Counted from the stretch's first letter, positions 1 through 58,674 are shown. The stretch: DNA of 58,674 nt from an uncultured Candidatus Saccharibacteria bacterium (GCA_964367655.1 CAYIYJ010000003.1:3041-61714); one strand, 5' to 3'. Numbers and translations: made by a program. The notes: generated by a model not told the origin, from the sequence alone.

Positions 1-1194
1 AGACTATCAAAGATACTTGCAACAATCATGGCTGGAGGTCTTGCAACCAAAGCTTCTGATATACACATCGAAGCAGAAGAATCTTTTTCAAGATTAAGAT
101 ATCGTCTTGACGGTGTACTTGTTGAAGCAACACAATTCGATCTTGAAACATATCACTCACTACTTTCTCGTTTAAAACTTTTATCAGGATTAAAATTAAA
201 CATAAAAGAAAATGCACAAGACGGTAGATTTACAATAAAGATATATACAAACGATATTGAAATTCGTACTTCAACTATTCCAGGAGCTTATGGTGAATCA
301 ATTGTAATGCGTATCTTGAATCCGCAAGCAATCGCTTCAAGCTTGGCAGAGCTTGGTATGCCCAAGAAACTATACGATATAACAAAACGTGAGATCGGAA
401 GACCAAACGGTATGATTCTAGTAACTGGACCAACAGGTTCTGGAAAGACAACAACTTTGTATGCATTCTTAAAAGAAACAATGTCTCCTGATTTTAAAAT
501 CATTACCATTGAAGATCCTATCGAGTATCACCTTCCAGGAATTGTTCAAACTCAAGTAGAAGATGAGCGCGGATATACATTCAGTGCAGGACTTCGTTCT
601 GTTGTTCGACAAGATCCTGATATTATCCTTGTGGGTGAGATCCGAGACAATGAAACAGCTCTCACTGCAATAAACGCCGCATTAACAGGTCACCTTGTAT
701 TCTCTACCCTCCACACAAACAATGCTGCTGGAACTTTTACACGACTTATAGATCTTGGTGTTGATTCAAAAGTAATAACATCTGCAGTTCATCTCGCAAT
801 AGCACAACGCTTAGTTCGAAAACTATGTCCGGTATGTAAAAAACTTACACCTGTTTCAGATATACATAAAAAGCTTATAGATGAAACACTCACATCTCTT
901 ATTGGATATGATGAAGAACACTTGTTTACAAACACACCATCAGAATTACATACAGCTATTGGTTGTACATCATGTAACAATACAGGTTATCAAGGACGAG
1001 TTGGTGTGTATGAAGGAATACTTGCAGATAATGCAATAGAAGATACAGTAAGAATGAATCCAAGTGAGCGAGAAATTCATGAAGCTGCAAAACCTCAAAA
1101 AATATTAACAATGAGGCAAGATGGAGTAATAAAAGTATTACAAGGAACAACAACAATGGATGAATTAGAGAGAGTAATCGATCTCTATCAATAA
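1..1194 (+). CDS. GspE/PilB-family secretion or pilus ATPase, 5'-partial (frame is open to the window edge; first ATG at 28)
   Basis: Walker A GPTGSGKTTT; IIGEIRD-type motif ILVGEIRDNETA; TGHLVFSTLHTN; C-terminal tetracysteine CPVC...CTSC typical of GspE/PilB. No stop between nt 1 and 28 in this frame. Confidence 0.9.
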   Translation, partial: RLSKILATIMAGGLATKASDIHIEAEESFSRLRYRLDGVLVEATQFDLETYHSLLSRLKLLSGLKLNIKENAQDGRFTIKIYTNDIEIRTSTIPGAYGESIVMRILNPQAIASSLAELGMPKKLYDITKREIGRPNGMILVTGPTGSGKTTTLYAFLKETMSPDFKIITIEDPIEYHLPGIVQTQVEDERGYTFSAGLRSVVRQDPDIILVGEIRDNETALTAINAALTGHLVFSTLHTNNAAGTFTRLIDLGVDSKVITSAVHLAIAQRLVRKLCPVCKKLTPVSDIHKKLIDETLTSLIGYDEEHLFTNTPSELHTAIGCTSCNNTGYQGRVGVYEGILADNAIEDTVRMNPSEREIHEAAKPQKILTMRQDGVIKVLQGTTTMDELERVIDLYQ

Positions 1195-1198
1195 AACA

Positions 1199-1247
1199 AA
1201 AAAGTATTTTTGGAAAATTAATTCTAAAAATACTTTTTTATTTTTTC
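1199..1247 (+). terminator. Rho-independent terminator after the ATPase gene
   Basis: AAAAAGTATTTTT (1199-1211) pairs with AAAAATACTTTTT (1226-1238), followed by a T-run. Confidence 0.6.
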
Positions 1248-1307
1248 TCATCTTTTTTTCACAGCGTCAATTGTTTTTTTAAAACAAAAAGCGTACTATA
1301 CAAAACA

Positions 1308-1475
1308 GAATAGCTCCTTAAATCTCCAAGCAAAACTTTTGTCACATAGTGATAAAAGCTCAATGTATTTTTAAGGATAACCCCAGGAATATAGCATTGC
1401 TATACACCAAAGTGTCCTCTAAATTACACCAAAAAACCCAAGAGGTTTGTTGCTTGGAGACTCAAGAAGCTATGC
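1308..1475 (+). ncRNA. Candidate structured RNA of unknown class
   Basis: Long-range closing helix ATAGCT(1310-1315)/AGCTAT(1468-1473) and CTCCAAGCAA(1324-1333)/TTGCTTGGAG(1450-1459). It encloses local hairpins CTTTTGTCAC-ata-GTGATAAAAG, ATAGC-att-GCTAT and CCTCT...AGAGG. A G-T pair in the second hairpin favours the plus strand. No known RNA family recognised. Confidence 0.25.
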
Positions 1476-1505
1476 ATGACACAACTCAATAGTCTCGTGT
1501 ATAAT
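1476..1505 (+). promoter_or_regulatory. Sigma70-like promoter for ruvB
   Basis: ATGACA (1476-1481), 18-nt spacer, extended -10 TGTATAAT (1498-1505). If used, transcription starts after the 1504 ATG, which favours the 1540 ATG as the ruvB start. Confidence 0.35.
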
Positions 1506-2595
1506 GTTGTTAAACAGCTCTTTTAACTTTCTTAACTCGATGGTTTTCCTAAACCAACGATATCTAGTATATCATAGTCAACAACCCGTGTCAAGCGACC
1601 CTATAAACTCAAAAAAGAATACCCCTGAAGACAAGGTTTTGGACCAAACCCTACGTCCAGACGCGTTTTCTGAGTATATAGGGCAAGAAAACATCAAACA
1701 AAACCTACATATACTACTTACAGCAGCAAAACAGAGAAATCACTCTCCTGAACACATACTTTTCTACGGACCTCCAGGACTTGGTAAGACCACCCTTGCC
1801 CACCTTATCGCTAAAGAACTAGGTGTTCAGATGAAAGTCACGTCTGGACCTGCTATAGAGCGTGTGGGAGACCTTGCATCAGTACTAACCAACCTATCTC
1901 CTGGAGATATTCTTTTTATAGATGAAATCCATCGTTTGAACAAAAACGTTGAAGAGATCCTTTATCCAGCCATGGAATCAGGCCAGATGGATATTATAGT
2001 AGGTAAAGGGCCTTCAGCTCGTACAATCCAACTAGAACTACCCCCTTTTACCCTCATAGCAGCTACAACACGTATAGCTATGATATCTTCACCTCTACGA
2101 TCTCGCTTCTCAGGAGGAGTATTTCGCTTGGAATTTTATAAAGATGAAGAAATACAACATATTATAGAACGTTCAGCTCGTATCCTTAATATTCCCCTTT
2201 CAAATTCAGCTTCAAAGCACATAGCGGCCAGAAGCAGAAAAACACCAAGAACTGCAAACTATTTACTCAAAAGATGTCGAGACCTTGCCCAGATATATAG
2301 TAAAGATCTCGATGAGGATATTGTTATGGAAGCATTAAACATGATAGGTACTGACAGAGTTGGTCTAAACAAGTCAGACATAGATATACTTGAGGTGATT
2401 ATTAATAAATACAAAGGAGGACCTGTAGGTCTATCAACAATAGCAGCATCTTTATCTGAGGATGAGGCTACTATAGAAGATTTTAATGAACCATATCTTA
2501 TACAATTAGGTTTTATAGAAAGAACACCTCGCGGACGAGTATGTACTGAAAAAGCTTACGAACACCTAGGAATACCTTATATCTCACAAGAGTAG
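1504..2595 (+). CDS. ruvB: Holliday junction branch-migration helicase RuvB (alternative start ATG 1540)
   Basis: LRPDAFSEYIGQENIK, Walker A GPPGLGKTTLA, Walker B LFIDEIHRL, TTRIAMISSPLRSRF, C-terminal winged-helix region. Confidence 0.95.
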   Translation: MLLNSSFNFLNSMVFLNQRYLVYHSQQPVSSDPINSKKNTPEDKVLDQTLRPDAFSEYIGQENIKQNLHILLTAAKQRNHSPEHILFYGPPGLGKTTLAHLIAKELGVQMKVTSGPAIERVGDLASVLTNLSPGDILFIDEIHRLNKNVEEILYPAMESGQMDIIVGKGPSARTIQLELPPFTLIAATTRIAMISSPLRSRFSGGVFRLEFYKDEEIQHIIERSARILNIPLSNSASKHIAARSRKTPRTANYLLKRCRDLAQIYSKDLDEDIVMEALNMIGTDRVGLNKSDIDILEVIINKYKGGPVGLSTIAASLSEDEATIEDFNEPYLIQLGFIERTPRGRVCTEKAYEHLGIPYISQE

Positions 2596-2596
2596 T

Positions 2597-3088
2597 ATGA
2601 CAAAAAGAATCATTAGTATTGACCCCGGATATGAAAGACTTGGTGTAGCCATTTTGGAAAAAGACTCTCGAGGTCAGATCACACTTCTTCACTCAGAATG
2701 TTTTAAAACATTAGCTAAGTTAGATTTTGTATCTAGACTGGTTTTGATTGGTGATTGTGTGCAAAAAAATATAACAGAATATAACCCCTCAACCCTTGCC
2801 ATAGAGAATCTTTTCTTGTCTACAAATCAAAAAACTGCGATGCGTGTTGCTGAGACTCGCGGAGCTATTTTGTATATAGCAAAAAAAGCACAACTCTCTA
2901 TACATGAGTTAACACCCTTGCAAATCAAATCTAGCCTTACAGGTAACGGTAGAAGTGATAAAACCGCAGTTGAAAAAATGATCAAAATAATTCTCCCCCA
3001 CCTCAAAAAAGAAACTTTAAAAATAGATGATGAATATGATGCTATTGCCTGTGGATTATCTTATTTTGCATTAGAAAAAAGTTTATGA
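2597..3088 (+). CDS. ruvC: Crossover junction endodeoxyribonuclease RuvC
   Basis: IISIDPGYERLGVAILE, AIENLF, DEYDAIACGL; begins 1 nt after the ruvB stop. Confidence 0.9.
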   Translation: MTKRIISIDPGYERLGVAILEKDSRGQITLLHSECFKTLAKLDFVSRLVLIGDCVQKNITEYNPSTLAIENLFLSTNQKTAMRVAETRGAILYIAKKAQLSIHELTPLQIKSSLTGNGRSDKTAVEKMIKIILPHLKKETLKIDDEYDAIACGLSYFALEKSL

Positions 3089-3113
3089 TACATATGTATG
3101 TATTATAAAAAAT

Positions 3114-3368
3114 ATGTCTAAGAAAAAAGTCTCACAAAATACAAATTCAGACGATGCAGTAATACCACCAATGGAACAATTGGCAGAAGGTGATCTTGAA
3201 GGTGTTTTGGTTGAAGAAGTTGAAATTACAGAATTTATCGAGGTGCACATTCTTGAAGAAGAAGACGAAGAGTTTGATAGTGTGTTCCCTACCTCAGGAG
3301 CAAAAAAGTTAACACAAGAAGAGTTGGAGGATGCTGAGGATTTTGATAGTTACTTTTTCGAAGAATAG
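3114..3368 (+). CDS. Small, highly acidic hypothetical protein
   Basis: 84-aa ORF rich in E/D with no recognisable motif. Coding status is uncertain. Confidence 0.35.
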   Translation: MSKKKVSQNTNSDDAVIPPMEQLAEGDLEGVLVEEVEITEFIEVHILEEEDEEFDSVFPTSGAKKLTQEELEDAEDFDSYFFEE

Positions 3369-3384
3369 GAATACAATACTATAT

Positions 3385-5832
3385 ATGTTTACATTTCTCA
3401 AAAAAATCTTCTACAAGGTGGAAGATATTATTATTTCAATGATAGTTGGAATATATCGTTTTTTCAAAAGAAGAAAAGGTAGTACTCTTAGAAAGATTTT
3501 TCTAACACTACTATCTTTAGGAATGTTATGTATTGCAATATTTGCAATATGGTTTACATCTCTAAAAACACCCAGTCTCAATGCCTTTGATGATAAGCTT
3601 CTTGGTCAGTCAGCTAAGATTTATGATCGTACTGGAACAATACTTTTGTATGACCTAAGTCAAAAAGTCAGAAGATCTGTTGTACCACTTGATAAGATCT
3701 CAAAGAATATAGTGAACGCAACAATTGCAATTGAAGATGCTGATTTTTATAATCATGGGGGTATACGAATAAAATCAATATTCAGAGCTGCTTTAAGAAA
3801 TATAACCAGTGGTGGTTATAGCGAAGGAGGTTCAACAATAACTCAACAGGTTATTAAAAACTCTTTGCTTACAAAAGAAAAAACTATCTCTCGTAAAATA
3901 AAAGAGATTTTCCTAGCAATCAAACTTGAGAAAACAACTTCAAAAGATGAGATTATTCACCTATATCTAAACAACTCACCTTACGGTGGTAACATCTACG
4001 GAGTAGAAGAAGCCTCACAACTATTCTTTGGAAAACATGCGGTTGACATAACACTAGCCGAGGCAGCAGTACTTGCTTCCCTACCTAAAGCACCATCAAC
4101 ATACAATCCTTATGGAACAAAAAAAGATTTACTTATAGAGCGAAAAAATCTTGTTCTTAGCAAGATGTATGAATACAAGATGATTACAGAGGAAGAAATG
4201 AAAACAGCTCAAGCTGAGCAGTTGATATTCCAACCAAGAAATCTTGGATCTATAAAAGCAGCTCACTTTGTGATGTACTTGAAAGATCAACTTATAGAAA
4301 AGTATGGAGAGAAGAAGTTGGAAGAAGGAGGTTTTACAGTGGTTAGTACAATCGATTACACAATGCAAAAAAGATTAGAAGATCTTGTACTTGATTATGT
4401 AAAGAAAAATCAAAAAAAGTTTAACGCAGAAAACGCCAGTGTTGTTGTATTAGATCCTAAAACAGGACAAATCCTTGCAATGGTTGGATCACGTGATTAC
4501 TTTGATACTGAGATAGATGGAAACTACAATATTGCAACAGCAAAAAGACAACCTGGTTCTTCTTTTAAACCTTTTGTGTTTGCGACAGCTTTCAATAAAG
4601 GTTTTACAGATAAAACAGTTCTGTTCGATACAGCTACTGAATTTTCTGCAAGCTGTACACCTGACCATGTACCAAAATTTACAGGTGCAACATGTTACAA
4701 TCCTCAGAACTATGAAGGAGGCTTCAAAGGCCCTATGTCTATCCGTATGGCATTGGGAGCATCAAGAAACATTCCAGCTGTAAAAACTGCATATCTTGTA
4801 GGAGTACAGTCAATCATTGATACAGCAAAAAGTATGGGTATAGAAGGACTATCAACTGCCGAGAATTATGGACTTTCTATCGCTCTTGGAGCTGCTGATG
4901 TGTCTCTACTTGATATGGTTGGTGGATATTCTGTATTTGCAAATGATGGAGTAAAAAATAAAATAGAAGGAATTCTTGTGATAAAAGATAATAAAGACAG
5001 TGTTTTGTATGAAGTTGAACCTGTGACAACAAGAGTTCTACCTGAACAAACAGCACGTCTTATGAATGACATTCTTAGTGATCCTATCGCGAGAAATTCT
5101 ATATTTGTCCGAAACTACTTCAAAAACGATGTTGTTGCCTTAAAAACAGGTACAACAAACAACTCTAGAGATGCTTGGATGATTGGATATACACCAACAA
5201 TAGCTGTCGGTGCTTGGATGGGAAATAACGACAACAGAGTCATGAATCAAATTGCATCAGCGCTTATTGTTGGACCTCTATGGAAATCAATCATGGATGA
5301 ATTACTAAAGACAGTACCGAAAGAATCTTTTGTTAAGCCTGACACAATAAGTAGTGATGTAAAACCTTTTATGAGAGGAGTATATCAAACAGAGGAAGGA
5401 GTATCACATTCAGAATTATACTGGATTGATCCTAAAAACCCTGCAGGACCAAGTCCTTCAAATCCAGAAAAAGATCCTTCTTTTTACAACTGGGAGAGAT
5501 CAATTTATGTAAAAGAGGTTGTTAGCACATCAACAGTTGATTCAACAGGTTCACAAAGTTTCAAAATATCAATCGTTGGTAGTAAATTCTATCTATCTCC
5601 ACAATCATCAGTCAGAGTACAAGTTTCTGGAACAACACAAGATACACTTCGTGTAGACTATTACATAAATGGAAGTAAGGTGAGTGAAAATTCTCTAGCA
5701 CCCTTCTCTGCTTATATAGACCTATCAAAGATAACTGATCTTGATCCAGAAAATGAAATAAAAGCTTTTGAATACAAAAAAGCTGGAGGAGAGCCACGAG
5801 TATCATCAGTAGGATTTACAATACAAGAGTAG
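3385..5832 (+). CDS. Bifunctional class A penicillin-binding protein (transglycosylase/transpeptidase); maximal ORF starts at 3331
   Basis: N-terminal TM helix. GT51 motifs EDADFYNHGGI, GGSTITQQ, RKIKE. Transpeptidase motifs SSFKP (SxxK), SRN, KTGT. ATG 3385 avoids overlap with the upstream ORF. Confidence 0.9.
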   Translation: MFTFLKKIFYKVEDIIISMIVGIYRFFKRRKGSTLRKIFLTLLSLGMLCIAIFAIWFTSLKTPSLNAFDDKLLGQSAKIYDRTGTILLYDLSQKVRRSVVPLDKISKNIVNATIAIEDADFYNHGGIRIKSIFRAALRNITSGGYSEGGSTITQQVIKNSLLTKEKTISRKIKEIFLAIKLEKTTSKDEIIHLYLNNSPYGGNIYGVEEASQLFFGKHAVDITLAEAAVLASLPKAPSTYNPYGTKKDLLIERKNLVLSKMYEYKMITEEEMKTAQAEQLIFQPRNLGSIKAAHFVMYLKDQLIEKYGEKKLEEGGFTVVSTIDYTMQKRLEDLVLDYVKKNQKKFNAENASVVVLDPKTGQILAMVGSRDYFDTEIDGNYNIATAKRQPGSSFKPFVFATAFNKGFTDKTVLFDTATEFSASCTPDHVPKFTGATCYNPQNYEGGFKGPMSIRMALGASRNIPAVKTAYLVGVQSIIDTAKSMGIEGLSTAENYGLSIALGAADVSLLDMVGGYSVFANDGVKNKIEGILVIKDNKDSVLYEVEPVTTRVLPEQTARLMNDILSDPIARNSIFVRNYFKNDVVALKTGTTNNSRDAWMIGYTPTIAVGAWMGNNDNRVMNQIASALIVGPLWKSIMDELLKTVPKESFVKPDTISSDVKPFMRGVYQTEEGVSHSELYWIDPKNPAGPSPSNPEKDPSFYNWERSIYVKEVVSTSTVDSTGSQSFKISIVGSKFYLSPQSSVRVQVSGTTQDTLRVDYYINGSKVSENSLAPFSAYIDLSKITDLDPENEIKAFEYKKAGGEPRVSSVGFTIQE

Positions 5833-6076
5833 TCAGTTTAAGCTGTGATCGTATCTGATCCTGTATTACATCTTTATATAAAAGTATCTTGATCTTCTTA
5901 GATCCAGATACTTTTATTGTATATGCAGTGTCTTTAATAATAATATTATCAGACATAATTGATATACCCGACACCTTCTTGATAATAGAAACAATCTCTT
6001 CTTTATTATCAAAACCAGCTTGCTTTTTTAAATCCTCAGAAAGTTGAGATAGGTTTTTACCAATATCAAGCATCAT
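5816..6076 (-). CDS. Small protein downstream of dnaN, possibly DUF721/DciA-like
   Basis: 86-aa ORF 6 nt downstream of dnaN. The pattern IIIKDTAYTIKVSGSKKIKILLYKDVIQDQI resembles the DUF721 core. Its 3' end overlaps the convergent PBP gene by 17 nt. Confidence 0.4.
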   Translation of the reverse strand: MMLDIGKNLSQLSEDLKKQAGFDNKEEIVSIIKKVSGISIMSDNIIIKDTAYTIKVSGSKKIKILLYKDVIQDQIRSQLKLTTLVL

Positions 6077-6082
6077 ATAAAC

Positions 6083-7246
6083 TTATTTATTCATAGGCAT
6101 AACTAGATAGGTATATGATGGATCATTTTTAACCCTAAGGATGGTTGGAGTTGATTTACCACTGATATCTATAGTTATCAAATCATCTTTTATTCTATTA
6201 ACAAAATCAGACAAATATCTATGGTTGTAACTTTGACTAATATTTTCACCTTGTTTTTTAATATCCTTCTTGAAGACAGACTCCCCCACATTGCTATTCT
6301 TAGAATTAAGAATAATAGAGCTGTCTTGAATATCAAGCTTTACATAGTTAAATTCATCGGAAAATAGATTTGAAGCTTTAATTCCAGAGATAAAATCACT
6401 AGAGAATATCTCAATATTGGTTACAAAGGCTTTAGGAAAAATAGCCTGATAGTTAGGGTAAGAACCAGATATTATTCTAAGTGAAATAATACTGTCTGGT
6501 ATGTTTATACACAAAGTACCCTTTTGAATAGACAGCTGTAATTCAATACCAGGAGAGATTATCTTTAGACAATCTTGAATTATCTTTGAAGGTATCAATA
6601 TCTGTTTAAAATCGTCTACGTTAGCTGAATTTATACGTACCTGTGACTTATCTGCATTTGATACAGAAAAACGTTTTTCAGCCAATCTAAAGGCATCTGT
6701 AGCCACAAAAACAACAGCTTCGTTTGATACAGACATCATCACACAAGATAATTCAGGTTTTATACTTGTTACAGCAGCTGCAAAAGACACAGCTTGTATA
6801 CCTTGAATCAATAAATCAGATGATATAGTCACTTTTTCACTGTCTGACGTCTCTTTTAGACTATTCTGAATCTCTAAGGTTTTAGGATAATCAGTTGCAG
6901 ATACCCCATTTATTGTTGATTTTTGATTATTTATACTAAAAACAAGACTTTTTTCAGAAAAACCGATTTTTACCTGATCTTCTTTATTAAAAAGACCTAA
7001 ATAAGACATGATGAGACCTCCTGAAACACAAATAGACTGTTTTTTAAAGGTATTTTCAGTAGTTTTTACAAAAACATCTTGTATATACAGTATATCCAAG
7101 TTATTTGCAGTAACCCTTAGAGTTGAGTCATCAACCAAATCAAGTAAAATATACTCCAAAACAGGTATTTGAGGGTTTTTAGTAGTTATCTTTGATGCTT
7201 TTGAAATAGCTTCAAACAAAATCTCGTTTACGGTAGTTATCTCCAT
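6083..7246 (-). CDS. dnaN: DNA polymerase III beta sliding clamp
   Basis: 387 aa; N-terminus ...KNPQIPVLEYILLD, C-terminus YLVMPMNK; lies immediately downstream of dnaA. Confidence 0.93.
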   Translation of the reverse strand: MEITTVNEILFEAISKASKITTKNPQIPVLEYILLDLVDDSTLRVTANNLDILYIQDVFVKTTENTFKKQSICVSGGLIMSYLGLFNKEDQVKIGFSEKSLVFSINNQKSTINGVSATDYPKTLEIQNSLKETSDSEKVTISSDLLIQGIQAVSFAAAVTSIKPELSCVMMSVSNEAVVFVATDAFRLAEKRFSVSNADKSQVRINSANVDDFKQILIPSKIIQDCLKIISPGIELQLSIQKGTLCINIPDSIISLRIISGSYPNYQAIFPKAFVTNIEIFSSDFISGIKASNLFSDEFNYVKLDIQDSSIILNSKNSNVGESVFKKDIKKQGENISQSYNHRYLSDFVNRIKDDLITIDISGKSTPTILRVKNDPSYTYLVMPMNK

Positions 7247-7560
7247 GTGTATATCTTACTCTTTTTATTTATATTTAATACAAATCAAAGCCATTAAGGG
7301 TGTGGATTAGTTGATAAGTCTAATAAATCTTTATTTTAAAGGGTTAAAACAGTATTTTTATGTGGATAAGTGTGTGTATACCTGTGGATATTGTGGATAC
7401 TTATACATAGAGGTATGTGTGTATGTGGATATGTAGTTTAAAAAGATTACTTTATACAGTAGTTATACATAACTTATGCAAAGGATATCCTCAATTAATC
7501 TACAACTTATAAACATAGATATACACATTAATAACCCACATATCCACATAGTTATACACA
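7247..7560. promoter_or_regulatory. oriC candidate in the dnaA-dnaN intergenic region, with a DnaA-box array and AT-rich stretch
   Basis: Boxes in one orientation: TGTGGATTA 7301-7309, TGTGGATAA 7361-7369, TGTGGATAT 7383-7391, TGTGGATAC 7392-7400, TGTGGATAT 7424-7432. Inverted box ATATCCACA 7540-7548. AT-rich run 7261-7290 next to dnaN. Confidence 0.7.
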
Positions 7561-8922
7561 TTATACTCGCAACATCGATCGTATCTGCCCCACTTCCTCT
7601 AGTATCTGATTGTTTGATTTTAACTCCTCAGAGATCTTTTCGCAGGCATGTAACACTGTTGTATGGTCTCTTCCCCCTAGTTTTTGACCAATAGAAGATA
7701 AGGAATTACTAAAGTCTTCTCTAAGTAAATACATAAGTATTTGTCTAGGTAGTGCAATTTCTTGTTTTCTGTTTTTATCCATCAAAGCCTGCTCTTCAAT
7801 TTTGTAAAATGATGCTACAGCCTTTAAAACATCTTTAAAAGTAATGCTTTTTGAAGATTTCGATACATTTTTTGTAAGGGTCTTTACTTCATCTAAGGTT
7901 AGAGGTCTTCCCCGTAGATCTGACTGCATTGATATGTTGTTTATAATACCTTCTATTTCTCGAATACTCCCTTCAAGTGTTTCGGCTAGGTATTGAACAC
8001 AGTTATCCTCTAGTGTTGACTGGGTTGAAGATAGTTTTGAACGTATGATGGCAATCTTTGACTCTGTATCAATCTTTGTTATGTCAACGATCATACCTTG
8101 AGAAAACCTTGATCTTAAACGACTTTCTAGGTTTTGGAGGTAGTTTGGGTGCTGGTCTGATGAAAAAATGATTTGTTTTTGATTGTCGTATAGATAATTG
8201 AACAAATGGAACAATTCTTCCTGAGTTTTCTCCTTATTTGATAGAAATTGGATATCATCCATGATTAACAGGTCATATTTACGGTATTTCTCCTTAAAAG
8301 AAGAAGCTTTATTGTTCTGAAGTGATGAAATATAGTCGTTTGTAAAGCGCTCAGATGTTACGTAGTAAACCTTCTTGTTAAGGCTGTGCTTGTAGTAGTT
8401 TCCTACAGCTTGCATGAGATGGGTCTTCCCTACCCCGGTACTACCGTGGAAGAATAATGGGTTATATACTGCTGGTTTCTTAATAACAGCCTGTGCTGAA
8501 GCATATGCGAGCTCGTTGAAAGATCCTACAACGAAAGATTCGAAGATGTACTTAGGGTTTAGATTGTCATGTAGGTCTATATAGTGGTCTTTTAAAGGTA
8601 ATTCGTTCTTCTGTGCGGTGTTTTGCCCCCCTTTTTCTTCTATAATAGGCTTATTTTTGTCTGTTTTAGGTACTACTGGAGCAATAACGTATTCTACGTT
8701 TTTAACGTCAGAGTGAGCCTCGCGGAAAAAGTTCAATATCTTGGTTACATACTTGTTCTGGATCCAATCCTTAGCAAAAGGGTTTTTTACGTTTATATAG
8801 ACTATTCCGTCCTGGTAAGAGTCCACCTGGGCATCCTTAAGCCAGGCATTATACGCTGAGGGTGTAACATCTTTCTTTATTCTTTCTAATATATTTTTCC
8901 AAATAGTTATGATATCTACCAT
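7561..8922 (-). CDS. dnaA: Chromosomal replication initiator DnaA
   Basis: Walker A GSTGVGKTHL, Walker B LLIMDDIQFL, C-terminal DNA-binding region GGRDHTTVLHACEKI. Confidence 0.97.
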   Translation of the reverse strand: MVDIITIWKNILERIKKDVTPSAYNAWLKDAQVDSYQDGIVYINVKNPFAKDWIQNKYVTKILNFFREAHSDVKNVEYVIAPVVPKTDKNKPIIEEKGGQNTAQKNELPLKDHYIDLHDNLNPKYIFESFVVGSFNELAYASAQAVIKKPAVYNPLFFHGSTGVGKTHLMQAVGNYYKHSLNKKVYYVTSERFTNDYISSLQNNKASSFKEKYRKYDLLIMDDIQFLSNKEKTQEELFHLFNYLYDNQKQIIFSSDQHPNYLQNLESRLRSRFSQGMIVDITKIDTESKIAIIRSKLSSTQSTLEDNCVQYLAETLEGSIREIEGIINNISMQSDLRGRPLTLDEVKTLTKNVSKSSKSITFKDVLKAVASFYKIEEQALMDKNRKQEIALPRQILMYLLREDFSNSLSSIGQKLGGRDHTTVLHACEKISEELKSNNQILEEVGQIRSMLRV

Positions 8923-8969
8923 GTGGATAAATTATATCGCTGTGGATAAGTTTAGGTACTTGTGGATAA
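8922..8969. repeat. Three perfect DnaA boxes upstream of dnaA
   Basis: TGTGGATAA at 8922-8930, 8941-8949 and 8961-8969, spaced 19 and 20 nt apart. The first box shares nt 8922 with the dnaA start codon. Confidence 0.8.
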
Positions 8970-9066
8970 CTCAGTTTAGTGGTCGATTTTGTTATTATAG
9001 GTATTTTACCCAAAAAAGACCCAAACCCTTGTATTTTATGGAAAATAATGTATATTAGTAAACATT

Positions 9067-9210
9067 ATGTCATTTACCTATAATCCTAAAGTAAAAAAAA
9101 GAGCTAAGACTCACGGCTTTCTTTCTAGATCAAAAACACATGGTGGAAAGAGAACTTTGCAGGCTCGACGTCGAAAAGGACGAAAAAACCTTTCAACTGT
9201 AGGTTCATAA
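9067..9210 (+). CDS. rpmH: 50S ribosomal protein L34 (absent from the ORF track because it is under 60 aa)
   Basis: Hand translation gives MSFTYNPKVKKRAKTHGFLSRSKTHGGKRTLQARRRKGRKNLSTVGS. This shows the L34 pattern (HGF..R......G...L..RR.KGRK.L) in the canonical position before rnpA. Confidence 0.9.
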   Translation: MSFTYNPKVKKRAKTHGFLSRSKTHGGKRTLQARRRKGRKNLSTVGS

Positions 9211-9227
9211 TAGTAATATATCTGTAT

Positions 9228-9503
9228 ATGCTATATGTGGTTAAAAAACTACAAAATAAGAATCCTGGACAAGAACCAGGTTTTTATTTTGTAGCTAAGA
9301 AAAAACTCTTTAAAAAAGCTGTAGAGAGGAATAAGGTTAAAAGAATAGCTAGACATGCCTTTGCAAAAGCTTTGCAAACTGTAGATCTAGATAGTAAAAC
9401 CCTACCCTACTCATTAGTGTTCTTTTTAGAACGTGATATGATTCAAGAGTCCTTCTCTTCTGTTGTTAAACAGTTTGCTGAAGATTTGTTAAAAAATAAA
9501 TAA
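9228..9503 (+). CDS. rnpA: RNase P protein component
   Basis: Basic 91-aa protein with KAVERNKVKRIARHAF; sits in rpmH-rnpA-yidC order. Confidence 0.8.
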   Translation: MLYVVKKLQNKNPGQEPGFYFVAKKKLFKKAVERNKVKRIARHAFAKALQTVDLDSKTLPYSLVFFLERDMIQESFSSVVKQFAEDLLKNK

Positions 9504-9514
9504 ATACACAATAT

Positions 9515-10255
9515 ATGTTTCATTTCTTGTTTTACAAACCAATGTACAACGCTCTGGTATTAATACTTTCTATTGTACCGGATGGTAATATTGTCTTTGC
9601 TGTTATTTTACTTACAGTTCTAGTTAAAGTACTACTACTCCCTCTTTCTAAGAAGATGTTTCTTACTCAGATAACTCAAAGAAAAATCCAACCTCTACTA
9701 AAGAAAATTCAAGTTGAATATAAAGATAATCGACAGATGTTGGGTTTGAAAATGCTTGAGCTATATAAAGAACATAAGATGAATCCCTTCTCATCAATAC
9801 TTCTCCTTCTTATTCAGCTACCTATTGTGCTAGCTCTATATTTTGTATTCTCTAGAGGTGGTTTGCCTACTATTCAAGTATCGGATCTATATAGTTTTAT
9901 TCCACATGTTGTAAACGTCGAGCATGTTTTGTTTGGTGTTGATTTTATTAAAGCTAGTGCTGTTGTTGGTGTTGTTGCTGCTGTATTCCAATATATACAG
10001 ATCAGACTATCCCTACTCAACATGCCTCAACCAACTAAAGGTGTTGCTTTGAAAGATATGACTTCTGAAGAGCAGATGCAAAAACAGATGTCTTTCATGA
10101 TGAGATATTTTATTCCTATCTTGATTCTTATTGCTTCAACAAAAGTTTCTGCTTCTGTGGCGTTGTATTGGATTGTAAGTTCTATCTTTATGATAGCTCA
10201 AGAGCTCTTCTTTAGAAGAAAGTTTAAAGATCAGTTGGAAGTGTCTCAAAAGTAA
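9515..10255 (+). CDS. yidC: Membrane protein insertase YidC (short form)
   Basis: Polytopic 246-aa protein with LLPLSKKMFLTQ...KIQPLLKKIQVEYKDN...NPFSSILLLLIQLPIVLALY; conserved position after rnpA. Confidence 0.88.
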   Translation: MFHFLFYKPMYNALVLILSIVPDGNIVFAVILLTVLVKVLLLPLSKKMFLTQITQRKIQPLLKKIQVEYKDNRQMLGLKMLELYKEHKMNPFSSILLLLIQLPIVLALYFVFSRGGLPTIQVSDLYSFIPHVVNVEHVLFGVDFIKASAVVGVVAAVFQYIQIRLSLLNMPQPTKGVALKDMTSEEQMQKQMSFMMRYFIPILILIASTKVSASVALYWIVSSIFMIAQELFFRRKFKDQLEVSQK

Positions 10256-10273
10256 TTGTGTGTATGATAAAAA

Positions 10274-10306
10274 CCGTAGGGGTTATCTTCCCTACGGTTT
10301 TTATTT
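10274..10306. terminator. Bidirectional rho-independent terminator between the convergent yidC and the 478-aa gene
   Basis: CCGTAGGG (10274-10281) pairs with CCCTACGG (10290-10297). It is flanked by an A-run upstream and a T-run downstream. Confidence 0.7.
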
Positions 10307-10311
10307 TTATA

Positions 10312-11748
10312 TTAAAGTTCGTATTTCCAAAGGGTTAGAGAGTATCTATCTTGAAACAATAAATACTTACCAGTAGAAGAGATTTTTATAGATAATACAT
10401 CTATTGGTGTTGTTAATTGATCTTGAAGAGGAACTACAACAGAGAATTCACCAGTTGAAGCGTTAATTGACCAGATGTTATCTGAGAAGCTCGTCTTATT
10501 TTGATACCAAGCATCTGGGTATGGTGCATTGGGTAATTTTTGAGGGATACCACAGAATACAAAAGTAGACTCTTTATTCCAAACACATTTTTCACTTAAA
10601 GTTGCTTGTGTTAATCTGGTATTTTTCTTTGTTTTTACATCAAATAGAAAGCTCTCTAAACGGTCGTTTATTATTTCGTTGTAAATAATCTTTGTACCAT
10701 CTGGAGATACAAGAGTTGTTAGTCCATACTTCCCTCCTAGTATGTATTCATTGTTTCCTGTACCATTTGTTTTTACAAAAAATAGATATCCAGGGAAATA
10801 TGCACTAGGTTTTGTTGTAAGTGATACAAGATCCTTATTTACATATTGATACAACCACTCTGTTAGAGATGTGTTTATCACAGTGTTTAGGTTTGATCCA
10901 TCAGGATTCACAGACACACCTCTTCCTGTTTTTGAAACAACATAAAACAGTGTACCTGTATTAGGTAGAACTGATACATGTTCTGAGTTTATACTTAGAT
11001 TCTTTATGTTTGTTGAGTAGATTGTACTTGTTGAGGTTTCTTTATATAGTTTTATGGCTCGTGATGTTATAGATTCGTTATCTGATGAGACACCTCTAAC
11101 AACAACAGTTGTTGGGTTTATAAAGAAAGCTTCTTGTATTCGTGGAAGTGTAAAGTTTGATAGTTTGAACACATCAGTTGATGATGATAGGTTTTCATAG
11201 ATGTGACCTGTTGATCTATCCCAAAGATATGCGAATTCTTGGTTTTTAAATATTGTTTTTTTGTAGATAATTACAGGTGTTGTTGTTGCCTCCACTACTG
11301 GTTTTTTAACAACCTCTTTTTTCTCATCGATGCTTCGAATGGTTGTTGAAGCGCTTGTCGTTGTGGCTGCTACAACTACAGGTTTTGCAACAATTGAAGA
11401 TGATGTGGATGTTACTTCGATGTCTTTGTATACAAAGTCAAAACCAGATACAGGTTCTTTCCATAGTTGTATCAGTCTTTGTTTTAGAACTGTATCAGAG
11501 GGTGTTTGGTTTGTGGTTGTGTTTTCAACTGGTGAGTTTGTAAAGATTCCTATCTGAGGATCTTCCACGTTTGTACTGGTAGACACTCGTTGTTGAAAAG
11601 CTGTCTTGCCTGTTTTAGGGTTTGTAACAATAGGTTCAGCTTTGTTTAGAGATGCTTTATAGAATGTTATTCCAAAATAAACCCCTACCCCAATGACTAA
11701 GAGTATTAGAACTATTAATATTGTTTTATATGGATTTTTTTTATTCAT
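10312..11748 (-). CDS. Membrane-anchored exported protein with a probable TolB/PD40-like beta-propeller; last gene of the T4SS-like array
   Basis: N-terminal TM helix ILIVLILLVIGVGVYFGITFY, Thr/Ser-rich linkers, and recurring NPDGS / SPDGTKIIY / STGKYLLF repeats. Confidence 0.5.
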   Translation of the reverse strand: MNKKNPYKTILIVLILLVIGVGVYFGITFYKASLNKAEPIVTNPKTGKTAFQQRVSTSTNVEDPQIGIFTNSPVENTTTNQTPSDTVLKQRLIQLWKEPVSGFDFVYKDIEVTSTSSSIVAKPVVVAATTTSASTTIRSIDEKKEVVKKPVVEATTTPVIIYKKTIFKNQEFAYLWDRSTGHIYENLSSSTDVFKLSNFTLPRIQEAFFINPTTVVVRGVSSDNESITSRAIKLYKETSTSTIYSTNIKNLSINSEHVSVLPNTGTLFYVVSKTGRGVSVNPDGSNLNTVINTSLTEWLYQYVNKDLVSLTTKPSAYFPGYLFFVKTNGTGNNEYILGGKYGLTTLVSPDGTKIIYNEIINDRLESFLFDVKTKKNTRLTQATLSEKCVWNKESTFVFCGIPQKLPNAPYPDAWYQNKTSFSDNIWSINASTGEFSVVVPLQDQLTTPIDVLSIKISSTGKYLLFQDRYSLTLWKYEL

Positions 11749-11750
11749 GT

Positions 11751-12992
11751 TTAGTTTTTTGGAATAAGTCGAACTGCAATCTGGCCACCATCTGGTACAC
11801 CAATGTCTCTTAGAACTTTTTTAGAAACATCAAAATCTGCATTACTACCTGCTTGTGGATGAGGACCCCAGTCTTTTACAGCTACCCCGTTCTGTGCCTG
11901 TAGAATGATAGATTGTTTTGTTTGTAGATTAACAACCTCAACATCAAAATCTCTAAGTCCTGAAGGTCCAACCATTCCATAGTTCCATCTAGCAGATATG
12001 TACTGATCGTTTTCTGTATCCAAATCTCTTTCTGTCATTGTTGAGTCAACACCTAGTTTTGCATCTGAGTTCTGGTTTTCATCTGATGGTCCTCCAAAAG
12101 TTGAAACTTTTCCTACATAGAATGTTTTACCATTAACTTCGATAGGTGTGTATCCGTCTTCTGTATATGTAATGGGGTTACCTCTACTATCTCGTACTGT
12201 GTTAAGACCTCCACTTTTTGCAAATTGAATACTTTCATTTCGAGGATCAATATTCCCTGCTGTTATAGGTCCAAGAAATGGAGCTGTTCCATTACCTGGA
12301 ACACCGGCCATTATACTTCCCATAAAGTTTGCATTAGCTTGAGCTGTGCTTATATTTTGGACATTTGCAGCAGCTTGTCTTTTACCTTGGTCTATTGTTT
12401 TCTCGAAATTGGTGTTTTTTACCGCCTCATCGAAAGAAAACTCTACTAAGCGGTTATTTACTGTATATAGAAGTACCCATGCTCCTACAGCCAACAAGAG
12501 GCCTTTAAGGGCTCCCATAAGCATCTTCTTAGCAGACCGCTTCTTGTCTGGGTTTGCTTGACTTACGATCATAGTAATACCTGCAATAGATATGTAGATA
12601 ACTGCCAAAACTGAACATATTCCTATAAAGATTCTAAATACAACAAAGATAAATCTATCGGTACTACCAGCAATTTTTATACAGTTTGTCCCCTGTCGGG
12701 TTTCTATGTTTAAAGCGTTCTTAAAAAGTGCAAAGTTTGTATCGATATTTGAAAACGGCATGTACAAGCCTTTATTTTCAAGGTATGGACAGGTTTTGCT
12801 GTTACCATATAATGTACTCGTAATAGATTTATTGTTTACGTTTTGACTACCATTACCTAAAGGAACTGTAGGATAAGGTGCTACTGTGTTTGGGGCTGTC
12901 TGAGCAGATACAGTCTGTGTGTGTAGAGTTAATCCAAAAGAAAACAATATAAGTATTGTTAGTATGTTTATTGTATGTGTAAATCCTTTCAT
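11751..12992 (-). CDS. Fusion protein: signal peptide, T4SS-pilin-like (TrbC/VirB2-type) TM hairpin, and C-terminal RlpA/DPBB-like putative cell-wall lytic domain
   Basis: Signal peptide ending VSAQ. TM hairpin FIFVVFRIFIGICSVLAVIYISIAGITMIV - ANPDKKRSAKK - MLMGALKGLLLAVGAWVLLY. C-terminal VSTFGGPSD...ISARWNYG...VKDWGPH...ADFDVSKKVLRDIG...GQIAVRLI resembles the RlpA-type double-psi beta-barrel. Confidence 0.5.
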   Translation of the reverse strand: MKGFTHTINILTILILFSFGLTLHTQTVSAQTAPNTVAPYPTVPLGNGSQNVNNKSITSTLYGNSKTCPYLENKGLYMPFSNIDTNFALFKNALNIETRQGTNCIKIAGSTDRFIFVVFRIFIGICSVLAVIYISIAGITMIVSQANPDKKRSAKKMLMGALKGLLLAVGAWVLLYTVNNRLVEFSFDEAVKNTNFEKTIDQGKRQAAANVQNISTAQANANFMGSIMAGVPGNGTAPFLGPITAGNIDPRNESIQFAKSGGLNTVRDSRGNPITYTEDGYTPIEVNGKTFYVGKVSTFGGPSDENQNSDAKLGVDSTMTERDLDTENDQYISARWNYGMVGPSGLRDFDVEVVNLQTKQSIILQAQNGVAVKDWGPHPQAGSNADFDVSKKVLRDIGVPDGGQIAVRLIPKN

Positions 12993-14017
12993 CTTGTAGT
13001 ATCTATTATATATGAAATATCTCTAGATTGCAGAAGTGATCGAGGTTGTTCTATGGATAGAGATAGAATAGATTCCTCGTTGTCTCGAGTTTTTTTGAAA
13101 GATATTGAATTTGTATTTTCTTTTATCAGTTCATTGTTTACAGACCACTTGTATACCCCACTAAGAGAGGATGGTATTCCAAAATAAAGCGGATACGCAA
13201 CCAGTGTTGCTTCTGACTTTATAAACTTGAATGTATCAGAAATTTGTTGAGTGAATAATATTCCAAGTAATGGTGTACTTTCATACATAAAGACATTTGT
13301 ATCAAAAGTTTGAACTCGAATAGCTGCAGTACTATCAATCTGACTGTCTGATCCAGTATCACGACTGCCATTCCTAAAAGCTGATATACCAGTCATGTTT
13401 ACTTCAAAATAAGGTTCTTGAAGCAGTAAATCACCTTGATATATATAGGTATTTCTACCAACACCTGATTCCTCCCCTATCACTTTACCGTCAACTTTCC
13501 AGTTGTAGTTGTAATAATTGTTAGTTAAAGGATTTTTTGCATCTAGGTTTAAAGCGTGAAGGATTATAGAAGACTCTGGTGTGTATAAAGACTTTCCTTT
13601 ATAAAAAGGTGGTGTATATGTGTTTGATTCCCAGACAATAACTGTGTTTTGAGGATTAAAATTCCAAACCTCCTCAGTTGCACTACCCTCACCTGTTAGG
13701 ATAACCAAACGTACTGTTGTTTTTTTTGCAAGGAAAAAAGATATCTTTGAACGTCCAATACCTTTTTCATATTCTTTTCCATCAACATACCATGTAAATA
13801 AAGCATCTTTTATAGGTGTACCATACATCTCAGTTGAGATCTCTACAGTGTCCCCTACTCTAGGTCTTGTTGGTAATACATCAAAATAAACCTTTTCTTT
13901 TAGTTCCTTTACACCGTTTGGGCCTGACAACTCTGGTGTTTGAGCGAAAATAGTTTGACTATATGCAAGAGAAAAAACAAGACAGAAACCTATTCCTATT
14001 TTTTGCCACGTATTCAT
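12989..14017 (-). CDS. Secreted protein with three repeated beta-sandwich-like modules
   Basis: Signal peptide (IFAQ). Recurring W-x-V-[DN]-[GN] anchors: FTWYVDGKEYEKG, YNWKVDGKVIGEE, YKWSVNNELIKEN. 4-nt ATGA overlap with the downstream gene. Confidence 0.5.
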   Translation of the reverse strand: MNTWQKIGIGFCLVFSLAYSQTIFAQTPELSGPNGVKELKEKVYFDVLPTRPRVGDTVEISTEMYGTPIKDALFTWYVDGKEYEKGIGRSKISFFLAKKTTVRLVILTGEGSATEEVWNFNPQNTVIVWESNTYTPPFYKGKSLYTPESSIILHALNLDAKNPLTNNYYNYNWKVDGKVIGEESGVGRNTYIYQGDLLLQEPYFEVNMTGISAFRNGSRDTGSDSQIDSTAAIRVQTFDTNVFMYESTPLLGILFTQQISDTFKFIKSEATLVAYPLYFGIPSSLSGVYKWSVNNELIKENTNSISFKKTRDNEESILSLSIEQPRSLLQSRDISYIIDTTR

Positions 14018-14036
14018 TATTTGTATTATACCTTAT

Positions 14037-15848
14037 TTAGTTCCGTAACCAAGTTTTCTTCTCTTCTTTCATCTTTAGAATCTGTGCAGGATCTGATGTG
14101 ATGATTTTACTTTCTGTTTCAGATGATACAACCTGCAAAGCAACGTGTTTTGTACCTGCAAAGAATATTCCTTCCCCTACCGCAGACTCTAGAAGTAGGT
14201 ATTTTTCCTCATCTGTAAGGTTGAATGTTTTTTGTACCATATCTATAGATGATGGTGATTGCTTCATCATGAACTGCATAGATGAGTTTGTGATGATTGG
14301 CAGTCCGTAAGGTGACTTTAGGAAGTCTTCAACGTCTTGAGTGATTGTGGACATTCCGAGGTAGTATTTTCGGCCTCTTTTTGCCAATCCGTATAAGAAT
14401 GAAGCTGTGTCTTCTGATTTCATCATCCACCAAGCCTCATCAATAACCAAAAGTCGCTTTTTAAGCTCTTTTCGGATTGCATTCCAGATATAGTGCATAA
14501 CTATATACATCGCTACAGGTTTAAGCTCATCTTCCATGTCTCGAAGAGAGAAAACAACGAATTTTTTATTAATATCAAGGTTTGAAGGTCTGTCTATGAA
14601 TCCTGCCCATGTTCCTTTGGTATATTTGGTCAATCTTTGTACTAGTGACTCCCCACCCTCCATTCCAGCCAATACAAGCTCGAAGTCTGACATAAGTGGA
14701 GGTTCAACCGCTGAAAAGTTTGATTCAGGAGAAATATCTTTAAGTGCATAGGTTTCAGTGATAGCTCGATCGATGATTGAATCTTCTTCTTGAGTAAGAC
14801 CTCCAAGCATGATTCGGAATAGTCCTACAAGGTTGATGATGTGTGAACGTAAAACATCTGCACTGGATTCATCTTCTCGAGGGATTGGCAGGTCAAATGG
14901 GTTAATATGGTTCTCTGAAGTAAGAGAGATGTTAAAGTATCTTCCACCTGTTGTTTCTGCTAGATATTCATATTCCCTCTCAGGGTCAAGAACAATAACA
15001 TCAATATCAAACATGAGTGATCGAAGAATCTCTAGTTTTGTAGCATATGATTTACCTGCTCCAGCCTTAGCGAAAGTAACAGAGTTATAGTTTTCAAGGG
15101 AGAATCTATCAAAAAGCACCAAACTACTGTTATGTTTGTTTATTCCGTACAATATACCTTTATCTGAAGTAAGGTCAAAAGAGATAAACGGGAAAATACT
15201 TGAAAGAGGTGCTGAATTGAGTTTTGTGTGAACATTCATCTCATCAACTGATACAGGAATAGCACTTCTAAAACCTTGTTCTTGTTGAAATAGTGATGGT
15301 TTTATGAAAACCAAGGCTGCCTCCAGGGTACTTTTTATTTCTGATTCGATTCTATTAAGCTCATCTTCTGAATCACCATACACAGATATGTAGATACCAA
15401 CATCAAATAGTTTTTCTTGGGCCTGTTGTAGATTGTCTCGTAGGTTTTCAAGGTTTTGATAAGAAGCTTCTAGTTGAGGATCTCGAACTAGCCCCTTCTC
15501 TTCTCGCTCAACGATCTGGCTTTGTACTTCGGCTACTTTCTTCTCAAACTCATGAAGAACTGAGGCTGTGTCTATAGGGTGAATAAAGATTGATATATCA
15601 AAAGCCTTATCTAGGTTGATGATTGGTGAAAACCAACTGTCTGAAAGGTATTTTGGATAAGACATCACAAAAAAACTACGAACAAGTTTCTCTCCCAGGT
15701 TCAGAGTCTTAGGACTAATCTTTAGAGCGGATGGTGCAATAATATCTTTCAACTCAAGAACAGAAGATCTGTATATATCTCGAGGAAGTACAGATGTTAT
15801 CTTTGTAAGTTGTTGATTCTTTGGTTTTAAAAAGTCGAAAAATCCCAT
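14037..15848 (-). CDS. VirB4/TrbE-family type IV secretion ATPase
   Basis: Walker A FAKAGAGKSYATK, Walker B RLLVIDEAWWMM, downstream RGRKYYLGMSTITQ. The 603-aa size and N-domain layout match Gram-positive VirB4 proteins. Confidence 0.85.
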   Translation of the reverse strand: MGFFDFLKPKNQQLTKITSVLPRDIYRSSVLELKDIIAPSALKISPKTLNLGEKLVRSFFVMSYPKYLSDSWFSPIINLDKAFDISIFIHPIDTASVLHEFEKKVAEVQSQIVEREEKGLVRDPQLEASYQNLENLRDNLQQAQEKLFDVGIYISVYGDSEDELNRIESEIKSTLEAALVFIKPSLFQQEQGFRSAIPVSVDEMNVHTKLNSAPLSSIFPFISFDLTSDKGILYGINKHNSSLVLFDRFSLENYNSVTFAKAGAGKSYATKLEILRSLMFDIDVIVLDPEREYEYLAETTGGRYFNISLTSENHINPFDLPIPREDESSADVLRSHIINLVGLFRIMLGGLTQEEDSIIDRAITETYALKDISPESNFSAVEPPLMSDFELVLAGMEGGESLVQRLTKYTKGTWAGFIDRPSNLDINKKFVVFSLRDMEDELKPVAMYIVMHYIWNAIRKELKKRLLVIDEAWWMMKSEDTASFLYGLAKRGRKYYLGMSTITQDVEDFLKSPYGLPIITNSSMQFMMKQSPSSIDMVQKTFNLTDEEKYLLLESAVGEGIFFAGTKHVALQVVSSETESKIITSDPAQILKMKEEKKTWLRN

Positions 15849-15860
15849 GTGTATATAATA

Positions 15861-16484
15861 CTACATCTTTATTGGTTTCTCTGCATCTCCTGGATTAAAT
15901 ATTCTATAAAACAATTCAACAAGTTCTTCACTTCCCAACCGTGCAACCTTCACACCGCAACGTGCAAGACCTTGTTCAACAACAGATACACGTTGTTCTA
16001 TCTGACTTTTCACTTCTTCGAAGGCATCATCTTTATTTTTCTCTATAGTTTTTTCATCTTTTTTACCTAAGATGTTTGATAGTGCGCCTGATGGTTTTGT
16101 ACTTCCTGCGTATGGTACTACGACAAAGAAACTTTTTGTCATAATACTTGATATCTCTGTGAGTCCTTTCACAAAGTTCATATACTCTGTAATCTGCATC
16201 TTCATAAGATCTGATGTTTGTGCTTTTAGACGATCATCCAACAAGGCTATATATGGTCTAATATCTAGTTTTCGTGATTGTATATATACTTGGATTGTAA
16301 AATCAAGAGAGTTTAGGAAGTTTTGGAACTGATAGATAACAGATTCCTGCTCTTCTATAGATTTAAGGGCAAAGTTTATAGATGAAGCAAGGACAACAGC
16401 TCGCATAGAACCGTCTTTAAGTATGAGTACACCTTCGCGAACCTCTTGGATAGGTACAAATTCTTGTGAAGGATTAAATGACAT
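15861..16484 (-). CDS. Stand-alone VirB4 N-terminal-domain-like protein (maximal ORF reaches a TTG at 16490)
   Basis: PIQEVREGVLILKDGSMRAVVLASSINFALKSIEEQESVIYQFQNFLNSLDFTIQVYIQSRKLDI has the same order of elements as the N-terminal domain of the adjacent VirB4. No ATPase motifs. Confidence 0.45.
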   Translation of the reverse strand: MSFNPSQEFVPIQEVREGVLILKDGSMRAVVLASSINFALKSIEEQESVIYQFQNFLNSLDFTIQVYIQSRKLDIRPYIALLDDRLKAQTSDLMKMQITEYMNFVKGLTEISSIMTKSFFVVVPYAGSTKPSGALSNILGKKDEKTIEKNKDDAFEEVKSQIEQRVSVVEQGLARCGVKVARLGSEELVELFYRIFNPGDAEKPIKM

Positions 16485-16554
16485 ACACAAAGTATAACTG
16501 TTTATGGTGTGTATGGGAAGATGAAGGTGTTTTATTTATTGTTGAAATGGCATT

Positions 16555-16664
16555 GAATCGGTCCTTACAGGACCAGTACAGGCTTCCCATTTTCTCAAAG
16601 CAAAGCTTTTCGAAAATATGGGAGAGCCTTTTCGATTCGCTCCCGAAAGCGCATTGGCGCTTTC
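16555..16664. ncRNA. Candidate structured RNA or DNA element of unknown class, next to tRNA-His
   Basis: Closing helix GAATCG(16555-16560)/CGATTC(16633-16638) encloses GTCC-ttaca-GGAC and a long imperfect hairpin, GGCTTCCCATTTTC(16581-16594)...GAAAATATGGGAGAGCC(16612-16628). This is followed by the perfect hairpin GAAAGCGC-attg-GCGCTTTC (16645-16664). Confidence 0.25.
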
Positions 16665-16704
16665 TTAGCCGCTGGTAGAGTATTATAAGATTTTATTTCG
16701 TCAC

Positions 16705-16779
16705 TGGGGCGGCTAGAGAGAATCGAACTCTCGACACAGGATCCACAAACCTGGGTTTTACCACTAAACTATAGTCGCC
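16705..16779 (-). tRNA. tRNA-His (GTG) with encoded G-1 and 3' CCA
   Basis: The reverse complement folds as a cloverleaf: G-1, acceptor GCGACTA/TAGCCGC (one A-C mismatch), anticodon loop TTGTGGA, T-arm GAGAG-TTCGATT-CTCTC, discriminator C, CCA. Confidence 0.85.
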
Positions 16780-16803
16780 ATATGTTCCAACTGTATATGT
16801 ATA

Positions 16804-17247
16804 TCAGTGTTTTGGGGTTTTTTCAAGGTCTGCAGTAGAAAATACGTTGTCTTTGATGTCCAAACCCCAAGCTAGATCTTTTAGCTTACTCTGAGATAAT
16901 GTTGGGGCAACAAACTCATCTGCAATGTTGTTTGTGTGTTCGTTAGCTGCTTTTGCCTCGACTGGCTTGTCTACCTTCTTCCAAACGTACAACTTGCCTC
17001 CTAAAAAGAAAGACAAGGCAGCCTCCAGGGCTGCAACAAACGGTCTTCCGTTTATCTTTATGAAAGCTAGAGCAAAACTCAATAGACACAGAGGTATTAT
17101 TAACAGTATTCCTGGAAATAATCCTAAAACCTTATATATGATATATGAACCCCCTGCCCCACCAAGTACATACGCAAATTGCCGGAAAGAAAATGGTCCG
17201 ATTATTTTACTTTCGAATTCAATAAATTGTGGTACTTGATAACGCAT
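16804..17247 (-). CDS. PrgI-family (VirB3-like) T4SS membrane protein
   Basis: N-terminus MRYQVPQFIEFESKIIGPFSFRQFAYVLGG followed by two TM helices, the hallmark layout of PrgI-family proteins. Confidence 0.7.
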   Translation of the reverse strand: MRYQVPQFIEFESKIIGPFSFRQFAYVLGGAGGSYIIYKVLGLFPGILLIIPLCLLSFALAFIKINGRPFVAALEAALSFFLGGKLYVWKKVDKPVEAKAANEHTNNIADEFVAPTLSQSKLKDLAWGLDIKDNVFSTADLEKTPKH

Positions 17248-17253
17248 GTGATC

Positions 17254-18144
17254 TTATTCTATAGGCTCACGATAGATATCGTGGCTTATCTCTATCTTAG
17301 CAGGTTTTGTAATTATTGGTTGAATTGGTGGTTTCGGTGTTTGTTCTGCTTTTACAGGTTGTGGGGCGACTGGTGTTTCAACATGTATAGGTTCTTCTAT
17401 GTGTGTATTTTCAAGCTGATGATCGGGCGGTGTTATCTTCTCTTCTACAACAGGTGGTGTAGGTTTTATTACTTTGAATATTGGTGATGAAAATGATTTC
17501 TGTGGTTGTTCTAACTCTTTCAGGATATCTTCTTTTTCTGATTGTAATGTTTCTGTTGGAGTTGTGGCTGATATATCTAGAGTTGCGGTTTTTAATGTAG
17601 GTTCAGCAATGTTTCTCTTGTTTGCTAGATATTGTGCTGGTGTTACTCCCTCCATATGTGCCATATCTTCTTCTGAGAGGTCTCCACCGTTGGCTTTTAT
17701 CTCTTTTTCTACCTCCTCTACCACTTTTACATATTCATTGTCTTGTTGTGCGTAGATGGTGTTTATTTCCTCTATCTCCTTTTCAGCATCGTTTAGATAT
17801 GTTTTTTGCATCTCTTCAACTTCTCGCTCCTCATCTTTAAACTTCTCAATACGTTGTTTTATCTTTTCAATAATGGTGGTGTTTATCTCAACTAGGATAT
17901 CACCTGCCATCTGATAACTTACTTTACCGTCATGAAAAAGACTTTCAACAAATCCTGTAGGATCTATATCTCCCAGTATAAACTGTTGACATAGTGTTTC
18001 CAATGTAGCTGATTGATCAATATGAAGTCGATATTTTTTCTTTATAGTTTCAAGTTCTTGAACATAATCCGTTTCCTCAATAGACCAGCGTACATAGTCT
18101 GGAAGTGTTTCTAATTTTTCTTGAAAATATGTAGTGTTGTTCAT
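17254..18144 (-). CDS. Acidic hypothetical protein with a Pro-rich C-terminus and no TM helix
   Basis: 296-aa ORF 6 nt upstream of prgI-like. E/K-rich coiled region and a PxP-rich tail. No known motif. Confidence 0.5.
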   Translation of the reverse strand: MNNTTYFQEKLETLPDYVRWSIEETDYVQELETIKKKYRLHIDQSATLETLCQQFILGDIDPTGFVESLFHDGKVSYQMAGDILVEINTTIIEKIKQRIEKFKDEEREVEEMQKTYLNDAEKEIEEINTIYAQQDNEYVKVVEEVEKEIKANGGDLSEEDMAHMEGVTPAQYLANKRNIAEPTLKTATLDISATTPTETLQSEKEDILKELEQPQKSFSSPIFKVIKPTPPVVEEKITPPDHQLENTHIEEPIHVETPVAPQPVKAEQTPKPPIQPIITKPAKIEISHDIYREPIE

Positions 18145-18165
18145 ATTGTATTAATTTAACTTTGG

Positions 18166-21100
18166 TTATCCTTTCTTCTCTGCTTCTTTTATCTTTTCTT
18201 TTAGTTCTTCTATTTTTGTTTTAATATTACCACGGTTTTTGATTGCGCCGTCTTTTATACCCTTCAGAGATGCTTCCTTCTTCTCTAGTTTAATAGATGC
18301 TTCATCGAGAGCTGTCTGCATCAGATCGATTACTCGAGGGTCAGGAGTAGGTTTAGCCTTCTCTGCTTGTAGGTTATTTTCGTACATTTTTATTAATCCT
18401 CCAGTAACAGCTGTTCCTTTTAGTTTTTCTATTTCACGTGTAAGAGCATTTACAGAAGCTACGCTGATAATTCCTTTGAGTTTTGCAGGATCTGTTTTGA
18501 TCAAGTTCTCTAGATCTGCTAGTTTCTCTGGATGTTTCTGTAGGTTTGCTTCTGCTTTTGCAAGGTCGTCTTTTAGTTTTTCTAGACTTGAAACTTCTTT
18601 AGCTCGACTTGCCAATTGAGTTTTGAAGGCTGCTTCTCTTGCTTTGAATTTGCCATTACTCATCATTCTGCTCTTTGGGTGTCTCATGCTGGCAGCTAAA
18701 CGACCCCCTTCTGCGTGGGCTGTATATACGTTGTTTAGATGATCTCGCATCTTACCTTGATTGAATCGATATGTTACATTACCTGCGGCATCAGTTTCAG
18801 CGACCACGCCTTGCATAGCCTGCTCCGTAAGTCCTTCCTCGTGAGATTTACCACTATTCTCAGGGTCTGCATGTGCCAGTATTCTCTCATCGAGATATAT
18901 CTTAGCCTTAGCCTTTGCAAAAGCTGTAACTCTATCTCGGAAAGCTGCTTCATTTTCATTTTCATAACCTTTCTCTTTATATTTTGGTGCAGTTATGGCT
19001 GTTTCTGCAGCTATGGCTGTATTTGTTGCATCTTCTGCCCCATTACCTGCCCACCATTTATTTCTAGCTTCTTTCCATTGTTTTTTTGTCTTACCAAAGA
19101 GTGTTGGGTCCTTTGTTCTGTTTGCCAAGTTCGCTGCTGCGTTACGTACAAACGCAGGGGCATTACCATTAGCTGCAATAGTTGACCCAAGTTTGTTCAA
19201 ATTTTTGAAACCTCCAAGACCTCGTATAGTGCCTTTTCCTAGCTGTCCTGCTGTATACAAAGCTGCCTTAGGTGCCTGTTTTAGACCTTCCATAGCCATA
19301 CTACCAGCTTTACTTCCAGTATCACGTACTTTGTTACCTAGTTTTTTTGCAAGACCAATAGAACTCATCTCGGCCAAGCTTTTGAACTTGTTTGTGATAC
19401 TTGAACCAAAACTCCCTTCTGTATTCTTAGCACTGTATTTTACAGCAGCAAGTATAACCCAGATTACTAAACAGAAGTTTAGTATAAGTGGAAGTTGAGT
19501 CATCATGTTCTGGTTATCGGCTGTACAGAAAAGTGTAAGAAAGTTTAAGCCGTTTGATATACCAAAAAGTTTGGTAAACACAAACATTGCTACGAACATA
19601 AACAACATGAATACTACTGGAAATCTGATCACATACATCATTCGTTTCCACCAGTTGTTTTTTAGTGTTGCAAAAACTCCTTGATCCATAATGTGTCCCC
19701 AAACCCAAAGCGGTGATGTTATGAACAGGAAGACGATATTTGCCATTCGTACAAAGAATAGTATTCCAACCATGAGGAACGCTAGTCCAATAATGATCAT
19801 GAATATAGATCCGAATATCGCAACTTTGATGATTGCTCCATGAGCATCACCACAACCTTCGACTGTTTTTGTTGCATTGCCTGTGATATCACTAAAGTTA
19901 TATATACTAGCCAATCCAAGAGTGTTCATGATTCGGCTCGAGATAGTTGAAGGATTTGTACTTTGTAGTGCAGTTGTTCCGTCACTCTTTGTAGCTTGAT
20001 AAAGTTGTAGTGTAACAATGTTTGATCCGTCAACCATAGCTTTGGCTGCAAAAAGACTGAAGTTGATCAATATTGCAACTACTATAACACGCACTACATC
20101 CCCTTTTATTGTGTAACTACCTTTTTGCAATATGATATGTACCGCAATCCACAACAACACAAAGATGAAAGTCATGTTGAGTAGGTCTCGTACAAAAGTC
20201 CAAGTAGGATCTACAACACCGATTCGCTGTATGAATTCAGCAGAGTTTACTGCAAGCTCTATAGAATAGTCGAATAGGATACCTACTACGTTTAGTGCGT
20301 AGGCAACGAGGTTCATGCCGATGTTGAAGAGTGTTGCAAGAGTTGCGGTCCAACAATCTAAGTTGTGGAGCCATTTGAAACCCTCACAGGCTTGTCCAAT
20401 GTTGATGTTATCCCCTTGTGCTGCTGCTGTGGTTCTAATTCTCTGTCTCTCAAGTAATTCTTGCTGTGATACAAGATTGTCACGTTGTGATAGTAAACTG
20501 TCACGTTGCGCTTGTTCTTGAGAGGTTAGATCTCTCCCGTTTGAAGCTTGGTCTATTGCATCAATCTGATCTTGTATCTTTTTTGCTTCGTCTGCTGCAG
20601 TATCTCTTTCTTGTGTAATCCTGTTTCTGTTTCCTAAGGATGAATCTGAGTTTCTTAGTCCTGAACTTGTAGAACCTTCTTTTAAATCATGTGTTCTGTC
20701 ATACCAGTTGTTAAAACCTGCCTCAGTACTCATGTCAGTGATAGCATCCTCTGACTGATTTGCTGTAAGTTTTTTTAGAGGCTGTGGTGGTATTATAACT
20801 CCATCTTTTGTTGCTTTTGCGATAAGACGGTCTTGTTTGTCGGGAAATTCTGCTCCAGATGCGTAATAGTTTGTAACATTCGAACCCCCTACTTTTGTGG
20901 TAATAGAGTAGATATTATCTGTTTTGTATTGAGTTCCTAATTTCTGATTGAGTCCCGCTCCTACATATGGAAAGTTGTTATCATCTACTAGTTCTTTTTT
21001 ACCTTGATCACCTGTACTCCCATATATTTGTCTACCTCGTAAGTAATTAAAAGGAGTTTTTTCAGTTGACCCTCCCATATCGTCACCTGATCCGATGTAT

Positions 21101-21267
21101 CTGTCATATGTATCCTCTAAAGGAGCAACCTTCCACCCCTCTGGTGCAACAGGTGCTGTTGTTCCCTGTGCTCCAACCTCTACCCCGCCAAACATCAATC
21201 CGGCAACCACCAACAAAAAACCTAATTTAGAAAAAAAACGTTTTTTTACAACCAAATAGATATTCAT
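18166..21267 (-). CDS. Giant VirB6/TrbL-like polytopic membrane protein with an exported N-domain and a long coiled-coil cytoplasmic tail
   Basis: Signal or anchor sequence, roughly 300 aa of exported region with a Q/R/D-rich coiled coil, at least 6 hydrophobic helices (aa ~300-650), then a K/A/E-rich tail of about 380 aa. The call rests on architecture and context with VirB4/PrgI. Confidence 0.5.
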   Translation of the reverse strand: MNIYLVVKKRFFSKLGFLLVVAGLMFGGVEVGAQGTTAPVAPEGWKVAPLEDTYDRYIGSGDDMGGSTEKTPFNYLRGRQIYGSTGDQGKKELVDDNNFPYVGAGLNQKLGTQYKTDNIYSITTKVGGSNVTNYYASGAEFPDKQDRLIAKATKDGVIIPPQPLKKLTANQSEDAITDMSTEAGFNNWYDRTHDLKEGSTSSGLRNSDSSLGNRNRITQERDTAADEAKKIQDQIDAIDQASNGRDLTSQEQAQRDSLLSQRDNLVSQQELLERQRIRTTAAAQGDNINIGQACEGFKWLHNLDCWTATLATLFNIGMNLVAYALNVVGILFDYSIELAVNSAEFIQRIGVVDPTWTFVRDLLNMTFIFVLLWIAVHIILQKGSYTIKGDVVRVIVVAILINFSLFAAKAMVDGSNIVTLQLYQATKSDGTTALQSTNPSTISSRIMNTLGLASIYNFSDITGNATKTVEGCGDAHGAIIKVAIFGSIFMIIIGLAFLMVGILFFVRMANIVFLFITSPLWVWGHIMDQGVFATLKNNWWKRMMYVIRFPVVFMLFMFVAMFVFTKLFGISNGLNFLTLFCTADNQNMMTQLPLILNFCLVIWVILAAVKYSAKNTEGSFGSSITNKFKSLAEMSSIGLAKKLGNKVRDTGSKAGSMAMEGLKQAPKAALYTAGQLGKGTIRGLGGFKNLNKLGSTIAANGNAPAFVRNAAANLANRTKDPTLFGKTKKQWKEARNKWWAGNGAEDATNTAIAAETAITAPKYKEKGYENENEAAFRDRVTAFAKAKAKIYLDERILAHADPENSGKSHEEGLTEQAMQGVVAETDAAGNVTYRFNQGKMRDHLNNVYTAHAEGGRLAASMRHPKSRMMSNGKFKAREAAFKTQLASRAKEVSSLEKLKDDLAKAEANLQKHPEKLADLENLIKTDPAKLKGIISVASVNALTREIEKLKGTAVTGGLIKMYENNLQAEKAKPTPDPRVIDLMQTALDEASIKLEKKEASLKGIKDGAIKNRGNIKTKIEELKEKIKEAEKKG

Positions 21268-21312
21268 ATACTACTGTATAGTATACTAATAAAATTAAAT
21301 TTATTCTACTTT

Positions 21313-22848
21313 TTAATTCAAAACTTTATTGAGTGCTGTATTGATCAATTCATTTACAATAACAGCAATAACTTGATCAAATTTTTCAGCCAAAACAAGT
21401 CTATCTTTTGAAATATTTAGAGTTTTGTTTAGCTGATCTTCGATAAGATTTCCTGGTGTTGTGATAGGACACTTACTCTTATCCTTCTCTGCTGTTTTTG
21501 AATCACATTTTCTGAAACTCAAGAATCCCTTACCCCAACTTAATTCTAGATTTGCAAGATCTTTCTTTTGTTGTGTTCTGCCGTACATTTGAGCACTAAG
21601 ATTTAGATATGTACTATAAGGGTTATTTGCCTGTACTTGAGATATTTTAAGCCAACTGTCCCAACCACCTCTGCGGAAGTCTCCACCTAAGAAGGCTTTT
21701 AGATCTCCTTTTATATTACTTAAAGAACAACCTCCAAAAGTCCTGTTACCCGCTCCTCCCCCGTATCCACCGTTCGCATAACCGTCAGATCCATAATATC
21801 CTGTACCTAAATAATCTCGTGCAATCGTAAGTACGATCTGTGCTCGGAATGGTTGGCAGATGTTTTGTCCAATAACTCCGTAAGCAATCTGTTGTAGAAA
21901 TGCTCCAGCCTCCAAATCTCCTAGTTGTTTAAAGAATTGTTCTGGATTGTCTACAAAAGATGGATTTCCTTGAAAACCTGATTTAGCCCAAGCAATAGTT
22001 GATCGAGCAATATAATCTATCATCGAGTTTACAATACAGTATCCAACAGCATCCCAACTTATGTTGACCATGCCGTTTATGCCAGCAAAACCTATTGTTG
22101 TTCCAGTATGTGCAGCACTTTGGAACTGAAGCTGTTCTTTCGTTCTAACAGTGTCTAATTTTACATTCCAATCTGCTACGGGAACACTCAAGAGTCCTAT
22201 GGCTGTACCTACAACAGTTTCAGCTGCACCAACGACACTGTTTATAGCTGTAGAGATGGTTGATGTTAGGAGGTTTGATAGAAGTGTTCCTGCAAAGCAT
22301 GATGCTGCTGATTTGGCAGGTGTACCTGCTTGTACAGATGTTGAACTGCCACTTGTGTAAGCTTGGGCTTGAGATGGACGGCCTGCAGTACTTTTGTTCA
22401 CCTGTCTTATTGCTGTGTCTAGGGCAGCTTCGGTGTCTCCTGGTAAATCTGGTGTAGAAAGAAGGTTGTCCGCCAATATATTGTTATCTTGTTCGGGGAT
22501 ATTGTTCCAATCTAAAGGATTTCTTGCATCTGTGTATCCGTTTATAACAACATCGTCATATGTAAGATCGGCCTGTTCACCTTCGCTTGGGTATGGGGTT
22601 ACGGCATCTATATCATAAGGGTTATCATAAGTGTAATCTCCTGTATCTGGGGCAATCTCGTTGCCTTCCCCTGGAGGTGGCAGTAACAAAGTGTAAGGGT
22701 TACCACTAGAATCTGTACCAGAACTTTCTTCTCCAGGTAGTGGAATATCGGTTTGTGCTAACAGCAATGTAGGTAGTGACGAAGAATACAAGATAAAACC
22801 AACTAGGAGTATAACGATGTTTAATTTTTTAATAAAAGTTTTTATCAT
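21313..22848 (-). CDS. Secreted hypothetical protein
   Basis: 511 aa; signal peptide (LLLAQ); acidic Pro-rich N-region followed by a Cys-containing globular region. No known motif. Confidence 0.5.
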   Translation of the reverse strand: MIKTFIKKLNIVILLVGFILYSSSLPTLLLAQTDIPLPGEESSGTDSSGNPYTLLLPPPGEGNEIAPDTGDYTYDNPYDIDAVTPYPSEGEQADLTYDDVVINGYTDARNPLDWNNIPEQDNNILADNLLSTPDLPGDTEAALDTAIRQVNKSTAGRPSQAQAYTSGSSTSVQAGTPAKSAASCFAGTLLSNLLTSTISTAINSVVGAAETVVGTAIGLLSVPVADWNVKLDTVRTKEQLQFQSAAHTGTTIGFAGINGMVNISWDAVGYCIVNSMIDYIARSTIAWAKSGFQGNPSFVDNPEQFFKQLGDLEAGAFLQQIAYGVIGQNICQPFRAQIVLTIARDYLGTGYYGSDGYANGGYGGGAGNRTFGGCSLSNIKGDLKAFLGGDFRRGGWDSWLKISQVQANNPYSTYLNLSAQMYGRTQQKKDLANLELSWGKGFLSFRKCDSKTAEKDKSKCPITTPGNLIEDQLNKTLNISKDRLVLAEKFDQVIAVIVNELINTALNKVLN

Positions 22849-22856
22849 GAATACAC

Positions 22857-23708
22857 TTACTGCGTTGTTATAATAGTACTATTTTCAGTTTGGTTTATCC
22901 ACCCGTATGCAGGATCTGTTTTTTCGTAGACAACCTTATTAAGTTTTATAATGTTTTGAATCGCGGCAAAGCTCTTTAAAAGAGTATCGTTTGCTGTTTT
23001 TGCATTCTGTAGACCAAGAAGTGCACGTGCTGGATCTTTTTCTTGTAGTGCAAGTAATGTGAATGAATATGCAAAGTCTCGATATGAGTTTATTATCGCA
23101 AGGTGATAGTTTGCGAGTGGTGCTGGCACTGGTTGTTTTGCCAATACAACAGCTATTTTAAAATAAAGTGCTTGTAAATAATCTTGTGAATTTTTCTTTC
23201 CATCTAGGGATGCAATTGCTTTTGCAAGGGTGTTTTGAATTATGACTAGATTATTTCCATATACCTTAAGATTTGATACGGTTGCTTTTGCAAGGCGGAT
23301 CTGTTTGATTGTGACTTTAGATTTTGGTATCTGCTCCCCTTTTACACCGTCAGATGCTAGTTTTTTAAGGGTTTCTTCACTAAAATTACCAGATGTATTG
23401 TATTGAATATATTCACCGAATACATCTTTCGCTATACGATCACTCAGTGTATCCCCAGGTTTCTTTTTGTATGAATCTGTTACTTTTTCAAACGAAGCTA
23501 ATTGTTGTTTAACAATTGTGTTAAAAATACTCTGTTGATAATCATCTTCGTCAATAGTTGATTGTTCTGCTGTTTTTCCCCCTACTTCATCACCTATAAC
23601 AATATTCCCTGTCCGAGCGTTGTTGTTTTTATTTTTTTGTGAATAGACTGTCACAATCAAAATGATCACTATACATATAGCCGCTAGGTTGAGAGTCTTC
23701 TTGTGCAT
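22857..23708 (-). CDS. Membrane-anchored helical hypothetical protein
   Basis: 283 aa; N-terminal TM helix LAAICIVIILIVTVY. The remainder looks helical by composition (not computed). Confidence 0.5.
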   Translation of the reverse strand: MHKKTLNLAAICIVIILIVTVYSQKNKNNNARTGNIVIGDEVGGKTAEQSTIDEDDYQQSIFNTIVKQQLASFEKVTDSYKKKPGDTLSDRIAKDVFGEYIQYNTSGNFSEETLKKLASDGVKGEQIPKSKVTIKQIRLAKATVSNLKVYGNNLVIIQNTLAKAIASLDGKKNSQDYLQALYFKIAVVLAKQPVPAPLANYHLAIINSYRDFAYSFTLLALQEKDPARALLGLQNAKTANDTLLKSFAAIQNIIKLNKVVYEKTDPAYGWINQTENSTIITTQ

Positions 23709-23733
23709 TATGTATATAATATCACAAATATTT

Positions 23734-24540
23734 TTACGATATGAGAGAAAGTATCTGCACCCACTCTTGTGGAGTTATATTCTCAGGTCTTTCTTTAAGA
23801 TATTTTGACAACTTTTCTTTTTGTTCAGGTGAAATATCTCTAAACACTGTTCCACCGAGTTGTTTTCTCTTGCTGTTAAAAGCTTTTTTAGCTATTTCCC
23901 AATATTGTTGCTCCAACGACGGTTTTTTATTGAATATCTCTTTGGATATGTTGTTTATAACAAGTACGGAAGAATCTACTTTCGGAGCAGGGGTGAAGTT
24001 ACCTTTGGCTACATGGGTCAATATAGAGGGTTTTCCGTATGTTTGAGCTGAAAGAGATAGAAGGGTTTGTTTAGTGTCTACCATACGTAAAGCCACTTCT
24101 TTTTGAACCATAACTATCATGGCCAAAGGTTGATTTTCTGACTCTAGAAACTGTCTCATGATGAAACCTGTTAGATAATAAGGGATATTTGCTACCAATA
24201 TATACGGGTTTTTGATTGTGTTTGGGTCAAATTCTCGAATATCTGCCTCAATAAGGTCAAAAAGCTTGTCTTTTATAGGTTTTTTGAACTCTTCTTGAAG
24301 GATTGGGATCATTCTCTCATCGGTCTCTATAGCGATCACTGGCCGACCTGTTTTCAATAGATAAGCTGTCAAAGCACCCTTACCAGGACCTATTTCGAGT
24401 ATTTTGACTGGTTTTTTGTGGTTTTTCTCTGTATTTTCGAGTATTTCTATGGTTTTGTTGGCTATTTTCTCTAAAATCTTAGGGTTTTTTAGAAAATTCT
24501 GCCCAAGAGACTTCTTGGCTTCGATGTTATCCATAGACAT
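23734..24540 (-). CDS. rsmA: 16S rRNA (adenine1518/1519-N6)-dimethyltransferase
   Basis: KKSLGQNFLKNPKILEKI, SAM motif ILEIGPGKGALT, ANIPYY. Confidence 0.92.
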   Translation of the reverse strand: MSMDNIEAKKSLGQNFLKNPKILEKIANKTIEILENTEKNHKKPVKILEIGPGKGALTAYLLKTGRPVIAIETDERMIPILQEEFKKPIKDKLFDLIEADIREFDPNTIKNPYILVANIPYYLTGFIMRQFLESENQPLAMIVMVQKEVALRMVDTKQTLLSLSAQTYGKPSILTHVAKGNFTPAPKVDSSVLVINNISKEIFNKKPSLEQQYWEIAKKAFNSKRKQLGGTVFRDISPEQKEKLSKYLKERPENITPQEWVQILSLIS

Positions 24541-24565
24541 ATGTGCCTAGTATAGCCTATATAGC

Positions 24566-26590
24566 TTAAAAATCTATCTCAGACAGGTCTAACAGTCCCC
24601 CAGTGCGCTTCTCTCCTGGTTTGTAGGTGTTATTTTTTGGAGATATAAAACCAGATGCGTTATCAATACTCTCTGTGATATGGGCCGGAATATCCCCCAC
24701 AAACTCAGACTGTGTTCTGAATTGTCGTGCACCAAAGATTGTTCGCATCATCGCGTAACAGAGGTAAAGCTTTTTCTTTGCTCTAGTTATGGCTACATAG
24801 AATAGTCGTCGTTCTTCCTCGCTCTCCTCATCACTTTTCTGTTCTGTATCCCCCGCTCTTTCATATGGAAATAGATTTTCTTCCAATCCTGTGACAAATA
24901 CATAATCGTACTCGAGTCCTTTTGATGCGTGCACTGTCATGAGTCGAACTTTGTTTTCTTGGGTCTTGTCATCCAATTCATCTTGATCAGACATAAGACC
25001 TGCTTCTTCTAGAAAGAGGTGTACCCCTTCTTCAGGTGTAAGGTTGTCGTACTTTGTTGTGAGAGAAACAAGCTCTTTTATGTTTTCTAGTCGTTCCAGA
25101 TCGTCTTCATTGCTATCTTTTAAACTTTTTTCCATACCTGATGCTTGAAAGATGTATTTAAATACATCTGAAAGTTTTTCATTTTCACTTTTTGTTTTGA
25201 TTGTATCTAGAAGTCTGAAGTACTCATACACTTTTTGCTGTGCCGCTGTTGGAAGTTCTGCGACTTGGTTGCTAACAACTTTTAATATTGTGACATTCCC
25301 TATTCCACGTACAGGTGTATTGATTGTACGTTTTATATCTGTTACAGAATCTCTGTTTATTGCAGCTCGAAGATATGAGATCATGTCCTTAATCTCCTTT
25401 CTCTCAAAGAACTTTGTTCCCAGAACTTGATATGGAACTCCATACATAAGACATGCTTCTTCCAATGATCGAGATTGAAAATTTGCTCTGTATAATACAG
25501 CGATATCTTTGGGCTCTACACCATTCTGTATATATGTTTTTATTTCTTTTGCTACATAGTGAGATTCATCTGTTTCATCTAATCCTGAGTACACAGTAAT
25601 CATCTCCCCGCCCTCTTTGTCTGTAAAAAGATTTTTCTTTGTTCTGCAGATATTTTTTTCAATGATAGCATTTGCGGCTTCTATAATATGGCCAGTTGAT
25701 CTATAGTTTTGTTCAAGAAGAACAACTTCTGTTCCTGGAAAATCATGCTCAAATTCAAGGATGTGTGAGATGTTTGCTCCACGCCATGTATAGATAGTTT
25801 GGTCGGCATCACCTACAACTGCAATGTTTTTTGTTTGACCTGCGAGAAGTTTGCAGAGTTCATATTGTATAGGGTTTGTATCCTGGTACTCATCAACATG
25901 TATGTATTTCCACAATGAATTACAATACTGCTTAACTTCAGGAAATTCTTTCAAAAGTCGTACAGGTAGGGCGAGTAGATCATCAAAATCAACAGCTTTT
26001 TCTTTGCGCAATTCTGCATCATATTCCCTCCAAACTATAGCGGCCGCTTCCCCTGCGTAGCCTGTAGGTTTTTTTGCGTTCTGCTGTATGTATTCAGACA
26101 GACTTATACTGTTTCCTTTTTGTTTTGAGATGATGTTAAGTATCTTTGAAGGCTCCATCTTTTTAGGATCATGGCCTGTTTGAATAAGTATTTCTTTTAC
26201 CTTCTTTTTACTATCGTCTCGATCAAGTATTGTTACGTGCTTACCTAGACCCAGTTTGTCTCCGAATTTTTTCAACAAAAATACTCCTAGACTGTGAAAA
26301 GTAGATACAAAAGGTAGTTGGTAATGTTGTGTAAACACTTCAGATCCTTGTGTGTGGGTTTGCAGTGCGTGTAACACTCGCTCCTTCATCTCTTTCGCAG
26401 CTTTGTTCGTGAACGTGATGGCCAGGATGTTTTCAGGTGCTACGCCGTTCAATGTGAGATGTAAAATCCGACTGGTAATGGTTTTTGTTTTTCCAGCTCC
26501 AGCTCCTGCAATAATCAAAAGCGGCCCCTCAGTTTTGAGAACCGCTTTTTTCTGTGCTGTATTAAGTGTGTCTAGGTATGATACGTCCAT
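24566..26590 (-). CDS. pcrA: UvrD/PcrA-family DNA helicase (maximal ORF reaches a GTG at 26605)
   Basis: IIAGAGAGKTKTIT, VDEYQDTN, QNYRS, VHASKGLEYDYVFV, RRLFYVAITRAKKKL. Confidence 0.92.
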   Translation of the reverse strand: MDVSYLDTLNTAQKKAVLKTEGPLLIIAGAGAGKTKTITSRILHLTLNGVAPENILAITFTNKAAKEMKERVLHALQTHTQGSEVFTQHYQLPFVSTFHSLGVFLLKKFGDKLGLGKHVTILDRDDSKKKVKEILIQTGHDPKKMEPSKILNIISKQKGNSISLSEYIQQNAKKPTGYAGEAAAIVWREYDAELRKEKAVDFDDLLALPVRLLKEFPEVKQYCNSLWKYIHVDEYQDTNPIQYELCKLLAGQTKNIAVVGDADQTIYTWRGANISHILEFEHDFPGTEVVLLEQNYRSTGHIIEAANAIIEKNICRTKKNLFTDKEGGEMITVYSGLDETDESHYVAKEIKTYIQNGVEPKDIAVLYRANFQSRSLEEACLMYGVPYQVLGTKFFERKEIKDMISYLRAAINRDSVTDIKRTINTPVRGIGNVTILKVVSNQVAELPTAAQQKVYEYFRLLDTIKTKSENEKLSDVFKYIFQASGMEKSLKDSNEDDLERLENIKELVSLTTKYDNLTPEEGVHLFLEEAGLMSDQDELDDKTQENKVRLMTVHASKGLEYDYVFVTGLEENLFPYERAGDTEQKSDEESEEERRLFYVAITRAKKKLYLCYAMMRTIFGARQFRTQSEFVGDIPAHITESIDNASGFISPKNNTYKPGEKRTGGLLDLSEIDF

Positions 26591-26597
26591 TCGGACA

Positions 26598-26849
26598 TTA
26601 TACACCAGGAGTTGCTTGTCGTTTCTTTTCAGAATCCAATACGTGTTTTATGACTTCTTTTTTTAGTGCTGAGAATGAATCTTTATCCCCTTTTTGAATA
26701 TCTTTCATCTTTTCTACCATTTCTGTTAGATATTCAATGTAGATTCTTTGGTTTCTGTATAGGGTGTCATAGTGTATTTGGAGCGCATCGAGCATTGATT
26801 TTGTGTTTTGACTCTCTGTGAGAGTTGGGTCTATTGGTGTTGGGTTCAT
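26598..26849 (-). CDS. Small hypothetical protein
   Basis: 83-aa ORF tightly packed between the giant protein gene and pcrA. No motif. Confidence 0.4.
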   Translation of the reverse strand: MNPTPIDPTLTESQNTKSMLDALQIHYDTLYRNQRIYIEYLTEMVEKMKDIQKGDKDSFSALKKEVIKHVLDSEKKRQATPGV

Positions 26850-26861
26850 ATGTTTTTAGGT

Positions 26862-29800
26862 TTAGATTGTTGCCTCCATCGTTTCTAATTGAGTTATGTA
26901 GCCTTCGGTCTGGCTTACTCGATAAGTAAGTCTACCCGCTGCGTTCAATCCTGCTTTTAGTTTTTCTAGAGATTTTTTCAGACTGGTTATTAATTCAAGC
27001 TTCTTTTCTTTTTTTATTGTGAAATCTGTATATGCATCGATGACGAAAGATATCACATCAAGATCGTCTGCTGCTAGATCTTTACCGTTAATAAATCCTT
27101 CAATGGATTTAGCAACAGCTTTCATGGTGGTGTTGAATTTGATCTTTGTATTTTCTGGAATGTAAGACTCTGTCTTCATTGTATGGGCTACTGGTTCATA
27201 TCTGTCTTTTAGTGTGTGCATACCTGCAAGATCAAGTGTTGTTTTGCTTATCTTTATGATGTCATCCATATCTGATTCCAATATGTAGAAACCTATTTCT
27301 TTTTCGTATGTATCTGAAGGAAAGGTGACATGTGCTAACTGTGCTAAGTTGTCCTGCTCGGTCATACGTATCTCACGGTGCGTTTTGCTCATTTTGACCA
27401 TAAAAGGTGTTTCTTGTATATCCCGTGCTTTAACTTCTTTCTCAGCGTCAGTTATTGTTAGGTTTGCGGAAGATGCTATTAGTTTAAACATCTGGTTGTA
27501 AGCCCTCTTAATATTTTCGGGCACTGCTGGATCTGTTGGTTTGTCTATATATGCTACAAGTGTTCCCATATTTGTTTTCGCTGTATCTACAGATACTACA
27601 GGAGATGTTCTTCTTTCAACGATTTGATTATCTCTTAGTATCTTTAGTAGTGCAGTAAACCGTGTATAAGCCCTGTTCGTTACAGGGTTTGTTGTATCAA
27701 CAGCTTCTGATGCAAAAGCCGAGCCGATCCAAGAAAAGAATTTTTTAACCCCTCCTCTGTGCGCACCTAGTACGCGTTGATTGTATTTACTGAATAGTCT
27801 TGCTCCAATATTTCCAGTACTCTCTGTTGATGATCCTAAATCTTTTGTGTAATTATTACTAATATCTGTAAGATATTCTTTCATTGTATTTGCAACTAGG
27901 GCTGTATCAGCGGATGGTAGATGTTCATGGCTGTATACTTCTGCCAATTGCTCTGATGTGACTGCTGCTTTACTTACTACATCTAATTGATCGTTGAGTT
28001 TTATATATTCTGCTTCAGATGCTGCAATCTTTTCATTGTTTTCTTTTACTTTTTCTATTGTTTCTACAAGGGTTTTAACTCGGTCCAGCTGAGTCGGATC
28101 GGTGAATAGCTCATACATAAGGTGTTTAACAGATCGATCTCTGCGTATAGCCTGTTCCCTTGTTGGGGTTGATCCAAAAGTATCAAGTAATCCTTCCTTG
28201 TTTAGTTTTTGTAATTTATCGACTGTCTCAGCTTGATCTTTGTATATGGTGAACCACTCAGCTTCTGTTTTTCTAAATACTCTAGCAGATCTAACAGATT
28301 CCTGATGTGTTCCTAGTTCTATGTTTGCATCAAGCCATGTTTGGAATTTTTTGTATTCTTTTTCTTTTTGTATGTCAGGACCACCTGTCTCGAGAAAACA
28401 ATCTGGGGTTGCTAGTGTTTCTACACGAACAGGTTCAGGGGTAGGTGTAGATGTCGCTTCTGCTGTTGTGGTTGTTGCAGGTTCTGGTTTTTTTAGTGTG
28501 TCTGCGCTTATGTATCCACTGGCTATACAAGTGGCCAGAATCTCATCATTTGCAGCTCGTAACTTTGCAAGATGTGCTGGAGGTGTGTCTGATAATTCCC
28601 ACATGTTCTTATGAAGGTCTACACATGGCTGGAGGATATTTTTTTTCACATATGCTTCAACTTCTGATCCTACGGTTATACCGCCATGGAGTGCAGATGC
28701 TAAAAATTCTAATTCTTTAACTACAGGTTCTACCTGTGCCGCTGTCAAAGCTGTAACCTTTCTAAGGCCGATAGTACTATTTAATTTTCTAACAGTATTA
28801 CCTTTGAGAAGTCTTGGGTCACTATCTGCTATAGCTTTGTTTAATTCTTCCTCGGTTGTTACAGCTTCAGTTCCAGGTTTTTTTGGTTCAGGTGCAGGTT
28901 TTGTTTTTTTGAGGCCTTCTATCTTTCCTACCCCAAGCTCTTCGCATTTGGTTAATAATTCAAATACTACAAAATACAGTCTCTGTAGTTCTGTATTTTT
29001 TATATTGTTTATATCTTCTGTGAAGTATTTTATAAATGTAGAACATCTGTCAAAAACTTTTTTTACATAGGTACGAGCTGCGTCTGTAGTTAATTCTGTT
29101 GGTAGTGATGCCAATAATAAGTCTATTTCAGCAATAGCTGCAGACGTTCGTTTTGCATCTATAGGTGGAAGATTGTCTTTTGTTATAGATGTCGCTTCTC
29201 CAAGGTGGAGTTCTATAAACTTATTGATAGTGTGTAGTATACCCCCTGCCGTCCGTAGTTTTGGATCTTCTTTGATTGCTGTTTCAAAATCAGGTGCTTT
29301 TGTTTTTGGTGCTTCTGGTTTTGATGTGTCAGCCTTTTTGGTTTCTCCTTTTGCATCAACAGGTCTAGTCCCCTCTTTTTTGGCATCAGATGCCGCTGAT
29401 CTTTCTTGTATACCATGAATATTAGCAAGAGCTTTCTTTGTTCTTGTTAATAAATCTCTGATTGTTTTTATACCAGGTGGTGTTATTCGTGCTGCAGAAG
29501 GTTCATCTTTTTCATATGAATCCAAAGCAACTAAGGCAGCTAAAACCTCTGGAAGAGTTGTGTTTTGAACATAGTGTCTCAATTCTCCTTTCTGTAATTT
29601 GTTTGTATCCTCAAATGCGGTGGTTAAAGCGGTAAGTCTTTCTATAAAAAGAGCTTCAAAACCACCAGGAAAAGATTTCTTGTTTGCAAAATTATCCAAA
29701 CCGTAAGCCATCTCTCTAACAGCATCCCCTACTGCCTCAGCACCCACCTCTTCTTTCTTAACCGGTGCAGGATCAACCGCTTTAGGTTCCTTAGTATCCT

Positions 29801-30506
29801 TTTTTTGATCTGTGTTACCTTTCAGTTCCTTTATTTTATTTTCAAATCTAAAAATAATATCGTTATCATTGATATATTGCAGTTGGGCTTCTATATTCTT
29901 TCTCTCTTCAATATCTGCAGGTTCTTTGGATTGTATTAGTGCAGTACTTCTTGTAACCAATGCCGAACGATCTTCTCTTACTTTATTCAAAAAAGCTTCC
30001 AATTCTTCAATATTTTCGTTATTTTGCAGTACTTCGTTCCAAGGGGAAAGCTTTGGTTGTCCAACACCTCTTGCTGTGCTTGCAGCTCTTTTTTTACCAG
30101 CTCTAACAGTTGGCCCTGTATCATGGTTGATCAAATCTTCATCTTTCTCAGGCTCGTCCGTCTTTGGTGTATCTAAAATTGCAGCAGGCTCATCTTTTTC
30201 TGGTTCTGGCACAGGGTCCGCAGGTGCGGCCTGCTCTTTTTTCAATTGACTCTTCAGTGTTGCTACCTCTTTTTTAAACTGAGTTGCTTTTCTTTTAGAC
30301 TCTCGTTTAAGGTTCTTTAGGTTTACTAATGCTTCTGTTCGTTTCGGACCCGTATTTTCTTCATCGAAAAGATTAGTATACGCCGCAACCTCTTCTTCGG
30401 CATCTTCGAGCTTTGCTGATAAGCGAGCTATCTCCCCTTCTAGCTTACTAATAGCTTCTAGTCTTGGGTTTTGACTGTTTTCTGCTACGTTTTTTTGATT
30501 TTCCAT
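26862..30506 (-). CDS. Giant repeat-module protein of unknown function (ATG 30506; maximal ORF starts at a TTG at 30542)
   Basis: No signal peptide or TM helix. N-terminal coiled-coil/K-E-P-rich region. Repeated helical modules are separated by P/E/K/T linkers, with anchors AIKEDPKLR / AIADSDPRLL and RHYVQN / RTYVKK / AYVKK. No enzymatic motif recognised. Confidence 0.6.
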   Translation of the reverse strand: MENQKNVAENSQNPRLEAISKLEGEIARLSAKLEDAEEEVAAYTNLFDEENTGPKRTEALVNLKNLKRESKRKATQFKKEVATLKSQLKKEQAAPADPVPEPEKDEPAAILDTPKTDEPEKDEDLINHDTGPTVRAGKKRAASTARGVGQPKLSPWNEVLQNNENIEELEAFLNKVREDRSALVTRSTALIQSKEPADIEERKNIEAQLQYINDNDIIFRFENKIKELKGNTDQKKDTKEPKAVDPAPVKKEEVGAEAVGDAVREMAYGLDNFANKKSFPGGFEALFIERLTALTTAFEDTNKLQKGELRHYVQNTTLPEVLAALVALDSYEKDEPSAARITPPGIKTIRDLLTRTKKALANIHGIQERSAASDAKKEGTRPVDAKGETKKADTSKPEAPKTKAPDFETAIKEDPKLRTAGGILHTINKFIELHLGEATSITKDNLPPIDAKRTSAAIAEIDLLLASLPTELTTDAARTYVKKVFDRCSTFIKYFTEDINNIKNTELQRLYFVVFELLTKCEELGVGKIEGLKKTKPAPEPKKPGTEAVTTEEELNKAIADSDPRLLKGNTVRKLNSTIGLRKVTALTAAQVEPVVKELEFLASALHGGITVGSEVEAYVKKNILQPCVDLHKNMWELSDTPPAHLAKLRAANDEILATCIASGYISADTLKKPEPATTTTAEATSTPTPEPVRVETLATPDCFLETGGPDIQKEKEYKKFQTWLDANIELGTHQESVRSARVFRKTEAEWFTIYKDQAETVDKLQKLNKEGLLDTFGSTPTREQAIRRDRSVKHLMYELFTDPTQLDRVKTLVETIEKVKENNEKIAASEAEYIKLNDQLDVVSKAAVTSEQLAEVYSHEHLPSADTALVANTMKEYLTDISNNYTKDLGSSTESTGNIGARLFSKYNQRVLGAHRGGVKKFFSWIGSAFASEAVDTTNPVTNRAYTRFTALLKILRDNQIVERRTSPVVSVDTAKTNMGTLVAYIDKPTDPAVPENIKRAYNQMFKLIASSANLTITDAEKEVKARDIQETPFMVKMSKTHREIRMTEQDNLAQLAHVTFPSDTYEKEIGFYILESDMDDIIKISKTTLDLAGMHTLKDRYEPVAHTMKTESYIPENTKIKFNTTMKAVAKSIEGFINGKDLAADDLDVISFVIDAYTDFTIKKEKKLELITSLKKSLEKLKAGLNAAGRLTYRVSQTEGYITQLETMEATI

Positions 30507-30512
30507 TGAAAA

Positions 30513-30542
30513 ATTATACCACGTAAACGAATACCCGGGCAA
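30513..30542 (-). promoter_or_regulatory. Putative promoter giving a leaderless or near-leaderless mRNA for the giant protein gene
   Basis: Minus-strand TTGCCC (30537-30542), 18-nt spacer, extended -10 TGGTATAAT (30513-30521). Only 6 nt separate the -10 element from ATG 30506. Confidence 0.3.
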
Positions 30543-30666
30543 TTGAACTCTTGTTGTGGATATAATAGACTATATATCGTGCAATACTTAGAGTGTAACT
30601 AGGTATTTATTTACATAAAACAAGGTTATTTTATCTCATAAATCTTCAACCCTGTTTACAGGGTTA

Positions 30667-31821
30667 ATGGTATTCGTTACTGCTTCGACATTATTTCTGG
30701 CCGCTGGTACAACAAAGATGGTACAAGCCTCACGGTTTGTACCAGAAAGTCATATTTTTAATCCAAACTCTCGTATAGAAGGTCTGGTTTCTTTGAACAG
30801 TCCTGTTAATTACGTTGCTCAGAGACCGGTTATTAAAATTGGTTCTGCCAAAAAACCTGTTTCTAAAAAGGTTAATGCTGTGAACTTGGATGGAAAACTG
30901 TTGGTAATTAAGGGTTTTACAGCTGAAGGTGTAGTTAATCCTGAGACAGAAGTATCAATCGATGAGCTTAATGCCTTGTCTCAGATCAATGAAACATCTG
31001 TTGTTGATTCTTCTGCAAACACACAAGTTGGAGATATTCTTGCAACAGAAATAATTGTAGACATACCACCACTAACAGATGAACCTGTTGCTTTGGAGGA
31101 TGACGGAGAAATCGAAGAGTATGAGGTTCAAAATGGGGATACTCTAGCATCAATCTCTCAAAAGTTTAATATATCTGTAGATACAATCGTTTGGGCTAAC
31201 GATCTGAAGAAGAATGATGTTATAAAAGTTGGTCGAAAATTGGCTATCCTCCCTATCTCTGGAGTGGCCTACACTATTAAAAGTGGAGACACTGTGAGTG
31301 GTATTGCTGATAAGTTTGATGTCTCTCAGAGAGAATTGGTTGAGTTTAACGATCTTGAAGACGGAAGGTTGATTGTAGGTCAGCGTATTATTATCCCTGG
31401 AGGAACATTGAAAAATAATGACTCTAAGCCAGCGGTAAAAAATACTCCAAAATCAAGTACAAATAACACTGCTGCAGGTTATTTCTCAAGACCGCTAGTT
31501 GGAGGTGTAAAAAGTCAGGGAATTCACGGTCACAACGGTATTGATATAGCAGGTCCTATAGGGTTACCTGTTCTTGCAGCTCGAGACGGTGTTGTTACGT
31601 TGGTTCGTGGTGGTAGTAGTTGGAATGGTGGTTACGGTAACTATGTTGTTATTACTCACGACAATGGAATTAAGACCTTGTATGCTCACATGAACTCTAT
31701 AAGTGTTACACAAGGTCAAAAAGTTGCTCGAGGTAAACAAGTTGGTACACTGGGTAATACAGGACGTTCAACTGGGCCACACCTACACTTCGAGGTTCGT
31801 GGTGCAAAGAACCCATTCTAG
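30667..31821 (+). CDS. LysM-domain M23 family peptidoglycan endopeptidase
   Basis: Two LysM repeats (YEVQNGDTLASISQKFNISVDTI; YTIKSGDTVSGIADKFDVSQREL). M23 motifs HNGIDIAG...YAHMNS...GNTGRSTGPHLHFEV. Confidence 0.9.
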   Translation: MVFVTASTLFLAAGTTKMVQASRFVPESHIFNPNSRIEGLVSLNSPVNYVAQRPVIKIGSAKKPVSKKVNAVNLDGKLLVIKGFTAEGVVNPETEVSIDELNALSQINETSVVDSSANTQVGDILATEIIVDIPPLTDEPVALEDDGEIEEYEVQNGDTLASISQKFNISVDTIVWANDLKKNDVIKVGRKLAILPISGVAYTIKSGDTVSGIADKFDVSQRELVEFNDLEDGRLIVGQRIIIPGGTLKNNDSKPAVKNTPKSSTNNTAAGYFSRPLVGGVKSQGIHGHNGIDIAGPIGLPVLAARDGVVTLVRGGSSWNGGYGNYVVITHDNGIKTLYAHMNSISVTQGQKVARGKQVGTLGNTGRSTGPHLHFEVRGAKNPF

Positions 31822-33203
31822 TCGGTTTTGTGGATCAAGTTAAAAGCTTCCAACACATGACACTCCTGTATAAGGGGTGTTTTGTTTTTTTGGATGTCGG
31901 GGTATTCTTTCATGAATAATATGGTTTTTGATACGGTCACGACGTGGTGTATATCAGAAGCTACTAGTTTTGTGGAGATTGTTTTCAAGATCGCTAAGCC
32001 TTTTTTATCTAAGATCCTGCTTAAATACACGTCTTCCTTCTCGCCCTCCAGTTGTTCGTATCTAGAAAGGTTAAGCCTTCGAATGTTTTTTATAAAACCT
32101 AGGTGGGATTGTATTAGTAAATACTGTCTGGGAGAAAGGGGTTGCGTCAGCGCTGTGACAAATGCTTGTGTGATGTATGCTCTGGTCACAATTCTTAACT
32201 TTTTATTGTGTAAAGAGATTGATTTTTGTGTACATAAACACTGTTGTTTTGGGTTTCCACATGGACAGATTGGACAAGATAAAAAACACAAAGATCTGCC
32301 GGAGGTGTTTGTTTCTGTATAGGTGGTTTTCTTTGTTTGATCATAGACATCCAATCTGTTGGTATGCAACTTGTCGATAGTTGTATCTGTGTATGTATGC
32401 GTCTTGGACATGGATACTATATCTGAAACAGGTATTTGAGGAGATATTGTATTTATAAGTTTTTCTAAGCCTTGTAAGTTATAAAACTTGTCTGATCTAA
32501 TAAGAAGGTTGTGATCTCCACACAATGATACGCACAGTGTGTGTAATAATACATCTCTGTATATCAACCCTTCTACTTCAGCCCGAGTATCTGTTGTTGA
32601 TATGTATGTATCTGTACAAGCACCTTGTATATCTTTTGGTAAAGTATATAAAACCCTGTTTTCAATGTTTGAATATATCTCTTTCACTGTTGATCCGCAT
32701 ATAAAATGAATACCTCGTGTTTGAGCGTATTCTATAAACTGTACGGGTATGTATTCAATATCTAAGTCAGTACATGCTATATATTGAATATTATTATCTA
32801 CTGCTAGACTTATAGCTTGAATAAGTCTGTGTGATGGAATAACAGCTCCCGTTATGGACAGTTCTCCAAGGGCCAGTATCGTATCTTCGTTTTTATTATT
32901 GTGAATACAATACGTGCAAGACAGTGCTACTGCCAACTCGCAAAGTTGAGGTTTTACACACTGGCCCCCTTCAGTGTTGGAACGTAGGCATGTTGTTATT
33001 TTTCTATTGTCTGATTTTAAGTTTAATAATCCAGATGCTCGCAGAGAGGTATAAACTTTGTGCTTTGTGTCAGATGCAAGTTTCTGTGTTGTTCCAATAA
33101 TGTCGAATCTGTACATACCACCAGAAACAACTGTCTCTACGTGAACAAGCTCAACACCTGCTGGGATTGTTTCTAGTGAGTAAAACGTATTATTTGATCG
33201 CAT
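31818..33203 (-). CDS. ComM/YifB (Mg-chelatase-like) homologue lacking the AAA+ ATPase core
   Basis: N-terminal Lon-like domain and C-terminal helical domain are retained, as is the C-x-C-P-C-G...C-x-C cluster (CPICPCGNPKQQCLC). The Walker A site reads GDHNLLIRSDKFYNL instead of GGHNLL.GPPG.GKT. No Walker B or sensor region is evident. Confidence 0.6.
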   Translation of the reverse strand: MRSNNTFYSLETIPAGVELVHVETVVSGGMYRFDIIGTTQKLASDTKHKVYTSLRASGLLNLKSDNRKITTCLRSNTEGGQCVKPQLCELAVALSCTYCIHNNKNEDTILALGELSITGAVIPSHRLIQAISLAVDNNIQYIACTDLDIEYIPVQFIEYAQTRGIHFICGSTVKEIYSNIENRVLYTLPKDIQGACTDTYISTTDTRAEVEGLIYRDVLLHTLCVSLCGDHNLLIRSDKFYNLQGLEKLINTISPQIPVSDIVSMSKTHTYTDTTIDKLHTNRLDVYDQTKKTTYTETNTSGRSLCFLSCPICPCGNPKQQCLCTQKSISLHNKKLRIVTRAYITQAFVTALTQPLSPRQYLLIQSHLGFIKNIRRLNLSRYEQLEGEKEDVYLSRILDKKGLAILKTISTKLVASDIHHVVTVSKTILFMKEYPDIQKNKTPLIQECHVLEAFNLIHKTD

Positions 33204-33257
33204 GATCTACATCATAGCGATGTAGAGATAAACTTTTTATAAATAAAAAGTAAAGTT

Positions 33258-34232
33258 CTACCGAAGAATGTTTTTATTTAGCAGGCGTTCCTTTATCTCA
33301 ACAAAAGATTCAATTCCACCAGAAATAATCAAATAGTCTTTGTTTATAAAGCCGTATACGAACTGTATGATGCCGTCTTCATCTGTATAAACTCGAGTAT
33401 CTGTATTTTTTATAACTACATCTTTGAATCCAGGAGTGTATTTTTTAAGCACAACAGGACTACTTGTCGCTGTTGAGGTTGCCATACTTTCTGTACTAGA
33501 AGCTGTCTGCGTACCATCAAAAAACATATCATTAAAATCTAGTGGTAGATAAGGCTCCCAGTTCAACATGCTTGAAAAAGCTGTATCAAATGAGTCGACT
33601 TTGAAAAGTACAAACGTTTCAAATACGTTGTTTTTGTTGTTATATACACCAAATGAATAGTCTGTAGTCAATGCTCGAATAAGACTTTCATCACCAGAGT
33701 ATCTGTTTTTTTCAAAAAAATCTGCAGTTGTAAGACCTAGCTCTAGTTCAACCATTGTATTACGAGTTATCTTCTTCTCTCTTAAGTCTGATTGTATCTT
33801 TCTAATTTTCTCCACTCCGGCAGCTTTACTCAACTCTTTTAGGTTTATCTGCAGTAAGGCTTCTGCTTCTAGGATACTTCTGTGTTGCAGTGTCGTGGTT
33901 GCTTGTGTGTCAGGGTTTTGGTTTATTGTTGGTGTATCTGTTTTTGAAAATATGTACCAAGCCCCTACCCCAACAATGAGAACTGTGCATAAAACAAATA
34001 GGAAAATAATTTTTTTACTATTTGATTCTCGATCTGTAGGTGCTGTTGTTTGTTTGTGAGATGCTTGAGTGGCAATCTTTACAATATTATTTGAATAATT
34101 TTTATCGTTTACAGCACGAAATATATCCCCTTCAAGTGTATGTATTGAAGATTGTTTTGGTGTTGTATCTGCCCCTGCATCTGTGCCATTGTTTTTCACT
34201 GGTGATACTGTTGGTGGGATTTCTTCTGCCAT
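33258..34232 (-). CDS. Membrane-anchored hypothetical protein
   Basis: 324 aa with a single TM helix IIFLFVLCTVLIVGVGAWYIF after a polar N-terminal region. Confidence 0.5.
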   Translation of the reverse strand: MAEEIPPTVSPVKNNGTDAGADTTPKQSSIHTLEGDIFRAVNDKNYSNNIVKIATQASHKQTTAPTDRESNSKKIIFLFVLCTVLIVGVGAWYIFSKTDTPTINQNPDTQATTTLQHRSILEAEALLQINLKELSKAAGVEKIRKIQSDLREKKITRNTMVELELGLTTADFFEKNRYSGDESLIRALTTDYSFGVYNNKNNVFETFVLFKVDSFDTAFSSMLNWEPYLPLDFNDMFFDGTQTASSTESMATSTATSSPVVLKKYTPGFKDVVIKNTDTRVYTDEDGIIQFVYGFINKDYLIISGGIESFVEIKERLLNKNILR

Positions 34233-34235
34233 TGT

Positions 34236-34856
34236 TTATTTCTTCTTTATGTTTATAAAACGTCTCTTCCCTGCGCCTTTGTGTCCAGAAAACATCAAAT
34301 ATCTTGAAGGGTTTTCAGATAGATCAATAAACGCATCAACTTTTTCTTTTATGATTAATGATGTTGATTGACCAAAAGCCATAACTTCTACTCGACAGCC
34401 GTAAGTTCCTTGTAGATATTCAACTAGATGAGTGAAATCACCGTCGCCTGATGCGATGATGATAACATCAAGTTTTGAAGCCAATCTAACAGCGTCAATT
34501 GCTAATCCTACATCCCAATCCGCTTTCTTCGATCCCCCACTGAATATTTGAATGTCCTTAATCTTGGTTTCAATACCAATCTTCTCGAGTGCGTCGAAAA
34601 AGTTTTTTTCTTCTTCTGAGTCTGTGTTTATAACGTATGCAATAGCGCGAATCAGATCTCGGCCAGCAGTTGCATCAGTTACAATGTTTTGAAAGTTTAC
34701 TTTTGCCCTGTATAAGTTTTTTGCTCCGTGGTAGAGGTTTTGCGTGTCGATCAAGATACCAACTCGCTGCCCTCGATGTTTCAGTGTGTCTTTGGAAACA
34801 TCTTTTAATGATATGTTTGATGAGCCATTGTTTTGATTAGCTGTAGTGTTTTCCAT
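34236..34856 (-). CDS. NYN-domain (LabA/DUF88-like) putative RNase
   Basis: GILIDTQNLYHGAKNLY..., DVGLAIDAV, IIIASGDGDFTHLV pattern of NYN/LabA proteins. Confidence 0.7.
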   Translation of the reverse strand: MENTTANQNNGSSNISLKDVSKDTLKHRGQRVGILIDTQNLYHGAKNLYRAKVNFQNIVTDATAGRDLIRAIAYVINTDSEEEKNFFDALEKIGIETKIKDIQIFSGGSKKADWDVGLAIDAVRLASKLDVIIIASGDGDFTHLVEYLQGTYGCRVEVMAFGQSTSLIIKEKVDAFIDLSENPSRYLMFSGHKGAGKRRFINIKKK

Positions 34857-34885
34857 AATGATTGTATTATAACATATGTAAATGT

Positions 34886-34916
34886 AAAAAGACTTGCCTA
34901 TCTTGCAAGTCTTTTT
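34886..34916 (-). terminator. Rho-independent terminator after rpsO
   Basis: AAAAAGACTTGC ... GCAAGTCTTTTT hairpin between rpsO and the NYN gene. Confidence 0.65.
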
Positions 34917-34944
34917 ACTAAGAATTATTGATTGAAATCAAATA

Positions 34945-35208
34945 TTATTTGTTTTTCACAATAGCTAGTGACGCTGCGTAACGCTCAGGACTTTTTCGTT
35001 GTAGGTATTTCATGTGAGCTTGTCTCTTTGAAACCATTTTTAATAGTCCTTTACGTGAGTGGTTGTCTTTTTTGTGAGTTTTTAGATGACCTGACAAATA
35101 CTCTATTCGCTCTGTTAAAACAGCCACCTGTACATCTGGAGACCCTGTATCAGTATCGTGGATTTTTGCCTTAGAAATGATTTTAGTTTTTTTATTTTTA
35201 GATAACAT
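34945..35208 (-). CDS. rpsO: 30S ribosomal protein S15
   Basis: GSPDVQVAVLTERIEYLSGHLKTHKKDNHSRKGLLKMVSKR matches the S15 consensus. Confidence 0.93.
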   Translation of the reverse strand: MLSKNKKTKIISKAKIHDTDTGSPDVQVAVLTERIEYLSGHLKTHKKDNHSRKGLLKMVSKRQAHMKYLQRKSPERYAASLAIVKNK

Positions 35209-35237
35209 GCTAATATACTATCACACAAAGAATAAGT

Positions 35238-36191
35238 ATGCAACAAAAAAGCCTTATAAAAACAGATGATTTCACAGAAATAACCAAGGCAATACAAGAC
35301 TTTCTTGAATATGTAGAGATTGAAAAAGGTAGGAGTTTAAAAACTATAGAGAATTATGCAAGATATTTGCATCATTTTGGTCAGTTTCTAAAGGACACGG
35401 GAATAAAGCATCTAAAAGACATTCAGAGACAGACTATAAGAGACTATCGTCTACAGCTGAATCGTAAAAAAGTCAGTAAAAATAAGGCTGAAACGGAGTA
35501 CTTGTCCAAAAAGACACAAAATTACTACCTGATCGCAATAAGGGCCTTTTTAAAATACCTCGGAATGATCGGTATAGAGGTTGTTTCACCAGAAACAGTT
35601 GAATTAGCAAAAACTGCCGAAAGGCACATTTCTTTTATGAGTGAGGGGGAATTGGGTAGTTTACTGGCTCAGCCTGAGAAAAACACTGAAAAATCAAGTA
35701 AATTAACGATTTATCGGGATAAAGCTATACTAGAGCTGCTGTTTACCACAGGATTACGTGTTTCAGAGCTGTGTTCACTGGATATGGATCTTGATATGAC
35801 CAATCTAGAGTTTTCTATACGGGGTAAGGGAAGTAAGGTTAGGGTTGTGTTTTTGAACAAAGAAGTGTTGGAAACCGTTGATAAATATAGGAAATTGATG
35901 GATTCTAACCCTGAATCTATGGTTTCTGATAAATTGTTTCAGGTGACACCTAGAAGTGTGGAGAGGATAGTAAAAAAGTATGCAATACGGGCCGGAATAT
36001 CAAAAAAGATAACACCTCACATCCTGAGACATAGCTTTGCGACAACTTTGCTGCAAAATGGTGCTGATATCCGTTCTGTACAGGCAATGCTAGGCCATGC
36101 TAGTATAGCGACAACGCAGATATATACACATGTTACGGATTCTCATCTAAAAAAGATTCATCAGCAGTTTCACAAGAAACCAAATAAATAA
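35238..36191 (+). CDS. Tyrosine recombinase, XerC/XerD-like
   Basis: N-terminal SAM-like domain; catalytic region GLRVSEL...HILRHSFATTLLQNGADIRSVQAMLGHASIATTQIYTHV. Confidence 0.85.
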   Translation: MQQKSLIKTDDFTEITKAIQDFLEYVEIEKGRSLKTIENYARYLHHFGQFLKDTGIKHLKDIQRQTIRDYRLQLNRKKVSKNKAETEYLSKKTQNYYLIAIRAFLKYLGMIGIEVVSPETVELAKTAERHISFMSEGELGSLLAQPEKNTEKSSKLTIYRDKAILELLFTTGLRVSELCSLDMDLDMTNLEFSIRGKGSKVRVVFLNKEVLETVDKYRKLMDSNPESMVSDKLFQVTPRSVERIVKKYAIRAGISKKITPHILRHSFATTLLQNGADIRSVQAMLGHASIATTQIYTHVTDSHLKKIHQQFHKKPNK

Positions 36192-36208
36192 AACTTAAAC
36201 TTAAATAT

Positions 36209-37015
36209 ATGAATATTCTCAGCTGGAATGTGAACGGCATAAGGTCTATACAAAGAAAAGACTTGTTTCAAGGGCTGTTTCAGCCAGGATTTGGAGAGTT
36301 TTATGGACTAGAGGGTAAGAAACTCGATATTATAGGGCTTCAGGAGACAAAAGCTGTATACTCAGAGCTCGACAGTCTCTTTTTCCCTGAAGGTTATAAT
36401 GTTTATCATAATTCTGCGACAGAAAAGAAGGGTTACAGTGGTACTGTGTTGTTGGTATCTAAGGACATAGACTCGAAACCTGTTCTTGTGGATGTTACAT
36501 ATGAAACCCTGAATACTGAGGGAAGGGTGGTTGCAATAGAATTAACTCAATTCATACTGATAAACTGTTATTTTCCAAATGGTGGGGGAAAACCAGAACG
36601 TTTGGAGTACAAGCTTAAGTTTTACGAAGAGTTCAGGCTTTTTTGTAGAGATTTGGCCAAGAAACATAAAAAACCTATTATTTTTCTAGGAGATCTTAAC
36701 ATTGCACATGAGCCAATAGACCTTGCTCGACCAAAAGAGAATGAAAAGCATGTAGGTTTCCTTCCTGTTGAACGTCAGATGTTAGATACTGTCCTAAATG
36801 ATGGTTTTTTGGACATATATAGAGAAAAATACCCTGATAAGGTTGCTTATACATGGTGGGATATGAAAACTAGAAGTCGGGATAGGGATATAGGTTGGAG
36901 AATAGATGCTTTCTATGTTCAAAAGGGTCTTGAGGGTAAAATTGAAGACGTTTTCATCCTTAAGGAGGTAAAAGGTTCAGATCACTGTCCAGTGCTTCTA
37001 GTTGTTAATGCGTAA
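36209..37015 (+). CDS. xth: Exodeoxyribonuclease III (AP endonuclease)
   Basis: ILSWNVNGIRS, LQETK, GDLNIAH, SDHCPV. Confidence 0.9.
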   Translation: MNILSWNVNGIRSIQRKDLFQGLFQPGFGEFYGLEGKKLDIIGLQETKAVYSELDSLFFPEGYNVYHNSATEKKGYSGTVLLVSKDIDSKPVLVDVTYETLNTEGRVVAIELTQFILINCYFPNGGGKPERLEYKLKFYEEFRLFCRDLAKKHKKPIIFLGDLNIAHEPIDLARPKENEKHVGFLPVERQMLDTVLNDGFLDIYREKYPDKVAYTWWDMKTRSRDRDIGWRIDAFYVQKGLEGKIEDVFILKEVKGSDHCPVLLVVNA

Positions 37016-37035
37016 GGGAAGATATTATTTGCTGG

Positions 37036-38517
37036 TTAGCGCACCTTATATGAGCCTCGAATCTTTTTTATCTTGTTTTCATGCTCTACATGTTTCGCGT
37101 GTAACGCTTTTACATATAATTCCTCTATTTCAACCTCAGGTAGCTGTAAGATTTCTTTAGTTTTTGCTAGTAGGGAGTCCTCGGTGTTAAGTTTTGGATT
37201 TTCAAGGCAGATATCAAGTAGTATGTGTAACACTTTACCAATCATAGGTCCCGGTTTCATATGTAACTTATCTATAAGCTCTGTTCCACCTATTTTCAGC
37301 ATCGATACATCTGTAGGGTCTGCAAGAACCTCCTCAATAAGAGACATGTACTTCCTTAGACGATAAGGGTCTTCTTTAGGTCTACCTGTTCCGATACGGT
37401 CACACATTCTAAGGTTTATAAGATCCCATATGTTATCTTTTCCAACATTTGCGATCATTCTGCGAACTGCAGAGTGGGTTATTTGGTCAGTATCAGAGAA
37501 AAACATGTGCCAACGAACGAGTCTGACTACTTTTTCGACTGTTTCATGTGAAAACTTTAGGTCGTTTAGTATGTTTTTTGTTATTTTTGCACCAACTACT
37601 TCGTGACCATAGAACGTATAATCATTGTTTTCTTCAGACCAGCGTCTTGTTGGGGGTTTACCGATGTCGTGTAACAAGGCTGCTAAGCGTAGCTCTAAGG
37701 ACATGTTTTTGTCAGCTGCATGCTGCATACTCCTTACTAGGTGTTCATATACTACATATTCATGTGATCCATTTTGTTTTACACCCACCGCCTCCTGTAG
37801 GTGTTTTGACAGGTAGGGTAGTATCTCAACCTTCTCCATGTACATAAAAGCAGGTGCTGGGTTTTTAGACATCAGCATCTTCACGAACTCGTCATGTATA
37901 CGTTCTTTTGATACTTTGGCCAGTATATCTTTACAATCAAATGCTGCTTGCAAGGTGGCAGGGTCTATCATGAATTCTAGTTGAGATACGAAACGAAAAA
38001 GTCTCATTATCCGGAGTCCGTCCTCTGAAAATCTGTCTTTTGGTGTTCCTACAGCACGGATTAATCTGTCCTTTATGTCTTTTTGTCCATTAAAAGGGTC
38101 AACAAATGTCTTTGACAGGGGGTTGTATGCAATAGCGTTTATAGAAAAGTCTCTTCGCCCTAGATCGTCTTCAATGTTTCTGCTGAAACATACAGTATCC
38201 GGCCTACGTCCGTCGCTGTAACCTGTCTCTGTTCTGAAAGGTGTTACTTCGATAACACCGATAGGGGTTTTAACGCCAACTGTACCAAAATCGTTTTCAT
38301 AGAAAGATTCTGGAAACACAGCCTGTATCTCTTCTGGGTTGGCTGAGGTGCATATATCCCAGTCTTTGGGTGTCTTTCCCATTAACAAATCTCTAACGCA
38401 GCCACCGACCATGTATGACTCAAAAGAGGCCTTTGTCAGGCCTTTGAGAACCTCAATAACTTCGGCAGGGAAATCAAAGTCTAAGGGTTTGTTTTTTAAG
38501 GTGTTTGGTGTTATCAT
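37036..38517 (-). CDS. cca: CCA-adding tRNA nucleotidyltransferase with HD domain (maximal ORF to 38679 would overlap the tRNAs)
   Basis: GGCVRDLLMGKTPKDWDI, RRDFSINA, HD motif LLHDIGKP. ATG 38517 gives MITPNTLKNK... Confidence 0.88.
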   Translation of the reverse strand: MITPNTLKNKPLDFDFPAEVIEVLKGLTKASFESYMVGGCVRDLLMGKTPKDWDICTSANPEEIQAVFPESFYENDFGTVGVKTPIGVIEVTPFRTETGYSDGRRPDTVCFSRNIEDDLGRRDFSINAIAYNPLSKTFVDPFNGQKDIKDRLIRAVGTPKDRFSEDGLRIMRLFRFVSQLEFMIDPATLQAAFDCKDILAKVSKERIHDEFVKMLMSKNPAPAFMYMEKVEILPYLSKHLQEAVGVKQNGSHEYVVYEHLVRSMQHAADKNMSLELRLAALLHDIGKPPTRRWSEENNDYTFYGHEVVGAKITKNILNDLKFSHETVEKVVRLVRWHMFFSDTDQITHSAVRRMIANVGKDNIWDLINLRMCDRIGTGRPKEDPYRLRKYMSLIEEVLADPTDVSMLKIGGTELIDKLHMKPGPMIGKVLHILLDICLENPKLNTEDSLLAKTKEILQLPEVEIEELYVKALHAKHVEHENKIKKIRGSYKVR

Positions 38518-38564
38518 GAGGTTTAAGTTACTTGAAATATAATACTTTTCGAGTAAAATTGAAA

Positions 38565-38636
38565 GCACCCATGGTGAAATGGATATCACATCGGTCTTCG
38601 GAACCGTTGTTCTAGGTTCGAGTCCTGGTGGGTGCA
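38565..38636 (+). tRNA. tRNA-Arg (TCG), no encoded CCA
   Basis: Acceptor GCACCCA/TGGGTGC, anticodon stem TCGGT/ACCGT with loop CTTCGGA, T-arm CTAGG-TTCGAGT-CCTGG, discriminator A. Confidence 0.85.
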
Positions 38637-38642
38637 CAAGAA

Positions 38643-38713
38643 GCGGGATTGGTTTAGTGGTAGAATACGTCCTTGCCAAGGATGAGACAAGAGTTCGATT
38701 CTCTTATCCCGCA
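38643..38713 (+). tRNA. tRNA-Gly (GCC), no encoded CCA
   Basis: Acceptor GCGGGAT/ATCCCGC, anticodon loop TTGCCAA, T-arm AAGAG-TTCGATT-CTCTT. Confidence 0.88.
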
Positions 38714-39001
38714 CTACTATAGCTGTCTTTTTGACTATGTTGGATAGGTGAAGTGTCTTTATGTATAAGGGTGTACGGAGAATGTCTCTCTGTGTAAGTG
38801 TTTTACTGTACAGTGCTCTAAACGACACCTCTTAAAATGTCTATAAAATGTGGATAACTTTGGGGATATGTGTATAAAAGACAAATAATAATATGACTTA
38901 TATTTATTTTCAATTAGATTTCCTGTTTTATCTTTATAATATAAGCTAGAATCGCTAATGTTTTTCTTTAACTTTTATTTTATATAAACATATGTCGTTG
39001 A

Positions 39002-39472
39002 ATGTACTATATGCTTATGTACACAGCTCAAGCATATAAAACCAAAAAAGAAATAGGTAGGGCAGGAGAGTCTTTTATTAAAAACTTTCTTATAAGTCGA
39101 GGGTATACGGTGTATAAGACAAATATAACTCGTTGGGGCAGTGAGATTGATCTAGTTGTATACAAACTCGACCATGTCTCTAATAGACTGGAAATACGAC
39201 TTGTTGAAGTGAAAACAAGATCTTCTGGTTTTGAAAAAACTGAAGATTTGGCAGATCTTAGCTACTTCAAGGTTGAACATAAGGTTCGGAAATATAAAGC
39301 TTTATGCGTGGATCTGGGGGAGAGTATTGTGAGGGAGTTAGCTTCTGATTCTGTAAAGATTCACATAAGAAGTCATATAGATTTGGCGATTGTACGGTAT
39401 CAGTTATCAAACAAAGGAGTGGTTGAGCCTTATCTTAAAAAATACATCCAAAACGTTAATTTGTTAATATAG
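39002..39472 (+). CDS. YraN/UPF0102-family endonuclease-like protein
   Basis: GRAGESFIKNFLISRGYTVYKTNITRWGSEIDLVVYK...LVEVKTRS follows the YraN pattern (G..GE..A..L...G......N.....GEIDL....-FVEVK.R). Confidence 0.65.
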   Translation: MYYMLMYTAQAYKTKKEIGRAGESFIKNFLISRGYTVYKTNITRWGSEIDLVVYKLDHVSNRLEIRLVEVKTRSSGFEKTEDLADLSYFKVEHKVRKYKALCVDLGESIVRELASDSVKIHIRSHIDLAIVRYQLSNKGVVEPYLKKYIQNVNLLI

Positions 39473-39497
39473 GTGGCATGTGTTATATTGCTCATAT

Positions 39498-39573
39498 CGG
39501 GGCGTGGTGTAACGGCTAACATGCATCACTTGGGCTGATGTGACTCTGGGTTCGAATCCCAGCGCTCCGACCA
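39498..39573 (+). tRNA. tRNA-Pro (TGG) with encoded CCA
   Basis: C1-G72 acceptor CGGGGCG/CGCTCCG with A73 (bacterial tRNA-Pro identity features), anticodon loop CTTGGGC, T-arm CTGGG-TTCGAAT-CCCAG, CCA. Confidence 0.88.
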
Positions 39574-39612
39574 GTATATTATATTGTTCAATTCTGCTAT
39601 ATTCTCAGATGT

Positions 39613-40698
39613 CTAGTTTTTTACGATATTCAAATCGATAAGGGTTTTTCTTGTATTTTCTTCAAGGATTGCTGTGAGTTTTTGGTTTTTTAAGATTGAA
39701 TATACAGAAACATCAACTTTGTTTTGTGATAAAATTTCTTTTATTAGAGGTGAGTATGTCTCAGACTGTTGAGTTCTAATACTTGCCAATTCGTTGTCGA
39801 GCACATCAAACACGTGTCTCATTGTTACAATCCGAACAATCTGAGGTCTCGTATCTTTTATCAGAATACTAGAAAGACCAGTTAAAGAATGGGTTGTATC
39901 AATACTTAGCATCATCCCTCCAGAAGATCCATGATCAACATAGGTTGAGCCGATTGCATCAAGTAAGCTGTCATTTTTTCCAAGTGTAGGGCTTTGATAT
40001 ATATCACCGATCTCAACTTTGTCTTTTTTCCGATATAGAGGCGAGTAGATCGATAATGATAGGGTTTTTTGTGCAGGGTATGAATATATGAAATGAGACG
40101 TGTTACTGTAATAGCTTGGTTTGTAGTCAGATATTTTGATGTATAGCTTAGGTCTGAAAACCTGGTATATATTTGTTTTCGTCTTTGTTTTCTTTACGAT
40201 ACGAGATGCCTCAATCAGTGCAAAGTCGTATTCACCGGTTGAGCTTTGATCAGGATCGCCTATAACATATGTATCGTTTGCCCCAAGCCAGTGACTGGGT
40301 ATGTATCTAAGAGTCAGCTTGTGTGTGGTAGCTGCAGGGCTACCTGTGCGCCCAACGCAACTCTTTTTACTATCGAGTAGGTGTCGAGCCACATGTGCGT
40401 TTGTAAGGATAATGTTGTCATTGTTGTCAGGGTCTGTAAGAAAAACTCCACTACCACTAATTGCCTTAACGTAAGTTTTACCTTTTTCTGTACAAAAGAT
40501 GTTTAAGGTGTAGTCTTCTATTATCTTATCCTCAGAACTCTTGATACTTGTAGTTTTTGATACTGCAGCCTGGTTGATTCCTGGTATGGATGGTAGGTAT
40601 AGAGTGTTTCTTGCTGTATATAAAACACCACATAGTATAAACAAAAGACATATCAACAGTGTGTGTATGTGTGGCTGTACCTGCTTGAATAAATGCAT
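39613..40698 (-). CDS. Membrane-anchored trypsin-like (S1) serine protease
   Basis: N-terminal TM helix; catalytic-triad contexts TNAHV, DFALIE, GSSGG. Confidence 0.75.
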   Translation of the reverse strand: MHLFKQVQPHIHTLLICLLFILCGVLYTARNTLYLPSIPGINQAAVSKTTSIKSSEDKIIEDYTLNIFCTEKGKTYVKAISGSGVFLTDPDNNDNIILTNAHVARHLLDSKKSCVGRTGSPAATTHKLTLRYIPSHWLGANDTYVIGDPDQSSTGEYDFALIEASRIVKKTKTKTNIYQVFRPKLYIKISDYKPSYYSNTSHFIYSYPAQKTLSLSIYSPLYRKKDKVEIGDIYQSPTLGKNDSLLDAIGSTYVDHGSSGGMMLSIDTTHSLTGLSSILIKDTRPQIVRIVTMRHVFDVLDNELASIRTQQSETYSPLIKEILSQNKVDVSVYSILKNQKLTAILEENTRKTLIDLNIVKN

Positions 40699-40734
40699 AT
40701 AATTTGCTACTATTATAGCAGATTTAATCTAGAA

Positions 40735-40805
40735 GCGGGATTGGTTTAGTGGTAGAATGACTGCCTTCCAAGCAGTAGACAAGAGTTCGATTCTCTTATC
40801 CCGCA
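40735..40805 (+). tRNA. tRNA-Gly (TCC), no encoded CCA
   Basis: Acceptor, D-arm and T-arm are identical to tRNA-Gly(GCC) at 38643; anticodon stem ACTGC/GCAGT with loop CTTCCAA. Confidence 0.88.
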
Positions 40806-40821
40806 CATGATGTACAAAAAT

Positions 40822-40852
40822 AAAAACCTCTGTAGTAGAGGTTTTTATTTTT
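40822..40852. terminator. Bidirectional terminator shared by tRNA-Gly (+) and hup (-)
   Basis: AAAAACCTCT-gtagt-AGAGGTTTTT, with A/T runs on both sides. Confidence 0.7.
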
Positions 40853-40879
40853 TTGCTGTCAGAAGTCTGTTTCGCAGTA

Positions 40880-41152
40880 CTACTTAACCGCATCTTTGAA
40901 AGCTTTTGCTGCTCGAAACTTTGGAACGTTTGTTGCTGGAACCTTAACACTTGCTCCTGTTTTTGGGTTTCGTGCCATACGTGCAGCACGTTTTTTCACT
41001 GAGAAGATACCTAGTCCTGCAATAGAAACTTCGTCACCTTTTTTAAGAGTTGAGATAATACTGTCTACAACAAGATCTACAACTGACTCTGCTTGTACTT
41101 TTGTTGTACCTAAGAGATCGTTAACTTTATCTACAAGGGCTGCTTTATTCAT
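40880..41152 (-). CDS. hup: HU-family DNA-binding protein
   Basis: MNKAALVDKV...GDEVSIAGLGIFSVKKRAARMARNPKTGASVKVPATNVPKFRAAKAFKDAV. Confidence 0.95.
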   Translation of the reverse strand: MNKAALVDKVNDLLGTTKVQAESVVDLVVDSIISTLKKGDEVSIAGLGIFSVKKRAARMARNPKTGASVKVPATNVPKFRAAKAFKDAVK

Positions 41153-41276
41153 AATTGTTTAAATTCTTATTTATTTATAAATAATCAAATTCTGTATTAC
41201 CGAAGTAATAACTCAATTCTAGGCATAAAACGTATATTTTGCAAGCTTTTTTACGTGTTAATTACCAGAACATGTA

Positions 41277-41846
41277 CTATATAACTTTGTCAATGATACC
41301 GTATTTTTTAGCATCTTCTGCCTTCATATAGTAGTCTCGATCCATATCTTTTTCTACTTTTGGTAAAGGTTGCCCTGTATTTTTTGCGATCATTTTTGCT
41401 AAAATACTCTTGGTCTCTACAATATGCTTTGCTCGTATCTCTATATCAGATGCCTGTCCCTCAGCCCCACCCAATGGTTGATGAATCATCACTTCAGAAT
41501 TAGGTAATGCAAATCTTTTTCCTTTTGCGCCAGATGATAGGATCATGGCACCCATGGATGCTGCTAGTCCAATACATATAGTTGATACGTTGTTAGGGAT
41601 ATGGTTCATAGTGTCTATAATAGCCAGACCATCAACAACTGTGCCTCCAGGAGAGTTTACATACAGCTTTATGTCCTTTTTAGGATTTTCTGAGGCTAAA
41701 AAGAGTAGCTGTGCTATTACAATGCTTGCAGATTGGTGATTAACCTCACCATTCAAAAACACAATATTATCCTTTAAAAGCCTAGAATATATGTCATAGG
41801 CACGCTCACCTAAAGGTGACTTTTCGATTACTGTTGGTATTAACAT
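41277..41846 (-). CDS. clpP: ATP-dependent Clp protease proteolytic subunit (maximal ORF reaches a TTG at 41867)
   Basis: [31 protein letters not shown], catalytic contexts AASMGA and MIHQP. Confidence 0.95.
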
Positions 41847-41910
41847 GTTGACCATTATAGCAGACAATGCAAGTTTTGGCTGTTTTCTGTAGAAAGTGTT
41901 ATAAATAGGT

Positions 41911-42609
41911 ATGAAAATACATCGTTTCTACATAAAAGACCTTGATACAACAAGTGATTCTATAAACGACACTGCTATTGTCCATCAAATACACAGTGTT
42001 CTCCGCTACAAGACAGGGGAGCTGCTCAATGTCTTTAATGAAAACATAGGCGAGTGGGAAATAGAGATAAAAGACATACATAAGAAAGCTATACACTTTA
42101 TATATAAAAGACAGATAAAGATAGAGTCGGCTAAAGAAGTCCAATCTAAAAAAACTGTACTATATATGTCTATTATAAAAAATAGTAATTTTGATCTTGT
42201 CGTTGAGAAGGCTGTTGAGTTGGGAGCGACGGAAGTTATACCGGTACTTACAGAGCGAACTATAAAAACAAAGCTAAACATGGAGAGGTTGCAGAAGATT
42301 GCTTTGGAGGCAACGGAACAGTGTGGACGGATTGATCTTATGAAGATAGGGGACATAATGGGGTTACACGATGCTATTGCTCAATCAAAACTATATAGTG
42401 AGCAGGTATTTTTTGGGCATATTAATGACGCAAACATGAATCACCCAGATGTTTCAAAAAGTGACGCTCTTTTTATTGGTCCTGAAGGAGGTTGGTCAGA
42501 AGAAGAAGTCCGGTTATTTACAAAAGAAAACATACTGCCTATAAGTTTAGGACAGTATGTTCTCCGGGCTGAAACAGCTGCTATTGTTGGTATAAGTAAG
42601 ATTATTTAA
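41911..42609 (+). CDS. rsmE: 16S rRNA (uracil1498-N3)-methyltransferase RsmE
   Basis: MKIHRFYI..., C-terminal SPOUT motif [12 protein letters not shown]...[13 protein letters not shown]. Confidence 0.85.
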
Positions 42610-43672
42610 TCTCTTCTAGGAATTTCCATACAAGTTGGTTGAGCTCAAATCTCTCCACAAATGCTACAACGTTCTCTTTTGCAGCTGATGGGTGTTGTTT
42701 CATGATGTCTTTAACTTGTTCTTCAACTACCTGTGTATCAGGTTTTATATCTTCTGAGACTGCTATTTTACTTAGTGCAAGTTGTGAACGTACTCTCTTG
42801 TCAGCAACCTCCTTCCTCTCTTCTCGTAGTTCTGTTTCTGACTTGTTAATCTGTTTCAGATAATCTTCAAGTGTAGAACCCATACGAGCAAGATCTGCGC
42901 GTAACTCTTCGATAAGAATACCTTGTTCTGATGTTAGGAAGAATTCCGGGTACTCAATCTTTGAATCGGCGATGATTGCATCTATCAGTTCAATGCGTGA
43001 TTTTTCAGTCGCTTTTTGTTTTTTTCCACCTTCAATATTTTCTTTTACAGCAGCACGAACATCGTCAACTGTTTTAAAATTCGGTCCTACTTTTTTTGCA
43101 AAATCTTCATCTAAAGCTGCGGGCTCTAGATCGCCATGTGAATGGTCACTGTGGTTGTGTGTTGCATGATAGTTCATGTGAGCAACTTGTTTTCGAAGAT
43201 CAAGCATCATGGCTTCAATCTCTTCTTCTGTTGCTGTTATATCAGAAGTTTCATCTTTTTTTGAATTATGTTTCTTAGATATTTTTTTATAATCAGCGAT
43301 ATCTATAACAGGGGGTATTGCAAATGAAATCTCTAACTCTATATCTGTATCAGCGGCAAGTTTTGTTATTGTGATCTGAGGTTGATTTATAGGCATCTGC
43401 TTACTCTCGAGTATGATCTCTGAGTAAATGTCGTCGATTGCTAAGCGAGCAGCTTCTTCGGTGATTGAAAGCTCTCCTACTTTTTCAACAAGTATTTTTT
43501 CAGGAATATGTCCAGGTCTAAAACCATCTAGTTTTATCTGTTCTCCGAGAGATGTTAATGCTTTGGTTCTGTGCTCAAGAACTGTTTCTTTTGGAAGAAC
43601 GATCTCAAGAGTAACTTCACAAGGCTTTGTATTTTTTGTATGTTTCAGTTTGTATGTTTTTTTTGCAGACAT
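42602..43672 (-). CDS. tig: Trigger factor lacking the FKBP PPIase domain
   Basis: N-terminal ribosome-binding motif GFRPGHIPEKIL and C-terminal arm region are present. The PPIase position holds a short His-rich segment (HMNYHATHNHSDHSHG). 356 aa. Confidence 0.8.
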   Translation of the reverse strand: MSAKKTYKLKHTKNTKPCEVTLEIVLPKETVLEHRTKALTSLGEQIKLDGFRPGHIPEKILVEKVGELSITEEAARLAIDDIYSEIILESKQMPINQPQITITKLAADTDIELEISFAIPPVIDIADYKKISKKHNSKKDETSDITATEEEIEAMMLDLRKQVAHMNYHATHNHSDHSHGDLEPAALDEDFAKKVGPNFKTVDDVRAAVKENIEGGKKQKATEKSRIELIDAIIADSKIEYPEFFLTSEQGILIEELRADLARMGSTLEDYLKQINKSETELREERKEVADKRVRSQLALSKIAVSEDIKPDTQVVEEQVKDIMKQHPSAAKENVVAFVERFELNQLVWKFLEEIK

Positions 43673-43697
43673 AATATGTTGTATATGATTCAGGTTT

Positions 43698-44624
43698 TTA
43701 ATTTGGTAATCGTAGTGAAGGTATAATCTGTTTTTTTCTTGAAACTATTCCAGGCAACACTTCAATGTCTTTCTCAGCTGTTATTCCAAATGATGTAGAG
43801 ATTACATCTTTAGTAAACTGATTGTATGTAAGTACTGTTGATTCTTCGTTTAGTATATCTACCACGAAGAACAGAACATCATCAACATCATCTTCTGATG
43901 ATAGGATCTCAGAGATTGCTTGGATGATTCCATCTTTACGATTCAATACTGATGAAGGATTAGTTGTTTCTACTACAGAAACTCGTATGTTTTTATCTCC
44001 CAAAGGACTTTTTTTACTATCGAGATGAACTAATCCGATATCTGTAAAATCTGATATGTCTGATTTAGCAGCAAACATTTCTTGAGCATACGTTTCCACT
44101 TCAAGATTTAGTTTTTTTGCTAAGGTTTCTGCAACGTGTTTATCGTGAGGTGTTGTTGTGGGTGATCGAAAGGCTAATGTGTCAGACAGAATACAAGAAA
44201 GTAAAAGTCCTGCAACTGAGTCTGGTAGTGTTTCAGTGTGTGAACCCATAAGATCATACATAACAGTTGCTGTTGACGCTACAGGGCGAAGAGTCATGTC
44301 TATAGGTTTTCTTGTTTGAATACCTCCAGCAAGCATGTGATGGTCGATTATTTGTATAATGTTTGCATCTGCAATTCCGGGAAGTAATTCCTGTGGATTG
44401 TTTGTGTCTACAATAATAACGTCGTCACTTGTAGTAATCGATTCTAGAAGTGCAGGTTCCTCAAACCCCCATCTCTTCAAAACAAACAGAGTTTCCTTGT
44501 TGAGTGCACCTAACACAAACGGTGTTGCGTTGGTTGATGCATGAGTATTTAGATACCATGCCCATAATATCGCACTTACTGTAGCGTCTGTATCAGGTGA
44601 TATGTGTCCAAAAACTTTAATCAT
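43698..44624 (-). CDS. ppaC: Family II (DHH) manganese-dependent inorganic pyrophosphatase
   Basis: VFGHISPDTDATVSAI, VDTNN, IIDHH, C-terminal DHHA2-like region; 308 aa. Confidence 0.85.
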   Translation of the reverse strand: MIKVFGHISPDTDATVSAILWAWYLNTHASTNATPFVLGALNKETLFVLKRWGFEEPALLESITTSDDVIIVDTNNPQELLPGIADANIIQIIDHHMLAGGIQTRKPIDMTLRPVASTATVMYDLMGSHTETLPDSVAGLLLSCILSDTLAFRSPTTTPHDKHVAETLAKKLNLEVETYAQEMFAAKSDISDFTDIGLVHLDSKKSPLGDKNIRVSVVETTNPSSVLNRKDGIIQAISEILSSEDDVDDVLFFVVDILNEESTVLTYNQFTKDVISTSFGITAEKDIEVLPGIVSRKKQIIPSLRLPN

Positions 44625-44649
44625 ATGTTGTGTGTTAATGATGTAATTA

Positions 44650-45813
44650 TTAATTTTCTTCAGACTCTTCTCCTTGTTCGTTCGGTACTGATTTTATATC
44701 AATTCTCCAACCTGTAAGTTTTGCAGCAAGGCGTACGTTCTGTCCTCCTTTTCCAATAGCTAGTGACTGTTGATCTTCTGTTACCACAGCATGAGCTGTT
44801 TTGTTTTCTTCATCAATATCAACTCCGAGTATGTATGCAGGTGCTAGAGATTTTTCAATAAATTCAGCAAGGTCTTCTGACCATTCGATGATATCAATAC
44901 CTTCTCCGTTTAATTCATTTCGTACAACGTTTACTCGTGATCCTCTTTGTCCAACCATAGCTCCGACAGGATCGATACCGTGACCTTGTACTGCTATCTT
45001 TGATCGAGTACCGGCTTCTCGTGCGATTGATTTTATCTCAACTGTACCAGCTGCGATCTCAGGTACTTCGAGTGTAAATAGTTTTTCTAAGAATTTTGGA
45101 TGTGATCGAGATAGTCTTAAGAATACTCCACGTCCTGTCTCTTCAACTTGTAATAGATAAGCTCGAATGCGTTCACCTTGCTTGAATCGTTCACTTTTTA
45201 TCTGTTCATCATAAGGAATAACGCCAACTGCTTTTCCTACATCAAGAAAGATTGAACCTCTCTCTACTCGCTCTACTGTTCCAGCGATGATCTCACCCTC
45301 TTTACTTCCGAATTCACCAAGAAGGTTAACTTTCTCAGCTTCTCGAATCTTCTGCATAATTACCTGTTTTGCTGTTTGAGCTGCGATACGTCCGAAATCA
45401 TCCTTGTATTCTAGAGGGAAAACAAGTTCTTCACCTACAACAACATCTCTTTTTATCTTCTGAGCATCTGCAAGAAGTATGTGCTGGTCGTCATTGAATC
45501 GAATCTTTTGAGCTAATTCTTCTTGAGTTTGATATGAAAGCTCTACACCATTATTTCTGTCTTGCTTTATTTTTTCAATCTCTTCATCAGTAAGAATCTC
45601 ATCTGGAGATACAACTATCTTAGCTTGAAAAAACTCAGTCTTTCCAGAGTTGATATCAAAGTTGGCTTTGATGATCTGAGCTCTTCGACCGTGCTCTTTT
45701 TTATATGCTGTTGCTAAGGCAGAACCAATAGCCTCGATGACTTTTGCCCGAGGTATGTTTCGCTCTTCTTCTAAGTTGTCTAATACAATATGTATCGCTT
45801 TTAAATCAAACAT
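44650..45813 (-). CDS. nusA: Transcription termination/antitermination factor NusA (maximal ORF to 45915)
   Basis: N-domain LEEERNIPRAKVIEAIGSALATAYKK, S1 domain GEIIAGTVERVERGSIFLDVG, KH domains GQRGSRV and IGKGGQNVRLAAKLTGWRIDI. Confidence 0.93.
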   Translation of the reverse strand: MFDLKAIHIVLDNLEEERNIPRAKVIEAIGSALATAYKKEHGRRAQIIKANFDINSGKTEFFQAKIVVSPDEILTDEEIEKIKQDRNNGVELSYQTQEELAQKIRFNDDQHILLADAQKIKRDVVVGEELVFPLEYKDDFGRIAAQTAKQVIMQKIREAEKVNLLGEFGSKEGEIIAGTVERVERGSIFLDVGKAVGVIPYDEQIKSERFKQGERIRAYLLQVEETGRGVFLRLSRSHPKFLEKLFTLEVPEIAAGTVEIKSIAREAGTRSKIAVQGHGIDPVGAMVGQRGSRVNVVRNELNGEGIDIIEWSEDLAEFIEKSLAPAYILGVDIDEENKTAHAVVTEDQQSLAIGKGGQNVRLAAKLTGWRIDIKSVPNEQGEESEEN

Positions 45814-45994
45814 GGTGAATATTATGTTTAGTGTTAGTAAATATAAAGAGAGCCTCTTCGGTAGAAGAAAAGACCGCGTTCTCGAAAGAAGCGATCTTCT
45901 CAAAATCAGTTTCACTGATTTATTTAGACTATCTGTATGTGTGATATACTATCAGATATAGATAAAAAGTCAAACCTAATATAAAATATATATC

Positions 45995-47758
45995 ATGTAC
46001 GTTGATCAAGATAAATTTGCGCGATTCATCATAGATACCGGTCTTATCACTAAGGCTGAATATGAGCAATACAAAACTGACGCTGAAGAAAATAAACAAA
46101 AACTTCAGCAGATATTGATTTCTCAAGGGAAGGTCAAGGAGGAGGATATGATAAAGATAGAGTCATATCTAAGCGGTGTGCCTTTTATCGACCTTGCTGA
46201 TAAGAAGGTTTCATCAGAGGTTTTATACCTGATTCCAGAGCCAATTGCCCGCAAGCACAACATCGTAGCCATTGGCAAGACCGATACAACCCTCGAAGTG
46301 GCTCTACTTGACTCAAACGACCTGCCTGTTATTGATTTTGTTAAGAAAAAGACCGGTTTGCAGATAGTTCCTCGATTGACCAATGTGGAGTCGATGAAGC
46401 AGATATTGATGCAATATCAGAAGAGCCTTAAGGGGGATTTTGGTGATATTTTACAGACTGAAGCTGATGCTGCGACCGATACCATGTCTGTATCAGCTGA
46501 AGAGGCTGCTGATATGAACCCAGAAGATCTAAGAAAGATGGCTGAAGATCTGCCTATTGTAAGGATTGTTGAAACATTGCTCAAACATGCCGTTATCCAG
46601 AACGCATCAGATATTCATGTAGAGCATACTGAAGTAGAGACTGTTATACGGTATCGTATAGATGGATTGTTACACGATGCCATGGTTCTTCCTAAAGCTA
46701 CAGGGCCAAGTATCGTTGCTCGTATAAAGGTACTTGCGAGTCTTAAGTTGGATGAAAAGCGCCTCCCCCAAGATGGTCGTTTCAAGATTGAGTTGAATGG
46801 TGAGAAGGTTTCATTCCGTGTATCTGTGCTTCCTACATACTATGGAGAGAAGATTGTAATGCGTTTGTTGCGAGAAGCAGTGTCAGGTTTCACCTTAGAG
46901 GGATTGGGTTTTCACGGAAAATCTCTTGAAGATGTTCACGAGGCTATAAACTTTGCCGATGGAATGATTCTTACCACAGGACCTACAGGATCTGGAAAAA
47001 CAACTACTTTGTATACCGTGCTTGATCTATTGAATACTCCAGATGTAAACATCTCAACTGTTGAAGATCCTGTTGAATATCAGATTAAACGTATTAATCA
47101 GACTCAGATACGATCAGATATTGGGTTTACGTTCGCCAACGGACTCAGATCTCTTCTTCGACAGGATCCAGATATCATCATGGTTGGAGAGATTCGAGAC
47201 AATGAAACAGCTGCTTTGGCCATAAACGCCGCTTTGACAGGTCACTTGGTGCTTTCAACTCTCCACACTAACTCTGCAGCGGGTGCCATTCCTCGTCTTA
47301 TAGACATGAAATGTGAGCCGTTCCTTATTGTATCAACGACTAAAGTTATTATTGCACAGAGATTGATTCGTCAATTGTCAGAATCAAAAGAAAAATACAC
47401 CCTTACCGAGGCAGAAGTTGCTTCTATAGCTAAGAAGATTGATCTCGATAGGGTGATGGATTTTCTAGTAGAGGAGAAGATTTTGGGAAAGAAGACGGAT
47501 TGGACAAAAGTCCCCTTCTATAAACCAGGCAAAACTGCCGATAAAGATGATAGTGGATATGCAGGGCGACTAGGTATTCATGAAGTGTTAAAAGTGTCAC
47601 CTGCTGTGAAAGACCTTATTATGCAAGGCTCAAATGCAGATCAGATAGAGGCTCAGGCTAAAAAAGAGGGTATGATGACGATGCTGGAGGATGGATTGTT
47701 TAAGGCGGTGCAGGGAATGACAAGTGTTGAGGAGGTTTTGAGGATTGTGAGTGAATAG
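45995..47758 (+). CDS. pilB: Type IV pilus assembly ATPase PilB (full length, with T2SSE_N-type N-domain)
   Basis: N-terminal GSPII_E_N-like region; Walker A GPTGSGKTTT; IMVGEIRDNETA; TGHLVLSTLHTN. The tetracysteine motif is absent. Confidence 0.9.
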   Translation: MYVDQDKFARFIIDTGLITKAEYEQYKTDAEENKQKLQQILISQGKVKEEDMIKIESYLSGVPFIDLADKKVSSEVLYLIPEPIARKHNIVAIGKTDTTLEVALLDSNDLPVIDFVKKKTGLQIVPRLTNVESMKQILMQYQKSLKGDFGDILQTEADAATDTMSVSAEEAADMNPEDLRKMAEDLPIVRIVETLLKHAVIQNASDIHVEHTEVETVIRYRIDGLLHDAMVLPKATGPSIVARIKVLASLKLDEKRLPQDGRFKIELNGEKVSFRVSVLPTYYGEKIVMRLLREAVSGFTLEGLGFHGKSLEDVHEAINFADGMILTTGPTGSGKTTTLYTVLDLLNTPDVNISTVEDPVEYQIKRINQTQIRSDIGFTFANGLRSLLRQDPDIIMVGEIRDNETAALAINAALTGHLVLSTLHTNSAAGAIPRLIDMKCEPFLIVSTTKVIIAQRLIRQLSESKEKYTLTEAEVASIAKKIDLDRVMDFLVEEKILGKKTDWTKVPFYKPGKTADKDDSGYAGRLGIHEVLKVSPAVKDLIMQGSNADQIEAQAKKEGMMTMLEDGLFKAVQGMTSVEEVLRIVSE

Positions 47759-47989
47759 AGTGGTACCACTCGTTGGTGTGTGAGATGCAATATGGAGCAT
47801 TGCTTTACCGTGATAAGGGTGTTACTATTAACTCACAAGGGTTTTTCCCACAAATTTTGAGATTTTGGTTTATGACAAAGCGCGGTGACTCTTCGTTTTA
47901 GATAGATCAGAGTTAGTTTCAAGATAGTGTTATCGAGTCGGGATTACATCCCATTAATATAATTTTTAAGAATAAGATAAATAGATAAT

Positions 47990-48361
47990 ATGGCAGAAGC
48001 GCAAAACAACAAGAAACTTTATGTAGGTAACCTATCATGGGGTGTTAACGATGACTCACTAAAAGCTGCATTCGGAGAGTGTGGTGAAGTTGTGTCAGCA
48101 CAAGTATCAATCGATCGAATGACAGGCCGTTCACGCGGATTTGGATTCGTAGAATTTGCTACAGAAGAAGGTGCACAAAAAGCTATTACTCGATGGAATG
48201 AACAAGAACTCGATGGACGACCTCTACGAGTTAATGTAGCAATGCCACGAGAAGAAGGAGCTCCAAGACGATCATTCGGAGGCGGAGGCGCATCACGAGG
48301 AGGTTTTGGTGGACCACGACGAGATGATCGAGGTGGTTACGATCGAGAGCGATCTTGGTAA
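47990..48361 (+). CDS. RRM-type RNA-binding protein with an RGG-rich tail
   Basis: RNP-2 KLYVGNL, RNP-1 RGFGFVEF; C-terminus RRSFGGGGASRGGFGGPRRDDRGGY. Confidence 0.9.
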   Translation: MAEAQNNKKLYVGNLSWGVNDDSLKAAFGECGEVVSAQVSIDRMTGRSRGFGFVEFATEEGAQKAITRWNEQELDGRPLRVNVAMPREEGAPRRSFGGGGASRGGFGGPRRDDRGGYDRERSW

Positions 48362-48382
48362 TCTGCTCGTGCTTTAAAAAAT

Positions 48383-48428
48383 CTTTCGGTCCTCGGAATT
48401 AAAAATTCCTGCGGATGAAAGTTTTTTA
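48383..48428 (+). terminator. Terminator hairpin after the RRM gene
   Basis: CTTTC..TCCTCGGAATT-aaa-AATTCCTGCGGA..GAAAG followed by TTTTTT. Confidence 0.55.
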
Positions 48429-48462
48429 AAACACTTGCAATAGAAAACTAAACTCAATAACA

Positions 48463-48492
48463 AAAAAACCGTACACTATGTGCGGTTTTTTT
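48463..48492 (+). terminator. Second terminator-like hairpin 15 nt before the pilC start
   Basis: AAAAAACCGtaCAC-tat-GTGCGGTTTTTT. Confidence 0.5.
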
Positions 48493-48506
48493 GTTATGAT
48501 ATATGT

Positions 48507-49721
48507 ATGCGTTTTTCGTACACTGCAAAAAAAAATGACGGTTCAACATACTCTGCTGTGTTTGAAGGTGAGTCAAAGTCGGATTTATTTAAGGAGGTTG
48601 AAAAAAATGCTGCAACTATTATAGATTATTCAGAAAAAAGCGGAAAGAGTTTCGATGTGTTGGAAAAGTTTACTAGCATGTTTAGTCGTATAAAGATGAT
48701 GGATAAGATCGTCTTTGCTCGTAACCTAGCAAACATGTTGGATGCAGGACTTTCGTTTACGAGAGCTCTCACTGTTATGGAAAAACAGACTAAAAATAAT
48801 AAATTAAAAGCTGTATTCCAATCAATTACTGCAGATATCTCTTCTGGTAAAACCTTTCATGATGCTCTTGATAAGTACCCAAAAGTTTTTCCACCTATAT
48901 TTGTATCCATGGTAAAGGCTGGAGAGGAGAGTGGTAACCTATCTGAGTCTTTGAAGACAATTGCTTTACAGATGGAAAAAACATATACCATACAAAAAAA
49001 GATAAAGGGTGCGATGATATATCCTGCAGTTATTGTGACTGTGATGTTTATAATTGGAATAGTTATGATGGTAAAAGTTGTTCCTAAACTTACCAAGACG
49101 TTCAAGGATGTAAAGGCTGAACTGCCAGGATCAACTAAACTTGTTATTTGGTTAAGTGATACGTTATCTAGTCACCTTATATTGTTTATACTTGGGGTTA
49201 TCTTGCTCGGTGCAGGTCTGTATTCTCTTCTCAAGATGAAAAAGGGTAAGAAAATGTTCGACTGGTTATCAATACGACTTCCTGTAATAGGTCGGATTAT
49301 TATTGAATCAAACTCTGCAAAAACTACACGAACACTATCTTCTTTGGTTGGTTCAGGTGTAAACCTGATTCAGTCTGTAGAGATAACTAGAGATGTGATG
49401 CAGAATTCATACTACAAAAAAGTATTGGATGACACCATTGCAGCGGTTGAAAAAGGTAAATCTCTTTCTACTGTGATCGAACAAAATGAAAAGATATACC
49501 CTATCTTTGTTTCAGAGATGATAAGCGTGGGTGAGGAAACCGGTAAGCTCTCTAGTATGTTACAAGGAGTTGCTGTGTTTTATGAAAATGAAGTGGAGCA
49601 AAAAACAAAAGATCTATCAACCATTATAGAACCAATGTTGATGGTGTTTGTAGGTGCCGCGGTGGGATTTTTCGCCATTGCCATGATTACTCCGATGTAC
49701 TCAGTAATGAATAATCTTTAA
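48507..49721 (+). CDS. pilC: Type IV pilus platform protein PilC (GspF family); maximal ORF reaches a GTG at 48480
   Basis: Two T2SSF repeats (FARNLANMLDAGLSFTRAL...; TTRTLSSLVGSGVNLIQSV...), three TM regions, C-terminal PMYSVMN. Confidence 0.9.
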   Translation: MRFSYTAKKNDGSTYSAVFEGESKSDLFKEVEKNAATIIDYSEKSGKSFDVLEKFTSMFSRIKMMDKIVFARNLANMLDAGLSFTRALTVMEKQTKNNKLKAVFQSITADISSGKTFHDALDKYPKVFPPIFVSMVKAGEESGNLSESLKTIALQMEKTYTIQKKIKGAMIYPAVIVTVMFIIGIVMMVKVVPKLTKTFKDVKAELPGSTKLVIWLSDTLSSHLILFILGVILLGAGLYSLLKMKKGKKMFDWLSIRLPVIGRIIIESNSAKTTRTLSSLVGSGVNLIQSVEITRDVMQNSYYKKVLDDTIAAVEKGKSLSTVIEQNEKIYPIFVSEMISVGEETGKLSSMLQGVAVFYENEVEQKTKDLSTIIEPMLMVFVGAAVGFFAIAMITPMYSVMNNL

Positions 49722-49722
49722 T

Positions 49723-50193
49723 ATGAATAAAAAAAATACATCCAACGGTTTTACATTTATTGAAATAATAATTGTATTGGCTATATTTACAATAATATCG
49801 AGTATTGTATTTGCCTCTTTCTCTGCTTTGACAAATAAACAAGCTCTCGATAAAGAAGTTGATAATATAAAATCAATAATCCAAAAAACACGACTCGAGT
49901 CATTGAACGCAAAGAATGGAAATACTCACGCCATAACGTTTGCTTCAACTACAGTTGTAACATCAGAAACCTCTACAACTACAACAACTGCATACAGCAT
50001 ATCACCAGACATTGTTGCACAAGACATAAACCTTAAGATAATAGGGTCAGGCGCTGCGACAAGTACAGTATTTTTTGCAAAGATTACAGGGATGACAAAT
50101 GCGACCGGCACTATTACGTATGTTTTGAAAAAAGGTTCCACTGTTTTAGGTACAACAACGTTGAAGATTAATGCATTAGGAACGGTGGAGTGA
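49723..50193 (+). CDS. Prepilin-type N-terminal cleavage/methylation domain protein (pilin or pseudopilin)
   Basis: NG/FTFIEIIIVLAIFTIISSIV class III signal with Glu at +5. Confidence 0.8.
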   Translation: MNKKNTSNGFTFIEIIIVLAIFTIISSIVFASFSALTNKQALDKEVDNIKSIIQKTRLESLNAKNGNTHAITFASTTVVTSETSTTTTTAYSISPDIVAQDINLKIIGSGAATSTVFFAKITGMTNATGTITYVLKKGSTVLGTTTLKINALGTVE

Positions 50194-50209
50194 TATACTT
50201 TTAATAGTA

Positions 50210-50704
50210 ATGTTTTTAAATAATCGTAATAATAGAAAAAAAGGTCTATCATTAGTTGAGGTTATAATAGCAACTGCGATAATCTCCACATCTATGATTT
50301 ATATTGCAAAATCATATTCAGATTTTGTATTTTTATCAAGCGCAAACACAGCAAGAGTCCAAGCCACATTTTTACTAGATGAGGCTGTTGAAGCTGTTAA
50401 AACTCTTCGCGGAGAGAGTTGGTCAAAGATTAGTACTTTAAATACGGCAACACCGTATTATCTTGTTTGGGATGCGAATTTGAATAAATGGACACTGACA
50501 CTTACACCGTCAGTAATTGACGGGGTATTTACTAGAACCTTAGAGTTTCTCCCTGTAAATCGAGATGTGAACTTTAACATAGCCACTGTAGGTACTGCAG
50601 ATACTGGAAGTCGGCAGGTTTCTATCTCTGTGAGCTGGTCTGATCACGGTGTAACTGTGGCTAAGTCTATAGGTATGTATATCTTTAATATATTAAATAA
50701 CTAA
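50210..50704 (+). CDS. Prepilin-type minor pilin
   Basis: KKG/LSLVEVIIATAIISTSMIY class III signal with Glu at +5. Confidence 0.75.
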   Translation: MFLNNRNNRKKGLSLVEVIIATAIISTSMIYIAKSYSDFVFLSSANTARVQATFLLDEAVEAVKTLRGESWSKISTLNTATPYYLVWDANLNKWTLTLTPSVIDGVFTRTLEFLPVNRDVNFNIATVGTADTGSRQVSISVSWSDHGVTVAKSIGMYIFNILNN

Positions 50705-50707
50705 TAT

Positions 50708-51217
50708 ATGAAGCAAAACAGAGGTTTTACCCTTATTGAAACTCTTATATATCTATCACTTCTTATCGTTCTTGGTGCGATCGTGATCAATAGTGTGTTT
50801 TCTTTGTTTTCGTCATACAGCAAGATACGTCTTACCCAAGATATGGAGACTACAGCTATTCAAGTTTTGGACAAGATGACTCGAGATATACATGATGCAT
50901 CGGGAATTGTTGATGCTCAAAGTTCTTTTGGTGTTCCAAGTAGCTATGTATCTCTATCTATACCTACAGGTGGAGGAGGTTCTAATACGGCAAAATACTA
51001 TGTTGCAGGCGGTAAAATTAAATTTGATAAAAACAGTGAGTACCTCGGTGACCTGTCATTAAGTTCTGTGACAGTTAATAATTTTGATATAGATTATGTA
51101 AATGGAACAAGTACGAAAGCGCTTAAGATTGAGCTTCAGCTTCAAGCTGCAGTAAGGAATTCTACTGAGACATTATATAAAACATTCCGTACCACTGTTC
51201 AACTACGAGATCAATAG
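50708..51217 (+). CDS. Prepilin-type minor pilin
   Basis: NRG/FTLIETLIYLSLLIVLGAIV class III signal with Glu at +5. Confidence 0.8.
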   Translation: MKQNRGFTLIETLIYLSLLIVLGAIVINSVFSLFSSYSKIRLTQDMETTAIQVLDKMTRDIHDASGIVDAQSSFGVPSSYVSLSIPTGGGGSNTAKYYVAGGKIKFDKNSEYLGDLSLSSVTVNNFDIDYVNGTSTKALKIELQLQAAVRNSTETLYKTFRTTVQLRDQ

Positions 51218-51233
51218 TATACAATTGTAGTAT

Positions 51234-53015
51234 ATGTCACATACAAAACAATACAATAAAGGAGCTGTACTAATGGTAGTAGTTCTTTTTTTTGTAGTTA
51301 TCGCAACAACTCTATTGGTAGGTATTGTTAATCCCATATCGAATCAAATAAGAAATACCGATGAATTTCTAAAATCAAAACAAAGTTATTCTGTGGCAGA
51401 CGCCCAAGCAGAAAATGCTCTATACAGATTCAATAACGGAAAAAGTGATGCTCCGTCAACATTGTCTCTCTTAGGTGCTACAGCCTCAGCAAATATGACA
51501 GATATTGGTGATATCAAGCAGATCACTGTTGAAGGCGTGTATGGACAGTTTGAAAGAACGGTGCAGGCCCAGTTTAAACAAGACGCTGGAGTCGCTTTCA
51601 ATTATGGCCTACAGTCTGGTATAGGAGGCGTTCAGATGGAAGGGTCTTCATATATAACAGGTAATGTGTACAGTAACGGTGATATTGTTGGTAATGGAGG
51701 TTCTGGCTGGTATACAACCTATATAACAGGTAGTGCAACTGTTGCAAACGTATCTGATCCAACACCTCATGTGAGCAATGCTACTCCTGCAAGTTCAGGT
51801 GACCAGTCTTTTGATATCGGAAAAACAAATACCAACCAAGATTTTGCAGAATCTTTTGTTTATAGTACTACCACTCCAATAACTGAGATACAATTGTATA
51901 TGAGAAAAACAGGGTCTCCTGCGAATGCAACAGTGAAGGTTGTTAGTAATTCATCAGGCGCACCTGGAACCACTGTGTTATCTTCAGGAACTCTTAACTC
52001 ATCGTTGGTAACATCTATCAATTCATATGTACCTGTAGCCATGAATACAACAACTTCACTGGTCTCAGGAACTACATATTGGATTGTTGTGGATGTGGGT
52101 TCAAATAACACATCAAATTACTATACACTAGGGTTAAATGACAATACCTATTCTGGATCTCCCAAAATCGGACGTTTTGCTAATTCGTGGGCTAATATAG
52201 CAACAACAACTCTTGATGTAAAATTTAAGGTTATTGTAGGTGGTGATGTTGGAACTATTTCAAATATGGGAATCGGTACAGGTGGAACAGGGAATGCTTG
52301 GGCACACACTGTTACAAATACTACTGTTGGAGGTTCTCTGTATTGTCAGATAGGAAGTGGTAATAATAAAGCTTGTGATACAAGTAAAGCTGATCCAGCT
52401 CCTGCAAGTTTTCCTATCTCTGAAGGAAATCTACAAGAGTGGAAAGAACAAGCTGTGGCAGGTGGAGCAACTTCAAGTATTAAGATAGACGGAGTCAAAG
52501 TGCGAACTCTTGGTCCTATAAAAATCAACGGTAATTTGGAAGTTGAAGGTTCAGGAAGGTTGGATATTACAGGTCCTATACACGTGACCGGTTTTATAAA
52601 AGTACAAGGCAATGGAAAGATATATGTAGCAAGTAGTATGGGTACTGCAAGTGGATTGATTGTAGCTGATGGTATTGTGGAGCTTGAAGGTTCTGGAGGT
52701 ATATATGGATCTGGAACAGCTGGTAGTTATGTGGTTGTAGCAACCACCAGTACTTGTCCTGAAGCACCAAATTGTTCTGGAGGAAGTAGGGCTATTAAGA
52801 TATCAGGGGCTGCAGGATCTGTTGTGTTAAGTGCACCAAACGGACGTGTAGAACTTGAAGGTTCTGTCGGCATAAAGTCTCTCGTGGCTAAACAACTTAA
52901 GATGTCTGGTACAGCACATGTTATATACGACTCTGGTTTAGCAAATCTTGATTTTACTTCAGGACCATCTGGTTCATGGGCAATAGATTCTTGGAAAGAG
53001 GTAGAAGGAAACTAG
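51234..53015 (+). CDS. Large PilX-like N-terminal-anchor protein with Gly-rich beta-helix-like repeats (putative pilus tip or adhesin)
   Basis: N-terminus KG/AVLMVVVLFFVVIATTLLVGIV (no Glu at +5). C-terminal repeats GNLEVEGSGRLDITGPIHVTG, GIVELEGSGGIYGSG, GRVELEGSVGIKS. Confidence 0.55.
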   Translation: MSHTKQYNKGAVLMVVVLFFVVIATTLLVGIVNPISNQIRNTDEFLKSKQSYSVADAQAENALYRFNNGKSDAPSTLSLLGATASANMTDIGDIKQITVEGVYGQFERTVQAQFKQDAGVAFNYGLQSGIGGVQMEGSSYITGNVYSNGDIVGNGGSGWYTTYITGSATVANVSDPTPHVSNATPASSGDQSFDIGKTNTNQDFAESFVYSTTTPITEIQLYMRKTGSPANATVKVVSNSSGAPGTTVLSSGTLNSSLVTSINSYVPVAMNTTTSLVSGTTYWIVVDVGSNNTSNYYTLGLNDNTYSGSPKIGRFANSWANIATTTLDVKFKVIVGGDVGTISNMGIGTGGTGNAWAHTVTNTTVGGSLYCQIGSGNNKACDTSKADPAPASFPISEGNLQEWKEQAVAGGATSSIKIDGVKVRTLGPIKINGNLEVEGSGRLDITGPIHVTGFIKVQGNGKIYVASSMGTASGLIVADGIVELEGSGGIYGSGTAGSYVVVATTSTCPEAPNCSGGSRAIKISGAAGSVVLSAPNGRVELEGSVGIKSLVAKQLKMSGTAHVIYDSGLANLDFTSGPSGSWAIDSWKEVEGN

Positions 53016-53034
53016 GTGTTTGTAGTATAATCTA

Positions 53035-53925
53035 ATGATGATAACACGTGTACCTAAAAAAAGTGGTGTATCCACACCTAAACCTTTGATTATTGCCAAC
53101 TGGAAAGCTGGTGTTCTAAACTACAAAGAGGCTGAAAAAAACATACTAGATACGTATGGTGCTCTCGGAACAGGTTCTTCTAAGGTTGAATTAGTTTTTG
53201 CTCCTGTTGCTACATACATACAGACATTGGGGTATATATTTGGAAACATACTAAAGTATGTTAAGCCTCGAAAAGTAAAATGGCCAAAGTTAACACTTGC
53301 GGCTCAAAATATATCAGTATTTGAAGGTGGATCAAAAACAGGTGAGATACCAGTATTGGCAATCAAAGACTCGGGTGCGTCATATGTGATAGTTGGTCAT
53401 TCAGAATGTAGAGAAGCTGGAGATACAAATGCGATGGTTGTTACCAAGACAAAGCTGGTAATAGATCAACGTCTAAAAGTTGTTTTGTGTGTTGGGGAAC
53501 GAGAAAGAGATGCCGGTGTTCAATACCTTAAGGTTATTGAGGATCAGATTCTTTCGGTATTTTCATACATCGACAAGAAAGATCACGGGCAGATTGTTAT
53601 TGCCTATGAGCCTGTGTGGGCAGTAAACAATAAAGATAATCTATCTCTAGATGCATATGGACTCCATAGTATGATAGTGTATATCAAGAGGTTGTTATTA
53701 GAGCGCTTTGGAGAACCAACTGCTGATGCTGTTCGTATTATCTATGGTGGATCTGTTACTCCTGACAATGCACAGGACATACTTTGGAACGGTGAAGCTC
53801 AAGGTTTACTTATCGGCCGAGCGAGTTGGAATGCAGAATCTCTTTCAGCTATTATAAAATCAGTACTCATTAATCCTAAGAAAAATATTCTGAAACAATA
53901 TGGATCAGCTAAAAAAAATAAATAG
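53035..53925 (+). CDS. tpiA: Triosephosphate isomerase, divergent
   Basis: IIANWKAG (Asn/Lys), VGHSECR (His), IAYEPVWAV (Glu), IYGGSV. The usual AIGTG lid is replaced by AVNNKDN. Confidence 0.8.
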   Translation: MMITRVPKKSGVSTPKPLIIANWKAGVLNYKEAEKNILDTYGALGTGSSKVELVFAPVATYIQTLGYIFGNILKYVKPRKVKWPKLTLAAQNISVFEGGSKTGEIPVLAIKDSGASYVIVGHSECREAGDTNAMVVTKTKLVIDQRLKVVLCVGERERDAGVQYLKVIEDQILSVFSYIDKKDHGQIVIAYEPVWAVNNKDNLSLDAYGLHSMIVYIKRLLLERFGEPTADAVRIIYGGSVTPDNAQDILWNGEAQGLLIGRASWNAESLSAIIKSVLINPKKNILKQYGSAKKNK

Positions 53926-55126
53926 CCTACAATCTTTTGTAGGAAAGTTAAAAGGTAAAAAAGTCTTCTTACGAGCAGATTTTAATGTTCCAATAGAGAA
54001 GGGGGTAATTACAGACACATATCGTATAGATGCTGTTGTATCAACGTTAGAGTTTTTACAACATGAAGGCGCTATTGCTGTCGTTGCATCACACATAGAG
54101 ACTGCAGATAACCCATCTCCAACATTGAAGCCTGTCTTCGAATATATCAAAAAAGAATATCCAAAATTTAACATTGTATTTTGTGAAGATTTTTTAAATT
54201 CTGAGGTTTTAACAGCCACTGTACAGTCATGTGTTGAAGGGTCTTTTGTACTATTGGAAAATATAAGAAATGCAAAAGAAACTGTGTCTGAAAAAGATAA
54301 CAGTGTTCAGTTGGCAGAGTATCTAAAAGAATATTGTGTTTTTTATATTCAAGAGGCATTTGCAGTGTCACACAGATCACATGCGTCTGTTGATGCTTTA
54401 CCTAGGTTGTTTGCTCATGAGTGTAAAGCTGCCGGCTTTCTACTTTCAAAAGAGATTGAGCATCTTTCCTTGGGACTTGTACCTAGAAAACCGCTTGCCA
54501 CAATATTGAGTGGTATGAAGTTTTCTACAAAACTCCCACTGATACAGAAGTATTTGGAGATGGCAGATATGTTGTTTGTTGGTGGTGCTTTGTTTAACAA
54601 TATTGCTAAATCAATGGGGTACAATGTGGGTCAATCGCTTATAGATACAGAGGCTGCAGATATAGACCAGTTGGTGAAAACCGATGTGTTCAAACAAAAA
54701 GTATATATTCCAAAAGAGGTGGTTGTTAGAAACGTAGATACTGGAGAGATTCGTAAAGCTGATCTCTCAGAGGTGCAGGAGAGAGAATCTATACAAGATA
54801 TATCTGAAGATAGTATGAATCACTTTGTTCAAAAACTTGAAGAAAATGGTGTGCAGACTATTGTCTGGAATGGTCCTATTGGTAACTATGAAAAGCCTGA
54901 GTTCTCTAAAGGAACTATCGAATTTGCGAAGCTGTTATATGCATATGTAAGAAATAATGTTTCAGTTCAGGCTTTGATTGGTGGAGGGGATACTGTGGGT
55001 GCTTTGCAGAATAACATAGTTGATTTTGATAAACAGGATAGAATATTCGTATCCACAGGTGGTGGTGCTATGTTGGAGTTCTTGGAGAAGGATGGACATC
55101 TCCCGGGCATAGATAGTTTGTTATAA
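53900..55126 (+). CDS. pgk: Phosphoglycerate kinase
   Basis: VFLRADFNVP, RIDAVVSTLEFL, VASHIE, WNGPIGNYE, STGGGAMLEFLE. Overlaps tpiA by 26 nt. Confidence 0.9.
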   Translation: MDQLKKINSLQSFVGKLKGKKVFLRADFNVPIEKGVITDTYRIDAVVSTLEFLQHEGAIAVVASHIETADNPSPTLKPVFEYIKKEYPKFNIVFCEDFLNSEVLTATVQSCVEGSFVLLENIRNAKETVSEKDNSVQLAEYLKEYCVFYIQEAFAVSHRSHASVDALPRLFAHECKAAGFLLSKEIEHLSLGLVPRKPLATILSGMKFSTKLPLIQKYLEMADMLFVGGALFNNIAKSMGYNVGQSLIDTEAADIDQLVKTDVFKQKVYIPKEVVVRNVDTGEIRKADLSEVQERESIQDISEDSMNHFVQKLEENGVQTIVWNGPIGNYEKPEFSKGTIEFAKLLYAYVRNNVSVQALIGGGDTVGALQNNIVDFDKQDRIFVSTGGGAMLEFLEKDGHLPGIDSLL

Positions 55127-55143
55127 AAGTTTTTGGAAAAATG

Positions 55144-55173
55144 AAAAACCACCAAGTGTTTGGTGGTTTTTTC
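55144..55173. terminator. Bidirectional terminator between pgk and the DoxX gene
   Basis: AAAAACCACCAA-gtgt-TTGGTGGTTTTT. Confidence 0.7.
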
Positions 55174-55197
55174 TTACGGGGTTTTGATAAAAACAGA

Positions 55198-55635
55198 TTA
55201 CATCTGAGGACTGTTGCTAGGAGGTACTGAAGCTGTTGGTTGTGCAGTAGGAACTACAGGACAACTGTTTTTTTCTCGTAGTACAGAATATTTTCCACCG
55301 CCTGTAACTAAGATAAGAGCTGAACCTATAAGTACAGATCCAATCATTGTCGCTGTTTTAAGATCTCCTCCGCCATGTGTATAGTATAGAGCGCCGATCA
55401 TGATGATACCTGCGCCAACTGCAGATGTTCGAGTTAGAACTCCAAATACAAGTCCAAGACCTGCAAGTAGTTCACCGAGTGCTACTGCCCAGACTACAGG
55501 CTCTGAAAGACCAAGTCCTTGACCAAGTCCAGCGATAGTACCTTCCATGTTTATAAGCTTATTGTATCCAGTATATCCGATGATACCTCCGGCAATAAGT
55601 CGGACGATCAACAATAAAATATTTTTTGTTTGCAT
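55198..55635 (-). CDS. DoxX-family membrane protein (maximal ORF reaches a TTG at 55671)
   Basis: Four hydrophobic helices. LLLIVRLIAGGIIGYTGYNKL is a typical DoxX N-terminus. ATG 55635 removes the overlap with the HIT gene. Confidence 0.7.
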   Translation of the reverse strand: MQTKNILLLIVRLIAGGIIGYTGYNKLINMEGTIAGLGQGLGLSEPVVWAVALGELLAGLGLVFGVLTRTSAVGAGIIMIGALYYTHGGGDLKTATMIGSVLIGSALILVTGGGKYSVLREKNSCPVVPTAQPTASVPPSNSPQM

Positions 55636-55663
55636 GGCACTAATTGTAGTATGTCTGCGATAT

Positions 55664-56110
55664 CTACGCAATCTCGAGCTTTATTTTTTCTGCCAATTCT
55701 TCCATTTCTCCTGCAACATATGTATATTTTTTACCCAGGTATCCACCGTCTTCGTTGAAACGAGGAATTACATGTATGTGATCGTGATCTATTATTTGAC
55801 CGGCAGCAGATTCATTGTTCATAACAATGTTAATACCGTCTGCACTGACAGTCTGTTTTAGTGCGATTGCAACTTTTTGGGCAGTTAAGATGACACGACA
55901 TAGGGTTTCAGCTGGTAGTCCATATATGTTTTCGAAGTGGTGTTTTGAGATAACAAGAGTGTGTCCTCGATGGTTTGGGTGTATATCTAGAAAAGCTAAA
56001 GTATCATCGTCCTCGTATACCTTTACAGCGGGAACCTCCCCCCTGGTTATCTTACAGAAGATGCAATTTGCGTGGATCTCTGTTTCATCGTGTGTTGCTT
56101 TATCAGTCAT
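55664..56110 (-). CDS. HIT-family nucleotide hydrolase/transferase
   Basis: CIFCKI...AFLDIHPNHRGHTLVISKHH and histidine triad HDHIHVIPR. Confidence 0.88.
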   Translation of the reverse strand: MTDKATHDETEIHANCIFCKITRGEVPAVKVYEDDDTLAFLDIHPNHRGHTLVISKHHFENIYGLPAETLCRVILTAQKVAIALKQTVSADGINIVMNNESAAGQIIDHDHIHVIPRFNEDGGYLGKKYTYVAGEMEELAEKIKLEIA

Positions 56111-56134
56111 AAAGCCATGATATCATACATCCAC

Positions 56135-57913
56135 ATGACTTCAACTTACCCAATATACGAACAGATTCTGAAAGATCGAGGTCTTACCAAGGGTGAGATT
56201 GAGGAATTTTTGAATCCTGTATATGACGAGGTGAAGGGTGGAATGTATGACGTGAGTCGAATGAAAGACATTAATAAAGCTACAGATCGAATATGGAAAG
56301 CAATAGAGTCTAAAGAAAAGATTTGTATCTATGCAGATTATGATGCTGATGGAGTTCCAGGGGCTGTGGTTCTGTACGATTTTTTTAAAAAGATAAACTA
56401 CGCTGAACATGTGCAAGTGAAGATTCCACATCGACATAAAGATGGTTTCGGTCTGCACGCACATCTTATAGATGAAGTATCAAAAGAGGGGGTTAGTTTG
56501 TTGATTACTGTTGACCTCGGTATTAGCAATGTAAAAGAAGTGGCACACGCAAACTCTTTGGGTATCGATGTGATAATTACAGACCATCACTTACCACACG
56601 AAGAACTTCCTCAAGCGTATGCAATATTGAATCCGAAACAATCTGATTGCGGGTACCTCGAGAAGATGTTGTGTGGAAGCGGTGTCGTTTTTAAGTTGGT
56701 TCACAGGCTTGTTGATCAGGCGCGAGCTCGAGGTTTTGTGATTGCACCTGGTTGGGAGAAGTGGTCACTTGATCTGGTTGGTCTTGCCACAGTATCAGAC
56801 ATGGTTCCGCTTATTGGTGAGAATCGTGTGTTCGCAACATATGGTTTAAAAGTCATTCAGAAAAATAAACGTATAGGTCTCGCGTGTCTTTTATCAGAGT
56901 TAAAAATAAACCCTCGCGATATCCAAGAAGATGATATTGGTTTTTCTATAAGTCCTTGTATCAATGCTGCATCTCGGATGTCTCATGCAATCGATGCTTT
57001 CCGACTTTTTTCTGTTGATAGTCAGATTGATGCTGTCGGACATGCTAAGAAACTTGTTGTGTTAAATAAATCTAGAAAAGAAAAAGCTCAGACACTTGTG
57101 GCATCAGCGGATACTAAAGTTAAACAAGGAGATGTTGACTCCGGTATCTTGGTTGTTGGCGACGAAACATGGCTTCCCACTTTGGTGGGTCCTGTGGCGA
57201 GTAATTTGGTACGCAAGTTTCAGGTGCCCACTTTTGTATATGGATGTGATGATGGAGAGGTCTATCGTGGTTCATGTAGGTCTATTCCTGGTATAAGTGT
57301 GGTTGAGATAATGGCACATGTTACACAGGATTTTTTTATCGAATCTGGTGGCCATGCGATGTCTGGAGGATTCGCTTTTACAAAAGACAAAGCTGATGTC
57401 TTTGAACAAGTTCTGCGCGAGGCTTTTATATCTTGGAAAAAAAACAAAGAACAAACGCAATCTGAAGAAGACCTTCTTCCTGTCTTAGACATTCCGGTTT
57501 ACTCAATAACACATGACAAAATCAATGACGTGTTTGTTTCGGATTTGAAGAAGTTAAGACCTTTTGGCATTGGAAATGAAAAACCACTTTTCCGTATTCC
57601 AGACGTTGTGTTACGTGAAATAAAAAAGTTCGGTAAAGCAAAAGAGCATGTTGAATTTTTTATAGATACATATACAGATGTGTTAGGCGCAACACAATCA
57701 CCTCGTCCAGATTTTATGCAAGATGTTCATTTGTACTCAGAGACACATAGAAGGATTGCACCTGTCCGTTACATATCTTTCTTTTCAGATCAAAGTCATC
57801 ACGATGCACAGGTGGGTGTACTCGCAGATGTATACGGATATGTAGAAGAAAGTTTCTTTTTGGGTAAACGAGAGATACGGGTTCGGGTAGAAAAGATTGT
57901 CTATAAGGTGTAA
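56135..57913 (+). CDS. recJ: Single-stranded-DNA-specific exonuclease RecJ (maximal ORF from 56072)
   Basis: DHH motifs IYADYDADGV, ITVDLG, ITDHH; DHHA1 GGHAMSGGF. Confidence 0.9.
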   Translation: MTSTYPIYEQILKDRGLTKGEIEEFLNPVYDEVKGGMYDVSRMKDINKATDRIWKAIESKEKICIYADYDADGVPGAVVLYDFFKKINYAEHVQVKIPHRHKDGFGLHAHLIDEVSKEGVSLLITVDLGISNVKEVAHANSLGIDVIITDHHLPHEELPQAYAILNPKQSDCGYLEKMLCGSGVVFKLVHRLVDQARARGFVIAPGWEKWSLDLVGLATVSDMVPLIGENRVFATYGLKVIQKNKRIGLACLLSELKINPRDIQEDDIGFSISPCINAASRMSHAIDAFRLFSVDSQIDAVGHAKKLVVLNKSRKEKAQTLVASADTKVKQGDVDSGILVVGDETWLPTLVGPVASNLVRKFQVPTFVYGCDDGEVYRGSCRSIPGISVVEIMAHVTQDFFIESGGHAMSGGFAFTKDKADVFEQVLREAFISWKKNKEQTQSEEDLLPVLDIPVYSITHDKINDVFVSDLKKLRPFGIGNEKPLFRIPDVVLREIKKFGKAKEHVEFFIDTYTDVLGATQSPRPDFMQDVHLYSETHRRIAPVRYISFFSDQSHHDAQVGVLADVYGYVEESFFLGKREIRVRVEKIVYKV

Positions 57914-57922
57914 CATAGGGGA

Positions 57923-58453
57923 ATGTTTCATCAAGATATAATCAGTATATATACAGACGGTGCCGCACGAGGTAATCCAGGTCCAGGAGGATGGGCTGCT
58001 ATTGCTGTGTGTGGAAATACAAGTGTTTCAGAGAAAGGTGGTAAAAGTTTGCATACTACAAATAATAAGATGGAGCTCCAAGGTGCGATAGAGGGACTCA
58101 AGGTTTCACTAGAATGTCTGAAGGGATACAAAAAGATACATGTTCACTCAGATTCAAAATATGTCCTTCAGGGTATAACAGAATGGATTCATAATTGGAA
58201 AAAAAATAATTGGCGGACTGCTGCAAAGAAGGAGGTTTTGAACCAAGAACTGTGGAAAGAGTTGGATGCTGTTGTTGAACAGGTATCGAAGACTGGTGCG
58301 GTAATCATGTGGACTTATGTTAAAGGACATAGCGAGAACAAGTTCAACGCTCGAGCCGACGTTATTGCTACAACATGTGCTGACGATAAAACTTTGAATG
58401 AAGGAGGTGTTAGGAATTTCTACATCGGAAATTTTGATGGGTGGAAACTTTAA
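57923..58453 (+). CDS. rnhA: Ribonuclease HI
   Basis: IYTDGAARGNPGPGGWA, TNNKMELQGAIEGL, HSDSKYV, GHSENKFNARADVIA (DEDD catalytic contexts). Confidence 0.9.
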   Translation: MFHQDIISIYTDGAARGNPGPGGWAAIAVCGNTSVSEKGGKSLHTTNNKMELQGAIEGLKVSLECLKGYKKIHVHSDSKYVLQGITEWIHNWKKNNWRTAAKKEVLNQELWKELDAVVEQVSKTGAVIMWTYVKGHSENKFNARADVIATTCADDKTLNEGGVRNFYIGNFDGWKL

Positions 58454-58674
58454 TATTTATTTTCATTTTCTTTAACTGGTGTGTGACACACTTGTTGTGT
58501 GAATGTACTCAAACAGCATTACAAATTTTTGCTTTTTATATTGTGCTTGAGTGGTTCACTGGTTGCAATCTATGTTCAGTATTGTGCGTACAAAAAACAA
58601 GTTAGAGTTACAGACATTCTTTTTTCTAAACAAAAAAGTTTTGTTGTAAAAACTAATCTTCAGATTGATAGCGA

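Follow-up and report, generated by a model that had tools for sequence, protein, structure and literature searches.

Positions 10312-23708 of the 58,674-nucleotide stretch of DNA that we analysed (the window) encode a T4SS-like machine of ultrasmall Patescibacteria without conjugation genes; the genome that carries it belongs to the Paceibacteria/Parcubacteria. The machine is very probably derived from an MPF_FATA system and inherited vertically, with no relaxase, coupling ATPase or VirB11 in the window and no detectable transfer of its own genes. A preliminary description of this DNA had proposed a domesticated T4SS-derived apparatus in the core chromosome, and profile HMMs, fold comparisons, synteny and composition all agree with that proposal.

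The locus is real, yet it is a rediscovery. The T4SS of Patescibacteria was published in 2023–2025 (Wang 2023; Quinonero-Coronel 2025; a 2025 review), and its relaxase-less state, its dnaA/dnaN/rnpA/ksgA neighbourhood in Paceibacteria and its proposed co-option have also been described (PMC12102498, PMC10633639, PMC12857230). To this we add that VirB4 is more conserved than DnaA, that the pilin module carries swappable hydrolase tails, that the cluster is transcribed towards oriC, and that the cytoplasmic partner has an invariant DPYREPIE-like C-terminus.

A ten-gene cluster beside oriC

The cluster consists of ten large co-directional ORFs on the minus strand. Eleven genes, six of them without a recognisable family, had been counted previously; the co-directional packing stands, with the counts corrected to ten and five. 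Scanning the gaps between the ten genes revealed no further ORF. The nine junctions, in order of increasing coordinate, are 2, -4, 19, 12, 313, 6, 21, 45 and 8 nt, which bears out the gaps of 2-45 nt, the single ATGA overlap (-4) and the 313-nt gap holding tRNA-His that were first reported. Of the five family-less proteins, one is cytoplasmic and four are exported or anchored (one beta-propeller-like, one Ig-like, and two whose fold is unknown). The features of the locus and its surroundings are:

6083-7246, minus strand: dnaN
7301..7560, no strand: DnaA-box cluster in the dnaA-dnaN spacer, with seven TTATCCACA-like boxes
7561-8922, minus strand: dnaA
8922..8969, no strand: three perfect DnaA boxes directly upstream of dnaA (box scan)
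10266..10305, no strand: hairpin with a 17-bp stem, between the convergent yidC and the last cluster gene
10312..11748, minus strand: partner, 478 aa, N-terminal anchor and beta-propeller-like ectodomain (TM scan, profile match)
11751..12992, minus strand: signal peptide, VirB2-like T4SS_pilin hairpin and predicted DPBB domain, 413 aa (sub-cut-off families, AF2 fold)
12989..14017, minus strand: secreted partner, 342 aa, Ig-like or PKD-like repeats (weak domain matches)
14037..15848, minus strand: VirB4 ATPase core, 603 aa, lacking the usual N-domain (NCBIfam conju_CD1110, Pfam P-loop_TraG)
15861..16490, minus strand: stand-alone VirB4 N-domain / TrsD-like protein, 209 aa (sub-cut-off NCBIfam matches)
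16705..16778, minus strand: tRNA-His(GTG), in the gap between the PrgI and TrsD-like genes (ARAGORN and Rfam)
16804..17247, minus strand: PrgI/VirB3-family membrane protein, 147 aa (PF12666)
17254..18144, minus strand: cytoplasmic partner, 296 aa (no TM segment)
18166..21267, minus strand: extended VirB6-like polytopic protein, 1033 aa (weak NCBIfam matches, TM scan)
21313..22848, minus strand: secreted partner, 511 aa (no Pfam, NCBIfam or PDB match)
22857..23708, minus strand: partner with N-terminal anchor, 283 aa (TM segment at aa 5-23)
35238-36191: XerC/XerD-type recombinase of housekeeping type, the only recombinase in the window

The hairpin at 10266..10305 is probably a bidirectional terminator that closes the cluster. 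The tRNA-His insertion is restricted to the window and four related loci (L081, L082, L001 and L002) and is missing from 45 other loci that we scanned, which marks it as a clade-specific passenger that does not belong to the conserved machine.

The cluster is transcribed towards oriC, and its 3' end lies 1.3 kb from the DnaA boxes at dnaA. Among the seven boxes at 7301..7560, one is a perfect TTATCCACA and six have one mismatch; together with the boxes at 8922..8969 they form the two halves of a putative bipartite oriC. The whole window has 33 DnaA-box matches, versus 19 +/- 4.5 expected. The class A PBP, yidC and oriC are fixed neighbours of the cluster. In related species-representative genomes, counting only loci with enough flanking sequence, the order rsmA-[cluster]-yidC (opposite strand)-dnaA-dnaN is kept in 51/52 loci on the dnaA side and 48/54 on the rsmA side. 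GC content is 0.35-0.39 within the cluster and 0.33-0.41 outside. Given the recurrent gene order, the absence of an island-like GC shift and the oriC-proximal site, we conclude that the locus is vertically inherited core chromosome. Thus, the placement between yidC and rsmA beside oriC that the preliminary description had given is upheld, and the two checks that it had suggested, for patchy presence among relatives and for a shift in composition, found neither.

No relaxase, VirD4/FtsK-type coupling ATPase or VirB11 was found among window ORFs of at least 100 aa, including all 38 such ORFs outside the cluster, which were scanned with Pfam. Nor is there a coupling protein in the ~4.4 kb upstream, as read on L084, a short contig from another assembly that carries an identical RuvB. 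The window's two T2SSE ATPases are PilB/GspE-type. The earlier claim that the 58.7 kb lack a relaxase, a coupling protein and an integrase is therefore right for the first two; as for the third, the window does encode a recombinase, the housekeeping XerC/XerD-type protein listed above.

The motor and the membrane platform

Two separate proteins, one a TrsD-like N-domain and the other a VirB4 ATPase core, make up the motor. VirB4 scores 364 bits against conju_CD1110 (cut-off 325) and 2e-24 against P-loop_TraG, and it contains both motifs that had been noticed, GAGKS (Walker A) and VIDEAWW (Walker B). The match covers positions 181-733 of the 752 in conju_CD1110, so the N-domain is missing. MPF_FATA types top the ranking of VirB4 models (CD1110, 364 bits; Mycoplasma ICE, 269; TraC-F, 189; VirB4/CagE, 109; CedB, 39). 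VirB4 has over 8000 homologues, and every named one is from Parcubacteria, Paceibacterota or Patescibacteria. The 209-aa protein, which had already been described as a separate VirB4 N-domain-like protein, has sub-cut-off matches in NCBIfam to the VirB4_plasma N-region (1.8e-9) and TrsD/TraD (1.8e-6) that back this description, and it matches VirB4_CagE positions 8-174 (4e-6). Its orthologue in L081 has a precomputed match to PF26593 (TraC-like). Its TTG start is uncertain, with an ATG two codons downstream. The protein is found in 79 of 80 related loci, with a median identity of 58%.

The membrane platform is formed by PrgI/VirB3 and the extended VirB6-like protein. The 147-aa protein opens with YQVPQFIEFESKIIGPFSFRQF, as first noted, and its assignment holds: it scores 32.7 bits against PF12666 (gathering score 27), and PrgI is present in 77/80 related loci. 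The VirB6-like protein, with an exported N-terminal domain, at least six TM helices (aa 313-609) and a ~400-aa hydrophilic coiled-coil C-terminus, had been proposed from its polytopic sequence. Weak but consistent sub-threshold matches point the same way: aa 391-622 match Mbov_0396 (3e-4) and MMCAP2_0566 (4e-3) in NCBIfam, and 6/41 of its orthologues match Pfam TrbL/VirB6 (best 6e-5). A profile search of PDB with this protein gave only coiled-coil noise. Overall, the profile searches, with fold evidence, sustain the calls of PrgI, VirB4, the split N-domain, the pilin, DPBB and (weakly) VirB6.

A pilin module with swappable tails

The 413-aa protein has a two-helix hairpin (~aa 111-184) whose TM segments span aa 114-132 and 157-175, followed by a DPBB domain (~aa 250-413) that is predicted to be the outward-facing C-terminus of a VirB2-like pilin-hairpin protein. 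The DPBB fold is shared by cell-wall-active proteins of the RlpA, 3D and expansin types. The protein's own scores are sub-threshold (T4SS_pilin, 23.1 bits, under the gathering score of 26.6; NCBIfam Mbov_0395 pilin, 30.9 bits; DPBB, Pfam E of only 0.05). Nevertheless, the pilin–DPBB fusion that the preliminary description had recognised is corroborated: 37 of the 39 proteins that occupy this slot in related loci match T4SS_pilin, and in Foldseek the best PDB matches of the AF2 model are DPBB folds, namely kiwellin (E = 7.5e-4), the p97 N-domain and Ufd1. The model is of moderate quality (pLDDT 70-77 for the hairpin, 60-86 for the C-terminal domain, mean 55). A search of 5.8 billion proteins yielded only 10 homologues.

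We surveyed pilin tails in the related loci and in 1.84 billion representative proteins. Elsewhere, the pilin module ends in VanY/M15, NlpC/P60, CHAP, SLT, YkuD or 3D domains. By similarity, the 35 tails from 39 related loci form 22 clusters; about two thirds have no recognised domain, and some related loci have pilins without a tail. Among recognised tail domains (Pfam E <= 0.001), those with a clear enzymatic assignment are all cell-wall enzymes. DPBB and NlpC/P60 tails are swapped between genomes that share 88% identity in VirB4. In L046, genes for pilin+M15 and pilin+SLT lie in tandem, resembling a two-domain VirB1. With a C-terminal domain of 230 aa, the pilin-hairpin protein may be no more than a hydrolase anchored in the membrane. 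The preliminary description had counted VirB2 in the monoderm core; according to the literature, Gram-positive T4SSs generally lack VirB2 pilins, which makes the pilins here unusual (PMC12102498, PMC12857230, PMC10633639).

The family-less partners

The 478-aa partner (in 59/80 related loci) has a single hydrophobic segment at aa 9-27 and no family in Pfam or NCBIfam; a profile built from 40 orthologues matches a TolB propeller in PDB (E = 1.4e-3). The 342-aa partner (74/80) has a signal-peptide-like N-terminus, weak Pfam matches to PKD_3 and BiPBP_C, and weak profile matches to Ig-like Hoc and decoration proteins. The 296-aa cytoplasmic partner, which has no family in Pfam or NCBIfam, has a conserved domain at its N-terminus, then a variable linker rich in Pro and Glu, and at its extreme C-terminus an invariant D-(P/I)-Y-(R/K)-E-P-(I/V)-E tail; D289, Y291 and E293 are unchanged across an alignment of 28 slot orthologues.

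The 511-aa partner (55/80) combines N-terminal low-complexity sequence with a conserved C-terminal domain that contains Cys residues (W287, G291, P296, C331 and C374). Its 66 homologues are all hypothetical proteins from Patescibacteria, and it matches nothing in Pfam, NCBIfam or PDB. Foldseek found nothing with its AF2 model, which has a pLDDT of 52 and hence is not usable. The 283-aa partner has no family in Pfam or NCBIfam and no match in PDB, and a slot protein of ~250-350 aa occupies its position in most of the related loci shown. No VirB8-like protein was identified among the ten cluster proteins; by topology only, the 283-aa partner is a candidate for the VirB8 position.

VirB4 is conserved above DnaA while the exported parts evolve fast. 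Across 80 species, the median identity to the window is 76% for VirB4, 58% for the TrsD-like protein, 51% for DnaA, 51% for PcrA and 46% for PrgI, and 25-30% for the exported partners. Compared to the close relative L081, VirB4 is 95% identical and DnaA 88%, versus 51% for the pilin-DPBB protein, 51% for the 511-aa partner and 42% for the VirB6-like protein.

Proposed role of the machine

We propose that a VirB4 hexamer would dock via PrgI and VirB6 and, driven by ATP, would pull pilin-module subunits out of the membrane to build a short envelope-crossing conduit or pilus. The hydrolase-like pilin head might open peptidoglycan, supplying the missing VirB1 function, in the cell's own wall and possibly also in the host's. 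The fast-evolving exported partners would form the surface-exposed, host-contacting part. Macromolecules would then move between the episymbiont and its host without DNA conjugation; candidate cargoes are host DNA or nucleotides (imported) or proteins (exported).

We also considered that the cluster might be the mating-pair-formation module of a still-mobile ICE, with its relaxase, coupling protein, integrase and att sites beyond the window. VirB4, PrgI, the pilin and the VirB6-like protein are homologous to components of ICEs and plasmids, a tRNA gene lies within the cluster, and a tyrosine recombinase lies 11.5 kb away. Furthermore, VirD4-like genes are often distant from virB4 in this phylum (PMC12102498), so a VirD4-like gene missing from the window may still lie elsewhere in the genome. 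However, the position between rsmA and yidC/dnaA is fixed across species, GC content does not shift, conservation is higher for VirB4 than for DnaA, and housekeeping genes flank both sides. The recombinase is of the XerC/D type, and tRNA-His is clade-specific and sits inside the cluster rather than at a boundary. Also, 3,035 Patescibacteria genomes contain just 109 relaxases, 15 of them near virB4 (PMC12102498). A mobile ICE is largely refuted, and we regard it as highly improbable.

That the machine is a host-independent housekeeping device, with an essential cell-autonomous role such as secreting or inserting components of its own wall or surface, would explain the extreme conservation of VirB4 (above DnaA and PcrA), the strictly vertical inheritance, the fixed site by oriC, yidC and a class A PBP, and the presence of VirB4 in 2,417 of the 3,035 genomes across the phylum (PMC12102498). 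This seems unlikely, though, as fast-evolving exposed components and polymorphic hydrolase heads resemble adaptation to an external partner. Also, the T4SS is essential for epibiotic growth of Southlakia epibionticum (a result from the class Saccharimonadia only), as measured in co-culture with the host and read as host-linked (PMC10633639, PMC12857230).

Two other roles were weighed. A DNA-uptake machine like Helicobacter ComB or archaeal Ced, with host or environmental DNA as a nucleotide source, would fit a window without relaxase or T4CP, and ComB is a precedent for T4SS-mediated uptake (PMC11665869). Patescibacteria cannot make nucleotides, S. epibionticum can do without comEC but not without the T4SS, and the idea of DNA uptake has been put forward before (PMC11665869, PMC12102498). 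VirB4 is weakly similar to CedB, but it scores 38.9 bits where the cut-off is 700. Pfam and NCBIfam searches of the ten proteins recognised no DNA-binding or nuclease domain, and DNA uptake has no experimental support in any Patescibacterium. Also, we know of no polymorphic cell-wall-hydrolase heads in ComB or Ced. DNA uptake therefore seems doubtful to us. The other possibility, which we hold tentatively, is a protein-export or surface-display attack device in which the VirB2-like module, as an anchor or a polymer, presents variable cell-wall hydrolases, perhaps alongside other effectors, that breach the host envelope where the cells meet. This could account for the diversity of unrelated tails, for their recognised enzymes all being cell-wall enzymes, for the DPBB–NlpC/P60 swap between genomes with 88%-identical VirB4, and for exported partners that evolve much faster than the motor; effector delivery has also been proposed (PMC11665869, PMC10633639). 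However, the membrane-anchored hydrolases of Gram-positive conjugation, which have the VirB1 role, cut the cell's own wall (PMC12102498), so the pilin tails may be self-directed, and the tails without a recognised domain and the tail-less pilins also count against an attack device. Because the pilin heads are polymorphic, we lean slightly towards a contact device that breaches the host wall.

Comparison with known systems

Helicobacter pylori ComB and archaeal Ced are T4SS-derived and relaxase-independent. ComB is a diderm VirB2-4/6-10 system, unlike the window's, and the window VirB4 shows a negligible match to CedB (38.9 of 700 bits). Mycoplasma ICEs are mobile and encode DNA-processing proteins of their own; their models match the window's pilin (Mbov_0395, 1.6e-7), VirB6-like protein (Mbov_0396 TM protein, 3e-4), and VirB4 and N-domain protein (Mbov_0397 VirB4, 7.6e-80 and 1.8e-9), with the matches to all three models under curated cut-offs.

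The MPF_FATA T4SSs (CTn2/CD1110, pCF10 Prg, pGO1 Trs and pIP501 Tra) include the source of the best VirB4 model, CD1110, and share with the window PrgI and TrsD homologues, a monoderm architecture without VirB7, VirB9 and VirB10, and a machine-associated peptidoglycan hydrolase. In contrast, the window's machine is not mobile, with no relaxase, T4CP or oriT in the window and no recognised VirB8-like protein or adhesin, and it has a VirB2-like pilin, which is generally missing from Gram-positive systems. Its hydrolase-like domain is carried on the pilin hairpin instead of a simple anchor. In PrgK, TraG (pIP501) and CwlT (ICEBs1), the membrane-anchored VirB1-type hydrolases of Gram-positive T4SSs, which are encoded beside virB4, an N-terminal membrane segment is followed by SLT, NlpC/P60 or CHAP-type domains. 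In the window's lineage the anchor is a T4SS_pilin/VirB2-like two-helix hairpin, and at least six families alternate as the enzymatic domain, DPBB being the one in the window.

The closest system is the T4SS of the Patescibacteria clade (PMC12102498; SEML1_0006-0019 of S. epibionticum, PMC10633639), which has the same VirB4, TrsD-like, PrgI/VirB3, VirB6 and VirB2-like pilin proteins and is likewise chromosomal, without a relaxase or T4CP adjoining virB4 (PMC12102498). We did not find the pilin-hydrolase-like fusion, the five Paceibacteria-specific partners, the tRNA-His within the cluster or the transcription towards oriC in PMC12102498 or PMC10633639. Saccharimonadia have an array of 6 pilins, whereas the window has one pilin gene, fused to a cell-wall-hydrolase-like domain. 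Loci in Paceibacteria have the same neighbours (dnaA, dnaN, rnpA, ksgA/rsmA and rpmH; PMC12102498), and the window's locus does not differ in kind from the T4SS of the Patescibacteria clade.

Gene content of the cluster

The cluster at 10312–23708 comprises ten large, closely packed ORFs, all on the minus strand, which encode proteins of 478, 413, 342, 603, 209, 147, 296, 1033, 511, and 283 amino acids. Proteins with no assigned family are named by their length (g478 and so on).

Features of the cluster
10266–10305: 17-bp hairpin that closes the cluster
10312–11748, minus strand: g478
11751–12992, minus strand: 413-aa pilin-like protein
12989–14017, minus strand: g342
14037–15848, minus strand: VirB4 ATPase
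16491–16704: 214-nt non-coding spacer
16705–16778: tRNA-His(GTG), inside the 313-nt gap
17254–18144, minus strand: g296
18166–21267, minus strand: 1033-aa protein, probably VirB6-like
21313–22848, minus strand: g511
22857–23708, minus strand: g283

The junctions measure 2, −4 (an ATGA overlap), 19, 12, 313, 6, 21, 45, and 8 nt, so the spacing and the overlap given in the preliminary description were correct, and the motifs it quoted (GAGKS, VIDEAWW, and YQVPQFIEFESKIIGPFSFRQF) are all present. It had also counted eleven genes, six of them family-less. The co-directional packing stands but the counts do not: a search of the 313-nt gap for an eleventh gene found only chance ORFs of 20–66 amino acids, which leaves ten genes and five family-less partners.

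The tRNA-His within the gap is restricted to the window's immediate clade. We considered whether it might be an integration site, but it is internal to the cluster and clade-specific. The spacer separates tRNA-His from the TrsD-like gene that follows it; neither its length nor its sequence is constant across the five genomes with this tRNA. Rfam gave no match in the spacer (only five tRNAs were matched). In many related loci (within L004–L075), an extra ORF of 110–240 amino acids lies directly after virB4 and before the orthologue of g342; it is absent from the window. This ORF is not a second pilin, as judged by the lack of a match to our lineage HMM.

A split motor and its probable membrane platform

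The 603-aa protein matches the NCBIfam model for VirB4-like CD1110 (364 bits, cut-off 325), which outranks all other VirB4 models, and the match spans only positions 181–733 of the 752 in the profile. The 209-aa ORF, 12 nt upstream of virB4, matches the N-terminal region of VirB4 (E = 1.8e-9) and TrsD/TraD (E = 1.8e-6), both below cut-off; across models, its matches to this region or to TrsD range from 1.8e-9 to 4e-6. Its orthologue in a close relative has a precomputed "TraC-like" Pfam match, and a TrsD-like gene is found in 79 of 80 related loci. Since VirB4 lacks its N-terminal region and the adjacent gene encodes an N-domain protein, the motor is split over two genes. The 147-aa protein is PrgI (PF12666, 32.7 bits with a gathering score of 27). 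Thus, the original calls of VirB4 and PrgI both pass curated thresholds, and the stand-alone VirB4 N-domain protein is borne out by sub-threshold matches.

The 1033-aa protein is probably VirB6-like, but this is not proven. At least six transmembrane segments are predicted, and 6 of 41 orthologues match Pfam's TrbL/VirB6, both of which agree with the earlier call; the window's own protein has only sub-threshold matches, to two VirB6-type models from Mycoplasma ICEs (3e-4 and 4e-3). A profile search against PDB sequences gave only coiled-coil noise.

Judging from its sequence, the 603-aa VirB4 is related to the VirB4 of MPF_FATA systems, and its closest relatives are inside the Patescibacteria. 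There are more than 8000 database homologues, and the named ones are from Parcubacteria, Paceibacterota, Taylorbacteria, Pacebacteria, or the "Patescibacteria group."

Pilin modules with exchangeable tails

The 413-aa protein had been described as a pilin-like hairpin fused to a DPBB domain. Its match to T4SS_pilin in Pfam, at 23.1 bits, does not reach the gathering score; the match to Mbov_0395 pilins is likewise sub-threshold, and the C-terminal domain matches DPBB_1 weakly (E = 0.05). The pilin call is supported by the orthologues and the DPBB call by the predicted fold. T4SS_pilin matches 37 of the 39 proteins in the same slot of related loci. The AlphaFold2 model has a mean pLDDT of 55 (60–86 in the C-terminal domain), and its best matches in the PDB are DPBB folds, with kiwellin first (E = 7.5e-4) ahead of the p97 N-domain, Ufd1, and a mycobacterial AAA N-domain.

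The slot, between the orthologues of g342 and g478 (L001–L080; proteins P0197–P0343), always holds the pilin-module genes, with one in 58 loci and two in 5 loci (by the lineage HMM). Beyond the hairpin, the slot proteins diverge completely. The 35 tails of at least 40 amino acids from 39 aligned slot proteins fell into 22 unrelated clusters, and tails differ even among close relatives: in L001, where VirB4 shares 88% identity with that of the window, NlpC/P60 stands in place of DPBB. Other tail domains in related loci are Peptidase_M15_3, CHAP, SLT, and SLT_3, and one locus (L046) has a tandem pair, pilin plus M15_3 and pilin plus SLT. In the largest cluster, six of eight tails have a metallopeptidase-like H-x-D...H-W-H motif, and one member matches Peptidase_M15_4; a profile search of this group against PDB sequences was empty.

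The pattern extends beyond these loci. Among 1.84 billion representative proteins, the window's pilin module has 3,911 matches. Among the best 150 of these, 113 have a single module (80 of them with tails of at least 100 amino acids) and the other 37 carry 2–11 pilin modules per polypeptide. We tallied tail families, leaving out pilin families, in 76 proteins (75 long-tail representatives and the window's protein). VanY was found in 9, NlpC/P60 in 6, M15_4 in 4, SLT in 4, M15 in 2, and YkuD, 3D, and SLT_2 in 1 each; a single sub-1e-3 match was seen for each of six further families. By family assignment, the recognized tail domains are cell-wall enzymes (VanY/M15, NlpC/P60, CHAP, SLT, YkuD, and 3D/DPBB), apart from a few isolated weak matches to unrelated families.

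VirB1 homologues are known to associate with virB4 in Paceibacteria, and fusions to pilin are not described there (PMC12102498). Nor did we find this pattern in the literature that we searched, whose coverage was incomplete, so its novelty is not proven. Swappable peptidoglycan-hydrolase domains on a VirB2-like module could interest specialists, as they may be the reason why few VirB1 homologues have been reported.

Five partners without families

In g478, an N-terminal anchor precedes a propeller-like ectodomain; the profile of its orthologues matches TolB (E = 1.4e-3). g342 combines a signal peptide with Ig/PKD-like repeats (weak matches). g283 has a predicted N-terminal anchor, no family, and an empty profile search against PDB sequences. 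g511 is predicted to be secreted and has a conserved cysteine-containing domain. Its 66 homologues are all hypothetical proteins from Patescibacteria; there was no family, and a profile search against PDB sequences was empty. No fold could be assigned, as the AlphaFold2 model was unusable (pLDDT of 52) and Foldseek found nothing with E < 1.

g296 has no transmembrane segment. A conserved N-terminal domain is followed by a variable low-complexity linker and then by a C-terminal peptide (encoded near 17254–17280): g296 and its 27 slot orthologues share a near-invariant D-(P/I)-Y-(R/K)-E-P-(I/V)-E at the extreme C-terminus. The peptide resembles a tail for docking or recognition. A profile search of g296 against PDB sequences was empty. 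The conserved C-terminal peptide of this cytoplasmic protein may be useful to specialists.

Missing conjugation genes and the neighborhood

The cluster lies among housekeeping genes. On one side are ruvB, ruvC, a class A PBP gene, dnaN, dnaA, rnpA, and yidC, and on the other are rsmA, pcrA, clpP, tig, nusA, tpi, pgk, recJ, and rnhA. The window also holds a set of type IV pilus genes.

Features outside the cluster
1–1194 and 45995–53015: two PilB/GspE-type ATPases, with pilC, three prepilin-type genes, and a 593-aa "choice-of-anchor R" protein
7561–8922: dnaA
26862–30542, minus strand (as the cluster): 1226-aa ORF with a TTG start, directly beyond pcrA
30667–31821, plus strand: cell-wall hydrolase with LysM and Peptidase_M23, 7 kb from the cluster

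Pfam scans of the cluster and of all 38 other ORFs of at least 100 amino acids bore out, within the 58.7-kb window, the reported absence of a relaxase, a coupling protein, and VirB11. There were no relaxase families and no VirB11 among the ORFs of at least 100 amino acids, and no FtsK/VirD4/TraG-type match in the window except VirB4 itself. We also found no relaxase in the 4.4 kb upstream, for which the sequence came from L084, a short contig that belongs to another assembly and carries a RuvB identical to the window's.

The 388-aa T2SSE ORF at the window's start is not VirB11 (57 bits with a cut-off of 250, but 406–429 bits for PilB/GspE), and both of the window's T2SSE ATPases are of the PilB/GspE type. 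With pilC and the prepilin-type genes, they indicate that the region near the origin houses a type IV pilus system as well as the T4SS. The window's edge cuts the first ORF down to the C-terminal part of a 561-aa PilB-like protein, which is why it has no exact-protein record; exact-protein look-up of the last ORF finds only short contigs. The window's one tyrosine recombinase, 11.5 kb from the cluster, is not an ICE integrase but of the XerD/XerC type (230–237 bits). The 1226-aa ORF matches nothing in Pfam or NCBIfam and lacks hydrophobic segments. M23 and LysM domains, as in the hydrolase nearby, have been named among VirB1-like proteins (PMC12102498).

Conservation and position near the origin

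A scan of species-representative genomes confirmed at least 484 relatives, and we compared the best 80 loci (VirB4 identity of 73–88%). The order of the ten slots is kept throughout. In 51 of the 52 loci with enough downstream flank, yidC is on the opposite strand and dnaA is on the same strand (dnaA is a median of 5.4 kb beyond virB4); rsmA is present in 48 of the 54 with enough upstream flank. Patchy, island-like presence or a shift in composition had been named as what would speak against a core-chromosomal locus; we found conserved synteny, and GC content is flat across the cluster.

Across the 80 loci, median identity to the window is 76% for VirB4, 58% for the TrsD-like protein, 51% for DnaA and for PcrA, 46% for PrgI, and 25–30% for the exported partners. 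No neighbor, DnaA and PcrA included, is as conserved as VirB4. In the close relative L081, VirB4 is 95% identical and DnaA 88%, with pilin-DPBB at 51%, g511 at 51%, and the VirB6-like protein at 42%. The motor is very strongly constrained, and the exposed parts are evolving rapidly. Together, the kept synteny and the pattern of identities imply ancestral, vertically inherited core chromosome. This asymmetry, with a motor more conserved than DnaA and fast-evolving exposed parts, may be useful to specialists.

DnaA boxes lie on both flanks of dnaA, with three perfect boxes at 8922–8969 and seven at 7301–7560 (the window has 33 matches, with 19 expected). Given these boxes, a bipartite oriC probably lies about 1.3 kb from the end of the gene cluster, and the origin-proximal context agrees with the description of Paceibacteria (dnaA, dnaN, rnpA, and ksgA). 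The cluster, rsmA, pcrA, and the 1226-aa ORF (about 20 kb) are transcribed towards this probable oriC, and the same is seen in 51 of 52 related loci. With the origin assigned from DnaA boxes only, the cluster would meet the replication fork head-on, an unusual orientation for genes that are conserved and presumably well expressed.

Proposed mechanism and alternatives

We computed the parts list, topology predictions, and conservation pattern; for the rest, our proposal builds on what is established about T4SSs. VirB4, as a hexamer that the TrsD-like protein completes, would dock on PrgI and the VirB6-like channel and would power the extraction of pilin-module subunits and their assembly into an envelope-crossing structure. 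The signal peptide, two transmembrane helices, and positive loop (KKRSAKK) of the pilin module put the DPBB domain outside the cell, in a position to open peptidoglycan. The exposed portion would consist of the anchored and secreted partners.

What such an apparatus moves, and in which direction, could be explained in several ways. Export of proteins or attack on the host's wall is slightly the likeliest, though at less than even odds, and the pilin-borne hydrolase domains offer a testable handle on whether the machine targets that wall. More specifically, we speculate that the pilin module of Patescibacteria carries polymorphic, often exchanged hydrolase heads on a T4SS filament or anchor that is aimed at the host's wall; the T4SS would be a drill for episymbiotic feeding, with g296 and its DPYREPIE tail as a docking adaptor or substrate. 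We think it unlikely that this whole scenario is right. A machine that imports DNA or nucleotides is only a little less likely than export or attack. Co-option, possibly for import of DNA or other macromolecules, has been proposed (PMC12102498); a ComB/Ced-type importer is not indicated by the score for CedB (38.9 bits with a cut-off of 700). A cell-autonomous role in the envelope seems improbable.

We also considered that the cluster might be a live conjugative element. This is very hard to reconcile with a window that has no relaxase or VirD4-/TcpA-type coupling ATPase and whose recombinase is XerC/D-type, with conserved synteny and flat GC. The preliminary description's interpretation, a domesticated, core-chromosomal apparatus derived from a T4SS, is supported.

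Comparison with known systems

That interpretation is correct but already in print. Quinonero-Coronel et al. (2025) found VirB4 in 2,417 of 3,035 Patescibacteria genomes surveyed, mostly as a monophyletic clade nested in MPF_FATA (PMC12102498). In their survey, the usual partners of virB4 are TrsD, PrgI/VirB3, VirB6, and VirB2-like pilins; relaxases are nearly absent, T4CP homologues are mostly far from virB4, and the neighborhood in Paceibacteria and Microgenomatia includes dnaA, dnaN, rnpA, ksgA, and rpmH. Wang et al. (2023) had noted the missing coupling protein and relaxase and, by Tn-seq, found the T4SS cluster of Southlakia epibionticum to be essential in co-culture (PMC10633639); a requirement for epibiotic growth has been shown in this species only (PMC10633639; PMC12857230). 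On one point the literature differs from the preliminary description, which put VirB2 in the core of monoderm systems: VirB2 pilins are unusual there (PMC12102498, PMC12857230, PMC10633639).

In a 2025 review, the Patescibacteria systems appear as the most recent additions to the T4SS superfamily (PMC12857230), and a 2024 perspective calls their role "completely unknown" (PMC11665869). Although genome reduction is extreme in Patescibacteria, about 80% of the genomes have kept this class, and it is essential in the one species tested. The question of what the class does and the polymorphic pilin-hydrolase fusions are what keep the locus of interest. In other respects, the window's cluster has what is described for the Patescibacteria clade (VirB4, a TrsD-like protein, PrgI, a VirB2-like pilin, no relaxase, and the dnaA context). 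It is an ordinary member of a kind of system that is already known.
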